This document shows positions 1 through 28,613 of a DNA stretch of 28,613 nucleotides, one piece after another. Under the pieces are notes generated by a model. The model did not search any database, had not been told where the DNA came from, and worked only from the letters and a program-made list of their open reading frames with translations. A program made the position numbers and the translations under genes. The first letter of the stretch is position 1. Each line of letters opens with the position of its first letter. The stretch comes from a virus (Duplodnaviria > Caudoviricetes), in IMG/VR virus record IMGVR_UViG_3300020570_000507, positions 1 through 28,613 of that record; one strand, written 5' to 3'.

Positions 1-21
1 CGTTTAATTTTTCTCTTAGAT

Positions 22-786
22 TCATTTTTCCTGTGTGTCAATTTTATGTTCCGCCTCCAGGAATTCTTTAACAAGATTGGAGCGAATCACATCTTCAATT
101 CCAAATTTAATCAGATCAACTGATGACATTTCGTTTAAGACATCCACAAAATGATTGAAACCCACACGTTCACTTTGTTTTACTAGATCAGATTGCCGGT
201 AATCCCCTGCAAAGAAAATCTTACTGTCTTGCCCAACGCGAGTAATAATGGTAGAAAGGTGGTGATAGTTAAGGTTCTGACATTCATCTACAATTATTAG
301 ACAATTATCAAAAGTGGTTCCTCTAAGAAAGGAAACACACATGAAGTCAATTATCTTTTCACTCTTAAGAAGTCCATAGATCATTTCAAATTCTTCATCA
401 GTTGAAAGAACAAACATGGATTGCACCATTTGCTTATAAGGAGCCTCAAATGGTGCAATCTTTTCTGCTACATTACCAGGAACAAAGCCAATTTCAAGTG
501 ACTGTACTGTAGATCTAACAATGAGAATCTTATCATAAGGAGTTCTTTCGTTGAGAACTTCTCTGAGGGCATTATAAAGAAGAACGTGTGTTTTTCCTGT
601 ACCTGGTGATCCGTAAGCTAAAATATTTTGTCCTCGTTCATAAGAATCAAAAAGTTTGGCCTGGTTATCAGTAAGCGGGTGCATTTTATGCAACAGCTCT
701 GAATTAATTGTTCTGCCATTTCGTCTTTGATTTTTACCGTAGCCTAAAGAAGTTCGTTCGGATGTGGCCCTTCTTTTACGAGTCAT
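22..786 (-). CDS. phoH: PhoH-family ATPase
   Basis: Walker A GSPGTGKT, IGFVPG, FLRGTTF, IIVDECQN, ITRVG, GDYRQSDL and DVIRS motifs; typical cyanomyovirus gene. Confidence 0.95.
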   Translation of the reverse strand: MTRKRRATSERTSLGYGKNQRRNGRTINSELLHKMHPLTDNQAKLFDSYERGQNILAYGSPGTGKTHVLLYNALREVLNERTPYDKILIVRSTVQSLEIGFVPGNVAEKIAPFEAPYKQMVQSMFVLSTDEEFEMIYGLLKSEKIIDFMCVSFLRGTTFDNCLIIVDECQNLNYHHLSTIITRVGQDSKIFFAGDYRQSDLVKQSERVGFNHFVDVLNEMSSVDLIKFGIEDVIRSNLVKEFLEAEHKIDTQEK

Positions 787-807
787 AGGTTTTTGTGTGT
801 TTGTTTG

Positions 808-1059
808 TTAGATTTTACCAATTTGGCTCTTTGTGCCGGCTGATTTATTTACCTTTTGTAGGACTTCATTCCATCCTGGGTTCTTTTTAATGAGCTTATC
901 CTTCCACTCCCCCGTTTCGATAAATCCGGCAGCACCTCCTTCTGCCCAATTTCGGACCCACGGCTTGTTATTTTCATACCAGGGCATAATATCGTGAACG
1001 CTCATCTCAATAACTTTAGTCTCACCAGTTTCTTTATTAATAATCGGGAAAATTGCCAT
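808..1059 (-). CDS. conserved cyanophage hypothetical protein
   Basis: 83-aa ORF between thyX and phoH; GEWKDKL..PGWNEVL pattern; late promoter upstream. Confidence 0.75.
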   Translation of the reverse strand: MAIFPIINKETGETKVIEMSVHDIMPWYENNKPWVRNWAEGGAAGFIETGEWKDKLIKKNPGWNEVLQKVNKSAGTKSQIGKI

Positions 1060-1092
1060 TTTTGTTTGTAGTTCTTAAGTATTTATTGGTAA

Positions 1093-1752
1093 TTAGATAA
1101 CCCAATCAGTATTGGCTCCACCCAAAGCGTCTGCAATAACAGGAAAACAATCTACAAAAATAGCCTTACATGCTTTTGCTACTTCCTGGTGTTCTAACTG
1201 AGTTCCATTCTTTTCTCTAAGTGCAATATATGTGATCCATGATCTAAGACTCCCTTTCATATAAAGCCTGGTCATAGTTGCCCCCGGAAGAACCATTCGG
1301 GCACTTTCTTTTGCGACTCCAAGACTCAAAAGTTTCTTATAAAGATTACGCGAAACCTCAAAATGTTGTCTAATTTCTTCTTGCAATGTGAGTTTTAAAT
1401 AATCACCTAAATCATCTGTCGAGTTTTGCCTATTCTTAGTATCTTGCTTTCTTAAATCTGGAACTGGAATTTCCAGGTCTAATTCGGTAGCATCGGCATA
1501 TCTTTGCGAAAATTGCTGAAATTCAAAGCTCCGATGACGAAGAATCTGAGTTGCAATGGGTAGTTGACAGTTAATCTCTACCGTCATATCTGCCATCTGA
1601 AAAATACTCCAGTGCTTTTCTCTGATGCAATACTTAAGAAGACCATTAAAATCTTCATTATCTTGATTTTTAGGATTGGATACTCTTGCGCAATATGCAA
1701 TTAACTTTTCTGCATCTTGTGTATGTGAAACTAATTCAACTTTGCTGCTCAT
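1093..1752 (-). CDS. thyX: flavin-dependent thymidylate synthase
   Basis: ARVSN, HWSIF, QILRHRSFEFQQFSQRY (ThyX motif RHRX7SXR), ESARMVLP, TQLEH. Confidence 0.96.
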   Translation of the reverse strand: MSSKVELVSHTQDAEKLIAYCARVSNPKNQDNEDFNGLLKYCIREKHWSIFQMADMTVEINCQLPIATQILRHRSFEFQQFSQRYADATELDLEIPVPDLRKQDTKNRQNSTDDLGDYLKLTLQEEIRQHFEVSRNLYKKLLSLGVAKESARMVLPGATMTRLYMKGSLRSWITYIALREKNGTQLEHQEVAKACKAIFVDCFPVIADALGGANTDWVI

Positions 1753-1918
1753 CTTTATTCATCTTACGTGATTTCTTTAGGTCCTTAACAAGAAGTTTAA
1801 TCTCACTATATGCTTCATCTTCTGTCATTTTGTCTCCAATTTCGAGACCAACAATGATTCCAATTCTATCTGCAAATGCTGCAAGATGTTTCTCAAAAGA
1901 TGTCAAATCATATGCCAT
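1736..1918 (-). CDS. hypothetical protein
   Basis: 60-aa ORF overlapping both neighbours in an operon. Confidence 0.7.
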   Translation of the reverse strand: MAYDLTSFEKHLAAFADRIGIIVGLEIGDKMTEDEAYSEIKLLVKDLKKSRKMNKDEQQS

Positions 1919-2130
1919 TAATCTTCCTCCAAATATTCGGGTTCTTCAAATTCTTTTTGTATATTTTGCATCATATCCTCAAGTCTGATTACATTATTTT
2001 GCTCATCCTCAACGATAATCTCATCTTCAAGTAGTTCAACAATATTCTTTAAATTCTGAATTAGAAGTTTAAGGGTCTTATTGTTAAGCTTTTCTTTGGC
2101 TGGCTCGTTTGAGCTATAGTATCCTAGCAT
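1918..2130 (-). CDS. hypothetical protein (start uncertain)
   Basis: 70-aa acidic ORF; the ATG overlaps a sigma70-like promoter, so the true start may be downstream. Confidence 0.65.
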   Translation of the reverse strand: MLGYYSSNEPAKEKLNNKTLKLLIQNLKNIVELLEDEIIVEDEQNNVIRLEDMMQNIQKEFEEPEYLEED

Positions 2131-2149
2131 AGGTTCTCCTGTTTGTCAA
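2121..2149 (-). promoter_or_regulatory. sigma70-like promoter
   Basis: TTGACA-17 nt-TAGGAT on the minus strand. Confidence 0.55.
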
Positions 2150-2169
2150 GCCCCCTCTGGAGGCAGTGT

Positions 2170-2505
2170 TTATCGGGCAATATCTTTTATTGTATGGTGC
2201 TGACAATTAATATTCTGTAAAATGTATTGAACACCAAGATTAGAATCTGCCTTTCCGCAAGTGAAAATATCAAATGCAGCTTTTCCTTTCTCCGGAAAGG
2301 TATGCACAGAAATATGAGATTCAGATAGTAATAAAATGGCAGTAACTCCTTGTGGTTCAAATTTATGAGACATGCAATTCAAAACTGTTGCTCCACACTT
2401 TTCGGCTGCTACTCTTAAGACTTGAATAAGAAATTGCTCGTCATTAAGTAGATTGAAATCACAACCGTAAACGTTTAACAAACAGTGATGACCCATGCTA
2501 CTCAT
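2170..2505 (-). CDS. speD: S-adenosylmethionine decarboxylase proenzyme (prokaryotic class 1B)
   Basis: HKFEPQGVTAILLLSESHISVHTFPE..DIFTCG with the ESH cleavage site; start at ATG 2505 (GGAGG upstream) or 2496. Confidence 0.92.
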   Translation of the reverse strand: MSSMGHHCLLNVYGCDFNLLNDEQFLIQVLRVAAEKCGATVLNCMSHKFEPQGVTAILLLSESHISVHTFPEKGKAAFDIFTCGKADSNLGVQYILQNINCQHHTIKDIAR

Positions 2506-2665
2506 CAGGAGTGTCCTCCAACAGTTTAGAAACAATTTGTTCAGTTCCGTCAAGATTTTTCATTTCGTATAACCGACTCCGCATATAACGTTTAACTTTC
2601 TTGTATCTCTTAAGAAGTTTATCCAACTCCTTCTCATTAATAATAGCCTTGGCAAAACCACTCAT
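2498..2665 (-). CDS. small hypothetical protein, 55 aa (not in ORF track)
   Basis: Hand-translated MSGFAKAIINEKELDKLLKRYKKVKRYMRSRLYEMKNLDGTEQIVSKLLEDTPDE; ATGA overlap with the upstream gene. Confidence 0.75.
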   Translation of the reverse strand: MSGFAKAIINEKELDKLLKRYKKVKRYMRSRLYEMKNLDGTEQIVSKLLEDTPDE

Positions 2666-2952
2666 CGTTTCCAGTTTCTAGGGTTAATTTTTCCATTAGA
2701 ATGCTCAATTTTATAAATATGATTTCCAAACATATCATAATAAAGGTCAAAGACCGTTACCATTTTTGAAGAACGGCAGATGTCAATGCGAGTTCCTTCG
2801 GTATCACTATACTCAACAATATGTGCATCTGAAGGCAATTCATTAAGATTTATGTCATCTCTATTCACATCGCTCAATAGAATTTCACAATGATAATTGC
2901 TAGGTAAAGTGTTCAGCTCTTCGGTCGTCCACGGTTCGGACTTATTACTCAT
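2662..2952 (-). CDS. hypothetical protein
   Basis: 96-aa ORF, translationally coupled at both ends. Confidence 0.75.
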   Translation of the reverse strand: MSNKSEPWTTEELNTLPSNYHCEILLSDVNRDDINLNELPSDAHIVEYSDTEGTRIDICRSSKMVTVFDLYYDMFGNHIYKIEHSNGKINPRNWKR

Positions 2953-3806
2953 TTTTTATTCTCCATTTCTTTATAAAACTCATAGGCTCTTACAGTTTGA
3001 ATGATTTCTCGGGTTGCGTTTGAGTTTCTTCCAACTTCATAGCGAACGTTCTCATTCACATCTCGGGCAAGAATTGTTAGAGTTTCGGGTGGTGTGTTGG
3101 GGTTGAGTGCAACAAACCGGCGAACCATAGAATTCTCATCTCGGGCAAGAATTGTTAGAGTTTCGGGTGGTGTGTTGGGGTTGTATGCAACTTTACAGCG
3201 AACAAGACAATTCTCATCTCGGGCAAGAATTGTTAGAGTTTCGGGTGGTGTGTTGGGGTTGTTTGCAACTCTCCAGCGAACATAAGAATCCTCATCTCGG
3301 GCAAGAATTGTTAGAGTTTCGGGTGGTGTGTTGGGGTTTTGTGCAAGTTCTTTTCGTTCTTGAAGAGGAAGTTTACTAAGATTGGGAGTTACCTTAAGCA
3401 CTTTGACCGAATGTGCAAATTTGTAGACTGGATGTGCAGTTTTGTAGCCTGCGCACGCTGCCGCAGCCGTGTGCCCAACAGGCACACCACAGCGAACCGC
3501 GTCAAGCTCTATAACACTCGGACCCTCCCCCTCCTTCAAGGTGGTGCTGGCGATAAGTCTCACAACCACATCTTCATCTCGGGCAAGAATTGTTAGAGTT
3601 TCGGGTGGTGTGTTGGGGTTATATGCAAGGTCTTCCCGTTCTTGAGGAGGAAGTTTAGTAACGTCTAGAATATGCGCATAAAAAGCCCTGCTGGCTGCTT
3701 CGAACGCATTGTGCCAATCCGAGCCCAATAGGGTACGACTTTGCTCAGTCTGGCGAAGCTGTAGCAACCGAGCCAAAGCTGTGCGAATGTCTGGAGTGTA
3801 GTTCAT
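2949..3806 (-). CDS. leucine-rich-repeat-variant (LRV/HEAT-like) repeat protein
   Basis: Five NPNTPPETLTILARD repeats (26-aa period), a C-cap IQTVRAYEFY and two GC-rich non-repeat segments. Confidence 0.85.
   Translation of the reverse strand: MNYTPDIRTALARLLQLRQTEQSRTLLGSDWHNAFEAASRAFYAHILDVTKLPPQEREDLAYNPNTPPETLTILARDEDVVVRLIASTTLKEGEGPSVIELDAVRCGVPVGHTAAAACAGYKTAHPVYKFAHSVKVLKVTPNLSKLPLQERKELAQNPNTPPETLTILARDEDSYVRWRVANNPNTPPETLTILARDENCLVRCKVAYNPNTPPETLTILARDENSMVRRFVALNPNTPPETLTILARDVNENVRYEVGRNSNATREIIQTVRAYEFYKEMENKK
3059..3338. repeat. 78-bp coding tandem repeat with a 46-bp invariant core
   Basis: catctcgggcaagaattgttagagtttcgggtggtgtgttggggtt is identical at 3059, 3137, 3215, 3293 and 3575; 1 mismatch at 13272; partial at 13445. 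Confidence 0.97.
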
Positions 3807-3831
3807 TTGTTGGGTTGGTTTGTGTGAAAAT

Positions 3832-3889
3832 AATCTAGGTCAAGTTGTAGGTTTTGTCAAGCGGTAGTGGACATTTTAAAGAGTGTCAC
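3832..3889 (-). promoter_or_regulatory. early promoter with upstream bipartite motif
   Basis: GTGACAC..AAATGTCCACT, then TTGACA-17-TAGATT. Confidence 0.75.
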
Positions 3890-4080
3890 AAATACTCAGG
3901 CGGATCATATGGCTCCTCAAACATTTCTCTTGAGCGCATCTTTATGGCTCTTTGGGTTAATGATTCCAGCGAAGTTTCTTCAATAAATGTTACACTTAGA
4001 AGTCGCTCACCATTTTTAACATCAATCAGTTCGGGGTGACTAGAAACTTCAAATAGAATCCAACGGGTTCTTATAATCAT
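3886..4080 (-). CDS. hypothetical protein
   Basis: 64-aa ORF; start uncertain because it overlaps the 4049-4204 ORF. Confidence 0.5.
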   Translation of the reverse strand: MIIRTRWILFEVSSHPELIDVKNGERLLSVTFIEETSLESLTQRAIKMRSREMFEEPYDPPEYL

Positions 4081-4204
4081 TGAATAGGTCTTTGCCGGTT
4101 GTTAGAATTGAGCAAGCACGTTTATAGAAAAAGCAATCGGTTTTACCGGATTCTTCTAAAACATCTTTAATCTTTTGCCAGTTTTGTAGAGTGTGTTCGT
4201 CCAT
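4049..4204 (-). CDS. small cyanophage-type protein, 51 aa (not in ORF track)
   Basis: Hand-translated MDEHTLQNWQKIKDVLEESGKTDCFFYKRACSILTTGKDLFNDYKNPLDSI; TAATG coupling. Confidence 0.8.
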   Translation of the reverse strand: MDEHTLQNWQKIKDVLEESGKTDCFFYKRACSILTTGKDLFNDYKNPLDSI

Positions 4205-4458
4205 TAGATGTCTCCGAATTCATTGAAAATGTTAGCTTCCCACCATTCAAACTCGTCTTGAATTTTACTCTTGGCCTTGTTATATTCAGACTCATTTAGA
4301 CACCCCGGATTCTGATAAAGAACTTTCATACTATCAAGGGAGTCTTGAAGTTTTTGAATGTAGTCAAATTTATCTCTTCGTTTAATGTATTGTTCTAGAG
4401 TTTCAATTTCACCATCTGGGTATGTGAAAATTTCAGCCAGAGAATCAAAGATTATCAT
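4204..4458 (-). CDS. hypothetical protein
   Basis: 84-aa coupled ORF. Confidence 0.7.
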   Translation of the reverse strand: MIIFDSLAEIFTYPDGEIETLEQYIKRRDKFDYIQKLQDSLDSMKVLYQNPGCLNESEYNKAKSKIQDEFEWWEANIFNEFGDI

Positions 4459-4811
4459 AAGTTTTCAAATAAAGGAATAAATGTCAAGGGCTTGTCCGAT
4501 TCAATAAGAAGATGTGCCGCGATTATTTCGTTCTCATAGTGACTAAGACAATTGCGAGTTTTCTCACCCACAACGACGACAGATAAATCTTCTGCACTAT
4601 TTTTGGCCGACCTCCAATTTGCATAAGCAATATAATTTTCTCTACCCACACAGATAGATTTTTGGGAACGGCTGAGATTCTCCTGATAAATCCAAAAATT
4701 AAGAAGGGTCTTATAATTTGGTCCAAAATATTTTTCAGGATCAGTTAGAGCATCTTCTTCCCCAAGACGCAAACTTATAAGTCTATGGCGGTCTGAAATG
4801 TGATTCATCAA
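4455..4811 (-). CDS. hypothetical protein
   Basis: 118-aa ORF directly downstream of an early promoter; PEKYFGPNYKTLLNFW pattern. Confidence 0.75.
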   Translation of the reverse strand: MMNHISDRHRLISLRLGEEDALTDPEKYFGPNYKTLLNFWIYQENLSRSQKSICVGRENYIAYANWRSAKNSAEDLSVVVVGEKTRNCLSHYENEIIAAHLLIESDKPLTFIPLFENL

Positions 4812-4829
4812 GTTTTTGAATGTGCAATC

Positions 4830-4886
4830 ACAATAACAGGCCCACCAGGCAAGAGATCAAAAAGTAGACAGCTTAAAAAGTGTCAC
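4830..4886 (-). promoter_or_regulatory. early promoter motif copy
   Basis: GTGACAC..AGCTGTCTACT-27 nt-TATTGT. Confidence 0.6.
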
Positions 4887-5134
4887 CGCTCATCAAAAAC
4901 CATCTTCCGAACACCGCGCCTCTTTCTTTCCTCTTGCCAGGCAAGATCAGTCTGCGAGAGAACATTATTCTTTTTATTCTGGGTTCCGTTGGAAACAATT
5001 ATAATTCTAGAAAGGTCAACAGCGGAGATATTTTCTCCTCTGATTGTTGCCATATTTGAACAACCACAAACGGCATATTGACCCGGCTTGGCTTGCACTT
5101 CGGTATTGCAATCAAGGCATCGTATTTTTAGCAT
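4883..5134 (-). CDS. small Zn-ribbon-like cyanophage protein
   Basis: CxxC..CGCxN; DLAWQEERKRRGVRKMVFDER. Confidence 0.75.
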   Translation of the reverse strand: MLKIRCLDCNTEVQAKPGQYAVCGCSNMATIRGENISAVDLSRIIIVSNGTQNKKNNVLSQTDLAWQEERKRRGVRKMVFDER

Positions 5135-5163
5135 AACAAATCACTAATAATTAGTGATTCTAT

Positions 5164-5400
5164 TTAGTGCTTCATAATTGACTTGATGCCCTTGAGCATT
5201 CTCTTTTTTCGGTCTTTGATACTCTTTTCAATGGCCTTTCTTCCGCTCATCTTTAAAACTTCGTCTGGAGTTAAATTTGGGCGACTTGGAACATTAATTT
5301 CAGTTGCCACTGTATTTGCGGCAAGTTCGTGTGCTGCAATAAGTCTTTGAATCTCTTTAGACTTTTTACTCTCTTTTAAAAATTGCTCGAAAGATTTCAT
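5164..5400 (-). CDS. basic hypothetical protein, possibly virion-internal
   Basis: N-terminal MKSFEQFLKE resembles leaders of T4-like internal head proteins (inference). Confidence 0.6.
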   Translation of the reverse strand: MKSFEQFLKESKKSKEIQRLIAAHELAANTVATEINVPSRPNLTPDEVLKMSGRKAIEKSIKDRKKRMLKGIKSIMKH

Positions 5401-5840
5401 TTCAGATAAGACCCCAACTTATAAACATTCTTACCATGAGTCTCCATTAAATCTTGAACAATATTAGATGTGGCATAGATGCGCTGCTTATCAGCTTCTT
5501 CCGAGACATCCTTGAGCATTTCTATAAATTTTTCGTTATCCGAAAATAACTGATCAACCATTCCTCTTGCATCAATTTCTTGATTGGCATTAGCGGGACC
5601 GTCAATTGTGGATACCTCGGCAATTCGTTCTAGACTTGAAATTGGCCGGAGATTCAGATATTTCATATGCTCACTAAGACGATCAATTTCACCGAACATC
5701 TCTGTGTACTGTTCACCAAAAAGTTCGTGTAACTGAACGAAATCAGTTCCACAAACGTTGTGATGGTAGTTCCACGTTTTCTGAAACAAGACAAACAAAG
5801 ATGCTTGGGCATCACTTAATAGTTTAAATAGCTTTTCCAT
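5397..5840 (-). CDS. dps: Dps/ferritin-like DNA-protection protein
   Basis: KTWNYHHNVCGTDFVQLHELFGEQY..IDRLSEH ferroxidase-centre pattern; late promoter at 5856-5862. Confidence 0.9.
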   Translation of the reverse strand: MEKLFKLLSDAQASLFVLFQKTWNYHHNVCGTDFVQLHELFGEQYTEMFGEIDRLSEHMKYLNLRPISSLERIAEVSTIDGPANANQEIDARGMVDQLFSDNEKFIEMLKDVSEEADKQRIYATSNIVQDLMETHGKNVYKLGSYLK

Positions 5841-5855
5841 CTATTCTTTTTAGAC

Positions 5856-5862
5856 TATTTAG
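5856..5862 (-). promoter_or_regulatory. T4-type late promoter (A/C)TAAATA
   Basis: CTAAATA shortly before dps. Similar minus-strand copies at 1080, 5161, 6664, 11327, 21156, 21314, 22088, 24442 and 26595, and a plus-strand copy at 24531. Confidence 0.7.
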
Positions 5863-5866
5863 CTAT

Positions 5867-6598
5867 CTAGACGATATGAAGAGAAGTTCCACATTCCGAA
5901 CAGAATTTAGCCGTTGCGGGATTTATCGTCCCGCAAGTTTTACATTCTAACTTTGTCTTAACAGTTACTGGTTCTCTGATTTTCTTATTCTCTTCTGTTT
6001 CGCCCAACATCTTGATGGTCAAGACACCGGCATTACCGATTGAACCTTTCCATTTAGTTGTGCTAAACTTCTGTTCACTCTTAGAGCCTTCAACGGTTAT
6101 TCCGGTTTCACTTAGAGAACGAGTTGTATTGGCAGATATACTCTTAGTTTGAAAATTATCACCATACACTGCATTAGTGGTGGACATTGGCACGCCACTA
6201 TAATACTTAATGGGAACTGTTGGACGCGAATATGTCCACTCGGGAACGATAAACTCAAACTCATAATGGATCGTAATTAAACCATCTTCTAGTTTAATCC
6301 CACGGTGATTTTCAATTTTATTTGTTCTTTCAATAAATTTGAAACGATTCCCTTCAGTGAGATTACCATTTCGGATAAATCTTTCCAGGTCTACCGTTTC
6401 CGATGTATTTAAAATTAATCCACCGCCTGTTACATTTTCACCATCAATTTCTATGGTAACTTTTGCCCTGGAATAGTTGAGATTTTTTAGTCGGATTTCA
6501 TATTCAGAACCAAATGGCAGATAAACAGCATCTCCAAATTCTCTTAAAATTTTGCCGTTTACTTTAATTGCCGCTGCAAAGTTGTGTGAGTACATCAT
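5867..6598 (-). CDS. hypothetical protein with C-terminal zinc ribbon
   Basis: ATG at 6598 (MMYSHN); C-terminal CKTCG..AKFCSECG. Confidence 0.8.
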   Translation of the reverse strand: MMYSHNFAAAIKVNGKILREFGDAVYLPFGSEYEIRLKNLNYSRAKVTIEIDGENVTGGGLILNTSETVDLERFIRNGNLTEGNRFKFIERTNKIENHRGIKLEDGLITIHYEFEFIVPEWTYSRPTVPIKYYSGVPMSTTNAVYGDNFQTKSISANTTRSLSETGITVEGSKSEQKFSTTKWKGSIGNAGVLTIKMLGETEENKKIREPVTVKTKLECKTCGTINPATAKFCSECGTSLHIV

Positions 6599-6610
6599 TG
6601 TTTTCTTTAA

Positions 6611-6656
6611 GAGCACACAGACTAAATGCTCGTTTTTGGTTAGTGTTAAAGTCTGT
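6611..6656 (-). promoter_or_regulatory. candidate structured 5' leader (two interleaved helices)
   Basis: ACAGACU/AGUCUGU and GAGCA/UGCUC lie between the late promoter and the ATG. Confidence 0.4.
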
Positions 6657-6674
6657 CAGTTTTTATTTAGGCTT

Positions 6675-7037
6675 TTAAAGCAACTTCAAATGGCCAGTAA
6701 TGTCTTGAAGTTCTTCTTTTGTTGCCGGACCAATGGCACAACATGTAAGTGTTGGAACGCCATTAAATTCGGTTAATCCAGAGTCTTCAATAAGAGCGCA
6801 AATTTTGCCGGTTTGATAGGCTTTCTCATAGACTTCCAATAACTCTTCCTTAGAGTCCACCGACACACAAATTTTGGTAAAGTCTCCACTCAACCATTGT
6901 TTAACTCTATAGTCTATTTGGTTTTCAATGGTAGCTTTAAGAGAAGCATGACATGCCTGGGCAATCATTTTACCTTTGCGCATATTCAAGTCCTTGCGAA
7001 TTACAAGGACTTGTTGTAATTTGGATTGTTCAGTCAT
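6675..7037 (-). CDS. pth2: peptidyl-tRNA hydrolase, Pth2 (archaeal/eukaryal-type) family
   Basis: QVLVIRKDLNMRKGKMIAQACHAS, KICV, IEDSGLTE, TCCAIGP, ITGHLKLL. Confidence 0.93.
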   Translation of the reverse strand: MTEQSKLQQVLVIRKDLNMRKGKMIAQACHASLKATIENQIDYRVKQWLSGDFTKICVSVDSKEELLEVYEKAYQTGKICALIEDSGLTEFNGVPTLTCCAIGPATKEELQDITGHLKLL

Positions 7038-7052
7038 TAGATTTCCCCATTT

Positions 7053-7271
7053 CTAACAATAAGCAACTCTAATAATCTCAAGACCTGGATATTGTTTTTT
7101 AGCAATATCCTCTGCTTCTTGATGATTGCACTTTTCATTAACACCATGTTCAACCTTGACATAAACATAGATTTCTTTACCCGTTGAGAAACGAACCTGG
7201 TATTGTTCATTAAAATACTGTTCACGGTCTCGTTTTCTTTTTATTATTGTCTGATGTTTTTTGCTAATCAT
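7053..7271 (-). CDS. hypothetical protein
   Basis: 72-aa ORF coupled (ATGA) to the upstream gene. Confidence 0.6.
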   Translation of the reverse strand: MISKKHQTIIKRKRDREQYFNEQYQVRFSTGKEIYVYVKVEHGVNEKCNHQEAEDIAKKQYPGLEIIRVAYC

Positions 7272-7465
7272 TTGATGAGTTCAATAATACAGTCATCAAT
7301 CATAGAATTGGTCATATGGAGTTCACCATTTGGAGTGTCAAAACGAGCAACTTCAAATTTATGCAGTTGTTCTAAAAAATTACTGAGTTCTTTGTATCTT
7401 TTCTCGTCATATGGAACTTCGTTCCCTTCAAACTTTCCATACTTGGAATGAATAATCAGTTTCAT
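7268..7465 (-). CDS. hypothetical protein
   Basis: 65-aa ORF with a GGAG RBS, first gene after an early promoter. Confidence 0.7.
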   Translation of the reverse strand: MKLIIHSKYGKFEGNEVPYDEKRYKELSNFLEQLHKFEVARFDTPNGELHMTNSMIDDCIIELIK

Positions 7466-7490
7466 CGGGCTTCTCCGTGTTTATGGAAAT

Positions 7491-7534
7491 ATAATAACAT
7501 GAAAACCGTTTACGGCGAAAGTTGTGTGCCAGTT
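7491..7534 (-). promoter_or_regulatory. early promoter motif copy
   Basis: AACTGGCACAC-27 nt-TATTAT. Confidence 0.7.
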
Positions 7535-7548
7535 TTAGATGCGAACAT

Positions 7549-8388
7549 TCAAATTAATGTTAAATCTATACCGTGAGTGTCATACCACCATTCTGCGGTT
7601 TTATCCGGGTGCTTATCTTTAATTTTTAAATACCTTGAAATTATTTTACTCTGCCGTTCAATTTCATCAGTAAAAAATTTATGATCAATGGTTTCTCCAC
7701 TTTTATGGAGCTGGCGTAGTAATTTACGCAAAATATATTCTTGTTTTCGATTTCCAGGAGTATAACCAGCTTCTATTATTTTATAAATGGCTCCCTTTAG
7801 AGTTTCTGTTGCGCTTTTCACTGGATTGCCTAGAATACTTTCAATTCTCTCCAAACCAAACCCAACATCAATAAATTGACCAGAAGTATTAACGATGTTA
7901 CCAATCTCAATTCCATTTTTATAAAATTCAGTGCAATAACCTCCAAGATCACCATCACTCCATACACATTCTGAATCGTATCTAATTTCTAGGTCAGGAT
8001 AATCTGAATAAAAACATTTCCAAGAATCATATTTATCTGGATGTATAGTCACATAATCAATTGAAATATCTAATATGTCATTAAAAAATCCCATCCAAAA
8101 ATGGATAGTTTGCTGCATGGTCATTTCACCAAAAGAAAAAAGACCCAACATATTAAAATATAATAAGTGAGAGCCATCTCCAATTTCAACTAAATCTTGT
8201 AGGCGAATGCAAGATTGACTATTAGCGACAGTGGTATTGTCTGGATTTTTAAACTTGTTTTTAAACTGCTGCATTCCTGCTGGACAAAATAACGTAGTCT
8301 CATCATAAGACTTTACATTATCATCTACCTTAAAGAAAATATTATTACTTTCACAATAACTTTTATAGAGTTCAATTACTTTGTTCAT
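7549..8388 (-). CDS. alaS: minimal alanyl-tRNA synthetase (catalytic domain only)
   Basis: TLFCPAGMQQFK, SQSCIR..D..EIGDGSHLLYFNMLGLFSFG, EIGNIV, IDVGFGLERI, YILRKLLR; 279 aa, no editing or C-Ala domain. Confidence 0.88.
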   Translation of the reverse strand: MNKVIELYKSYCESNNIFFKVDDNVKSYDETTLFCPAGMQQFKNKFKNPDNTTVANSQSCIRLQDLVEIGDGSHLLYFNMLGLFSFGEMTMQQTIHFWMGFFNDILDISIDYVTIHPDKYDSWKCFYSDYPDLEIRYDSECVWSDGDLGGYCTEFYKNGIEIGNIVNTSGQFIDVGFGLERIESILGNPVKSATETLKGAIYKIIEAGYTPGNRKQEYILRKLLRQLHKSGETIDHKFFTDEIERQSKIISRYLKIKDKHPDKTAEWWYDTHGIDLTLI

Positions 8389-8391
8389 TTT

Positions 8392-8610
8392 TTAAGAAAT
8401 CACGAGAACACTAAGGTTAACTCTAGAAAAAGACCAATAATCGTTGTGTTTGTCTGTGAGGTATTCGGTATCTAGATCACGCGAAACAAGATCAGCCGGA
8501 AAAACGGAAGCGGTTTCTAATTCTAAATCTAAACATGGCTCAAAATATGTCCCCGCGCCACACACAACCTTCATATCTGCTGGGAGTTCTTTTAATTCTT
8601 TAACTGTCAT
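8392..8610 (-). CDS. hypothetical protein
   Basis: Likely start MTVKELKELP at 8610 (GGAGG upstream, ATGA overlap). Confidence 0.65.
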   Translation of the reverse strand: MTVKELKELPADMKVVCGAGTYFEPCLDLELETASVFPADLVSRDLDTEYLTDKHNDYWSFSRVNLSVLVIS

Positions 8611-9185
8611 TTTGCCTCCAACCATTTTTCTAATTTTGGATAATTCGTAAATTGAATATCTACAATGTCGAGACAGATATTATAGCTCCCGACAGACCTT
8701 GGAAGATATGTTCCGTCTGAAGTATAATCATTAGAAAACAAGATAGTTTCATCGTGATGCCCACCATAAGAATCGTCAGATTTAGATTCTACTGAAGAGT
8801 ATTGAAAACTAAACGAACCCACCTTAGGATTATAGTAAATTACACCTGTTTTTGTGCCACCATCGCGAAATCTGACCATTATTCTTTGATTTAAAAAGTC
8901 TTTAAGATCAAATTTTGGTTTAGGGTTCTCTAAGATTTTTCCAACTCTTTGATACTCCACATTATTAATCATAATAAAGTCGTCTTCAATTGGATGTGGT
9001 AGCGTAATTTTGGCCATTTTAGATTTCTCTACGGGTTGGCCCGCATTATCATAACGATCAAGAATATCCTCAATGCGCTTCTTTGTTGCAGGACCAAAAT
9101 AAACCACATTTCCTGGATGTTCATCTATAGAACGTCGTATATGTCTAAGAACATTTGCAAGTTCTTCTGAGATTTCGTCTGACAT
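8607..9185 (-). CDS. hypothetical modular protein
   Basis: 192 aa; C-terminal half resembles the N-terminus of the 9187-9690 product. Confidence 0.7.
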   Translation of the reverse strand: MSDEISEELANVLRHIRRSIDEHPGNVVYFGPATKKRIEDILDRYDNAGQPVEKSKMAKITLPHPIEDDFIMINNVEYQRVGKILENPKPKFDLKDFLNQRIMVRFRDGGTKTGVIYYNPKVGSFSFQYSSVESKSDDSYGGHHDETILFSNDYTSDGTYLPRSVGSYNICLDIVDIQFTNYPKLEKWLEAK

Positions 9186-9186
9186 T

Positions 9187-9690
9187 TCAGTTCTCCATCA
9201 CTGTAATTTCTTGAGTATAACATTCTTCGCACTCAAAATTATCACGAAGACTATCAGTGTCAGAATAATACTCTACATAACCACTTTCCGTTGGCTCTTC
9301 GTCCCATTCTTCACAATGCTCAAAATAATCTTCTGGAGTGAAAATAACAGTGCGAGTGATTTTTACCGTTTTTAGTTTGGGATAGTTCTTCTCTTCTCTC
9401 TTAAGGCGATCAATCTCCTTTTGTAATTCTACAACTTGTTTTTCTAGTTGTTCGTATTTTTTCATGGGTTTAATTTCTTCAATGTGGATTATGTCTAGTT
9501 CAGGGAATCGTGGCCATTCACTGGGGCAGCCTTTTCTCGTAAAATATCTTTCTTTGACTCCAACCCAAGAAAGCTTATATGGAAAAGTATGCCGACCACC
9601 AGGAGTGAACTTAACCTCAACGTCTCTGACATCATTATTGCCGAAGGTCACTCGGACTTTCTTATCAATAAACTGTGAAAGATCAATCAT
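9187..9690 (-). CDS. hypothetical protein with central coiled coil
   Basis: 167 aa; first gene after an early promoter. Confidence 0.75.
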   Translation of the reverse strand: MIDLSQFIDKKVRVTFGNNDVRDVEVKFTPGGRHTFPYKLSWVGVKERYFTRKGCPSEWPRFPELDIIHIEEIKPMKKYEQLEKQVVELQKEIDRLKREEKNYPKLKTVKITRTVIFTPEDYFEHCEEWDEEPTESGYVEYYSDTDSLRDNFECEECYTQEITVMEN

Positions 9691-9712
9691 AGGGTTTGGG
9701 TGTATGGTTTTT

Positions 9713-9757
9713 ATTATAGGTCATTCTATGTGGCTGTGGTATTCTCGTGTGACAGTT
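9713..9757 (-). promoter_or_regulatory. early promoter motif copy
   Basis: AACTGTCACAC-28 nt-TATAAT. Confidence 0.75.
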
Positions 9758-10122
9758 CAGACTGCGGCTTCTCGTTTAAGACGCGCAACTTCAGATGGCA
9801 CATTGAGCAACCATAGTAATTTTTTGGGATCATGTAATCTATCAGACATGTATCTCAAATCGGATTCAATCTTTTCCAAACTTTTATAACCGTAAGATTC
9901 ATATGGATTGGGAATTTCATAACCCACATAAGAAATCCGTAACTTCTTTTTTTCCTCTCTACATAAACAGCGAATTACGCTAGAAACCTCAATGATGCCT
10001 CTACAAATTTCATCAAGATTAAATTCACCTTTTTCCAGGTAATTTTTAAAGACTTTGGAATATACAAGAGAATACCAGATCTGTATTTTCTCTTTAATTC
10101 TTTTCTTAGTAGACCGTTTCAT
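9757..10122 (-). CDS. hypothetical protein
   Basis: 121-aa coupled ORF. Confidence 0.65.
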   Translation of the reverse strand: MKRSTKKRIKEKIQIWYSLVYSKVFKNYLEKGEFNLDEICRGIIEVSSVIRCLCREEKKKLRISYVGYEIPNPYESYGYKSLEKIESDLRYMSDRLHDPKKLLWLLNVPSEVARLKREAAV

Positions 10123-10679
10123 AATGTGTTTTTCGTATCATTTGAATTGTTTTCTTCCCATTCAATAACGGCTTTGTGATACAAATTCACTGCATCTCTG
10201 AGGACTTCTGCTTTGCTTCGGTGCGTACGTTTGGCAAGATCGTTTACGGTAGTGACAAAACCATCTTCGGTGGGTAGATTGTTTTCATTGATCCCAAGAA
10301 CTGCCATAGCTCGGTTGACTTCATCTTCTTCTAAATCATCAGGAATCATTGCAGCAAGCCTTTTGTCATCGTCAAGGTCTGGTGGATCAGCAAACTCTCC
10401 CCGTTGAGCTTGCTCTAGACCACGCTTAACCGAAGCGAGAGCTTCTTTGTTCTTGAATAACCATGCTTCAGACGGTGGATATGGTAACAGGGACGATGGA
10501 TCTCCGGTGTAGTCACCAACAGCGGCTTTAGACGGCACGCTAAGCACGTCTGCCCGAGCATCAAGACAGTCGCAAACTACATAAAGCACAGCACAAAGAT
10601 CGCGCAGTTTTTGTACTTCTGCCAAAGCGGCGCCTCCACGACAACGGCTGGTGAATAGGAAGGCAAGTAGGCGTTTCAT
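10119..10679 (-). CDS. chimeric protein with C-terminal ribbon-helix-helix (CopG-like) domain
   Basis: VNDLAKRTHRSKAEVLRDAVNLY matches the RHH helices; GC-rich N-terminal part. Confidence 0.65.
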   Translation of the reverse strand: MKRLLAFLFTSRCRGGAALAEVQKLRDLCAVLYVVCDCLDARADVLSVPSKAAVGDYTGDPSSLLPYPPSEAWLFKNKEALASVKRGLEQAQRGEFADPPDLDDDKRLAAMIPDDLEEDEVNRAMAVLGINENNLPTEDGFVTTVNDLAKRTHRSKAEVLRDAVNLYHKAVIEWEENNSNDTKNTL

Positions 10680-10710
10680 AATCAGTTGAGTTTGTTGGAA
10701 AAGACTAGGA

Positions 10711-10899
10711 TTACTTGTTTATCAGGTAACTAAACATAAATGAGATAAAGCATACCCAAGCATTAAACGGATCGGTGAAAGCCAAATAAACGACTACTGC
10801 GGCCCATAGCACTACAAGGCCATTGGCTACAATGGCGTGAACTACTCTTTTTGGAGTGATGTAAGGATTGGATGGGTCAAAGCCAAAGAAGTTTTTCAT
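10711..10899 (-). CDS. small membrane protein
   Basis: 62 aa with two hydrophobic stretches. Confidence 0.65.
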   Translation of the reverse strand: MKNFFGFDPSNPYITPKRVVHAIVANGLVVLWAAVVVYLAFTDPFNAWVCFISFMFSYLINK

Positions 10900-11141
10900 G
10901 GTTGGGTAATATCAGTTGGAATTTCAATTAGAGCATCAAATTCCTCAGTAAGGCGGTACGGATTGCAGTTTGACATAGCATTACAACATCTACGAACGCT
11001 CTCAACAAGCGGGCCAGTTAAATTGCGGGTAAAACAATGATAGCCTAATGTTTTATATGCTAAACTGGGCTCCTGTGTGAGAAAATCCCCAAAGTGTAGG
11101 GCATGGAACAATCGCTGTTCTTTTTCTGAGTATTTAATCAT
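10896..11141 (-). CDS. hypothetical protein
   Basis: 81-aa coupled ORF. Confidence 0.65.
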   Translation of the reverse strand: MIKYSEKEQRLFHALHFGDFLTQEPSLAYKTLGYHCFTRNLTGPLVESVRRCCNAMSNCNPYRLTEEFDALIEIPTDITQP

Positions 11142-11310
11142 TATCGGATTTTTTCAATTTTAGCGGTGGTTTGCCCCTAGGTTTATTTCGGTTTTCATAA
11201 ACATGTCCACCCAACCAGAAGACTCCCGGTGCAATTTCAAGCTCTCGAGTGAATAAGAACTTTATATACTTTATCATCACCACCTTAAATGTGTAAAATA
11301 CATTCTTCAT
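11134..11310 (-). CDS. small hypothetical protein, 58 aa (not in ORF track)
   Basis: MKNVFYTFKVVMIKYIKFLFTRELEIAPGVFWLGGHVYENRNKPRGKPPLKLKKSDND. Confidence 0.55.
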   Translation of the reverse strand: MKNVFYTFKVVMIKYIKFLFTRELEIAPGVFWLGGHVYENRNKPRGKPPLKLKKSDND

Positions 11311-11329
11311 AAGTAAATACCAAGACTAT

Positions 11330-11464
11330 TTAATTGCCCGAAAGTTTGAGCATTACCGCGAAAATAAGATAGGACAGCCCGATAAGACTTGCAAGAATCC
11401 GACTTGGGCATCCTCTTGCTACCCAGATATGACCGATAATTAAAAACAATTGAAATGAAGTCAT
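11330..11464 (-). CDS. small membrane protein, 44 aa (not in ORF track)
   Basis: MTSFQLFLIIGHIWVARGCPSRILASLIGLSYLIFAVMLKLSGN; ATGA overlap. Confidence 0.6.
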   Translation of the reverse strand: MTSFQLFLIIGHIWVARGCPSRILASLIGLSYLIFAVMLKLSGN

Positions 11465-11703
11465 TTTCCCTCCAAAATGTTTAGGTGTCGTTTAATTTCG
11501 TCTCTGGCCGAGGTGAGCATCATAATTTCATCTTCAATGATTTCTAAGATCTCGCTACCGAAATAGCTTTCGTTACATTCTAAAAACTCCTTTGCTGAAA
11601 TTTTTTGATAGGACGAAAACCAAACGTCTACTGCTGAGTGGACATCATCATTCTCATTTAAATGACGGGCAATCATCTCAAGATTAGTCTTTTTGCTACT
11701 CAT
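11461..11703 (-). CDS. hypothetical protein
   Basis: 80-aa coupled ORF. Confidence 0.7.
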   Translation of the reverse strand: MSSKKTNLEMIARHLNENDDVHSAVDVWFSSYQKISAKEFLECNESYFGSEILEIIEDEIMMLTSARDEIKRHLNILEGK

Positions 11704-11993
11704 TCTTCAGGTTCAATGGAACATGGAACGCCCTTGGATTTCAGGGCATCACAATAAAACTCGGCCATTTCAATGTCACATACTTTAATAAGACCAATTC
11801 CTGTTGTGTGAGCAGTCAACATTATTTCAATTGCCTTAGTTTGTGAAAGTTGACATACTTCCATCAGGCTCATAATAACAAGTTCTGCTGCTACTCCTTC
11901 ATCATTATGAAGAAGAACTCGTTGCTTTGGCGAATGTTTTGGAGTAGTTTGACTCTCGATGACTGTTGGTGCTTCAATGGTTTGGGTGGCCAT
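11700..11993 (-). CDS. clpS: ClpS N-end-rule adaptor
   Basis: RVLLHNDE..AIEIMLTAHTTGIGLI..EMAEFY..L..SIEPEE; cyanobacterial-like. Confidence 0.9.
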   Translation of the reverse strand: MATQTIEAPTVIESQTTPKHSPKQRVLLHNDEGVAAELVIMSLMEVCQLSQTKAIEIMLTAHTTGIGLIKVCDIEMAEFYCDALKSKGVPCSIEPEE

Positions 11994-12022
11994 GGTGATT
12001 CTCTGTGTTTGAGGATGTGGAT

Positions 12023-12068
12023 AACATAGCAGGCTATGGAATGTTGCCGTCTAGATTGTGTGCCAGTT
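12023..12068 (-). promoter_or_regulatory. early promoter motif copy
   Basis: AACTGGCACAC-29 nt-TATGTT with extended TG. Confidence 0.7.
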
Positions 12069-12334
12069 TATGGATTGGTTGGCGGTGGATTTGGTTCTCG
12101 CTTTTCTAAAGTTGGTTCCAAATATTCTTTTTCTATTTTTCGCCGTTTATATAAATCATTAAGAATATCCAAATTTGCCCAATCATAAGTGGTATAGGGG
12201 CCGCCACCCATATACCACCAGAAAAATCTCATAAACTTCCGCTGCGGCCAATAATCTGTGGACCCAAATCCATTAGTCGTTTTAAGTATTCTGTAGTTTT
12301 TTAATTCGTCTTCCATTTCAGTAATAGTGTTCAA
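12068..12334 (-). CDS. hypothetical protein
   Basis: 88-aa coupled ORF. Confidence 0.7.
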   Translation of the reverse strand: MNTITEMEDELKNYRILKTTNGFGSTDYWPQRKFMRFFWWYMGGGPYTTYDWANLDILNDLYKRRKIEKEYLEPTLEKREPNPPPTNP

Positions 12335-13113
12335 TAGGTAAAGTCATTTAAAGACAATTCACATTCTGGCTCCCATTTTTCCACAACAGTCCGAATAATT
12401 GGTTCAGTTGGGCGAAACTTTTCAGGAATATCCAAATCTTCTGGATTTACCAGCCGTCGTTGTCTTCTTACAAAAGTTCCATTGGTAAAAAACTTAGGAA
12501 GATTCTCCCATGGATTTCCTTTTTCTGTTAGCATTCTCTCCATTTCCTGGCAGGTTTTATTCTGTAGAGTCTTATGCGAGAAAAAATGCCGAGCATACAT
12601 TGAAACCGAGTTTTTCTGTGCATCCCGTTGTCTCCATGAGAAGTTCAAATAAACTTGTTCAAGGTCTGGAACATTCCAAACTCTAGCATCAAAGCTAGGA
12701 AAGTAACCTACTTTTTCTGGCAAGAAATCTGGAAGTCTTCCACAAAAATAAGATGATGCAGATCCGGCTAAAATTGATGTGAGTTTTTGAAATTTTCCAC
12801 CAAACCAAAACTCTCGGTTAGAAAAGTTTTCCTTATCCAAATACCAATAGAGAGTGATTTCATCAGACTGACAATAACCTAATTGGGCTTCACTCTTGTC
12901 AACGAGAAACTTTGTTGTTTCAATCATTAGATCGACAAATCTTTCATCAAACGGGCGTTTGAGACCCTTGGTGAAAGAGCTAAAACAATTACCATCAATG
13001 CGGGCCATGAGTGGTAGAAATGGATCTGCTTTCCGGCCAGCTTCAATCTGCTCTTGTGCTTTCAATAAATCACCAAGTTTATCTTTGCTGTATTTGGGTT
13101 CGGTCATTTTCAT
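12331..13113 (-). CDS. Thg1-like protein (tRNA-His guanylyltransferase / 3'-5' polymerase family)
   Basis: ARIDGNCFSSFT, RPFD, GYCQSDEIT, FGGKFQKL, FDAR, WRQRDAQKNS. Confidence 0.92.
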   Translation of the reverse strand: MKMTEPKYSKDKLGDLLKAQEQIEAGRKADPFLPLMARIDGNCFSSFTKGLKRPFDERFVDLMIETTKFLVDKSEAQLGYCQSDEITLYWYLDKENFSNREFWFGGKFQKLTSILAGSASSYFCGRLPDFLPEKVGYFPSFDARVWNVPDLEQVYLNFSWRQRDAQKNSVSMYARHFFSHKTLQNKTCQEMERMLTEKGNPWENLPKFFTNGTFVRRQRRLVNPEDLDIPEKFRPTEPIIRTVVEKWEPECELSLNDFTY

Positions 13114-13128
13114 TTTGTTTATAAACCT

Positions 13129-13185
13129 AACATAACACCATTTTCAGTTGAACAAGATTTATTGTGCCACTTTATCAAGTGTTTC
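13129..13185 (-). promoter_or_regulatory. early promoter motif copy
   Basis: AAGTGGCACAA-27 nt-TATGTT. Confidence 0.65.
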
Positions 13186-13341
13186 ATAAAACTCATAGGC
13201 TCTTACCGTTTGAATGACTTCTTTTGTTGCGTTTGGATTCCGTTCAACTCTCCGGCGAACATAAGAATTCTCATCTCGGGCAAGAATTGTTAGAGTTTCG
13301 GGTGGTGTGTTGCGGTTTTGTGCAATATCTACGTTGTTCAT
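13159..13341 (-). CDS. minimal LRV-repeat protein (one repeat plus C-cap)
   Basis: NRNTPPETLTILARDENSYVRRRVERNPNATKEVIQTVRAYEFY. Confidence 0.75.
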   Translation of the reverse strand: MNNVDIAQNRNTPPETLTILARDENSYVRRRVERNPNATKEVIQTVRAYEFYETLDKVAQ

Positions 13342-13718
13342 AGCTCTAAATTCTCCTTATAAAACTCATAGGCTCTTACAGTTTGAATGACTTCTCGGGA
13401 TGCGTTTGGATTCCGTTCAACCGCTCTACGAACATTACAACTCTCATCTCGGGCAAGAACAATTAAAATTTCTGGAGTAGCATTAATATTACATGCAACA
13501 CACCAGCGAGTTATTGAGCACGTTACGCTAGCATGTTCCTTTAATAATTTTATGGATTTAGTCTTGTCAGCAATAACCCAAGGTGGTTCCCAACACACTC
13601 CACTCCGAGTTGATTTCATTATTCTTTCAACTTCTCTTTCAAGATTTTTCACAATATCTTTAGCTGTTGGAGATTCCCACTTATTTTCTTTAGTGTAGTC
13701 ATTTAATAAAGATTCCAT
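13338..13718 (-). CDS. LRV-repeat protein with unrelated N-terminus
   Basis: VACNINATPEILIVLARDESCNVRRAVERNPNASREVIQTVRAYEFY. Confidence 0.75.
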   Translation of the reverse strand: MESLLNDYTKENKWESPTAKDIVKNLEREVERIMKSTRSGVCWEPPWVIADKTKSIKLLKEHASVTCSITRWCVACNINATPEILIVLARDESCNVRRAVERNPNASREVIQTVRAYEFYKENLEL

Positions 13719-13801
13719 AAGTTTTCATAAAGGACTTTCTTGTATTCAATATCCATATCTTTCTGGCTTTTTATAAAATCTATTAGAGTATCTGTTACCA
13801 C
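13703..13801 (-). CDS. small hypothetical protein, 32 aa (GTG start, not in ORF track)
   Basis: MVTDTLIDFIKSQKDMDIEYKKVLYENLWNLY fills the intergenic gap. Confidence 0.5.
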   Translation of the reverse strand: MVTDTLIDFIKSQKDMDIEYKKVLYENLWNLY

Positions 13802-13804
13802 TTT

Positions 13805-14044
13805 TTATCTAACCACATAGCTATCTTCAAATGAAAATGGCAGATCTCCTACAACATCAAACATAACTGAGTTCCATTGACCAATAACATCTTCTAGTTT
13901 AAGTGACGTATGACATCTACCCATTGTGCCGCCAACAACTTTATATTTTTTCCCGATAATTAGGGTTTGATTTGCTCGTTCATTCTCATGTGGATAACCA
14001 TTTTTACCGGTAAAGGTGGCATAGCACGTTTTATCATTTTCCAT
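13805..14044 (-). CDS. hypothetical protein
   Basis: Likely start MENDK at 14044; FTGKNGY..WNSVMF pattern. Confidence 0.7.
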   Translation of the reverse strand: MENDKTCYATFTGKNGYPHENERANQTLIIGKKYKVVGGTMGRCHTSLKLEDVIGQWNSVMFDVVGDLPFSFEDSYVVR

Positions 14045-14240
14045 TATAGTAAATTTCCTCTTCATATGATATGGGATCAAAATTCAAATAATGCCAAAAT
14101 TCCCAATACATCTCGTTGGGCGTTTCGGTCAGATGATACCACCACTCCCATCTATTGTCTAAAATTTGACGCCAACCAGTGGCAAGTTTTTCAAAAAAGT
14201 TCATTGGTCTTTTATAGATTCCAATTTTATTGTAGTTCAT
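14034..14240 (-). CDS. hypothetical protein (Trp-rich)
   Basis: Start MNYNK at 14240 by ATGA coupling. Confidence 0.65.
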   Translation of the reverse strand: MNYNKIGIYKRPMNFFEKLATGWRQILDNRWEWWYHLTETPNEMYWEFWHYLNFDPISYEEEIYYNGK

Positions 14241-14383
14241 TTTCTTATGATACAATGACGTGGTGAGAGTAAATTATAAGCATTCAATGAAACCACAAAA
14301 CTTGTAGTCATTACCGGGACTATAAGAAATGAAACAAGTAGAAAGCCTGAAGCATATAGGGCATGTTGTTTGAAATTATTCAT
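14237..14383 (-). CDS. small membrane protein, 48 aa (not in ORF track)
   Basis: MNNFKQHALYASGFLLVSFLIVPVMTTSFVVSLNAYNLLSPRHCIIRK. Confidence 0.55.
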   Translation of the reverse strand: MNNFKQHALYASGFLLVSFLIVPVMTTSFVVSLNAYNLLSPRHCIIRK

Positions 14384-14384
14384 T

Positions 14385-14447
14385 TTAGTTACTTATCATC
14401 GCAAGAATTTCCACACCTTTATAAACGGGACATACTAGATTATTCAT
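14385..14447 (-). CDS. possible 20-aa micro-ORF
   Basis: MNNLVCPVYKGVEILAMISN bridges two coupled ORFs. Confidence 0.3.
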   Translation of the reverse strand: MNNLVCPVYKGVEILAMISN

Positions 14448-14601
14448 AATTATCAGCTTCTTGTTCTAATCTATTAGAACATCCAGTAATATCATTTTCA
14501 TCTAACCATTTAGCAATCTCACGGATAGCATCTCTAGCATACCTATCATCATAACCAACACGCTATCTAACTCTGGCTACCAGTGTTTTTTCTTCAGTCA
14601 T
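14440..14601 (-). pseudogene. 53-codon ORF interrupted by an in-frame TAG
   Basis: MTEEKTLVARVR*RVGYDDRYARDAIREIAKWLDENDITGCSNRLEQEADNYE; TAG at 14563-14565. Confidence 0.6.
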
Positions 14602-14714
14602 AATAATACCAAAATCATTCCAAAGATGGATCCTAACATAAAACCAGTGGCAACATTTGTGGGTACTATAAAACTTATCCCCAAAACAACTAGCCAAAAT
14701 AGGAGCATTTTCAT
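14598..14714 (-). CDS. small membrane protein, 38 aa (not in ORF track)
   Basis: MKMLLFWLVVLGISFIVPTNVATGFMLGSIFGMILVLL. Confidence 0.6.
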   Translation of the reverse strand: MKMLLFWLVVLGISFIVPTNVATGFMLGSIFGMILVLL

Positions 14715-14843
14715 TTAATTTCCCACAAAATATGGTAAATCTCTTTCCCAGGGTTCCGGTTGAGATGCTCTGGGAAAGAGTTTTCGGAGTTCTTGCAATA
14801 CTTGAATAAGTTCTCTTAAACTTTGAATTTGTTCTTTAGTCAT
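14715..14843 (-). CDS. small hypothetical protein, 42 aa (not in ORF track)
   Basis: MTKEQIQSLRELIQVLQELRKLFPRASQPEPWERDLPYFVGN. Confidence 0.6.
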   Translation of the reverse strand: MTKEQIQSLRELIQVLQELRKLFPRASQPEPWERDLPYFVGN

Positions 14844-15007
14844 TTCAGTTTCTTTAGAATTTGTTTGTAGTAATTTACTGTTTGCTTATGATGAGTAATT
14901 GAAAATCCCAAACCAGATTGAACCAAACGAATTTCATTTTCCCATAACTCAATCATCATCTCACATAGGTCTTTGTGGGTGATTTTGTCTTCCTGTTCTT
15001 CAGTCAT
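14840..15007 (-). CDS. small hypothetical protein, 55 aa (not in ORF track)
   Basis: MTEEQEDKITHKDLCEMMIELWENEIRLVQSGLGFSITHHKQTVNYYKQILKKLK. Confidence 0.65.
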   Translation of the reverse strand: MTEEQEDKITHKDLCEMMIELWENEIRLVQSGLGFSITHHKQTVNYYKQILKKLK

Positions 15008-15159
15008 TTCACACACTCAAGTCTATACGATTTTCCTATAGTTTCACCAACCAAAAAACCCCCAGACTTCTCACATTTCACTTTAGCATTATAGGAAAGA
15101 AAAAACAAGAGTGTTACGAGTGTAATAGCATAGATACCCCAAAATAAGAGCATTTTCAT
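15004..15159 (-). CDS. small membrane-anchored protein, 51 aa (not in ORF track)
   Basis: MKMLLFWGIYAITLVTLLFFLSYNAKVKCEKSGGFLVGETIGKSYRLECVK. Confidence 0.65.
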   Translation of the reverse strand: MKMLLFWGIYAITLVTLLFFLSYNAKVKCEKSGGFLVGETIGKSYRLECVK

Positions 15160-15360
15160 TTAATAAATGCTCCCGTCTTGTCCAGGAGCATTACTTCCAG
15201 AACATTCTAACGCATGATTCGAGGCTTTTGGGCATCTTTTATTTTTACAGTCAGGACACAGAACCATATGAAACAAATGATGATAACCGGTAGCCTCCTT
15301 GCAACAATTATTACACCAACATTTTAGGTTACTCTGTTGGTGGTAAAGAGTTTCAATCAT
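15160..15360 (-). CDS. Cys-rich small phage protein
   Basis: CWCNNC..MVLCPDCKNKRCPKASNHALECSGSN. Confidence 0.75.
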   Translation of the reverse strand: MIETLYHQQSNLKCWCNNCCKEATGYHHLFHMVLCPDCKNKRCPKASNHALECSGSNAPGQDGSIY

Positions 15361-15613
15361 TTTTCATCTCCCTATACTTAAGTGCAAAGTGTTCGTAAAT
15401 GCTCATAACAATCTTTTCCATAAAGTCAACATGATACCATATGGGAATTTTTAGATAAGAGCAAAAAGTCTGTCCATTCGTTCTTAACAAACAGTCTCCA
15501 ATGGAACCAGTATTCTTCCATCTTATATAATCATCAACCATTTCCCATAGACTTTCTTCGTGTCCATTATCTACAAAGTTTTTTACAAACTCTTCAACGT
15601 TTGTGTATTTCAT
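15353..15613 (-). CDS. hypothetical protein
   Basis: 86-aa ORF with a GAAGGA RBS. Confidence 0.7.
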   Translation of the reverse strand: MKYTNVEEFVKNFVDNGHEESLWEMVDDYIRWKNTGSIGDCLLRTNGQTFCSYLKIPIWYHVDFMEKIVMSIYEHFALKYREMKND

Positions 15614-15656
15614 TTAAATTTCCTTCAAGTTTTAATTGCAGTGAGCGGGCAGTTGT

Positions 15657-15917
15657 TCAAGTGACTTCAACCCAATGAATGACAACTTCAGGTCTAGGTT
15701 CAAGATATATTTCGGAAGCCGCTAAAATAGAAAAAGTTTCTCTGATTTTTGCATTTGTATATGTTCTATCCATATAAAACTGACCATGATACTGACCTTT
15801 CCACCATTCAGATGGTATCTTGTTAAGGTATTGTTTAACGTGCCACGTATCATCCGAAATTTGCGTGCCTTTGTACCTATTACCATCGGGACCTTCTAAT
15901 AGTAAAATATTAGTCAT
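15657..15917 (-). CDS. hypothetical protein
   Basis: 86-aa coupled ORF. Confidence 0.7.
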   Translation of the reverse strand: MTNILLLEGPDGNRYKGTQISDDTWHVKQYLNKIPSEWWKGQYHGQFYMDRTYTNAKIRETFSILAASEIYLEPRPEVVIHWVEVT

Positions 15918-16240
15918 TATATCTCATCCGGCTTCCCGTACTTTAAAATCATTTTGAGTGTGGTTAAAGGAGTCATAACATCTGCAATTTTATAAGGTCT
16001 TAGAAGCTCTTCGATTTCTTCATATTTTTGCTTGTAATTGATCCCCAAATCCACTTTCTCTTCAATAAGTGCATCATGTATCGTACATAAAGCTGAATAT
16101 GTATCTGGAACCCAATTTAAGTTACTCCTTCCATACATATGTTGAAATCGTCTAACCTCATCCACGGTTAAAGAAAATTTAAAGTGATACCATGGGTACA
16201 AATCATGTACACCCGTTTCGAGATAATAATCAAATTTCAT
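15917..16240 (-). CDS. hypothetical protein
   Basis: 107-aa coupled ORF. Confidence 0.7.
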   Translation of the reverse strand: MKFDYYLETGVHDLYPWYHFKFSLTVDEVRRFQHMYGRSNLNWVPDTYSALCTIHDALIEEKVDLGINYKQKYEEIEELLRPYKIADVMTPLTTLKMILKYGKPDEI

Positions 16241-16520
16241 TTGGTTCTCCGTAAATAAGATTAGCTAATTGCTGAATAGTCATTTTGCGAAGATCTTGAA
16301 ACATAATCGTATCTTCTTCAGCTCTTGTTATTCCCATTTTATACCCATTATCGTATCCGTCTTTGTATCCCTCTCTATATTTGGGTCCTTCTTCAAAGTT
16401 TTGTTTTCTAGTATAACGAAGATGTTGAATAAGAAATTCTAATGTAACCGGGCCGGCGCCATTTTCATCGTATATTTCTCTGTTAAAATCCTCAAGTAGT
16501 TGTTCTTCAGTTGTGTTCAT
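16230..16520 (-). CDS. hypothetical protein
   Basis: 96 aa with a GYxxGYxxGY repeat. Confidence 0.7.
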   Translation of the reverse strand: MNTTEEQLLEDFNREIYDENGAGPVTLEFLIQHLRYTRKQNFEEGPKYREGYKDGYDNGYKMGITRAEEDTIMFQDLRKMTIQQLANLIYGEPNEI

Positions 16521-16928
16521 TTATGTTTCCTCCAGCTTTTTCCAATCCTCATATTTTAAATATTTGCAAATTGTTCCATCTTTTAGGGTCGCTCTACCTC
16601 CACACCAGCTCACCACCGAATTTTCACTATTTTCTGTGCTGATTTCAATTGTTCCATCAGAATATTGTAAAATAGTTTTCTCTTCGTGAATCGGAATGTC
16701 TAACTCATCAGGATTTGCAATCCAACCAATAGCCCAAGCGGTAAAACCTTCATTCTCTGCTACCATCAGAAATTCATCACTATTACAAAGATAAGATGAA
16801 GATTTCTTTAACCATCCTTGAATGTATGGATGGCGCTCAAGTTCTTCCACAGTGTTGAAATAAAAATCTACGGGAGTGATACCCCTAGAATCTATAAAAT
16901 TCGGAATCCTCTGTATAAAGTGATTCAT
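16521..16928 (-). CDS. hypothetical protein
   Basis: 135-aa coupled ORF. Confidence 0.7.
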   Translation of the reverse strand: MNHFIQRIPNFIDSRGITPVDFYFNTVEELERHPYIQGWLKKSSSYLCNSDEFLMVAENEGFTAWAIGWIANPDELDIPIHEEKTILQYSDGTIEISTENSENSVVSWCGGRATLKDGTICKYLKYEDWKKLEET

Positions 16929-17110
16929 TTGAGTTTCTCCACGAGTTCATTACGATAGGCATTCCATCCTTTATCATGTTCCGAAAAAGGTTCTCGTTCT
17001 CCGGGCATCCATTCTTCAAATGCTTTCATAATATCAATAAGAATATTGGGGTCATACCGACCTCCACTCTTTTTCATATAGTAGTAAACAAAAGATTCTC
17101 GGTTGATCAT
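16925..17110 (-). CDS. hypothetical protein
   Basis: 61-aa coupled ORF. Confidence 0.65.
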   Translation of the reverse strand: MINRESFVYYYMKKSGGRYDPNILIDIMKAFEEWMPGEREPFSEHDKGWNAYRNELVEKLK

Positions 17111-17316
17111 TGAAATTTCACCAGGGCATCAATAATGTGTTGAATTCCATCTTTAGGAATATGATTGTGATTTGTTGTACCGGTCATTGCCTCCATGCCT
17201 TCCATATGAGTGATTGTAACTGTTCCATATTCATCCGCACTTAAAGTGTAGCCGAAATCATCCTTCGTGTGTATAACATTGACTTCTAATGTGGTTCTGT
17301 ACGTTTGCTGATCCAT
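17107..17316 (-). CDS. hypothetical protein
   Basis: 69-aa ORF. Confidence 0.65.
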   Translation of the reverse strand: MDQQTYRTTLEVNVIHTKDDFGYTLSADEYGTVTITHMEGMEAMTGTTNHNHIPKDGIQHIIDALVKFQ

Positions 17317-17355
17317 TTGTTTTGTTTGTTAAGTATTGGGTGTTGTGGGATATAA

Positions 17356-17676
17356 CTATCCCAAAGGCATTTCATCGGGGCCAAAGTTGGATAGAGAACT
17401 TTCAGAACCTTGCAAATCCACATCTAGGGCAGAACCTTCAAACACAAGCAATGTTTTCAGCGTGAATCTTTCAATAACGTAAGATTGTAGTGGTTTACTA
17501 ATCAACTGGGTTCCATGTTCTCCCCGCTCTTTTGCATTTTTTATGGTTTTATATTTTTGCGCCAGAGAAGGATTATCTGTAAAGCTCCAGTCATAATGTG
17601 GCTGTTTTGCAGCATAATAACCGCAGTCAAACTTTACAAAATATACGGTTTCTTCAAAAATAATTGGTTCAAACAT
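17356..17676 (-). CDS. hypothetical protein
   Basis: 106-aa ORF after an early promoter. Confidence 0.7.
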   Translation of the reverse strand: MFEPIIFEETVYFVKFDCGYYAAKQPHYDWSFTDNPSLAQKYKTIKNAKERGEHGTQLISKPLQSYVIERFTLKTLLVFEGSALDVDLQGSESSLSNFGPDEMPLG

Positions 17677-17700
17677 TGGTTTTTATTAAGGCTACACTAT

Positions 17701-17761
17701 CATACAACAAAACTGGCACAGCGGTAAAAGTGTGTGCCAGTTTCTCATGTGTCTTGCTATT
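17701..17761. repeat. 61-bp direct repeat, copy 1 (contains early promoter)
   Basis: Matches 18467-18527 with 2 mismatches; AACTGGCACAC-27-TATGAT; internal inverted repeat aaactggcaca/tgtgccagttt. Confidence 0.92.
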
Positions 17762-17778
17762 ATCGTGTTTGTTAGACG

Positions 17779-18435
17779 TTAAATTTCACTTACATTTTTT
17801 AATAATCCAATTTTTACCAATTTACCCCTTACAAGTTCAATATTGCGGCTAACATTATTAAAATCTTCGCGAGATTTCTTAACTATCCATGGAGGTGCCT
17901 TTTTTTCAAAATTTGGATTAGAAATTTTTAAAGAAAGGATGGCATATTCCTTCTCGTATTTTTTATACACTTTAACAAGGCGGTTAACACATTCTTCATA
18001 TTTTTCTTCTTGAATTTCTATATGCCAGCTATATTCCGGCGCGGTTTTCCCTAATGCCGAGTATTCAGGTAAAGTGTAAACGAATACCTCGCTTATCGTT
18101 GGTCCTAAAAGTTCGTGATATGTTTTAATTTTATTTTTACTAAGAGCTGATTTAACGAAAATAAGAATGCCAACTTTATCTTTTCCTGGGTTAAGACCTG
18201 AAAATATCCAAACTAAATACATTTTTTCAGAATCATCCTCGGGCCTAAGCTCAAAATCATATAGACCACTTTTAATAATTGGCTTTGAAAACCAACACCA
18301 TTTTTTGTTCATTCGTTTAGCTACTTCTTCACCATAGACGCATTCGTAAAATTCGGGATCGTCTTCGGAAATCACATACCCTAACCCATTCGCCCAATCT
18401 GGAGCGGTATCCCAAGATGGTTTTTCTATTTTCAT
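17779..18435 (-). CDS. hypothetical protein bracketed by direct repeats
   Basis: Likely start MKIEKPSW at 18435; the ATG at 18462 lies only 2 nt from the -10 box. Confidence 0.7.
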   Translation of the reverse strand: MKIEKPSWDTAPDWANGLGYVISEDDPEFYECVYGEEVAKRMNKKWCWFSKPIIKSGLYDFELRPEDDSEKMYLVWIFSGLNPGKDKVGILIFVKSALSKNKIKTYHELLGPTISEVFVYTLPEYSALGKTAPEYSWHIEIQEEKYEECVNRLVKVYKKYEKEYAILSLKISNPNFEKKAPPWIVKKSREDFNNVSRNIELVRGKLVKIGLLKNVSEI

Positions 18436-18466
18436 TCCTCTAACCCCCACATTATTCTTCATACAG

Positions 18467-18527
18467 CATACAACAAAACTGACACAGCGGTAAAAGTGTG
18501 TGCCAGTTTCTCATGTGTCTTGCCATT
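18467..18527. repeat. 61-bp direct repeat, copy 2 (contains early promoter)
   Basis: Matches 17701-17761; includes the 3' end of the 18511-18879 gene. Confidence 0.92.
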
Positions 18528-18879
18528 GTAAATTTTCAAGTTTACGTTTTCGGTTGGAGTAATCTTTTCTATAGAGATATTCCTGTTCTTTGGTTGCAAG
18601 TCCAACTTTCATAAGAGTATAAATTGCATCACTTTCGTTTTTTGAGAGAATATTGATTCCGCCATGTTCAGCATCTTCAAGTTCCCAGTAAAAGGCTTTC
18701 ACCTGACTTTTATGATCTTTTGCTTGCCAGGCTTTACCGTTATACTCTATGATTACATTTTTATTATTGATTAGATAGTGACCATTTCTATTAAATAATG
18801 GTTCAATTTCATCAAGGGAATATTGAAGATTGTCGTCATTTTGAATCCATAATGGACATTCAAGAACTTTAATTTTCAT
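18511..18879 (-). CDS. hypothetical protein
   Basis: 122-aa ORF. Confidence 0.7.
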   Translation of the reverse strand: MKIKVLECPLWIQNDDNLQYSLDEIEPLFNRNGHYLINNKNVIIEYNGKAWQAKDHKSQVKAFYWELEDAEHGGINILSKNESDAIYTLMKVGLATKEQEYLYRKDYSNRKRKLENLQWQDT

Positions 18880-18895
18880 TGTAAAGACACTCTAG

Positions 18896-18942
18896 TTTTT
18901 ACTCACATCAAACCAGCGTTCAAAGCTGGTTGAATTTACTAA
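18896..18942. repeat. 47-bp direct repeat (other copy 19306-19352)
   Basis: tttttactcacatcaaacca(g/a)cgttcaaa(g/a)ct(g/a)gttgaatttactaa, 3 mismatches. Confidence 0.9.
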
Positions 18943-19400
18943 TTTTTCCTGTCCCATTGCGTCTTCACATTTGTTTGCATGGTCATTCCACGTTCCGGTG
19001 AGTGGTCGGCGGATTCTTCGGGAAATACTGCAAATCTTACTTTATAAGATTGATTCATTGTAGAATCGGGTCCAGTTTGCAATTGAATGGAATATAGTAC
19101 GAGCTTGTCATATTTTTTCCTATACCGGGGAAGTGTTTCTTTTACATCATTAATAGATGAAAATAAACGGGATTTTGATTCTATCGGATATACTTTTTGA
19201 GTTTTGTCATCATAATATAAACTATTGGGCGATAGTGTAAAATAATCAAAAAGCGTAGCAATCTCTCCGGCTTGGTCTTCCGGTAGACAGCATGTATCAT
19301 TCGAATTTTTACTCACATCAAACCAACGTTCAAAACTAGTTGAATTTACTAAATTGCTTGGATGTACTGTATATTTCATTGGTTCAGGTGGTAATTGCAA
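18939..19400 (-). CDS. hypothetical protein
   Basis: 153-aa ORF (TTG start, or ATG at MKYTV). Confidence 0.6.
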   Translation of the reverse strand: MQLPPEPMKYTVHPSNLVNSTSFERWFDVSKNSNDTCCLPEDQAGEIATLFDYFTLSPNSLYYDDKTQKVYPIESKSRLFSSINDVKETLPRYRKKYDKLVLYSIQLQTGPDSTMNQSYKVRFAVFPEESADHSPERGMTMQTNVKTQWDRKN

Positions 19401-19412
19401 TTATCTCAAACA

Positions 19413-20000
19413 TCATAGAGTAAACCGAACAAATTTAGAAACTCTAATATTTTCCTTAAGAGTTCCCGCAACACTCTTTACATATTCTTCAACAGTTAGA
19501 GTATTGTCTTTAACAAAAACCTGACTCATTAGACACATCTCTTTCAGGCGTTTTGCAACTCTACCTTCAACAATTTTAGTCTTAATTGCATCGGGTTTGG
19601 CTGCAAGGTCATTTTTACCCATTTCAATTTGAGCTTCTTTCTCTGAAATTTCACTAGGAATGTCATCAACCGAAACATAAGAAACTGCAGGATATGCTGC
19701 AACCTGCATTCCCAAATTGCGAACAAGCTCTAGAAACTCTTCTGAACGAGCAACAAAATCTGTTTCACAAAGAACTTCAATCAAAACACCAACTTTACCG
19801 CCCGTGTGAATGTAAGAGCCAATAGTTCCTTCAGTTGTTTGTCTACCAGAATTGCCATCTGCAATTGAAATTCCTTTCTGTCTGAGCCAAATAATTGCCC
19901 TAGATTCATCGTCCGAATTGGCGGCTAGGGCCTCTTTACAGAGCATCATTCCGGCTCCAGTCTTTTGCCGAAGTTCTTTAATTTGTTCAATGGTTGCCAT
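19413..20000 (-). CDS. tsf: translation elongation factor Ts (short cyanobacterial type)
   Basis: [72 protein letters not shown]. Confidence 0.96.
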
Positions 20001-20028
20001 TTTCTTATTTTATAATGAAGGTAAAATT

Positions 20029-20185
20029 TGCCCTCGGAGAGATTTGAACTCACTATTGATAGACTTAATGTTTCGTTCAGGAAGATCGCCTTATGAGGGA
20101 GGTTCTTATCGGTGTGGATTCAACACACCTATCCAACACTACTTTATTAAGTTGAATCCTATCTTACCATACCAATGGCAAGGGC
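20029..20185 (-). ncRNA. 157-nt tRNA-like RNA with large structured insert
   Basis: Acceptor GCCCUUG/CGAGGGC plus discriminator A; T arm GUGAG-UUCAAAU-CUCUC; internal helices GAUAG/CUAUC, ACUUAAU/AUUAAGU and GGUGUG/CACACC. Confidence 0.7.
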
Positions 20186-20188
20186 ATT

Positions 20189-20218
20189 GAAAAGTAAGAC
20201 ATTTGGGACTGTCTTACT
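20189..20218 (-). terminator. hairpin plus short U tract (terminator or processing signal)
   Basis: AGUAAGACA-8 nt-UGUCUUACU-UUU. Confidence 0.5.
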
Positions 20219-20441
20219 ATACCGGACCCAGAAGTTCTCTTTCATACTTCTCGGTTTGACATCTTTCTGGGCTATGTGCCCAGCGATTATCAATAGTCGC
20301 CCTGGGGATCAAACCCAGCCTAAGGCCCCAGTCCAGGGCAAATCGCTTATAAGGCGACTCCGAACATCAGTTCTGACGACCGAGCGGATGAAAGGAAGTT
20401 TTTGGGTAGGCGAACCTACCTTTTCTACTTTCCCGGTATAG
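20217..20441 (-). ncRNA. about 225-nt multi-stem RNA (possibly manA RNA motif) enclosing a tRNA
   Basis: Closing helix CUAUACCGG/CCGGUAUAG; GGUAGG-UUCG-CCUACC, CUGGGC/GCCCAG and AGAAGU/ACUUCU stems. CAUCCGC, GAUGUC and GUAUGAAAG recall cyanophage manA RNAs (from memory, unverified). Confidence 0.55.
20294..20381 (-). tRNA. atypical tRNA-Ile(UAU)
   Basis: Acceptor GGUCGUC/GGCGACU+A; minimal D arm GAAC-UGAU-GUUC; 6-bp anticodon stem with loop CU-UAU-AA; long variable arm; T arm CUGGG-UUUGAUC-CCCAG; no encoded CCA. Confidence 0.78.
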
Positions 20442-20476
20442 AGCCCAGGGGGCCTATTTCCTTTCATTGCCTATGT

Positions 20477-20520
20477 ATCATACACCAAGACTGGGGTTGT
20501 GGGTGGGTTGTGTGCCAGTT
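20477..20520 (-). promoter_or_regulatory. early promoter motif copy driving the RNA cluster
   Basis: AACTGGCACAC-27 nt-TATGAT. Confidence 0.75.
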
Positions 20521-20554
20521 TAAGGGTTGGGTGCTTTTGTCAAGTGGTAGCAGA

Positions 20555-21130
20555 CTACTGTGAAAGTAGCATAGAAGATTTAAGTCTAAGTTCTGCGTGA
20601 ATTTCTCTATGACAATTAGAACATACACAAATACATTTATCCAGTTCACGTTTTTGATTTTCCCAACTCTTATGCTTTATGTTTCCAAAGTTTTTATCCT
20701 TTTCCTTTGGGTTTATATGATGGAATTCTAGAGCATCAACACATTTATTATAATCGCATCTTTCGCATTTTCCACCTTTATACTCTACAGCTTTCTTTTT
20801 AGAATTTCTCCACCTTTCTATAGATTTTTTATTAGAACATTTTTTACAGTTGGGTGCCCATACTCGTCTTCCTTTTCTCCAATAACCAGTTTCAACATTT
20901 AAATCTATATCACAGGAATTACATTTTTGTATTGGGTTACCATTATCTCTTTTTATTGTGTGTTTATTGCCATTGACATAAACCCCTTCTTTAAAAGATT
21001 TATAGTGAGTCTTTAGATTGTGTTGTTTTAACCAATATCTAATTGTGGTATAGCTTTTATTTGTTAATTTTGATATTTGCCTTATTGATAATTTTTGGTC
21101 AATAAATTCTTTTAAAGTAGAATATTCCAT
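20555..21130 (-). CDS. HNH endonuclease with N-terminal HTH (free-standing homing-endonuclease type)
   Basis: SIRQISK..SYTTIRYWL HTH; CxxC..CxxC; KGGKCERC..ALEFHH..ELDKCICVCSNCHREIH. Confidence 0.88.
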   Translation of the reverse strand: MEYSTLKEFIDQKLSIRQISKLTNKSYTTIRYWLKQHNLKTHYKSFKEGVYVNGNKHTIKRDNGNPIQKCNSCDIDLNVETGYWRKGRRVWAPNCKKCSNKKSIERWRNSKKKAVEYKGGKCERCDYNKCVDALEFHHINPKEKDKNFGNIKHKSWENQKRELDKCICVCSNCHREIHAELRLKSSMLLSQ

Positions 21131-21196
21131 TAGTTCAGGTAAAATAACTTATTGTTATTTATACAACTGAACTATTAAACTTTACAAAGTTAAAAA

Positions 21197-21279
21197 CGGG
21201 TCCCGGATGAATTGAACATCGTACCCTCCTTCCAGCGTTTAAGGGACCGCGTTAGAAGCACGGTGCTGGGACGGGACCC
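21197..21279 (-). tRNA. D-armless tRNA-Arg(UCU)-like RNA
   Basis: 8-bp acceptor GGGUCCCG/CGGGACCC+G; 4-bp T stem GAUG-UUCAAUU-CAUC; anticodon arm ACCGUG-CUUCUAA-CGCGGU; only 7 nt where the D arm should be. Confidence 0.7.
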
Positions 21280-21339
21280 ATAATAAAACCCGAAACAAAT
21301 CGGATTGTCTGTCTATTTAGACCCCCTTTGCTTGACCCT

Positions 21340-21399
21340 TTAAGAATAACACAAAACCACCTAAACGGTAAAAGCGTGTACCAGTTGTTCAAGTGTCCA
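21340..21399 (-). promoter_or_regulatory. early promoter, duplicated at 21482-21541
   Basis: TGGACAC-TTGAAC-AACTGGTACAC-27 nt-TATTCT; 60-bp imperfect direct repeat at a 142-bp offset. Confidence 0.8.
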
Positions 21400-21400
21400 C

Positions 21401-21425
21401 AAAAAAGGGGCTAGTTAGGCCCCCG
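21401..21425 (-). terminator. intrinsic terminator
   Basis: GGGGC-CUAACUA-GCCCC-UUUUUU. Confidence 0.8.
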
Positions 21426-21478
21426 CTTATGGTAAATCATGGAGGGACATGGAGCCCTATTGGGTAACAACTCCCAAC
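21401..21478 (-). ncRNA. candidate sRNA of about 78 nt
   Basis: Bounded by its own promoter (-10 at 21485-21490) and a terminator; hairpins UUGGG/CCCAA and AGGG/CCCU; CUCCAUG occurs twice. Confidence 0.55.
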
Positions 21479-21481
21479 TCA

Positions 21482-21541
21482 TTAAGAATAACACAAACTC
21501 AGCCAAACGGTAAGAACGAGTGCCAGTTGTTCAAGTGTCCA
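21482..21541 (-). promoter_or_regulatory. early promoter motif copy
   Basis: TGGACAC-TTGAAC-AACTGGCACTC-27 nt-TATTCT. Confidence 0.8.
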
Positions 21542-21544
21542 AAC

Positions 21545-22063
21545 TCAATAAGAACCTGGCTCCTGATAAACGGTAACAAAAACTGTGCCCTTCTTATAAA
21601 GAGGAAGTAGTTTATCCCGTAGATCAATGTTATAAAGTCTCACACAACCTAAAGTCTGAACCAACCTCTGTTTAGGTGCCCACGATGCCGGCCATCCATT
21701 ACTCGACCCTCCGCCATGAATCATAAGACCAGCTCTACCATATTTCGCTTCCTGGCCTTCCAATTCTACCATATCAAATGATAGCCATCCATAGGCCATT
21801 AGCGTGCGATCAAAAAATGGATTGGGGCCATACTTAGCATAGTCATTATAGAGTTCTCCTAGACGATAAAGACCGGGAACGGTGTCACTACCATAATCGG
21901 AAAACACATAATCGCTTCCTTGACCTCGTGCAAGAGCTGGTATTTCCCATAAGAGTCTACCATTAAAATCGTATGCTTTTGCGGTTTCGGTGACATCATT
22001 AACGATTATATGAGTATCTCCCCGCTTAAAGCCAAAGTCTTGTGGCCTCTTTCCTTTGGTCAT
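21545..22063 (-). CDS. L,D-transpeptidase (YkuD-like) domain protein
   Basis: DTVPGLY, LMIHGG..TLGCVRL catalytic His/Cys motif; late promoter upstream. Confidence 0.75.
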   Translation of the reverse strand: MTKGKRPQDFGFKRGDTHIIVNDVTETAKAYDFNGRLLWEIPALARGQGSDYVFSDYGSDTVPGLYRLGELYNDYAKYGPNPFFDRTLMAYGWLSFDMVELEGQEAKYGRAGLMIHGGGSSNGWPASWAPKQRLVQTLGCVRLYNIDLRDKLLPLYKKGTVFVTVYQEPGSY

Positions 22064-22086
22064 AATTATGCACCGAATAGTTATAA

Positions 22087-22413
22087 CTATTTATTTATAT
22101 GTTTACCGAAGGCTCCAATAAAATTAAGAAATCTTTTGAACCAATTATGATTCTTTTCTAGATTTTTACGTTCAACATAGTTCATGTAATTATCAATAGT
22201 TAATGGATCGGCTTTTTCTAACCATTCTAAGAATTGATAAGAATCCAAGGAATTAATATATTCTAAATCTTTCTCAAATTGTTCAAAGTAATAAGAATTC
22301 TTATTACCATACTCGTCAACAAGTTCACCCGAAAAGCGGTTGCGAGGATCTCGTTTAGAGCACTCTCTCCACAAGTCTCGTATCAATTCAATTTGTCGGT
22401 CATCATATCGCAT
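22087..22413 (-). CDS. hypothetical protein
   Basis: 108-aa ORF. Confidence 0.7.
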   Translation of the reverse strand: MRYDDRQIELIRDLWRECSKRDPRNRFSGELVDEYGNKNSYYFEQFEKDLEYINSLDSYQFLEWLEKADPLTIDNYMNYVERKNLEKNHNWFKRFLNFIGAFGKHINK

Positions 22414-22430
22414 AATTGTTCAGGTGCAAT

Positions 22431-22486
22431 AAAAAGGTCAAAGGGCTCTCATAAAGAGTAGCCCATACATAACTAAGACAATTAAT
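22431..22486. repeat. about 55-bp direct repeat with terminator-like hairpin, copy 1
   Basis: aaaaaggtcaaagggctctc..gcccatacataactaag(a/t)caattaat; other copy at 23826-23880. Confidence 0.9.
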
Positions 22487-23813
22487 CATAACTATTTAAA
22501 TCATTAACTTCTATACCTTTGTTTCTCAAGAGTTCGCGAATATTATCAGCTTTTGCATAATCACGATTAGCTCTAGCGATATTGCGCTCTTCAATCAATG
22601 AGCGAATCTCTTCACTTTTCTCCTTTTCACCGGAAGAAACCTCATAAACAAACCCCAACACCCCTGACAACTCTTGTAAGAGTTTCCAGCTATCATCACA
22701 GCTATTAGTTCTTATTAAACGAGCCAATTGAAATAATTCTCCAACGGCAACTGAAGTATTGAGATCATCATTGAGAGCCGAAATGAACCTATTTCTAATG
22801 TGCTCTAAGTCTGTGCTAAGGCTTAGAGATTCAGTGACTTCACGGTTAATTCCAAATGATAGCGCAGTATTTAAAATCTTCCACCCGTTGACTGCAGATT
22901 TCATTGCTTCCATATTAAAATCTATCGGTTTTCTGTAGTGGGCTTGCAATACAAATAACCTAATGGCCATAGGACTAATGCCAAATTCAATTAGATTTCT
23001 GATCGTGGTGAAATTTCCTAGAGATTTAGCCATCTTTTCCTCGCCAACGGTAACGAAACCATTGTGTAGCCAATAATGGGCTAATTCCTTACCGTTAGCA
23101 ATTTCAGATTGTGCTATTTCATTTTCGTGATGTGGAAAGATTAAATCCGATCCACCCAAATGAATGTCAATAGTTTCACCAAGTTCTTGACGAATCATTG
23201 CGGAGCATTCAATATGCCAGCCCGGTCTTCCCGGCCCCCAAGGAGAATCAAAACTAGGCTCATCAGAATTTACACCTTTCCAAAGAGCAAAATCAAACGG
23301 ATGATGTTTTTTTGTGTCTTCTTGGCTGCGCTGTTGTTCTAACTTGCGACCACTCAGTTTACCATATTCAGCATATTTCATAACTGAAAAATAAACATCT
23401 CCATCTATAGAATATGCAGCACCTTTATCTGTGAGAACTTGAATCATATTGCGAATTGCACCGAGGCTATTCGTCACTCTTGGCATTTTATCGGCAGGAA
23501 GTATGTTCAAGGTCTTCATATCTTCTTCGAAAGCCTGAATATTACGTTCACTAACTGCTTCTATAGAGGTTCCTTCTAATTTAGCTCTTGCTATAATTTT
23601 ATCGTCAATATCAGTAAAATTCTGAACGAACTTAACAACATATCCTTGCCACATTAGATGTCTCCTTAGAACATCCCACACAATATAGCTACGTGCATGT
23701 CCTAAATGACACAGATCATAAACAGTAACACCGCAGCAATAAATTAATACTTTACCAGGAGTTATTGGAATAAACTCTTCTTTAGTTTTAGTGATACTGT
23801 TAGTTAGGTACAT
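22482..23813 (-). CDS. cysS: cysteinyl-tRNA synthetase
   Basis: [17 protein letters not shown] (HIGH), [49 protein letters not shown] (KMSKS). Confidence 0.97.
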
Positions 23814-23825
23814 GATAATGAAGAG

Positions 23826-23880
23826 AAAAAGGTCAAAGGGCTCTCTTTATGAGAGCCCATACATAACTAAGTCAATTAAT
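23826..23880. repeat. about 55-bp direct repeat with terminator-like hairpin, copy 2
   Basis: Perfect GGGCUCUC/GAGAGCCC stem followed by UUUGACCUUUUU on the minus strand. Confidence 0.9.
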
Positions 23881-23884
23881 TAAA

Positions 23885-24337
23885 TCAGTCTAAAACTTGA
23901 AGTCGGACATCTGCAACTCCACTGGATTTTACTCCGAGATGGTTTGCAATACCTTCACCCAAGTCAACAATGCGACCACCAACATAAGGTCCACGATCAT
24001 TCACTCTTGCAATAGCACTACGGCCATTATTAAGATTAGTGATTCGTACTCGGGTTCCCATCGGTAGTGTTCGGTGCGCAACTGTAAAAGTACCCGGCCT
24101 ATAGATTTCGCCACTTGCGGTAGGTCTTCCATAGAATCCTGGTCCATACCAGCTAGCTTCACCTATGCTTGCTGCAATAGAAAAATTTTTTCTTAGCAAC
24201 CATTTATCAAATTCAATAGTAGAATCTGGTGATTCCGTATAGGTTGAATAATTGATTGAAGAAATTGCCCTGGCTTGTACTGGTGAGAATAGTAAAGCAC
24301 CGGCAAAAAGAATTGAAATAGTTTTGGAAAAAAGCAT
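23885..24337 (-). CDS. rlpA: RlpA-like double-psi beta-barrel lytic transglycosylase
   Basis: Signal peptide; GEASWYGPGFYGRPTASGE, AHRTLPMGT, RVNDRGPY, RIVDL. Confidence 0.9.
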   Translation of the reverse strand: MLFSKTISILFAGALLFSPVQARAISSINYSTYTESPDSTIEFDKWLLRKNFSIAASIGEASWYGPGFYGRPTASGEIYRPGTFTVAHRTLPMGTRVRITNLNNGRSAIARVNDRGPYVGGRIVDLGEGIANHLGVKSSGVADVRLQVLD

Positions 24338-24349
24338 TGGATTGGTTAA

Positions 24350-24420
24350 AAACAACATCCAGGCTTGATCGCCGTCGCAACGCCCCTGTTCTAAAGAGCA
24401 GCGATCCCTGGCTCTAGTTT
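24350..24420 (-). ncRNA. structured RNA in the rlpA leader (three-way junction)
   Basis: CCAGG/CCUGG, GAUCGCUG/CGGCGAUC, CUCU/AGGG and CGU/ACG helices; a GC-rich island downstream of two promoters. Confidence 0.55.
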
Positions 24421-24470
24421 CACTAAATCATTATGAAATAGTATTTAGGACCGTTTAATGTCCTGAAAGG

Positions 24471-24522
24471 ACTATAGCACAGTTTTACGGGAATGTCAAT
24501 AGGACGGTTTTATAAGCGTCCA
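24471..24522 (-). promoter_or_regulatory. sigma70-like promoter with degenerate upstream motif
   Basis: TTGACA-17 nt-TATAGT with extended TG; GTGGACGC..AACCGTCC upstream. Confidence 0.75.
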
Positions 24523-24551
24523 CCAGCACCATAAATATTATTTTAATTTAT

Positions 24552-24974
24552 ATGTGGTACTATAACGGCGAGATATTAGAAAATGTTCCAGAATGTATGG
24601 AAGGATTTGTCTATATTATTGAAAATCTGACAAACAATAAAAAATACATCGGCAAGAAGCATTTCTGGGAAAGAAGAAAGGATCCTAAAACTGGAAGACG
24701 TAAGACTAAAGAAGGAAACTGGAAGAATTATTTCGGCTCATGTGATGAGTTGATTAAAGATCATAAAGAATTGGGAGACGAAATGTTCAAAAGAACAATT
24801 CTTTATCTATGCCCACATAAGAAGTCAATGTCTTATTTTGAGACTCTTGAGCAATTCAAAAGAGATGTTATTATGCGCGATGATTACTATAATACTAATG
24901 TTGAAGGTAAGTTCTTCACATCAGAAATAGATAATATTTACAGTAAAGTTTTGATTGCCGAAAGTCAGCTTTGA
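24552..24974 (+). CDS. GIY-YIG family endonuclease
   Basis: GFVYIIENLTNNKKYIGKKHFW, WKNYFGS, E..EQF, YYN; ATAAATA late promoter at 24531-24537. Confidence 0.88.
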   Translation: MWYYNGEILENVPECMEGFVYIIENLTNNKKYIGKKHFWERRKDPKTGRRKTKEGNWKNYFGSCDELIKDHKELGDEMFKRTILYLCPHKKSMSYFETLEQFKRDVIMRDDYYNTNVEGKFFTSEIDNIYSKVLIAESQL

Positions 24975-25414
24975 AGTTTAATATATTTAAATAACTGTTC
25001 ATTAGTGCTCCAATGAATTTCCTTGATTGTTGGACAATTAGTAGTTATATAAAGATGACAAATAGGGCAGCAAAAACTGTTTCTCAATTCTTTGCCGCCG
25101 TGGCCACCGAGTCTGCAAATTACCAGTTTGTGGCCGGGTTTTCGGGCTTTTAATAAACAGTTAAGTTCACAATGCAAATATAACTTATTGCAAAGATCTG
25201 GTTTTTTAAACTTTTTAGATGCATTTATTGCTGCATAAAACTGTTGAGTATGTGTAGTCTCATAAGAGTTTACACCGGTTGTTATTATACGATTTCTTTT
25301 ATCCAGAAGAATGGCAGACATTCTTTTAGGATCATTAGATGCCATTGCAACCGAAATTGCATTTTCAAAGATTTCGGGTTTAAGTTGCGACGGAGCTTCA
25401 CCAGGAATGAGCAC
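24965..25414 (-). CDS. cytidine/dCMP deaminase superfamily protein
   Basis: AILLD..IITTGVN, HCE, and CCPIC zinc-binding motifs. Confidence 0.75.
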   Translation of the reverse strand: MLIPGEAPSQLKPEIFENAISVAMASNDPKRMSAILLDKRNRIITTGVNSYETTHTQQFYAAINASKKFKKPDLCNKLYLHCELNCLLKARKPGHKLVICRLGGHGGKELRNSFCCPICHLYITTNCPTIKEIHWSTNEQLFKYIKLQS

Positions 25415-25424
25415 AATTCTTCAA

Positions 25425-25490
25425 TAAAAAAACACTCTAGCACAGTTGGTGAACTAGAGTGTTTTGTTGTGACAGTTTAATAATTGTCAG
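25425..25490 (-). promoter_or_regulatory. early promoter overlapped by a terminator-like hairpin
   Basis: CTGACAA..AACTGTCACAA-27 nt-TAGAGT; 12-bp stem AAAACACUCUAG/CUAGAGUGUUUU followed by more U. Confidence 0.7.
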
Positions 25491-26566
25491 TCCTGAATAT
25501 ATTGGGCGGCAAACTCATTTAGATTTTCTTCAGACATATCTTCCAGAATGGTAATAGCCTGGGCTTCAGTCTCGGCATAGCCCTCATCAATAAGATCTTC
25601 AATCATATATTGGGTAAGAAGATCATAATCTACAGAGGCATTAAGTTTTTGTTTTGCCTTTTCGTATGCTTCCTTGTTTTTATCCATACGGGCTCTAGAT
25701 TTTGCACTTACCATGGATCTTGATTTGACGGGTGCCTTTGGAGATGGTTCAGCTTTTCTACCTGGATAAGTTCCTACAACAACCGGCTTGTCTTTTGATC
25801 TGCCGGGATAGGAGCCTACAACAACTGGCTTTGCCTTTGGTCTAGAGAATGTATCACTAGCAGTAGCCTTTGCGACATCTCTCCTTTGTTGAGTTCTTTC
25901 TCTGGCGGGAGACCTTTCGGCGGATGTTTTTAGTGGATAGTTATATCCAACTTGAGCCCCAATTTTTGCACCCTGAACACTACCTCTAACAGCATTCATT
26001 ACTCGTCTACCACCACGGGCAACTCGTGATAAAGCCGCCTTTGCCTTTTCACTGGTATCTGAAAAGCCTTTCTTTAGTTGAGCCTTCTTATCACGAATTT
26101 GCTTGTGAACACCAGAAAGAGCACCTTCAACTGATCTCTTTGCACCGGAAAGAGCCCCACGAACTGCTGCTGATCTGGCAGCTCTGCGGGCGCGAGCATC
26201 TCTATCAGCAAAACTACGAACATTTGATTCCTTTTCTACATTCGTTTTAGCCGAATCTGCAGCTTGCCTTTCGCGAGTAGACTTGCGTTGAGCCATTCGG
26301 GCAGCACCAGCAGCAGTCTGTTCGGCCAGAATATCAAGAGATTCAGCAAGAACTTCATCGTTCTCAAAAACAGCCCCAAGAGTATCTACCGCCTCATTCA
26401 GAGTATCACCATAGTCCATAAATTCCCAAATGAGAGCTTCCATAACTTCTTCAATTTCTTCTTGTTGAAGAAAATCTACAAAGCGGAGATTCTCATAGAA
26501 GCTAGCCTCAGTGAGGCGAGTGCTATAAAGCTCGCCATAGGCTTCAGTAAGATAATATTTGGACAT
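25487..26566 (-). CDS. probable virion-internal/late protein
   Basis: Acidic ends, Ala/Arg/Lys-rich middle, duplicated KPVVVG(S/T)YPGR, C-terminal LIDEGYAET..A..IL..MSEE; late promoter at 26595. Confidence 0.65.
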   Translation of the reverse strand: MSKYYLTEAYGELYSTRLTEASFYENLRFVDFLQQEEIEEVMEALIWEFMDYGDTLNEAVDTLGAVFENDEVLAESLDILAEQTAAGAARMAQRKSTRERQAADSAKTNVEKESNVRSFADRDARARRAARSAAVRGALSGAKRSVEGALSGVHKQIRDKKAQLKKGFSDTSEKAKAALSRVARGGRRVMNAVRGSVQGAKIGAQVGYNYPLKTSAERSPARERTQQRRDVAKATASDTFSRPKAKPVVVGSYPGRSKDKPVVVGTYPGRKAEPSPKAPVKSRSMVSAKSRARMDKNKEAYEKAKQKLNASVDYDLLTQYMIEDLIDEGYAETEAQAITILEDMSEENLNEFAAQYIQD

Positions 26567-26652
26567 ATTTTTCAGGATAGTTGTGTTCTTTTATTATTTA
26601 TGTTTTCACGCCAATTAGCTTTCACTCTATATCTTATAAATTAGCTCTTTAA

Positions 26653-27042
26653 TTAAATCAACCTCACCAGAACATGTTGCATTAATAGTTTTATCTCCCT
26701 AAAAATTGCAGCAGCAAGTCTATGGTTCCCATCTACAACAACCCATTCTGGAAAATATCCTAAAGTAGGAATACCCAAATCTACTTCTATAGGGGTTGGA
26801 TCGGAATTTAAAACTAAATATGCAATACGCCCAATGTGTTTATTTTTTGGCCATATTGGGGGATCTAAGAAAGAAGAATAAGGTGTTGGGAATGTATAAT
26901 TGATCTTAATAGCTTTTTCAATCTCTTTATAAGAAACTGGATATTTTGTACCCCATATAGAGGTTTTGAATGGATTGCAAATCGTTTCAAGTTTTTCAAT
27001 TGATAAGATGTCAAAATCATTTTCCATAACAAAGGTTGTCAT
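26653..27042 (-). CDS. ParB/sulfiredoxin-like domain protein, C-terminus possibly frameshifted
   Basis: HIGRIAYL..PIEVD..VVDGNHRLAAAI motif. Confidence 0.7.
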   Translation of the reverse strand: MTTFVMENDFDILSIEKLETICNPFKTSIWGTKYPVSYKEIEKAIKINYTFPTPYSSFLDPPIWPKNKHIGRIAYLVLNSDPTPIEVDLGIPTLGYFPEWVVVDGNHRLAAAIFREIKLLMQHVLVRLI

Positions 27043-27051
27043 TTAAACTCA

Positions 27052-27110
27052 ATGGTAGATCATTTAGGGCACAGCAGAGTGTCCAATGTGACAGATGTTC
27101 AAGTGTCCAC
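27052..27110 (-). promoter_or_regulatory. early promoter motif copy
   Basis: GTGGACAC-TTGAAC-ATCTGTCACAT-28 nt-TACCAT. Confidence 0.7.
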
Positions 27111-27158
27111 TATTTTATTTCAATCGGTCATCAAACCAATTTTCGCGCAACATATTTC

Positions 27159-28328
27159 TCACAGTTTAAAGTTAGCAAAGGTATTGGAATTTATATCTTG
27201 TTTAATGGCACCAATAAGATAGCTTGATTTTTCAGTTTCCATTGGCGCTTCTTGTAAGGCATTAGAATTGAGCCAGCCCTCCATCCAAGTTAAAGGATTG
27301 TTTTTGGGGGCATCAGCATATTGAGGCTTAAGGCCAATAGCCTTTTGTCTAATATTTGCATTCCATTCAACATAACTCCACAAAATCTTATCGTTCAAAC
27401 CAATCATAGAACCATCTTTAAAAAGATAACCAGCCCAGACTTTTTCTTCGTTTACTGCCTTATCAAAAAGATAATAACAATATCCTTCTTCCTCTTCGGC
27501 AATCTTTGCCATATCGGGGTCATCACCTTGCTTCCACTTTTTAAGAATCTTTTGAGTGATAGCAAGATGTAGTCCCTCATCTCGGGCAATAAGTTCAATA
27601 ATTTTTGCCGAACCCTCCATCACTTTTAGTTCACCGAAGGCAAAACTACAAGCGAATGAAACATAGAAACGAATACCCTCTAAAATATTTACATTCATCA
27701 CTGCACGATAAAGTTTTCTCTTAAGTTCGTACAGTTCAGATTTAGCACTATCTACTCCCTCATTATTAAACTTCCAAAGATTAGAAGAACCATATTGTTG
27801 TGCAGATTGAATAAAATCATCATAGGCTTCAGTTACACTTAACGCCCGTTGAACAATATTTTCATCTGTAATAATTGTATCAAATACCTCGGATGGATTC
27901 GGATACACATTTTTGATAATATGGGTATAAGACCTAGAGTGAATATTCTCAAAGGCTTCCCACCAGAGCATACAAGATTCGAGTTCAGGTAGAGAGCAAT
28001 AGGGCCTAAATGCTAGGCCGGGTGCTCTACCTTGAACGCTATCTAACATTGTTTGATATCTGAGGTTAGAAGTAAAAATATGTTTCTGTTCCGGTCGCAG
28101 TTTTTGATAATCTAGCCTATCTTTTTGTAAATCCTTTGATTCTGGAGTCCAGAAGAAACTAATTTGTTTCTTGGTTAAACCCTCAAAATCTGGATATTTA
28201 AATTTGTCATATCTTTGAATTCCCTGTGGGGCACCAAAGAACATTGGTTGAGCTGTAAAGTCAACATTATTAAGATTTAATACGGTCATACCTTTGATTT
28301 CAGATCGCGCAACTGTCACAGATTTCAT
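27159..28328 (-). CDS. nrdB: ribonucleotide reductase class Ia beta subunit
   Basis: FFWTP, LDSVQGR, ENIHSRSYTHI, LEGIRFYVSF, IARDEGLH; start may be the GTG at 28319. Confidence 0.96.
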   Translation of the reverse strand: MKSVTVARSEIKGMTVLNLNNVDFTAQPMFFGAPQGIQRYDKFKYPDFEGLTKKQISFFWTPESKDLQKDRLDYQKLRPEQKHIFTSNLRYQTMLDSVQGRAPGLAFRPYCSLPELESCMLWWEAFENIHSRSYTHIIKNVYPNPSEVFDTIITDENIVQRALSVTEAYDDFIQSAQQYGSSNLWKFNNEGVDSAKSELYELKRKLYRAVMNVNILEGIRFYVSFACSFAFGELKVMEGSAKIIELIARDEGLHLAITQKILKKWKQGDDPDMAKIAEEEEGYCYYLFDKAVNEEKVWAGYLFKDGSMIGLNDKILWSYVEWNANIRQKAIGLKPQYADAPKNNPLTWMEGWLNSNALQEAPMETEKSSYLIGAIKQDINSNTFANFKL

Positions 28329-28613
28329 CTCCTTCTAGAATATTTTCAATTAACTGGTCAAGATTTTCTTTAGGCCCATCAAAAGCTTCCCCCTCAATCC
28401 TTCCATCATATGTATTACAATAATATGCAGTTTTGTGTCCATAGCGGTAACAATAGAACAAATCGTCAATAATTTCGCTCATCGGAATCTCATTATTTGG
28501 AAAGTTTTCTGGATTATAGTTCCAGTTAGAACTTACAGAATGGTCAAAGAACTTGATGAATAGTGCTACAATATTGAAGTATCCCTTATTATTCTTCATA
28601 TCCCAAAGCAGAG
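28300..28613 (-). CDS. nrdA: ribonucleotide reductase class Ia alpha subunit, C-terminal fragment (runs off the window)
   Basis: KFFD..S.N..Y, GHKTAYY, terminal CDSCAI redox pair; overlaps the nrdB start. Confidence 0.93.
   Translation of the reverse strand, partial: LLWDMKNNKGYFNIVALFIKFFDHSVSSNWNYNPENFPNNEIPMSEIIDDLFYCYRYGHKTAYYCNTYDGRIEGEAFDGPKENLDQLIENILEGDEICDSCAI

What the first reader, a model, noticed from the sequence alone, without database searches (positions are those of the whole stretch)
2949..13718. Dispersed LRV-repeat gene family with a DNA-identical scaffold and hypervariable codons: a possible natural binder library
Seen: a 46-bp core encoding NPNTPPETLTILARD is identical in five copies within 2949-3806 (no synonymous change) and has one mismatch 10 kb away at 13272. 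The other 32 bp of the three internal 78-bp units keep V-R and V-A fixed but change whole codons around them: DSY-VR-WR-VA-N, NCL-VR-CK-VA-Y, NSM-VR-RF-VA-L; terminal units read ENVRYEVGR, NSYVRRRVER and SCNVRRAVER. The 13159 unit (aat tct tat gtt cgc cgg aga) looks like a patchwork of two units of the large gene. All three genes share the C-cap IQTVRAYEFY at DNA level but have unrelated N-termini. Known: in HEAT-like solenoids the xxVRxxVAxN helix lines the binding face. Inference: recombination or gene conversion homogenises the scaffold while shuffling specificity residues, giving a modular, TALE-like binder family, for example against host defence proteins.
Basis: partly seen in the sequence, partly recalled or inferred. 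Interest (0 to 1): 0.8.

Follow-up and report, generated by a model that had tools for sequence, protein, structure and literature searches.

The report
Hypervariable LRV-repeat gene family in cyanophage
An uncultured lake phage related to T4-like cyanophages carries scattered small helical-repeat genes whose DNA framework is nearly identical while five to six codons on one predicted helix face differ almost completely between close relatives, so they likely act as a reshuffled set of protein binders with unknown targets; the largest gene in this window is probably two such genes joined by an assembly error.

Summary
In detail: five identical 46-bp cores and one with a single mismatch; the third gene's core has 15 mismatches. 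The units are 26-aa LRV repeats (PF01816). The family runs through a whole clade: 9 genes in a 46-kb relative, 24 in a 180-kb one, none in a complete 246-kb relative. The scaffold is homogenised within a genome (a silent codon in 19 of 22 units of this strain's group versus 8 of 152 in relatives). Unit codons 17-19, 22, 23 and 26 show pN/pS 1.5-2.3 and are W/Y/C/R/G-rich. Positions 18, 19, 22, 23 and 26 fall on one side of predicted helix 2, with the spacing randomised in artificial alphaRep binders. They turn over completely between phages 97% identical in their flanks and assort in three nearly unlinked blocks. No reverse transcriptase or adenine bias was found. Correction: the window's 285-aa gene probably joins two paralogues that lie 16 kb apart in a relative; runs holding this strain's flanks also hold the skipped DNA at similar depth. 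Best reading: a recombination-diversified repertoire of binders for host proteins, evolving like fungal HIC NLR repeats, not TALE-like. Targets untested.

The parts
2949..3806 (-). 285-aa LRV-repeat ORF as assembled; probably the 5' part of one paralogue (N-cap MNYTPDIRT) joined to the 3' part of another (C-cap ending KEMENKK); the join would lie within about 3270-3338
   Evidence: (PF01816 118.9 bits, cut-off 21.6)
3575..3620 (-). 46-bp core, copy 1 (followed by the insertion instead of a normal helix 2)
3387..3574 (-). about 63-codon insertion with a GC-rich middle (0.58-0.70 against 0.37 for the window); includes a degenerate D-A-V-R-C-G-V helix; low model confidence (pLDDT under 50 at residues 96-138); also in 4 other records
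3339..3380 (-). second N-cap-like segment (LSKLPLQERKELAQ)
3293..3338 (-). 46-bp core, copy 2
3261..3292 (-). variable segment DSY-VR-WR-VA-N
3215..3260 (-). 46-bp core, copy 3
   Evidence: same in G001
3183..3214 (-). variable segment NCL-VR-CK-VA-Y
   Evidence: same in G001
3137..3182 (-). 46-bp core, copy 4
3105..3136 (-). variable segment NSM-VR-RF-VA-L
   Evidence: same in G001
3059..3104 (-). 46-bp core, copy 5
3027..3058 (-). terminal unit VNEN-VR-YE-VG-R; the same peptide unit ends LRV genes with other N- or C-caps in relatives (c4628 gene, L250)
2973..3002 (-). shared C-cap IQTVRAYEFY
3832..3860 (-). sigma70-like promoter match (TTGACA, 17 nt, TAGATT; 10 of 12) upstream of the large ORF, kept in G005; consensus match only (50 sites found against 41 expected in shuffles)
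13159..13341 (-). 60-aa one-unit LRV gene with C-cap; core at 13272-13317 (1 mismatch), cap at 13186-13215
   Evidence: (17.3 bits, below cut-off); identical in G004
13338..13718 (-). 126-aa gene: unrelated N-terminus, degenerate LRV unit (core 13445-13490, 15 mismatches), C-cap 13359-13388; stop overlaps the start of the 13159 gene
   Evidence: (no Pfam match); identical in G004

Best explanation
These are members of a phage-expanded family of 26-residue LRV helical-repeat genes whose scaffold DNA is homogenised within each genome while five to six codons on one predicted helix face are diversified and reshuffled, likely producing a renewable set of small binders that would grip host proteins, probably defence or take-over targets in a picocyanobacterium. 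Mechanism, step by step. (1, shown) Each gene is a short N-cap, 1-8 units and a shared C-cap; the frames examined are open. (2, predicted) Each unit folds as two short helices; positions 18, 19, 22, 23 and 26 form one side of helix 2, and the fixed V-R and V-A face the other way. (3, pattern shown, process inferred) Homologous recombination or gene conversion seeded by the 46-bp cores spreads scaffold variants across dispersed genes and swaps the three variable blocks (17-19, 22-23, 26), caps and whole units between genes and between co-infecting relatives. (4, shown) Amino-acid change at those codons outruns silent change and is biased to W, Y, C, R and G. (5, inferred) Selection favours new binding surfaces because the partners, host proteins, vary or change. 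The same cores mislead short-read assembly: the window's 285-aa gene is probably a join of two paralogues.
For: PF01816 and a 1LRV fold match. Helix 174-182 and equivalents at pLDDT about 98; helical-wheel directions 73 versus 270 degrees for variable and fixed residues. Same spacing as the randomised alphaRep positions 18, 19, 22, 23, 26, which bind through the concave face (PMC3754942, passages). pN/pS 1.50-2.02 at variable codons in 5 of 5 close strain groups and 2.34 in the distant G006, where the columns were defined independently; scaffold 0.35-0.52. Silent CCC at unit position 6 in 19 of 22 Pro-6 units of this strain's group versus 8 of 152 in others. Orthologues share no more variable residues than random paralogues (1.99 versus 2.04 of 6, n=337). 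With 97% identical flanks only 1 of 24 and 0 of 21 units have a near match, against about 90% expected. Same amino acid means same codon in 82% of variable-site pairs, as in the scaffold (83%), so a limited pool of codon alleles is reassorted; linkage z 11.3 (18-19) and 8.9 (22-23) but 2.1-2.9 across VR or VA. W 12.6-fold, C 8.7-fold, Y and R 2.8-fold enriched. 24 genes in G006 and 9 in G005. Cyanophage context: NrdB 66-70% to Synechococcus phages, CysRS best named hits Vulcanococcus, Cyanobium and Synechococcus, photosystem reaction-centre (PF00124) match in G003.
Against: No target, expression or binding data. The family is absent from 4 of 5 further relatives, including a complete 246-kb genome, so it is not essential. 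Variable columns in the close clade were chosen for being variable, and the unit filter required V/A20, R21, V24 and D15, which biases both pN/pS figures; units are not independent, so the p and z values are optimistic. Repeat numbers and cap combinations come from short-read assemblies that break in these arrays (G001 ends at window 3270), and the fungal literature shows such assemblies misreport conserved repeats (PMC11761791). Near-clonal records carry identical arrays (G001, G004, c2589 = G007, c3773 = c4628), so change is not per generation. G002, G003 and G010 are only assumed to be this phage, and G010 lacks the CCC signature.
Confidence: 0.6

Rival explanations
1. Sequence-reading nucleic-acid binders (TALE, PPR or PUF-like): each unit reads one base through its variable helix-2 residues and the family tunes host or phage transcripts or DNA.
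For: The variable face is rich in aromatic residues and Arg. Units such as C-R-V-A-Q recall the PUF base-reading motif (recalled, not tested). Modular one-unit-one-code logic fits the shuffling.
Against: 65 proteins have median pI 5.1 and 88% are below 7; mean net charge per unit is -1.2. Arrays are short (1-8 units). Fold matches are 1LRV, PP2A-A and alphaRep, none a nucleic-acid reader among the rows shown. 161 distinct hexads in 175 units is far more than a four-letter code needs.
Confidence: 0.12
2. A self-spreading coding repeat: the 46-bp core and C-cap act as recombination seeds that multiply and fuse into neighbouring small genes, and the proteins do little; variation at exposed codons is relaxed constraint.
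For: Patchy, lineage-specific expansions (0 matches in G011, G013, G014, G015; 61 in G012; 75 in G006). Fusions to unrelated N-termini (G003 gene, window 13338). Some silent scaffold sites are nearly frozen (pS 0-0.06 at units 7, 9, 15, 20, 24), which suggests DNA-level homogenisation.
Against: Relaxed constraint predicts pN/pS near 1 and background composition, but the ratio is 1.5-2.3 and W is 12.6-fold enriched. The scaffold is under purifying selection, genes keep caps and overlapping stop-start junctions, and no mobility enzyme was seen next to the window's copies.
Confidence: 0.13
3. Moving-target or decoy proteins: all members do the same job (bind one conserved partner through the fixed surface, or soak up a host sensor or protease) and the exposed face varies only to escape host recognition.
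For: Complete turnover between close strains with no locus-specific conservation of the variable face is unexpected if each locus had its own fixed target. The invariant R21 and caps could carry the common function.
Against: Escape alone does not predict costly, sticky W/Y/C enrichment on the face that alphaReps use for binding.
Confidence: 0.1
4. A diversity-generating retroelement or other targeted mutagenesis writes the variable codons.
For: Positions 17 and 19 are mostly N-N-T codons, as adenine mutagenesis of an AAT template would give.
Against: No RVT_1 match in 5 of 5 records, including the 83%-complete G006 (none 90% complete). The 19 consensus adenines in the scaffold vary only 0.09 on average, and variable positions with consensus C, G and T vary too (0.60, 0.41, 0.25). 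Near-clonal records have identical arrays.
Confidence: 0.05

Closest known systems
LRV, leucine-rich repeat variant (Pfam PF01816 / PF25591; Azotobacter vinelandii protein, PDB 1LRV)
   Same: Sequence (PF01816 E 2.5e-35; phmmer to 1lrv_A E 1.1e-11) and fold (Foldseek E 1.5e-4) match.
   Different: Here the units are 26 aa with an NPNTPP insert relative to 1LRV, nearly identical at DNA level, spread over many small phage genes and hypervariable on one face. LRV function is not established in the papers found.
Fungal NLR sensor repeats with high internal conservation (Podospora het-d, het-e, het-r WD40; TPR and ANK NLRs)
   Same: Concerted evolution within and between genes, repeat-number polymorphism, and diversifying selection at a few interface codons per repeat (PMC11761791 and PMC4986451, passages); the same pattern is shown here. 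Both defeat short-read assembly.
   Different: No NACHT or NB-ARC domain and no effector domain; free-standing 60-330-aa genes in a phage; a different repeat type; partners unknown.
alphaRep artificial HEAT-like binders (PMC3754942)
   Same: Same variable spacing 18, 19, 22, 23, 26 around an xxVRxxVA or AA helix; small residues common at 23; 18-19 and 22-23 behave as cassettes; alphaRep chains appear in the fold search.
   Different: alphaRep is a designed library of 31-aa units (length recalled) with proven binding; this is natural, 26-aa, and binding is untested.
Imm-HEAT, Imm-ank and Imm-LRR repeat immunity proteins of polymorphic toxin systems (PMC3482391)
   Same: Alpha-helical repeat proteins proposed to neutralise toxins by binding (passages).
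   Different: The paper does not mention LRV (0 occurrences in the first 300,000 characters held); no toxin gene was seen next to the window's copies; these are phage genes.
TALE effectors
   Same: Near-identical tandem DNA repeats with hypervariable specificity codons (recalled).
   Different: TALEs have 33-35-aa repeats, two loop residues and DNA targets (recalled); here 26 aa, five to six helix residues, acidic proteins.

Membership tests
LRV (PF01816) | Profile score above the curated cut-off | tested here: met
   285-aa ORF 118.9 bits against 21.6, 5 stretches; the 60-aa gene scores 17.3 (below) and the 126-aa gene has no match, so those two are members by DNA and peptide identity to the first only
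LRV (PF01816) | Two-helix repeat solenoid like 1LRV | tested here: met
   AlphaFold2 model, repeats at pLDDT about 98; best Foldseek hit 1lrv, E 1.5e-4, TM 0.38/0.45 on the whole ORF
HIC-repeat NLRs (HNWD type) | NACHT or NB-ARC nucleotide-binding domain plus effector domain | tested here: not met
   No such Pfam domain in the three window proteins; relatives are 50-330-aa cap-repeat-cap proteins
HIC-repeat NLRs (HNWD type) | Concerted evolution of repeats within and between genes | tested here: met
   Strain-specific silent CCC in 19 of 22 versus 8 of 152 units; scaffold distance 0.017 within gene, 0.073 within strain, 0.111 between strains for this strain's group; weak among the other strains (0.100, 0.114, 0.116)
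HIC-repeat NLRs (HNWD type) | Diversifying selection at a few interface codons per repeat | tested here: met
   pN/pS 1.5-2.3 by pairwise counting, not by a codon model that allows for recombination
HIC-repeat NLRs (HNWD type) | Repeat-number polymorphism | tested here: inconclusive
   Orthologues carry 2-8 units; L095 and L103 differ by one unit; all are short-read assemblies
HIC-repeat NLRs (HNWD type) | Repeat sequence determines ligand specificity | not testable with these tools
   No partner known
TALE | 33-35-aa repeats with a repeat-variable di-residue in a loop (recalled) | tested here: not met
   26-aa units; variable residues on helix 2; no TAL Pfam match
TALE | Sequence-specific DNA binding | not testable with these tools
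   Acidic proteins argue against it
Diversity-generating retroelement | Reverse transcriptase in the genome | tested here: inconclusive
   0 of 5 records match PF00078, but none is 90% complete
Diversity-generating retroelement | Variation confined to template adenines | tested here: not met
   Scaffold adenines nearly fixed; C, G and T consensus positions vary
CRISPR array (46-bp repeat, 32-bp spacer look-alike) | Unrelated non-coding spacers between repeats | tested here: not met
   The 32-bp segments share fixed GTT CGC and GTT GCA codons and keep an open frame

The most novel reading that the evidence does not exclude
Lake cyanophages run a natural, RT-free antibody-like system: dozens of small LRV solenoids per genome whose three codon cassettes are reshuffled by recombination across the phage population, giving each lineage its own panel of inhibitors against variable host defence proteins, a natural counterpart of the engineered alphaRep library.
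Probability: 0.4. Interest if true: 0.9.

Novelty: new variant of a known kind. Interest (0 to 1): 0.66.

Why it matters
Phage counter-defence proteins known so far are mostly single, unrelated small proteins (own knowledge), and the known phage diversifier, the DGR, needs a reverse transcriptase. A multi-gene repeat family diversified by recombination and selection, with 24 genes in 180 kb of one relative, would be a second route to a binder repertoire. Its targets would list the host proteins that matter in cyanobacteria-phage conflict, and it would give the little-studied LRV fold a function. It is directly testable by pull-down and is a ready-made compact scaffold. Practically, it warns that LRV genes in short-read phage assemblies can be chimeric and can hide deletions of many kilobases.

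Tried and rejected
DGR: no RT in 5 records and no adenine specificity. CRISPR-like reading: rejected on sequence. TALE membership: rejected. Cultured phages: only 1 of 50,697 records matched the protein, a Moorella phage at 35%. Bacterial and archaeal genomes: 62 loci with LRV relatives at 30-65% identity in scattered MAGs; no donor stands out. A viral-contig search for the gene upstream of the downstream paralogue found close relatives but no contig of this strain, so it was uninformative on the join. The metagenome scan returned the window's own record (L248) and 4 others, none bridging the join. A 20-nt search for the N-cap gave G005 and one chance hit, L253. No RNA holder was listed. No contig bridges the array in 4 runs, and no exact contig was laid on 3011-3050; a hole there proves nothing. 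The promoter scan is near chance overall (50 versus 41), and a strict promoter pattern lay upstream of only 4 of the LRV genes listed, so early expression is not established. No tRNA in the window. No complex prediction was run because there is no candidate partner. Literature searches found no description of this phage family: 0 papers; 5 plant LRR papers; listings only, none on phage LRV; 771 papers, the 40 listed are mostly NOD2. Subscription journals are not covered and no supplements were read.
Full report
Context. The window is a 28.6-kb virus record with PhoH, thymidylate synthase, AdoMet decarboxylase, Thg1, ClpS, Pth2, ferritin-like, SegE and NrdB-like genes. NrdB is 66-70% identical to Synechococcus phages. 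The best named CysRS hits are Vulcanococcus, Cyanobium and Synechococcus. G003, assumed to be the same phage, matches the photosystem reaction-centre family in three pieces. All four runs holding half or more of the sampled words are freshwater or lake metagenomes. So this is a T4-like freshwater cyanophage; a picocyanobacterial host is an inference.

Observation. Confirmed: five identical 46-bp cores, one copy with 1 mismatch at 13272-13317, and a shared 30-nt C-cap. The third gene's core has 15 mismatches. The 13159 unit differs from one unit of the large gene by 2 of 27 nt over codons 16-24, so it is not good evidence of patchwork.

What the repeat is. PF01816 LRV, 118.9 bits; phmmer and Foldseek both put 1LRV first, followed by PP2A-A and alphaRep chains. 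The AlphaFold2 model from a 28-row alignment gives pLDDT about 98 over the repeats and under 50 at residues 96-138. Each unit has two helices, the second covering unit positions 18-26. alphaRep binders are randomised at positions 18, 19, 22, 23, 26 and 30 and bind through the concave face (PMC3754942, passages). The ESM Atlas places the repeat region nearest to three LRV clusters that are 93-98% viral (scores 0.94-0.96).

A clade-wide family. Viral-contig scans gave 14, 7 and 48 loci. G005 (45.9 kb; 83-91% nt to the window) has 9 LRV genes, G007 8 in 37.7 kb, and the distant G006 24 in 179.5 kb with its own scaffold and cap. G012 has 61 profile matches in 100 kb; G011, G013, G014 (complete, 246 kb) and G015 have none. 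For this strain I count the 3 window ORFs plus one gene each on G001, G002, G003 and G010. G001 and G004 are 99.9% identical to the window. G002, G003 and G010 are assigned by shared sample label in their contig names and, for G002 and G003, the shared silent codon; this is an assumption.

Evolution. One search extracted 288 units. One search kept 249 distinct units passing a filter on D15, V/A20, R21, V24 and position 7 (175 close clade, 74 G006); the filter fixes those columns. Codons 17, 18, 19, 22, 23, 26 give pN/pS 1.98, 1.73, 1.62, 1.50 and 2.02 in five close groups and 2.34 in G006; the scaffold gives 0.35-0.52. There are 161 distinct variable hexads among 175 units. W, C, Y, R and G are enriched 12.6, 8.7, 2.8, 2.8 and 1.7-fold. 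Cys may partly be a bridge, since TGT lies between TGG and TAT (inference). Homogenisation: silent CCC at position 6 in 19 of 22 Pro-6 units of this strain's group, over six genes, versus 8 of 152 elsewhere; G010 and the 13338 gene lack it. Among the other strains within-strain and between-strain scaffold distances hardly differ (0.114, 0.116), so the sweep is clearest in this strain. Turnover: syntenic orthologues share 1.99 of 6 variable residues against 2.04 for random paralogues (337 comparisons, 6 exact). Between G005 and G007 (flanks 97.1-97.9%) 1 of 24 units has a partner within 1 of 18 variable nt, and between c4628 and c6600 (96.8%) 0 of 21, against about 90% expected at 3% divergence. 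Assembly errors can move units but not invent these sequences. Shuffling: identical amino acids use identical codons in 82% of pairs at variable sites; codons 18-19 and 22-23 are linked (z 11.3, 8.9) but linkage across the fixed VR or VA is weak (z 2.1-2.9). Structural covariation could add to the adjacent linkage, and units are not independent. The terminal unit VNEN-VR-YE ends genes with different caps in different strains. Near-clonal records have identical arrays, apart from one unit between L095 and L103, so this is not per-generation hypermutation. No RT was found in 5 records and variation is not adenine-specific.

The large gene is probably a join. Its 5' side matches G005 42189-43736 and its 3' side G005 22468-25820; G005 has about 16 kb of other genes between. 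Of 10 proteins with this N-cap only the window's ends in KEMENKK, and G005's orthologue also ends differently. That ending belongs in five other records to the gene at the downstream locus. G001 breaks at window 3270 inside the array. Runs X1-X3 hold both flanks with 0-1 differences at depths 9.0 and 10.2 (X1). The same runs hold most of the part of the skipped region that I laid (G005 25.9-40 kb; little cover beyond about 38.3 kb) as long single contigs 90-98% like G005 at depths 8.2-10.5 (X1); 0 of 75 X1 records are 99% like G005, and one X1 contig runs from the skipped region into an LRV repeat where G005's downstream gene begins. Loose ends in X1 show the alternative KEFKVT-type cap. No contig bridges either junction, depth is a rough measure, and one run may be the window's source, so I put the assembly join at about 0.75 against a real repeat-mediated deletion. 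Either way the cores are identical across different genes, which strengthens the dispersed-scaffold point.

Mechanism and rivals. Best reading (0.6): recombination or gene conversion through the cores homogenises the scaffold and reassorts three codon blocks, caps and units, and selection favours new aromatic-rich surfaces that bind host proteins, probably defence or take-over targets. The pattern is shown; the process and function are inferred. Rivals: selfish coding repeat (0.13), nucleic-acid reader (0.12; proteins are acidic, median pI 5.1 in 65), decoy or moving target (0.10), DGR (0.05).

Comparison. It is an LRV-family member. It evolves like the HIC repeats of fungal NLRs (PMC11761791 and PMC4986451, passages) but lacks their NTPase and effector domains, so it is not one of them. 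It is not a TALE, DGR or CRISPR array. Repeat immunity proteins of polymorphic toxins are a functional lead (PMC3482391, passages). Nine literature searches showed no paper on a phage LRV expansion; coverage is open-access only. This scan's own notes already hold 20 findings with these words in at least 13 genomes (8 shown); they are unchecked AI notes, not independent support, but they show the family is recurrent rather than unique to this window.

Verdict. Real, non-neutral and apparently undescribed in the papers searched: a new variant of a known kind. Interest 0.66; 0.9 if distinct host targets are shown.

Noticed in passing
window 3347 boundary; G005 26130-42012 (L060, L061): About 16 kb present in a relative and largely in runs X1-X4 (glutaredoxin-like, macro-domain-like, metallophosphoesterase-like, glycosyltransferase-like and epimerase-like ORFs by eye, plus two more LRV genes) is missing from the window at the LRV array.
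   Followed up: yes
window 3387-3574: GC-rich 63-codon insertion inside the LRV gene, about 90% conserved in P0002-P0004 and G005, open only in the sense frame and one antisense frame; origin unknown.
   Followed up: partly
window 17691-17761, 18457-18527, 21335-21405, 21477-21542, 27087-27112, 3865-3890: A dispersed intergenic motif with a short inverted repeat (G-T-G-[TC]-C-A-C type) upstream of genes, two copies 97% identical over 61 nt; similar motifs lie upstream of LRV genes in G001, G002 and G003. It resembles the early-promoter motif of T4-like cyanophages (recalled; not confirmed).
   Followed up: partly
window 6675-7037, 7549-8388, 12331-13113, 17779-18462, 19413-20000, 22482-23813: A dense set of translation-related genes: Pth2, a short AlaRS-like N-terminal domain, Thg1, a protein ending in a ValRS tRNA-binding arm, an EF-Ts-like ORF (by eye) and CysRS, but no tRNA gene in the window.
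   Followed up: partly
window 22431-22507 and 23826-23901: The CysRS gene is flanked by direct repeats (28 nt at 89% and 48 nt at 79%, spacing about 1394), as if inserted as a cassette by duplication or recombination.
   Followed up: no
G003:46202-48016: Photosystem reaction-centre (psbA-type) match split in three pieces, possibly by introns.
   Followed up: no
G003:50375-50779: LRV gene whose N-terminus looks like a small phage ORF fused to the MTSSLE-type LRV start that is a separate gene in G008, G009 and L096.
   Followed up: partly
P0009, P0014, P0016, P0018: Larger proteins with an N-terminal domain bearing a W-C motif fused to near-identical LRV arrays; the Atlas also lists GNAT-LRV fusions in viruses.
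   Followed up: no
window 18888-18945 and 19298-19355: 58-nt direct repeat (88%) with a small hairpin at both ends of the 153-aa ORF 18939-19400.
   Followed up: no

Follow-up and report, generated by a model that had tools for sequence, protein, structure and literature searches.

An island of translation-related genes and tRNA-like RNAs

The window is the whole 28,613-nt stretch of Caudoviricetes DNA analysed here; its source record is a 28.6-kb fragment, and the absence of tRNAs is judged within those bounds. An initial annotation had named six proteins and three tRNA-like RNAs between positions 6675 and 23813. All six proteins (Pth2, mini-AlaRS, ClpS, a Thg1-like protein, EF-Ts and CysRS) have Pfam support and lie on the minus strand, within 17 kb as described, where they represent 6 of the 40 open reading frames (ORFs) kept, with the other 34 interspersed. 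The three tRNA-shaped RNAs are also real, and their coordinates, previously not given, are assigned here.

6675–7037, minus strand: Pth2 peptidyl-tRNA hydrolase (Pfam PF01981, 3.7e-33; PHROG 1866)
7549–8388, minus strand: mini-AlaRS, 279 aa (Pfam PF01411, 7.4e-20)
11700–11993, minus strand: ClpS adaptor (Pfam PF02617)
12331–13113, minus strand: Thg1-like protein, bacterial TLP type (PF04446; PHROG 4717; best PDB match 4kgk, 1e-28)
17779–18462, minus strand: 227-aa protein with a C-terminal ValRS tRNA-binding coiled-coil domain (PF10458, 2.2e-9, above cut-off)
19413–20000, minus strand: EF-Ts (tsf), 195 aa (PF00889; TIGR00116 above cut-off)
20185–20029, minus strand: RNA C, 157 nt (consensus fold of three close variants)
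20186–20293, minus strand: spacer rich in hairpins, separating RNA B from RNA C (z = −4.58 for 20170–20290)
20381–20294, minus strand: RNA B, atypical tRNA-Ile(UAU)-like cloverleaf, 88 nt (minimum-free-energy (MFE) cloverleaf; descriptor test)
20555–21130, minus strand: free-standing HNH endonuclease directly 3′ of RNA A (PHROG 2255, 3.6e-31)
21279–21197, minus strand: RNA A, rewired tRNA-Arg(UCU)-like gene, 83 nt (folding z = −3.0; covariation)
21335–21399 and 21477–21541, minus strand: two copies of a promoter-like intergenic repeat (family D4), upstream of RNA A within 21314–21541
22482–23813, minus strand: CysRS (PF01406; TIGR00435 above cut-off)

As first reported, tsf lies downstream of the RNA cluster on the same strand, starting 28 nt past RNA C; the HNH gene parts RNA A from RNAs B and C. 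EF-Ts has 11 further full-length viral loci (60–100%). ClpS has a role in proteolysis and is not a tRNA enzyme. The protein with the ValRS coiled coil had been overlooked, and has a counterpart near EF-Ts in two relatives (G002 and G003). Catalytic motifs characteristic of the families are present in all four enzymes checked. The earlier statement that the window holds no canonical tRNA-Ala, -Cys or -His stands, because ARAGORN called no tRNAs and Rfam gave no match at E ≤ 1; relaxed ARAGORN calls were noise only.

The mini-AlaRS has a catalytic domain and a compacted tRNA-recognition part, with editing and C-Ala domains absent, and scores 73.5 bits against full-length alaS (cut-off 457). Class II motifs 2 and 3 and the N/D acceptor-reading residues are present: the D400-like residue, equated through WYDTHG/YDTYG likeness and not through the fold, is D or E in 30 of 30 mini-AlaRS sequences, and the N303-like residue occurs in 18 of 30. 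Its 1,068 homologues (153–489 aa) form a large phage and metagenome family. The mini-AlaRS of Tupanvirus also combines catalytic and tRNA-recognition parts without an editing or C-Ala domain, but has 461 aa (excerpt of PMC10036535); the phage protein, a predicted enzyme, would, if active, be far below that viral mini-AlaRS in size.

In related phages, translation-support genes recur in a variable island that spans a deaminase-like gene to a zinc-ribbon gene. Relatives, most of them fragmentary records, have one to four of the six genes in changing combinations, and all six together occur in no relative examined. (Absence of Pth2 and EF-Ts from G020 was left uncounted, because that record is broken where the near-identical G005 has both.) The complete 279-kb genome G001 has four of the six over 105 kb and no RNA A; five records (G179–G183) have RNA A and none of the six; and G006, which covers the island, has AlaRS and Pth2 but none of RNAs A, B and C. 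CysRS is a plug-in cassette, bracketed by direct repeats (22431–22507 and 23826–23901): the gene is absent at the corresponding place in L011, a 95%-identical relative lacks it, and its presence varies among near-identical phages. In the 1/64 of the collection scanned, its closest cellular matches are picocyanobacterial (58–59%).

The proposal of a translation module therefore survives as recurrence of such genes in one variable island, and not as a coherent unit, since gene sets vary; across relatives, mostly fragments, genes and RNAs are not kept together. It is highly improbable that mini-AlaRS, CysRS, the Thg1-like protein, Pth2 and EF-Ts are co-adapted with the three RNAs as dedicated substrates. 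Their shared island in the window would suit this, as would Thg1 adjoining RNA A in G022, EF-Ts following RNA C in three close variants, and the tolerance of odd tRNA bodies expected of a mini-AlaRS that binds the acceptor stem alone (PMC10036535, in part). Each of the separations above, in G001, G006, G179–G183 and in the coming and going of CysRS, argues against it, as do the window RNAs themselves, which lack G3:U70, U73/GCA and GUG/G-1; alanine, cysteine or histidine identity is absent from all three. Of the earlier suggestion that the RNAs are substitutes, decoys or dedicated substrates, the last is unsupported for all three; RNA A does behave like a substitute tRNA. The case for a fixed toolkit is weak; the six proteins are probably a mix-and-match translation-support island acting on ordinary tRNAs.

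RNA A: five helices, a crossing topology and the slot of tRNA-Arg(UCU)

RNA A differs from the canonical tRNA model (RF00005) in having no D hairpin before the anticodon arm and in its branch, an 8-bp acceptor plus a 4-bp T stem (8/4) instead of 7/5. Nucleotides 11–15 (21269–21265) pair with nucleotides 44–48 (21236–21232), enclosing a 6-bp anticodon hairpin with UCU at 21256–21254, and nucleotides 35–37 pair with nucleotides 54–56 across this helix, forming a 3-bp pseudoknot. The sequence GGA at nucleotides 51–53, 3′ of the anticodon arm, is the putative equivalent of G18/G19/A20. The window copy has G73 and does not encode CCA. Upstream lies TAAATA (21319–21314), which we take to be a late-promoter-like hexamer; a sigma-70 scan made no call at the hexamer or upstream repeats, and the two RNA runs are low-depth contigs.

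Among 12 variants, compensatory changes occur in all five helices: 98.7% of 312 cells are paired, and 15 of 26 pairs changed on both sides, with each helix represented. No shuffle (0/500) equalled this pairing, although sequence relatedness inflates the shuffle tests, and slid controls were 26–48% paired. In a set of 20 variants, the relocated helix has all its pairs (5/5) in 19 and comes in 8 strand types; the crossing helix is complete (3/3) in 18, as CCC/GGG, CCU/AGG, CCG/CGG, ACU/AGU or AGC/GCU; the acceptor is paired at 8/8 in 16 of 17 variants and the T stem at 4/4 in 15 of 17. An exception is L399, whose anticodon and T stems are weak.

The 20 variants range from cyanophage-like contigs to cultured Escherichia coli, Acinetobacter and Vibrio phages, and the design recurs across unrelated phage groups; the copy in the cultured E. 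coli phage Av-05 is unannotated. CCA is encoded in 8 of the 20, and position 73 is G in 12, U in 6 and A in 2. All 20 have UCU, which the search patterns partly demanded, and all have GGA after the relocated strand, a motif that the patterns favoured and whose three-dimensional position is conjectural; the patterns also partly presuppose the T loop and, for some variants, the UCU loop. In the only two anticodon-blind searches every true match (4/4 and 7/7) was UCU. Five of 15 metagenome pattern matches were due to chance (L031, L033, L036, L042 and L044), and one (L040), identical to the window, was left out of counts. Of 119 relaxed-pattern loci (24/64 parts), 7 scored as RNA A, comprising 6 distinct sequences, one already known; a model search of nrdB/Thg1 loci yielded 1 in 82. 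Among 350 blastn records, most of them near-clonal Vibrio phages, 3 were checked with the model. RNA A was not found among 151 genomes of the presumed host family, and the sole bacterial match, L450 (27 bits), lacks the motif.

RNA A takes the slot that canonical tRNA-Arg(UCU) occupies in relatives: deaminase–Arg(UCU)–Thg1 in G002 and G003 compares with deaminase–RNA A–Thg1 in G022, and YkuD–Arg(UCU) in G006 with YkuD–RNA A in the window. In G179, G180 and G181 it is part of tRNA arrays, where canonical tRNAs lie only a few bases away. Canonically spaced Arg(UCU) was not found in the complete genomes of Av-05, KARL-1 and PG07 (controls G001 and G025 positive) or in G179, and RNA A is the only UCU tRNA found in four of five complete genomes. 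Strict replacement is rejected because the complete genome G025 has both.

The HNH gene raises a further explanation, in which RNA A is a homing passenger: when phages co-infect, the nuclease would cleave the other phage's canonical Arg(UCU) allele, a cut to which the rewired allele would be resistant. Besides the window, 6 of 12 listed loci have an HNH-like ORF after RNA A (L011, L034, L035, L037, L038 and L043; the L035 and L037 assignments come from visual inspection of the N-terminal sequence). These nucleases are of different families, however, and no such ORF occurs in L010, L039, L041, L260 or the distant members; homing-type nuclease genes are in any case generally attracted to tRNA clusters, and homing would leave the conservation of the fold unexplained. 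We consider it very improbable.

With canonical tRNA-Arg(UCU), RNA A shares UCU in a CUUCUAA loop, G73, GGA, the T loop, a 12-bp acceptor/T branch, the genomic slot and tRNA-array context. It differs in the 8/4 branch, the position of the D-stem partner and GGA 3′ of the anticodon arm, the missing 5′ D hairpin and the crossing 3-bp helix, and is missed by ARAGORN and Rfam. The (8/4) allo-tRNAs, tRNA-Ser and tRNA-His (Mukai et al., PMC5389517) likewise have an 8-bp acceptor, 4-bp T stem, 6-bp anticodon stem and phage occurrence. As that paper's text describes them, allo-tRNAs vary in anticodon and have a tRNA-Sec-like D hairpin with a tetraloop as well as a long, nested V arm, whereas RNA A has neither D hairpin nor nested V arm and has UCU in 20 of 20. 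D-armless mitochondrial tRNA-Ser also lacks a D hairpin at the usual place, but its D arm is lost, whereas in RNA A the elements are seemingly relocated and re-paired, in bacterial-type translation (PMC7609411, partial text). We found no paper describing this fold.

RNAs B and C

RNA B is the only cloverleaf-descriptor match in the window, with none in 100 resampled windows. It has a long variable arm, a 4-nt D loop (UGAU) and the T loop UUUGAUC. Isoleucine features UAU, A73, C4:G69, C29:G41, A37 and A38 are present, U12:A23 and G18G19 are absent, and a possible A19:U56 may stand in place of G19:C56; the loop pair also occurs in a relative’s ARAGORN-called CAU tRNA (G005/G020). Judged by its sequence, RNA B is an unusual tRNA-Ile(UAU); outside the window and records identical to it, L011 alone was found to have it. 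A 66-nt D-armless reading (20359–20294) was dropped, since there is no U33 in its ‘anticodon’ loop and the MFE fold is the 88-nt cloverleaf.

RNA C has A73 and a 7-bp acceptor and T arm around about 125 nt, along with a tetraloop-capped D-like hairpin and a 6-bp helix around some 95 nt; its anticodon-like loop switches between CAU and UGU. Pattern and sequence searches found no distant relatives: of 21 pattern matches in viruses, 18 were chance hits in unrelated sequence and 3 the known close variants. Positions 20000–20560 have no match in G001–G005 beyond 14–23-nt pieces. The acceptor, T arm and a helix at the anticodon-stem position enclosing a larger domain resemble tmRNA. RNA C differs in its length of 157 nt and in having C3:G70 and not G3:U70; it receives no ARAGORN call, relaxed settings included, and has no Rfam match. 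Genuine permuted tmRNAs lie near EF-Ts in other relatives.

Proposed role of RNA A in translation and defence

The arginine identity set comprises A20, C35, U/G36 and A/G/U73 (PMC9976931, Table 1); window RNA A matches it at C35, U36 and G73, and at A20 through the proposed GGA equivalence. On balance we favour the reading that RNA A is a conserved phage UCU tRNA with its D-stem partner and D-loop bases moved past the anticodon arm, likely charged with arginine by the host and likely an AGA decoder, and that the six proteins are a mix-and-match island probably serving ordinary tRNAs. The strand order would run from the acceptor 5′ strand through one D-stem strand, the anticodon hairpin, a short linker, the other D-stem strand and GGA to the T arm. 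The L shape would be rebuilt: the GG would touch the T loop, and the A would be offered to ArgRS as A20. Maturation would fall to host RNase P and CCA-adding enzyme, the host synthetase would charge the RNA with arginine and it would then decode AGA; RNA B would serve AUA codons likewise.

What the AT-rich phage would gain is a supply of AGA and AUA decoding in a picocyanobacterium of high GC content, the host that one gene suggests. AGA makes up 38% of arginine codons and AUA 17.5% of isoleucine codons in 62 window ORFs, and both number zero in the two picocyanobacterial cysS genes that furnish the host figure. Arg(UCU) is limiting for cyanophage Syn9 in Synechococcus WH5701 (excerpt of PMC11726456).

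A second benefit might be evasion of nucleases that read a normal D arm. It is conceivable, and we hold it tentatively, that the rewiring was itself selected as counter-defence, giving a functional Arg tRNA that escapes recognition by the host's anti-tRNA nucleases or toxins; such selection would be consistent with AGA decoding and bears on the reason for the fold. Phage tRNAs rescue infection against PARIS/AriB, with proposed contacts at the anticodon stem and D loop (PMC12409363, in part), and in phage T5 the D loop sets each of the 23 tRNAs apart from those of the host (PMC12475279, in part); nuclease resistance of RNA A is plausible. Its occurrence in unrelated phage groups and the negative search of the presumed host family point the same way. 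Against this, no tRNA-Arg(UCU)-specific nuclease was identified in the presumed host, close relatives keep canonical Arg(UCU) in the same slot, and the anticodon loop, where cuts are usually made, is canonical and does not vary.

Unlikely, in our view, is a non-translating mimic: a decoy for a nuclease or ArgRS, or an acceptor for another amino acid. Coexistence with canonical Arg(UCU) in G025 would fit, as would G3:U70, the alanine mark, in 2 of 20 variants (Av-05 and PG07), and some 8/4 allo-tRNAs and G-1 tRNAs are charged or present yet unused in translation (PMC5389517, in part). A mimic is harder to square with RNA A as the sole UCU tRNA in most complete genomes, in the canonical gene’s slot, with its 12-bp branch and 7-nt anticodon loop retained.

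The order of tRNA arms is regarded as fixed in bacterial translation. Tentatively, RNA A may be an undescribed architecture, a pseudoknotted 8/4 Arg tRNA that attains the L shape from a new strand order, is used on host ribosomes, is widespread in phages and invisible to annotation, and evades defences that read the D arm or elbow; RNA B, RNA C and the 279-aa AlaRS may be further products of the arms race. If true, the natural occurrence of a tRNA gene whose D domain has moved would mean that shape, and not strand order, is what ArgRS, EF-Tu and the ribosome read, and that phage tRNA sets are undercounted. RNA A would allow one to test sharply whether phages carry tRNAs for codon supply or for defence evasion.

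A rewired gene for a probable arginine tRNA

The notable element of the window is a rewired, putative tRNA-Arg(UCU) gene (RNA A), which occupies a site where neither ARAGORN nor Rfam called anything and has relatives in cultured phages, two of them with the acceptor pair G3:U70:

21279–21197, minus strand: RNA A; acceptor of 8 bp, T stem of 4 bp, anticodon loop CUUCUAA
L464:1496–1577: RNA A of Escherichia phage Av-05, with G3:U70 and A73
L466:5997–6080: RNA A of Vibrio phage PG07, with G3:U70

The acceptor and the anticodon stem are just 7 nt apart, and 5 of these nucleotides pair with a strand located 3′ of the anticodon arm. The 3 bases directly 3′ of the anticodon stem pair with 3 bases that lie beyond this relocated strand, and the two helices therefore cross. 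In the final set of 12 variants (the sets grew from 9 to 10 to 12), 15 of 26 pairs showed changes on both sides. Paired cells amounted to 98.7%, compared with 26–48% in slid controls, and 0 of 500 shuffles did as well in a test that ignores the relatedness of the variants. Among the first 9 variants the crossing helix did not vary; compensatory changes in it appeared only after distant members were added. Of 20 variants, 19 have a fully paired relocated helix and 18 a fully paired crossing helix. A single inherited change would hardly account for the diversity of pair types in both helices, and the predicted structure is well supported.

RNA A and the allo-tRNAs have the 8/4 branch in common, but a Sec-like D hairpin is found only in the latter, as described in PMC5389517, whose supplements may bear on the point. 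No description of the fold was found in the literature searched, which covers few subscription journals, and term counts in a review of non-canonical tRNAs (PMC7609411) turned up nothing on pseudoknots, permutation or phages. Evasion of defence by phage tRNAs is already known (PMC12409363, PMC12475279, PMC11555353, PMC11464382), but through point changes.

Members were recovered from viral contigs, metagenomes (one contig labelled marine) and cultured phages, namely Av-05, PG07 and Acinetobacter phage KARL-1, in all three of which the site carries no annotation. With the Av-05 gene as blastn query, 350 phage records matched, mostly near-clonal Vibrio phages (3 checked); a search of 151 genomes from the family of the presumed host did not find RNA A.

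We infer that RNA A functions as tRNA-Arg(UCU), and it is probably a working arginine tRNA because of its identity bases, encoded CCA, placement in tRNA arrays, occupation of the canonical slot and the AGA usage of the phage. The bacterial arginine identity set comprises A20, C35, U/G36 and A/G/U73 (PMC9976931, Table 1). RNA A has the UCU anticodon, G73 and, directly 3′ of the relocated strand, a GGA that may correspond to the G18-G19-A20 following the 5′ D strand of a normal tRNA. CCA is encoded in 8 of the 20 variants, and RNA A is found inside tRNA arrays. In one relative (G022, versus G002 and G003) and in the window (versus G006), it occupies the canonical tRNA-Arg(UCU) slot. The canonical form is missing from four of five complete carriers (G179, Av-05, KARL-1 and PG07; positive controls worked for the last three). 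AGA is the commonest arginine codon of the window (38%) and does not occur in two picocyanobacterial cysS genes; in one Synechococcus strain, tRNA-Arg(UCU) limits a cyanophage (PMC11726456). Several points count against a working arginine tRNA: the complete genome G025 carries both forms; the Av-05 and PG07 variants have G3:U70 and therefore might be charged with alanine; and our search patterns favoured GGA and the T loop, as well as the UCU loop in two scans. Amber-reading tRNAs with a CUA anticodon were called twice in G025 and once in KARL-1 (L465:457–531).

Two further RNAs

Two atypical RNAs lie nearby, and tmRNA genes occur in three relatives (L numbers mark loci compared):

20381–20294, minus strand: RNA B, an 88-nt cloverleaf fold; anticodon UAU, long variable arm, five isoleucine elements
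20382–20470, minus strand: structured leader upstream of RNA B, with a 10-bp closing helix and a UUCG hairpin; no Rfam match
20185–20029, minus strand: RNA C, with an acceptor, a T arm and a tmRNA-like outline
20088–20100, minus strand: inner anticodon-like loop of RNA C
L012:14656–14966, L014:13777–14103 and L017:13173–13483: permuted two-piece tmRNA genes, with the tag ANKIVKFERTAVAV or a variant

Two loops of RNA B, UGAU in the D arm and UUUGAUC in the T arm, lack both G19 and C56, and the same pair of loops occurs in an ARAGORN-called CAU tRNA of G005 and G020. Ile(UAU) tRNAs with a long arm are also present in G001 (a complete 279-kb relative), G004 and L043; RNA B itself turned up nowhere except in the strain of the window and in L011, and its place in L010 holds canonical Lys, Gly and Met tRNAs. 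RNA C has only three close variants, among which the 3′ changes leave the acceptor paired except for one terminal pair; possible identities are a processed accessory RNA and the remnant of a tRNA. Within an otherwise nearly invariant stretch, its inner loop has CAU in both the window and L011 and UGU in L010; the loop resembles the anticodon arm of the G005/G020 CAU tRNA. The permuted tmRNA genes stand 3–4 kb downstream of a phage EF-Ts.

A variable translation island

The window is a 28.6-kb piece of an AT-rich phage genome (about 37% GC) that also encodes nrdA/nrdB, thyX, phoH, speD and dps. The nearest matches of the CysRS are picocyanobacterial enzymes (58–59%; 1 of 64 parts of the collection scanned), from which we infer a freshwater picocyanobacterial host. 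Further features of the window and of other phages are:

17779–18462, minus strand: protein that terminates in the tRNA-binding arm of the ValRS C-terminus, a seventh gene; G002 and G003 have homologues (38–39%) close to EF-Ts
24965–25414, minus strand: deaminase-like gene (HxE...CCxxC), upstream of tRNA-Arg(UCU) or RNA A
24552–24974, plus strand: endonuclease of the SegE GIY-YIG type; no other gene of substantial size is on this strand
2949–3806, 13159–13341 and 13338–13718, minus strand: leucine-rich-repeat-variant proteins built of 78-nt repeats
L003:8567–8654, L004 and L006:9338–9425: 88-nt genes resembling tRNAs, in which the anticodon region is enlarged, immediately 5′ of mini-AlaRS

Genes similar to the leucine-rich-repeat-variant genes adjoin RNA A in G022. 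The deaminase-like gene lies within 0.7–4 kb of tRNA-Arg(UCU) or RNA A in G002, G003, G005, G006, G022 and the window, and could encode a tRNA-modifying enzyme instead of a dCMP deaminase.

What the initial annotation observed was confirmed as a whole: family matches identified Pth2, mini-AlaRS, ClpS, the Thg1-like protein, EF-Ts and CysRS, which are 6 of the 40 ORFs between 6675 and 23813. The four enzymes checked keep their catalytic motifs. Proteins of about 280 amino acids form a large family (1,068 matches) that includes mini-AlaRS, which aligns with solved AlaRS over the catalytic domain, motif 3 and the N303 region; among 30 aligned members, the N303-like position keeps N in 18 and the likely D400 position is D or E in all 30. 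By analogy with the Tupanvirus enzyme (PMC10036535), mini-AlaRS would act on an acceptor with G3:U70. Three other phages (L003, L004 and L006) carry mini-AlaRS amid tRNA genes, including a tRNA-Ala(UGC) with G3:U70. The 88-nt genes there are called Ala(AGC) by ARAGORN, yet lack G3:U70. The G001 mini-AlaRS is split over two reading frames near residue 101–103 (G001:156700–157534), which may reflect a frameshift or an assembly error.

The named genes recur between the deaminase-like gene and a zinc-ribbon gene, in subsets that vary by relative: AlaRS and Pth2 in G006 (island covered end to end), Pth2 and EF-Ts in G005, Thg1, EF-Ts and ClpS in G003, EF-Ts and a Thg1 remnant in G002, Thg1 and CysRS in G022, EF-Ts in G004 and Thg1 in G021. 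In the complete G001, AlaRS, CysRS, EF-Ts and Thg1 are spread over 105 kb; its 21 canonical tRNAs include Cys and His and lack Ala. The window CysRS is flanked by direct repeats and is missing from L011, whose EF-Ts is 95% identical to that of the window; the junction without CysRS was found again in run X1. All six genes occurred together in none of the records examined, most of which are fragments. A fixed toolkit, as first proposed, was not borne out by this co-occurrence check, and we saw no sign that the enzymes of the window serve RNAs A, B and C. What stands of that proposal is a variable translation island, in which the named genes are a common pool of accessory genes rather than a fixed unit.

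Follow-up and report, generated by a model that had tools for sequence, protein, structure and literature searches.

An exchangeable phage cassette joining an irregular tRNA-Ile(UAU)-type gene to a cut-down, circularly permuted tRNA mimic

The described systems closest to the locus studied here are RNAs and genes of several kinds. YrlA RNA (RF02553) has been assigned a circularly permuted tRNA order, i.e., T, acceptor-like hairpin and D within a terminal helix (PMC4201824), and GOLLD RNA carries a tRNA within a folded RNA in a phage tRNA region, for which tRNA storage has been proposed (PMC12990946). The manA RNA (RF01745; PMC2864571) occurs in cyanophage tRNA clusters and is similar in size to the element described below, and a preprint on manA variants (bioRxiv 10.64898/2026.07.01.735769) leaves tRNA unmentioned in the available part of its main text. 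Among tRNAs proper, tRNA-Ile(UAU) is known from Mycoplasma mobile (PMC3575796) and phage S-CREM1, and allo-tRNAs (PMC5389517) combine a long variable arm, a D stem with tetraloop and a long anticodon stem, frequently with a UAU anticodon. Finally, the free-standing endonuclease gene segB of T4 lies beside tRNA genes and is matched by an allele without the endonuclease gene (PMC2330249, PMC13096335), and its co-transfer with its tRNA region is a precedent for homing with tRNA genes (PMC2330249).

Here, the window (i.e., the whole analysed stretch of 28,613 nt, virus record IMGVR_UViG_3300020570_000507, about 14% complete) was examined computationally around a 255-nt element that lies entirely on the minus strand. 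The genes of the window, which include tsf, cysteinyl-tRNA synthetase, thyX and phoH, are almost all on the minus strand, and a plus-strand ORF at 20175-20441 opposes the direction of all neighbouring genes. Since the nearest named homologues are found in Synechococcus phages, the host of the virus is likely cyanobacterial; among the metagenome runs containing the stretch, 22 of 24 rows are labelled lake or freshwater, and four rows possibly represent the window's own source. One RNA run (X23) gave two contigs at a depth of 2–3 over 20230-20386 and 20425-20836, too thin for transcription, strand or ends to be read from them, and in a second (X24) the element was not covered. A literature search, outside which most subscription papers fell, yielded no paper on the mimic family or on the cassette presented here.

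The 255 nt proved to be a mosaic of three modules of separate origin, i.e., a 5′ mimic, a tRNA and a trailer, and the following features (all on the minus strand) were distinguished in and around it:

20555..21130, minus strand: free-standing HNH endonuclease gene travelling with the cassette (phrog_2255, E 3.6e-31)
20477..20520, minus strand: putative phage promoter, with its upstream word at 20520 and a –10-like hexamer at 20482-20477
20388..20467, minus strand: 5′ module, a cut-down circularly permuted tRNA mimic (match to model R1)
20458..20467, minus strand: 5′ strand of the terminal helix P1, pairing with 20397-20388 (family-conserved pairing)
20433..20441, minus strand: 5′ strand of the outer 9-bp helix, overlapping the remnant acceptor-like hairpin (three changes peculiar to the lineage)
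20294..20381, minus strand: irregular tRNA-Ile(UAU)-type gene (fold and comparison with close phage copies)
20256..20293, minus strand: likely second, shorter mimic copy (shared 14-letter pattern)
20226..20255, minus strand: tail hairpin of 3 + 6 bp with a 10-nt loop holding the distal word (folding)
20217..20225, minus strand: 3′ strand of the outer 9-bp helix and 3′ end of the cassette (complementarity, allele comparison)
20190..20218, minus strand: A+U-rich hairpin followed by a short U run, separating the cassette from the next small RNA (common to allele L011)

Our preferred reading, to which we assign a probability of roughly 0.6, is that these parts make up a phage tRNA cassette of separate modules, in which a UAU tRNA is flanked by cut-down mimics and is released in the ordinary way rather than gated by an outer helix.

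The nature of the 5′ module emerged from a weak match in phage B3, which led to stand-alone mimics between tRNA genes. Four distinct whole mimics were found, each alone between tRNA genes (in B3/B23, L008, L057 and L058/L060), and laid out as terminal helix, T arm, acceptor-like hairpin, D arm with an inserted hairpin, and terminal helix again, which is the circularly permuted order given for YrlA (PMC4201824). A model (R1) built from these four copies without the window matched 20385-20470 at 39.4 bits (E 4.8e-8), the next match in the window reaching 12.6 bits. Across the four sequences, 8 of the 31 mimic pairs change on both sides, as compared with 2.1 in shuffles (0 of 500 as high) and at most 2 in slid controls. 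Moreover, U8-A14, A15-U48, G18G19 and the T loop are invariant, and all four whole mimics show the permuted order with tRNA tertiary bases; the T stem has five pairs in one copy and three in the other three. The window mimic lacks its T loop of 11 nt and its D loop of 12 nt through deletion, seen as 11 and 12 missing model positions, and keeps the terminal helix, a remnant of the acceptor-like hairpin (20449-20432) and the D-insert hairpin (20420-20405), and so shows which parts persist once the elbow is gone.

The terminal helix P1 is the only pairing with covariation, and it leaves the tRNA untouched; in four homologues 95% of its cells are paired, with one two-sided and one one-sided change. 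The original prediction had offered the segment 20397-20388 three partners, and two of the pairings were recovered as described, i.e., 10 pairs with 20467-20458 at the 5′ end and 7 pairs between 20394-20388 and the distal loop (20245-20239). Judged by the homologues, the 5′ end is the conserved one of the three.

Neither the word GNCGAA(N)G, which binds Ro60 near the 5′ end, nor an above-cut-off match to RF02553 was found in the five mimic sequences and their records (26 weak matches, none on a mimic), and no Ro60/TROVE gene was found in the five records or the window, a test that is full only for the complete B3 genome because the other records are 4–16% complete. The mimics also differ from YrlA in an extra D-loop hairpin, and the window copy differs further in lacking both elbow loops; by membership, the mimic family is not YrlA. 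These permuted tRNA mimics of phage tRNA arrays form a family that lacks Ro60 and has so far gone unannotated, and the copy in the cultured Synechococcus phage B3, a whole mimic unannotated between tRNA-Lys and tRNA-Trp (L003:2972-3078, i.e., MN695334 45941-46047; also in phage B23), is open to study. On 34 loci, R1 returned only its four training copies below E 0.2, and on G006 and G007 nothing new; a run on S-CBWM1, S-CRM01, S-CREM1, G008 and G009, which had no positive control, gave no match, and the mimic D-loop word had no match in the genome collection. Another permuted tRNA-like element of a different kind, whose terminal helix is long, lies in the array of L008 (L008:358-465); R1 does not find it, and it has no match in the phage collection.

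The second module bears out the expectation of a tRNA-Ile-like gene inside the element: the gene is real, has a UAU anticodon, and its cloverleaf is kept by compensatory change. It comprises a 7-bp acceptor with G1-U72 and A73 (CCA not being encoded), a 4-bp D hairpin with tetraloop, a 7-bp anticodon stem, a long variable arm and a 5-bp T stem, and 20381-20294 alone folds as a cloverleaf (–34.8 kcal/mol, acceptor probability 0.79). ARAGORN did not call it and RF00005 gave no match to it at E ≤ 10; at a relaxed threshold, ARAGORN called the close copies tRNA-Ile(tat) in 5 of 5 tested. A scan with the anticodon arm returned 29 loci (20 distinct sequences), of which two are identical to the window, seven carry one close sequence, and others include UAU tRNAs with a long variable arm. 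The close copy differs from the window at 20 positions, none of which breaks a helix and 12 of which make up six compensatory pairs (three in the acceptor, two in the T stem, and G19-C56 to A19-U56), a test that in effect compares one pair of sequences; the window copy thereby documents a compensatory swap of the G19-C56 elbow pair to A-U. The cloverleaf is paired in 168 of 168 cells, which 0 of 500 shuffles reach.

A third sequence with the same arms and UAU is found in the cultured phage S-CBWM1, as an unannotated long-arm UAU tRNA immediately before tRNA-Cys (L084:1497-1583, i.e., MG450654 about 20931-21017). Further unannotated, folded-looking sequence precedes that homologue, following an HNH gene that is unrelated to the HNH gene of the window beyond the motif. 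The seven close copies sit in ordinary tRNA arrays without the flanks of the window, and their likeness to the element is limited to positions 81-210 of 281, i.e., the tRNA and a few bases around it. The variable region reads GAU in 21 of the 29 loci, corresponding to 13 of the 20 distinct sequences, and some of the remainder look like chance or short-arm matches; the window and L042 carry GAC where most relatives have GAU in the variable-arm loop. In these two unrelated copies (window 20339-20325 and L042) the loop has gone from AGAU to GGAC, which, being a change on both sides, may point to a pair across the loop. As to decoding, UAU stands in a canonical 7-nt loop, together with A37, A38, A73, C4-G69 and C29-G41; the anticodon loop, A73, C4-G69 and C29-G41 match isoleucine identity elements of E. 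coli (PMC9976931), the D-loop and U12-23 elements being ones that cannot be mapped on the short D arm.

The trailer opens with 20293-20256, where a short terminal helix encloses a 6-bp acceptor-like hairpin (20283-20267) and the purines that follow it, echoing the 5′ module. A 14-letter pattern matches only this stretch and the 5′ module (0 matches expected). Because that pattern was composed after both had been seen and model R1 does not detect 20293-20256, a second mimic copy is here likely only. The tail hairpin that follows has a probability of 0.91–0.97 when the cloverleaf is enforced.

The sequence words of the element had also been likened to manA, an identity that we reject. The Rfam model RF01745 (gathering threshold 55.2 bits; positive control S-CREM1 manA, 96.6 bits) gave no match at E ≤ 10, and none of the three conserved words occurs on either strand, as compared with three of three in S-CREM1 manA. 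When the flanks were compared separately with S-CREM1 manA, sense alignments were at chance level, and one of the six comparisons, that of the 3′ flank in antisense, reached 5/300. In spite of the similar setting and size, the element therefore differs from manA in model match, conserved words and sense alignment alike.

The boundaries of the element became apparent from its alleles. The sister allele L011, whose tsf is 97% identical, has the promoter and the downstream hairpin of the window, with tRNA-Lys, tRNA-Gly and tRNA-Met between them, and lacks the HNH gene; moreover, contigs of two runs diverge from the window at 20461 and 20217. Judged by these alleles, the element is shown to be an exchangeable cassette. 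The promoter stretch common to the window and L011 belongs to a promoter-like motif at six minus-strand sites (21528, 20520, 18508, 17742, 12068 and 7534), in which a fixed 9-nt word precedes a –10-like hexamer by about 30 nt (hexamers identified by eye), and initiation near 20471-20470 would place the element at the very 5′ end of its transcript. Duplicated units lie at 21545-21340.

In L012, the 21198-20124 region comprising the HNH gene and the cassette differs from the window by one base and one indel, as compared with about 5% in tsf; the sameness of the copies therefore fits a recent sweep or co-transfer and, because it does, does not testify to constraint. Recent spread of the cassette in company with the neighbouring HNH gene is likely. 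This gene uses AUA for 8 of its 12 isoleucines, versus 56 of 353 in the 27 other ORFs (Fisher p 1.7e-4), a bias that may reflect only foreign origin. T4 SegB targets a GGTTCRA T-loop motif. The HNH-bearing allele (window 20021-21300, minus strand) has no such word and the HNH-less L011 has canonical T loops, for which immunity to self-cutting is, by analogy, a possible explanation.

Several further features lie on the minus strand of the window. In the next small RNA (20186-20028), the two ends are tRNA-like, with a 7-bp acceptor, a D hairpin bearing a tetraloop and a T arm, and enclose an insert of about 100 nt; its homologues (L067:2058-2215, L011 and L012) show compensatory changes in the D stem and in the stem that closes off the insert. 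Some words within the insert may resemble a hammerhead ribozyme core; the insert has no Rfam match, and the window copy differs from L067 in this hammerhead-like core. An irregular tRNA-Arg(UCU)-like gene at 21279-21199, with an 8-bp acceptor and a 4-bp T stem that recall allo-tRNAs, has copies about 80% identical in L011 and L012 that score as tRNA-Arg at a relaxed threshold. Genes related to translation form a cluster, with a protein with a valyl-tRNA synthetase arm (17779-18462), a partial alanyl-tRNA synthetase (7549-8388), Thg1 (12331-13113), cysteinyl-tRNA synthetase (22482-23813) and EF-Ts (19413-20000).

Release of tRNA by RNase P, 3′ trimming and CCA addition is general bacterial tRNA processing. 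On the reading of ordinary release, transcription would start near 20470 from the repeated promoter-like motif, and the conserved helix P1 of the 5′ module would close at once. The cloverleaf would then fold behind this module with its leader single-stranded, host RNase P would cleave before G20381, and a 3′ nuclease and CCA addition would complete a tRNA expected to read AUA. The flanks would serve as folded spacers, preventing leader and trailer from invading the tRNA, the outer 9-bp helix might form in the precursor without using tRNA bases, and the cassette would have spread with the HNH gene.

The competing pairings of the original prediction are real, like the tRNA, and the folding models place the alternatives within 3–6 kcal/mol of one another. 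The region folds with z = –3.4 (1 of 200 shuffles equally stable), and the free fold (–97.2 kcal/mol) is a rod with a broken acceptor, followed by the cloverleaf with outer helix (–94.1 kcal/mol) and the cloverleaf with P1 (–91.1 kcal/mol). Specifically, the lowest-energy fold of 20471-20214 lies 3.1 kcal/mol below the best cloverleaf fold; in it, three colinear blocks of 9, 10 (with a bulge) and 6 pairs join 20255-20217 to the 5′ side, 20226-20255 taking 20397-20379 as its partner and the last block the first three bases of the tRNA, and 4 of 200 tail-shuffled elements fold equally well. Among ten growing transcripts, P1 is in the best fold of the seven shorter ones and is displaced in the last three, and, of the seven that contain the complete tRNA, only two have the cloverleaf as their best fold; the cloverleaf is lower in energy in 7 of 8 fragments. 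With the cloverleaf enforced, P1 has a probability of 0.08–0.76 and the outer helix one of 0.89–0.17, depending on the chosen 3′ end. A 9-bp helix inside the tRNA competes with the cloverleaf as well, but is not an unusual feature, an equally long one arising in 458 of 1000 random compensatory redraws.

Several observations count against ordinary release, the small share of growing transcripts with the cloverleaf as best fold among them. In the unconstrained full element, the modelled acceptor stem has a probability of at most 0.01 in 9 of 9 settings, which weighs the more given 0.96–0.97 for the close copies in L043 and L048 in their own context. This is mitigated by the commonness both of the internal helix and of misfolded acceptors in the models of ordinary tRNAs (probability below 0.1 in 21 of 98 array tRNAs with the full 7-pair register, or 26 of 105 when seven incomplete-register rows are included). 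The loss of the variable-loop GAU likewise speaks against ordinary release, as does an outer helix that is above chance together with three lineage changes that all favour the helix.

The outer helix suggests another reading, which we consider unlikely, i.e., that the flanks have been rewired in this lineage into one composite RNA whose tail clamps the mimic, the captured tRNA being the tRNA-shaped domain of the loop-less mimic or stored cargo as proposed for GOLLD. The helix was predicted correctly: 20441-20433 is perfectly complementary to 20225-20217 (nine Watson-Crick pairs), compatible with the cloverleaf and free of tRNA bases. Compared with L008 and B3, the strand 20441-20433 carries three lineage-specific changes, each of which yields a Watson-Crick pair with the tail and two of which break acceptor-like pairs of the family; the same tail match could equally be expected from inverted duplication without selection. 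The T-loop deletion makes a small hairpin (20454-20442) that frees the outer-helix strand, and the final base of the helix is also where the cassette stops. With the 39-nt tail shuffled (a segment selected after the helix had been seen), a 9-bp helix to the 5′ domain recurred 11 times in 2000; shuffling the whole 77-nt 3′ part gave 39 such cases in 2000, and shuffling the whole element 6 in 300. Among 105 ordinary array tRNAs, one has such a helix between equal-sized flanks. The outer helix is above chance, modestly (0.6–2%). Tail shuffles matched its duplex energy in 35 of 2000 cases and shuffles of the whole 3′ part in 1163 of 2000; by this measure the whole 3′ part is not special. Likewise, its probability is 0.75–0.99 in six of nine folds, but 0.02–0.45 in the three that include downstream RNA, where P1 returns (0.54–0.92).

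No covariation of the outer helix was seen, every full-length copy found being identical or differing at the unpaired base 20457. Viral scans with tail, 5′ and mixed patterns returned no diverged full-length copy, only two identical records and one homologue of the 5′ module, and a metagenome scan returned five stretches, namely the window's own record, the L008 contig and three matches by chance within a single coding sequence. Of 16 loci obtained with the second-hairpin pattern, 14 resembled the element no further, and in regions upstream of nine tsf loci at greater distance (L013-L021) a single 19-nt word was all that matched. Judged by its own refuting condition, the original prediction is largely undercut: the outer helices were not found conserved, the tRNA type occurs without the flanks, the 5′ domain occurs alone, and the sister allele has three ordinary tRNAs instead. 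What had been proposed as a gated, manA-like RNA shrinks to a lineage-specific cassette.

A bolder form of the same thought, to which we give somewhat less credence, is that of a newborn composite RNA, in which the mimic has shed its elbow loops and captured the irregular tRNA, the tail clamps the whole and is able to mask the 5′ end of the tRNA, and the precursor fold controls release of the AUA-reading tRNA.

Lower again we place the reading in which the flanks are decaying small-RNA debris and the tRNA is an intact but uncharged or mischarged decoy, the cassette persisting only because it hitchhikes with the HNH gene. The mimic has indeed lost both elbow loops and its acceptor-like hairpin is weakened, the variable loop has GAC, and L012 carries the signature of a sweep; moreover, UAU tRNA is charged poorly by E. 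coli IleRS (PMC3575796) and none of six amber variants of allo-tRNA(UAU) was functional in an E. coli reporter (PMC5389517). Yet the terminal helix, D-insert hairpin and second hairpin are all still fully paired, the tRNA shows six compensatory changes and matches the E. coli isoleucine identity elements noted above (PMC9976931), and GAC recurs in the unrelated copy L042.

Least probable among the alternatives is a switch gating tRNA release, in which the finished tail would strip P1 and pair with 20397-20379 and the first three bases of the tRNA while the variable arm takes the 3′ acceptor strand and hides the RNase P site: the rod described above is its mainstay, but nearest-neighbour energies leave out tRNA tertiary contacts, misfolded acceptors are common in control tRNAs, the cloverleaf is kept by compensatory change and favoured in most fragments, the outer helix shows no covariation, and no input (ligand, ribosome or protein) was identified.

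Returning to the modular cassette with ordinary release, its parts can be set beside the systems named at the outset. Compared with GOLLD and ROOL, the element is only 255 nt long, has no Rfam match and lacks a conserved outer structure; a functional outer clamp, should it prove to be one, would illustrate how array parts can be assembled into tRNA-containing RNAs such as GOLLD. The arrangement of endonuclease gene, tRNA region and allele without the endonuclease gene is that of T4 segB, with the difference that the enzyme is HNH here and GIY-YIG in T4 (PMC2330249, PMC13096335). The tRNA of the cassette has the UAU anticodon loop, G1-U72, A73 and T stem of the S-CREM1 gene; from the known tRNA-Ile(UAU) of Mycoplasma mobile and S-CREM1 it differs in its long variable arm, D tetraloop hairpin, 7-bp anticodon stem and A19-U56 for G19-C56. 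With allo-tRNAs (PMC5389517) it shares the long arm and stems, but has a 7/5 acceptor/T branch rather than 8/4 or 9/3, and A73 rather than G73 or U73. The known kinds behind the cassette are mimics of YrlA order in phage tRNA arrays and long-arm UAU tRNAs.

Follow-up and report, generated by a model that had tools for sequence, protein, structure and literature searches.

A widespread phage RNA gene of the tRNA-Arg(UCU) type in which a pseudoknot appears to take the place of the D stem

The stretch of DNA analyzed here (the window; 28,613 nucleotides in full) is a 28.6-kb fragment of a T4-like phage with genes for PhoH, thymidylate synthase, and NrdA/B. A freshwater cyanobacterial host may be supposed from its promoter-like repeats and from word matches to the locus in two metatranscriptome runs from lakes. 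The window also carries a translation set that is unusual for a T4-like phage, namely CysRS (22482-23813), EF-Ts (19413-20000), and a Thg1-family guanylyltransferase (12331-13113), all on the minus strand. The element of interest is intergenic, also on the minus strand, and lies between an L,D-transpeptidase-like gene (a weak Pfam hit) and an HNH endonuclease gene (Table 1). The latter is accessory, being present in the related locus L004 and missing from L003. No split tRNA was seen by eye in the window.

Table 1. Parts of the element and features of its surroundings in the window.
Feature	Position	Strand	Remarks
Rewired tRNA-Arg(UCU)-type RNA gene	21197..21279	-	83 nt up to the discriminator G; CCA unencoded
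Acceptor stem 5' strand, 8 bp	21272..21279	-	8/8 paired in 68/82 members, 7/8 in 13
7-nt linker	21265..21271	-	Last 5 nt (21265-21269) form one pseudoknot strand
Anticodon arm: 6-bp stem, 7-nt loop	21246..21264	-	Anticodon UCU at 21254-21256
Short helix Y, 5' strand (CCC)	21243..21245	-	Stands where the base of a variable arm would be
Pseudoknot helix, second strand (GCUGG)	21232..21236	-	Probable equivalent of the D-stem 5' strand
Relocated D-loop-like segment (AAGGA)	21227..21231	-	Purine, variable base, GG, A; putative equivalents of G18/G19 and A20
Short helix Y, 3' strand (GGG)	21224..21226	-	From alignment and family parse
T arm: 4-bp stem, canonical 7-nt T loop	21206..21220	-	98.2% paired in alignment
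Acceptor 3' strand and discriminator G (21197)	21197..21205	-	From family parse
HNH endonuclease gene	20555..21130	-	67 nt downstream of the element; phrog_2255, E 3.6e-31
Leader hairpin and T-rich run	21287..21306	-	Just before the 5' end; terminator-like
TAAATA, late-promoter-like	21314..21319	-	Ends 34 nt upstream of the element
Repeated early-promoter-like motif	21343..21398	-	Ends in a -10-like hexamer; 7 minus-strand copies in the window; putative function

By comparison with the promoters of T4-like cyanophages, the repeated motif and the TAAATA may be an early and a late promoter, respectively; a sigma-70 scan listed neither. TAAATA is also found upstream of the relatives of the element in L003 and L004, and within 60 nt in 13 of 80 members of the family described below. 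The repeat stands in two tandem upstream copies (21343-21398 and 21480-21545, minus strand), and L003 and L004 differ in how many copies they have and in the sequence between them, a sign that the repeats may recombine.

Other tRNA-like sequences are found nearby. Just upstream of EF-Ts is an RNA of approximately 155 nt (20029-20186, minus strand) with a 7-bp acceptor-like stem, a T arm, and a 9-bp inner stem; it is approximately 97% conserved in L003 and L004, with the changes clustered in the T arm and acceptor, has no Rfam hit, and recalls the unexplained stable RNAs that annotations of the T4 and T5 tRNA clusters list. A second, short element (20293-20359, minus strand) possesses a 7-bp acceptor, a 5-bp T stem, and a central hairpin with no D stem, and is followed by two more hairpins (20225-20290); it occurs in L004 and not in L003, where three ordinary tRNAs stand instead. 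One contig from a metatranscriptome run, possibly of DNA origin, covers 20230-20386. EF-Ts was considered as a partner of the element and rejected, since, of 12 related loci, just 3 have the element upstream of it (L002, the twin of the window; L003; and L004). Permuted tmRNA genes were seen near phage EF-Ts homologues (L005:10656-10966, L007:9777-10103, and L010:9173-9483).

An earlier note, made from the letters of the window, had described the element as a D-armless 8/4 tRNA-Arg(UCU)-like RNA. The 8-bp acceptor stem (8/8 paired) and 4-bp T stem that it listed are present in the window copy, the T loop being a 7-nt UUCAAUU, as are the 6-bp anticodon stem with its CUUCUAA loop, the 7-nt linker in place of a D arm, and the complementarity between CCAGC and GCUGG. 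Its 5-bp variable hairpin stood only in part: the first 2-3 bp are kept across the family, whereas the full 5 bp are not conserved. The two extra pairs would draw in a G and an A that are conserved in the GGA loop; of the 19 members that start with CCC, 14 show U-A and 15 show U-G at these pairs, and compensatory change is not seen.

ARAGORN found nothing in the window, and Rfam 15 gave no matches at E ≤ 1. The window element has a fold z-score of -2.7, with 1 of 200 shuffles equally stable. With the pseudoknot left out of the calculation, its nested MFE favors a different hairpin, at -34.2 kcal/mol versus -27.8 kcal/mol for the proposed fold, and only 55 of 82 family members show the anticodon stem in their nested MFE. 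As the anticodon arm is lost from the nested MFE of the window copy, where only the acceptor and T arm are regained, the claim needed homologues, and the proposed structure rests on covariation, not on energy.

The first two homologues came from EF-Ts relatives, and their pseudoknot sequences had changed yet still paired. Pattern scans of viral, metagenome, and genome collections, combined with a structure descriptor, returned 98 descriptor hits, of which 27 were dropped by eye as ordinary tRNAs or chance and 71 were kept; these 71 members make up the alignment used for covariation, and the final parsed set holds 82 distinct sequences, with L414 replaced by its cultured twin L517. The family has at least 82 distinct sequences and is larger than the parsed set. 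A pattern of GGAAGGAGGG plus the T loop was discarded, as nearly all of its 108 loci were chance. Most members were found with patterns that fix the anticodon loop, the CC, and the T loop, and counts for these parts are biased for that reason. A covariance model of the family (R1) gives its members 42-98 bits and ordinary tRNAs 30 bits or less; the window element, itself a training member, scores 82.5 bits. ARAGORN at default settings detected none of the 82 members.

The members were drawn from cultured phages and phage contigs, with a few from MAG contigs. By blastn, cultured-phage members are found in phages of Acinetobacter, Escherichia, Salmonella, Aeromonas, Vibrio, Salicola, Nitrincola, Pseudomonas, and Rhizobium, and no tRNA annotation of them was present among the matches listed. 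One member alone matches 345 cultured-phage records, 304 of them Vibrio phages and many near-clonal; none of the 60 records listed annotates it as a tRNA. The family is, then, widespread among phages and unannotated. The window copy itself had no blastn match among cultured phages, although other members did. Cellular copies were seen in 2 of 151 Acidobacteriota genomes, both within tRNA arrays, and a match in an Alphaproteobacteria MAG (L383, a 2.6-kb contig of the window's clade) is probably a binned phage piece. Plasmids gave only short chance matches or none, E. coli genomes lacked the family, and so did the T4 and T5 regions and records searched; T4 RNA C and RNA D differ from it. In two metatranscriptome runs, searched as contigs, one 151-nt contig covers a relative of the element at its 3' end, which we do not count as evidence of transcription because a DNA origin is possible.

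The anticodons of the 82 members are UCU (76), GUA (3), CCU (1), UCG (1), and UAU (1), the UCU share being inflated because one pattern scan fixed the anticodon loop. Copies of the architecture with GUA (Tyr), UAU (Ile), and UCG or CCU (Arg) anticodons can be inspected at L393:1868-1957 (minus strand), L513:513-600, L518:1484-1572, L340:979-1061, L492:431-517 (minus strand), and L516:2401-2488. In small phages of Pseudomonas and Rhizobium, no other strong match to the family stands in the record beside the Tyr form. The Acidobacteriota MAG tRNA arrays with a rewired Arg gene (L385/L556 and L557) are of similar gene order, and the spacers of L557 are rich in short repeats. Phage and MAG arrays also include tRNA-Ile(UAU) genes in which a long variable region goes with a normal D arm (L392, L415, L468, L482, L503, and L385:1499-1590), and tRNA calls with a CUA (amber suppressor-like) anticodon occur in Lazarus, Maestro, and AhSzw-1 (L510:428-502; L558, L559, and L561).

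The earlier note had proposed that homologues be checked for covariation of CCAGC with GCUGG. In the 71-member alignment, this helix is 98.9% paired, all five of its pairs show two-sided changes, its covariation score was reached by none of 500 shuffles, and every other helix covaries as well. Slid registers are 32-53% paired, versus 93% of cells for the whole structure (71-row alignment). Within the set of 82, the top 18 corrected covarying column pairs are all proposed base pairs, and 78 members have all five pseudoknot pairs, versus a shuffled mean of 14.5 and a maximum of 26; 38 distinct pseudoknot helix sequences occur, and the shuffle controls ignore kinship. Helix Y is CC/GG in 71 of 82 members, a share partly fixed by the search patterns, and AC/GU, AGC/GCU, GCC/GGC, or GUC/GAC in the remaining 11. 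All 82 have a linker of 7-9 nt and no D stem-loop between the acceptor and anticodon stems. The 12-bp acceptor and T branch is kept as 8/4, and the 7-nt anticodon loop (Y32, U33, R37) and the T loop UUCRANY are kept too, again partly fixed by the search patterns.

One might still suspect a decayed ordinary tRNA or a chance fold when ARAGORN detects none of 82 members and Rfam has no match in the window. Against this stand 82 distinct members, 46-90% identical to the window copy, whose 38 helix sequences keep pairing; the covariation and family-wide pairing rule this explanation out. As judged from these alignments, the pseudoknot is real, and the proposal of an alternative tRNA architecture with a core rebuilt by pseudoknotting is borne out to that extent; the outcome that the earlier note had named as refuting it, no covariation and homologues pointing to decay, did not occur. 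The wiring order that the comparison establishes at the level of predicted secondary structure is the acceptor 5' strand, a 7-nt linker with the putative D-stem 3' strand, the anticodon arm, a 2-3-bp helix, a connector, the putative D-stem 5' strand, an R-N-G-G-A loop, the closing of helix Y, the T arm, and the acceptor 3' strand.

Is such an RNA D-armless? There is indeed no D hairpin in its usual place, but the label does not hold for the RNA as a whole, as the pseudoknot helix bears D-stem signatures and a GG loop. The usual D-stem pairs are G:C at 10:25 and U:A at 11:24, and the top pairs of the pseudoknot helix are G10:C25-like in 65 of 82 members and U11:A24-like in 45. Its first strand leads directly on to the anticodon stem, in the manner of a D-stem 3' strand, and the linker strand of the window copy would be the equivalent of that strand, continuous with the anticodon stem. 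After the second strand there follow a purine (82/82), one base, and then GG (81/82). In the Acinetobacter phage Lazarus, the last two bases of the first strand sit inside a 19-nt stretch held in common with the canonical tRNA of phage Berthold, where they are D-stem positions 24-25. These signatures, the purine-N-GG order, and the overlap between Lazarus and Berthold lead us to read the D-stem 5' strand and loop as having moved behind the anticodon arm. The pseudoknot helix is, on this comparative evidence, a rewired D stem that appears to retain its GG loop and A20 equivalent behind it. In the normal tRNA fold, position 8 lies near 21, 45 near 10, and 20 near 47-48; by analogy, the rewired links would join points that already touch.

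The earlier note had stated that ArgRS normally uses A20 of the D loop, and that A is present behind the relocated GG rather than absent. It follows the GG in 75 of 78 members with an Arg anticodon, versus 0 of 4 others (Fisher p 2e-5, ignoring kinship, with only n=4 non-Arg members), and the remaining 3 of the 78 carry U. The discriminator is A, G, or U in 77 of these 78; G73 occurs in 30 of the 78 and in the window copy. All three GUA members have G1:C72 and A73. The identity elements thus seem to track the anticodon. For bacterial tRNA-Arg, the identity set is given as A20, C35, U/G36, and A/G/U73 (PMC9976931). In sequence, this set is present in the family, with the relocated A as the putative counterpart of position 20. 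CCA is encoded in 59 of 82 members and unencoded in the window copy and throughout its clade (0/11); the three ordinary tRNAs of L003 likewise encode none. Among the 326 Arg codons of 33 ORFs in the window, AGA, with 120, is used most.

Arrays of related phages allow the rewired gene to be compared with an ordinary one at the same position. The slot between tRNA-Thr and tRNA-Asn holds the rewired form in the Acinetobacter T4-like phages Lazarus and Maestro, and canonical tRNA-Arg(UCU) in Berthold, Konradin, and AbTZA1; the 19-nt stretch identical in the rewired (Lazarus) and canonical (Berthold) alleles covers the anticodon arm. From these alignments, the rewired RNA evidently replaces the ordinary tRNA-Arg(UCU) at the same locus by allelic exchange. 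Canonical Arg(UCU) co-occurs in only 1 of 46 UCU carriers (the jumbo phage G013), a count weakened by the many viral records that are fragments; its spacing pattern matched 10 of 50 records and, by inspection, was real only in the T4 control and G013. The arrays of Lazarus, Maestro, Av-05, AhSzw-1, SCTP-2, and G012, with 10-38 relaxed ARAGORN calls each, contain no canonical Arg(UCU), a gap that the rewired gene would fill; AhSzw-1 has canonical Arg(ACG) with tandem rewired UCU and CCU copies.

The exchange bears on the suggestion that the RNA is a decoy, that is, a processed and perhaps charged mimic that soaks up a tRNA-targeting defense nuclease or toxin and does not decode. Its anticodon loop is identical to that of canonical phage tRNA-Arg(UCU), as a bait's would be, phage tRNAs do counter tRNA nucleases (PMC11555353, PMC13096335, PMC12445682), and there are irregular 8/4 tRNAs that accept an amino acid without serving in translation (PMC5389517). 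A decoy, however, should add to a working tRNA, whereas the rewired RNA replaces one at the same locus and rarely accompanies it, and its synthetase identity elements vary with the anticodon. We consider a decoy rather improbable; the earlier note had offered it beside an AGA decoder, and the decoder is much better supported.

Split genes occur at 3 of 59 loci (L420, L451, and L460), where a rewired gene and an endonuclease ORF stand between the halves of an ordinary tRNA; the 5' half bears the D-loop GGA of arginine tRNAs, and in L420 the split falls inside the UCU loop. Orphan 5' tRNA halves are found in L424, L446, and L463. The insertion site in the split genes is the anticodon arm of the ordinary tRNA gene. 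L420, L442, L446, L458, L460, and L463 have one endonuclease family in common (phrog_15137), and L451 has a second split tRNA upstream with another ORF inside.

Such loci invite the view that the gene is a DNA-level passenger, a cleavage-proof stand-in used by homing endonucleases that cut tRNA-Arg genes, which would need little function as RNA. Besides the split genes, the first downstream ORF was found at 51 loci and, among the 35 scanned with PHROGs, 13 match endonuclease families, a count that has no baseline from tRNA clusters in general. The other 22 lack an adjoining endonuclease, L003 has the element without the window's HNH gene, and the deep compensatory change shows selection on the folded RNA. 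A mere passenger is, therefore, very unlikely.

How does the family relate to known RNAs? Canonical tRNA-Arg(UCU), as in T4, T5, and Berthold, has the same 12-bp branch, CUUCUAA loop, and T loop, a GG with an A after it, and the same location in tRNA arrays, as well as the 3' CCA that part of the family encodes. In contrast, the family is 8/4 rather than 7/5, has a 5-bp D-like helix and no D hairpin, and places the D-stem 5' strand and loop behind the anticodon arm, so that a pseudoknot forms. The tRNA-like domain of tmRNA, bacterial Y RNAs, and circularly permuted tRNA genes also have no normal D stem or have reordered gene parts, but they are without a true anticodon arm or mature to a normal cloverleaf, whereas the mature chain of this family is itself predicted to be reordered.

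D-armless mitochondrial tRNA-Ser likewise has only a short connector from acceptor to anticodon stem (PMC7609411). The mitochondrial RNAs lose the D arm and have a flexible core, whereas the family, made up of genes of bacterial viruses, keeps a rewired D-like helix and the GG; that review does not mention phage, pseudoknot, or permuted. The tRNA-like structures of plant viruses are also viral, pseudoknotted, and read by host synthetases (PMC13191261, PMC9976931), but their pseudoknot makes the acceptor stem at the 3' end of a genome, and in the family it is the D stem that is made this way, in a gene that stands alone and has normal ends.

Allo-tRNAs and 8/4 tRNA-Ser/His likewise have an 8/4 (sometimes 9/3) branch and a longer anticodon stem, and they occur in phages and Acidobacteria, with UAU and UCU among their anticodons (PMC5389517). 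Allo-tRNAs possess a long variable arm as well as a D stem-loop, and most are charged with Ser or Ala whatever the anticodon (PMC5389517). The rewired RNA might, therefore, be a missense suppressor of this type, charged with Ser through a long variable region and G73 and inserting Ser at AGA; the 8/4 branch, the G73 of the window copy, the long segment between its anticodon and T arms, and the existence of a 9/3 allo-tRNA with UCU (PMC5389517) would all fit. The family, however, lacks both the tRNA-Sec-like D stem-loop with a tetraloop and a long helix of the variable arm that carries serine identity: conservation there extends to just 2-3 bp, the loop is taken up by the pseudoknot, and G73 is found in a minority of Arg members. 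Moreover, the RNA swaps with a true tRNA-Arg, and the published UCU allo-tRNA has an ordinary D stem-loop (PMC5389517). We regard this suppressor as a long shot. The word pseudoknot is absent from the supplement text of PMC5389517, and, as far as the text of that source goes, the family is not an allo-tRNA; the five-stem forms in its Figures S5/S6 lie outside the comparison and may bear on the UAU member.

No description of the rewired chain topology was found in the literature covered, which left out most subscription journals. The portions available of PMC13191261 and PMC13056530 do not describe the family, and nothing in the Schlafen paper covered bears on it.

Weighing these alternatives, we think it likely, on the sequence comparisons, that the rewired RNA is an arginine tRNA charged by the host and reading AGA codons. 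Like a D stem, the pseudoknot helix would stack on the anticodon stem, and the GG would dock on the T loop, rebuilding the elbow and an L-shaped fold. Host RNase P, a 3' nuclease, and the CCA-adding enzyme would mature the RNA; host ArgRS would read the relocated A20 together with C35, U36, and G73; and EF-Tu would deliver the charged product for decoding of AGA. There is precedent for 8/4 tRNAs that can translate in E. coli (PMC5389517).

Why phages would keep this form is a separate question. The reason we favor, close to an even bet, is that the form escapes nucleases or toxins of the host which recognize an ordinary tRNA body. Defense nucleases do cut tRNA bodies, as Septu and retron-Eco7 do at tRNA-Tyr's variable loop, and phage variants resist (PMC13096335, PMC12445682, PMC11555353), which fits the Tyr members of the family; no defense nuclease aimed at tRNA-Arg(UCU) was found in the papers covered. 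Immunity of the gene to a linked homing endonuclease is a less probable reason, and a neutral alternative fold is somewhat less probable again. Tentatively, and with rather more doubt than confidence, one may go further and propose a second, non-cloverleaf topology of working tRNA, a pseudoknotted L-shape chassis that serves Arg (UCU, CCU, UCG), Tyr (GUA), and Ile (UAU) and might be traded among phages of many hosts because defense nucleases that read the D and variable regions fail to cut it while synthetases, EF-Tu, and the ribosome accept it.

What was not found described in the literature covered is the chain topology, in which half of the D arm lies behind the anticodon arm; a function as tRNA is what we infer. 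Researchers annotating phage genomes should be aware of this blind spot: standard tools miss the family and the records listed carry no tRNA annotation for it, and, therefore, phage tRNA inventories and analyses of codon compensation undercount Arg(UCU). The natural pair of alleles at one locus, in Lazarus and Berthold, makes function directly testable. If decoding proves true, the order of the cloverleaf arms would be dispensable in bacterial translation and the L shape would be reachable by another path of the chain, with consequences for how tRNAs evolved and for designing tRNAs that are orthogonal or resist nucleases.
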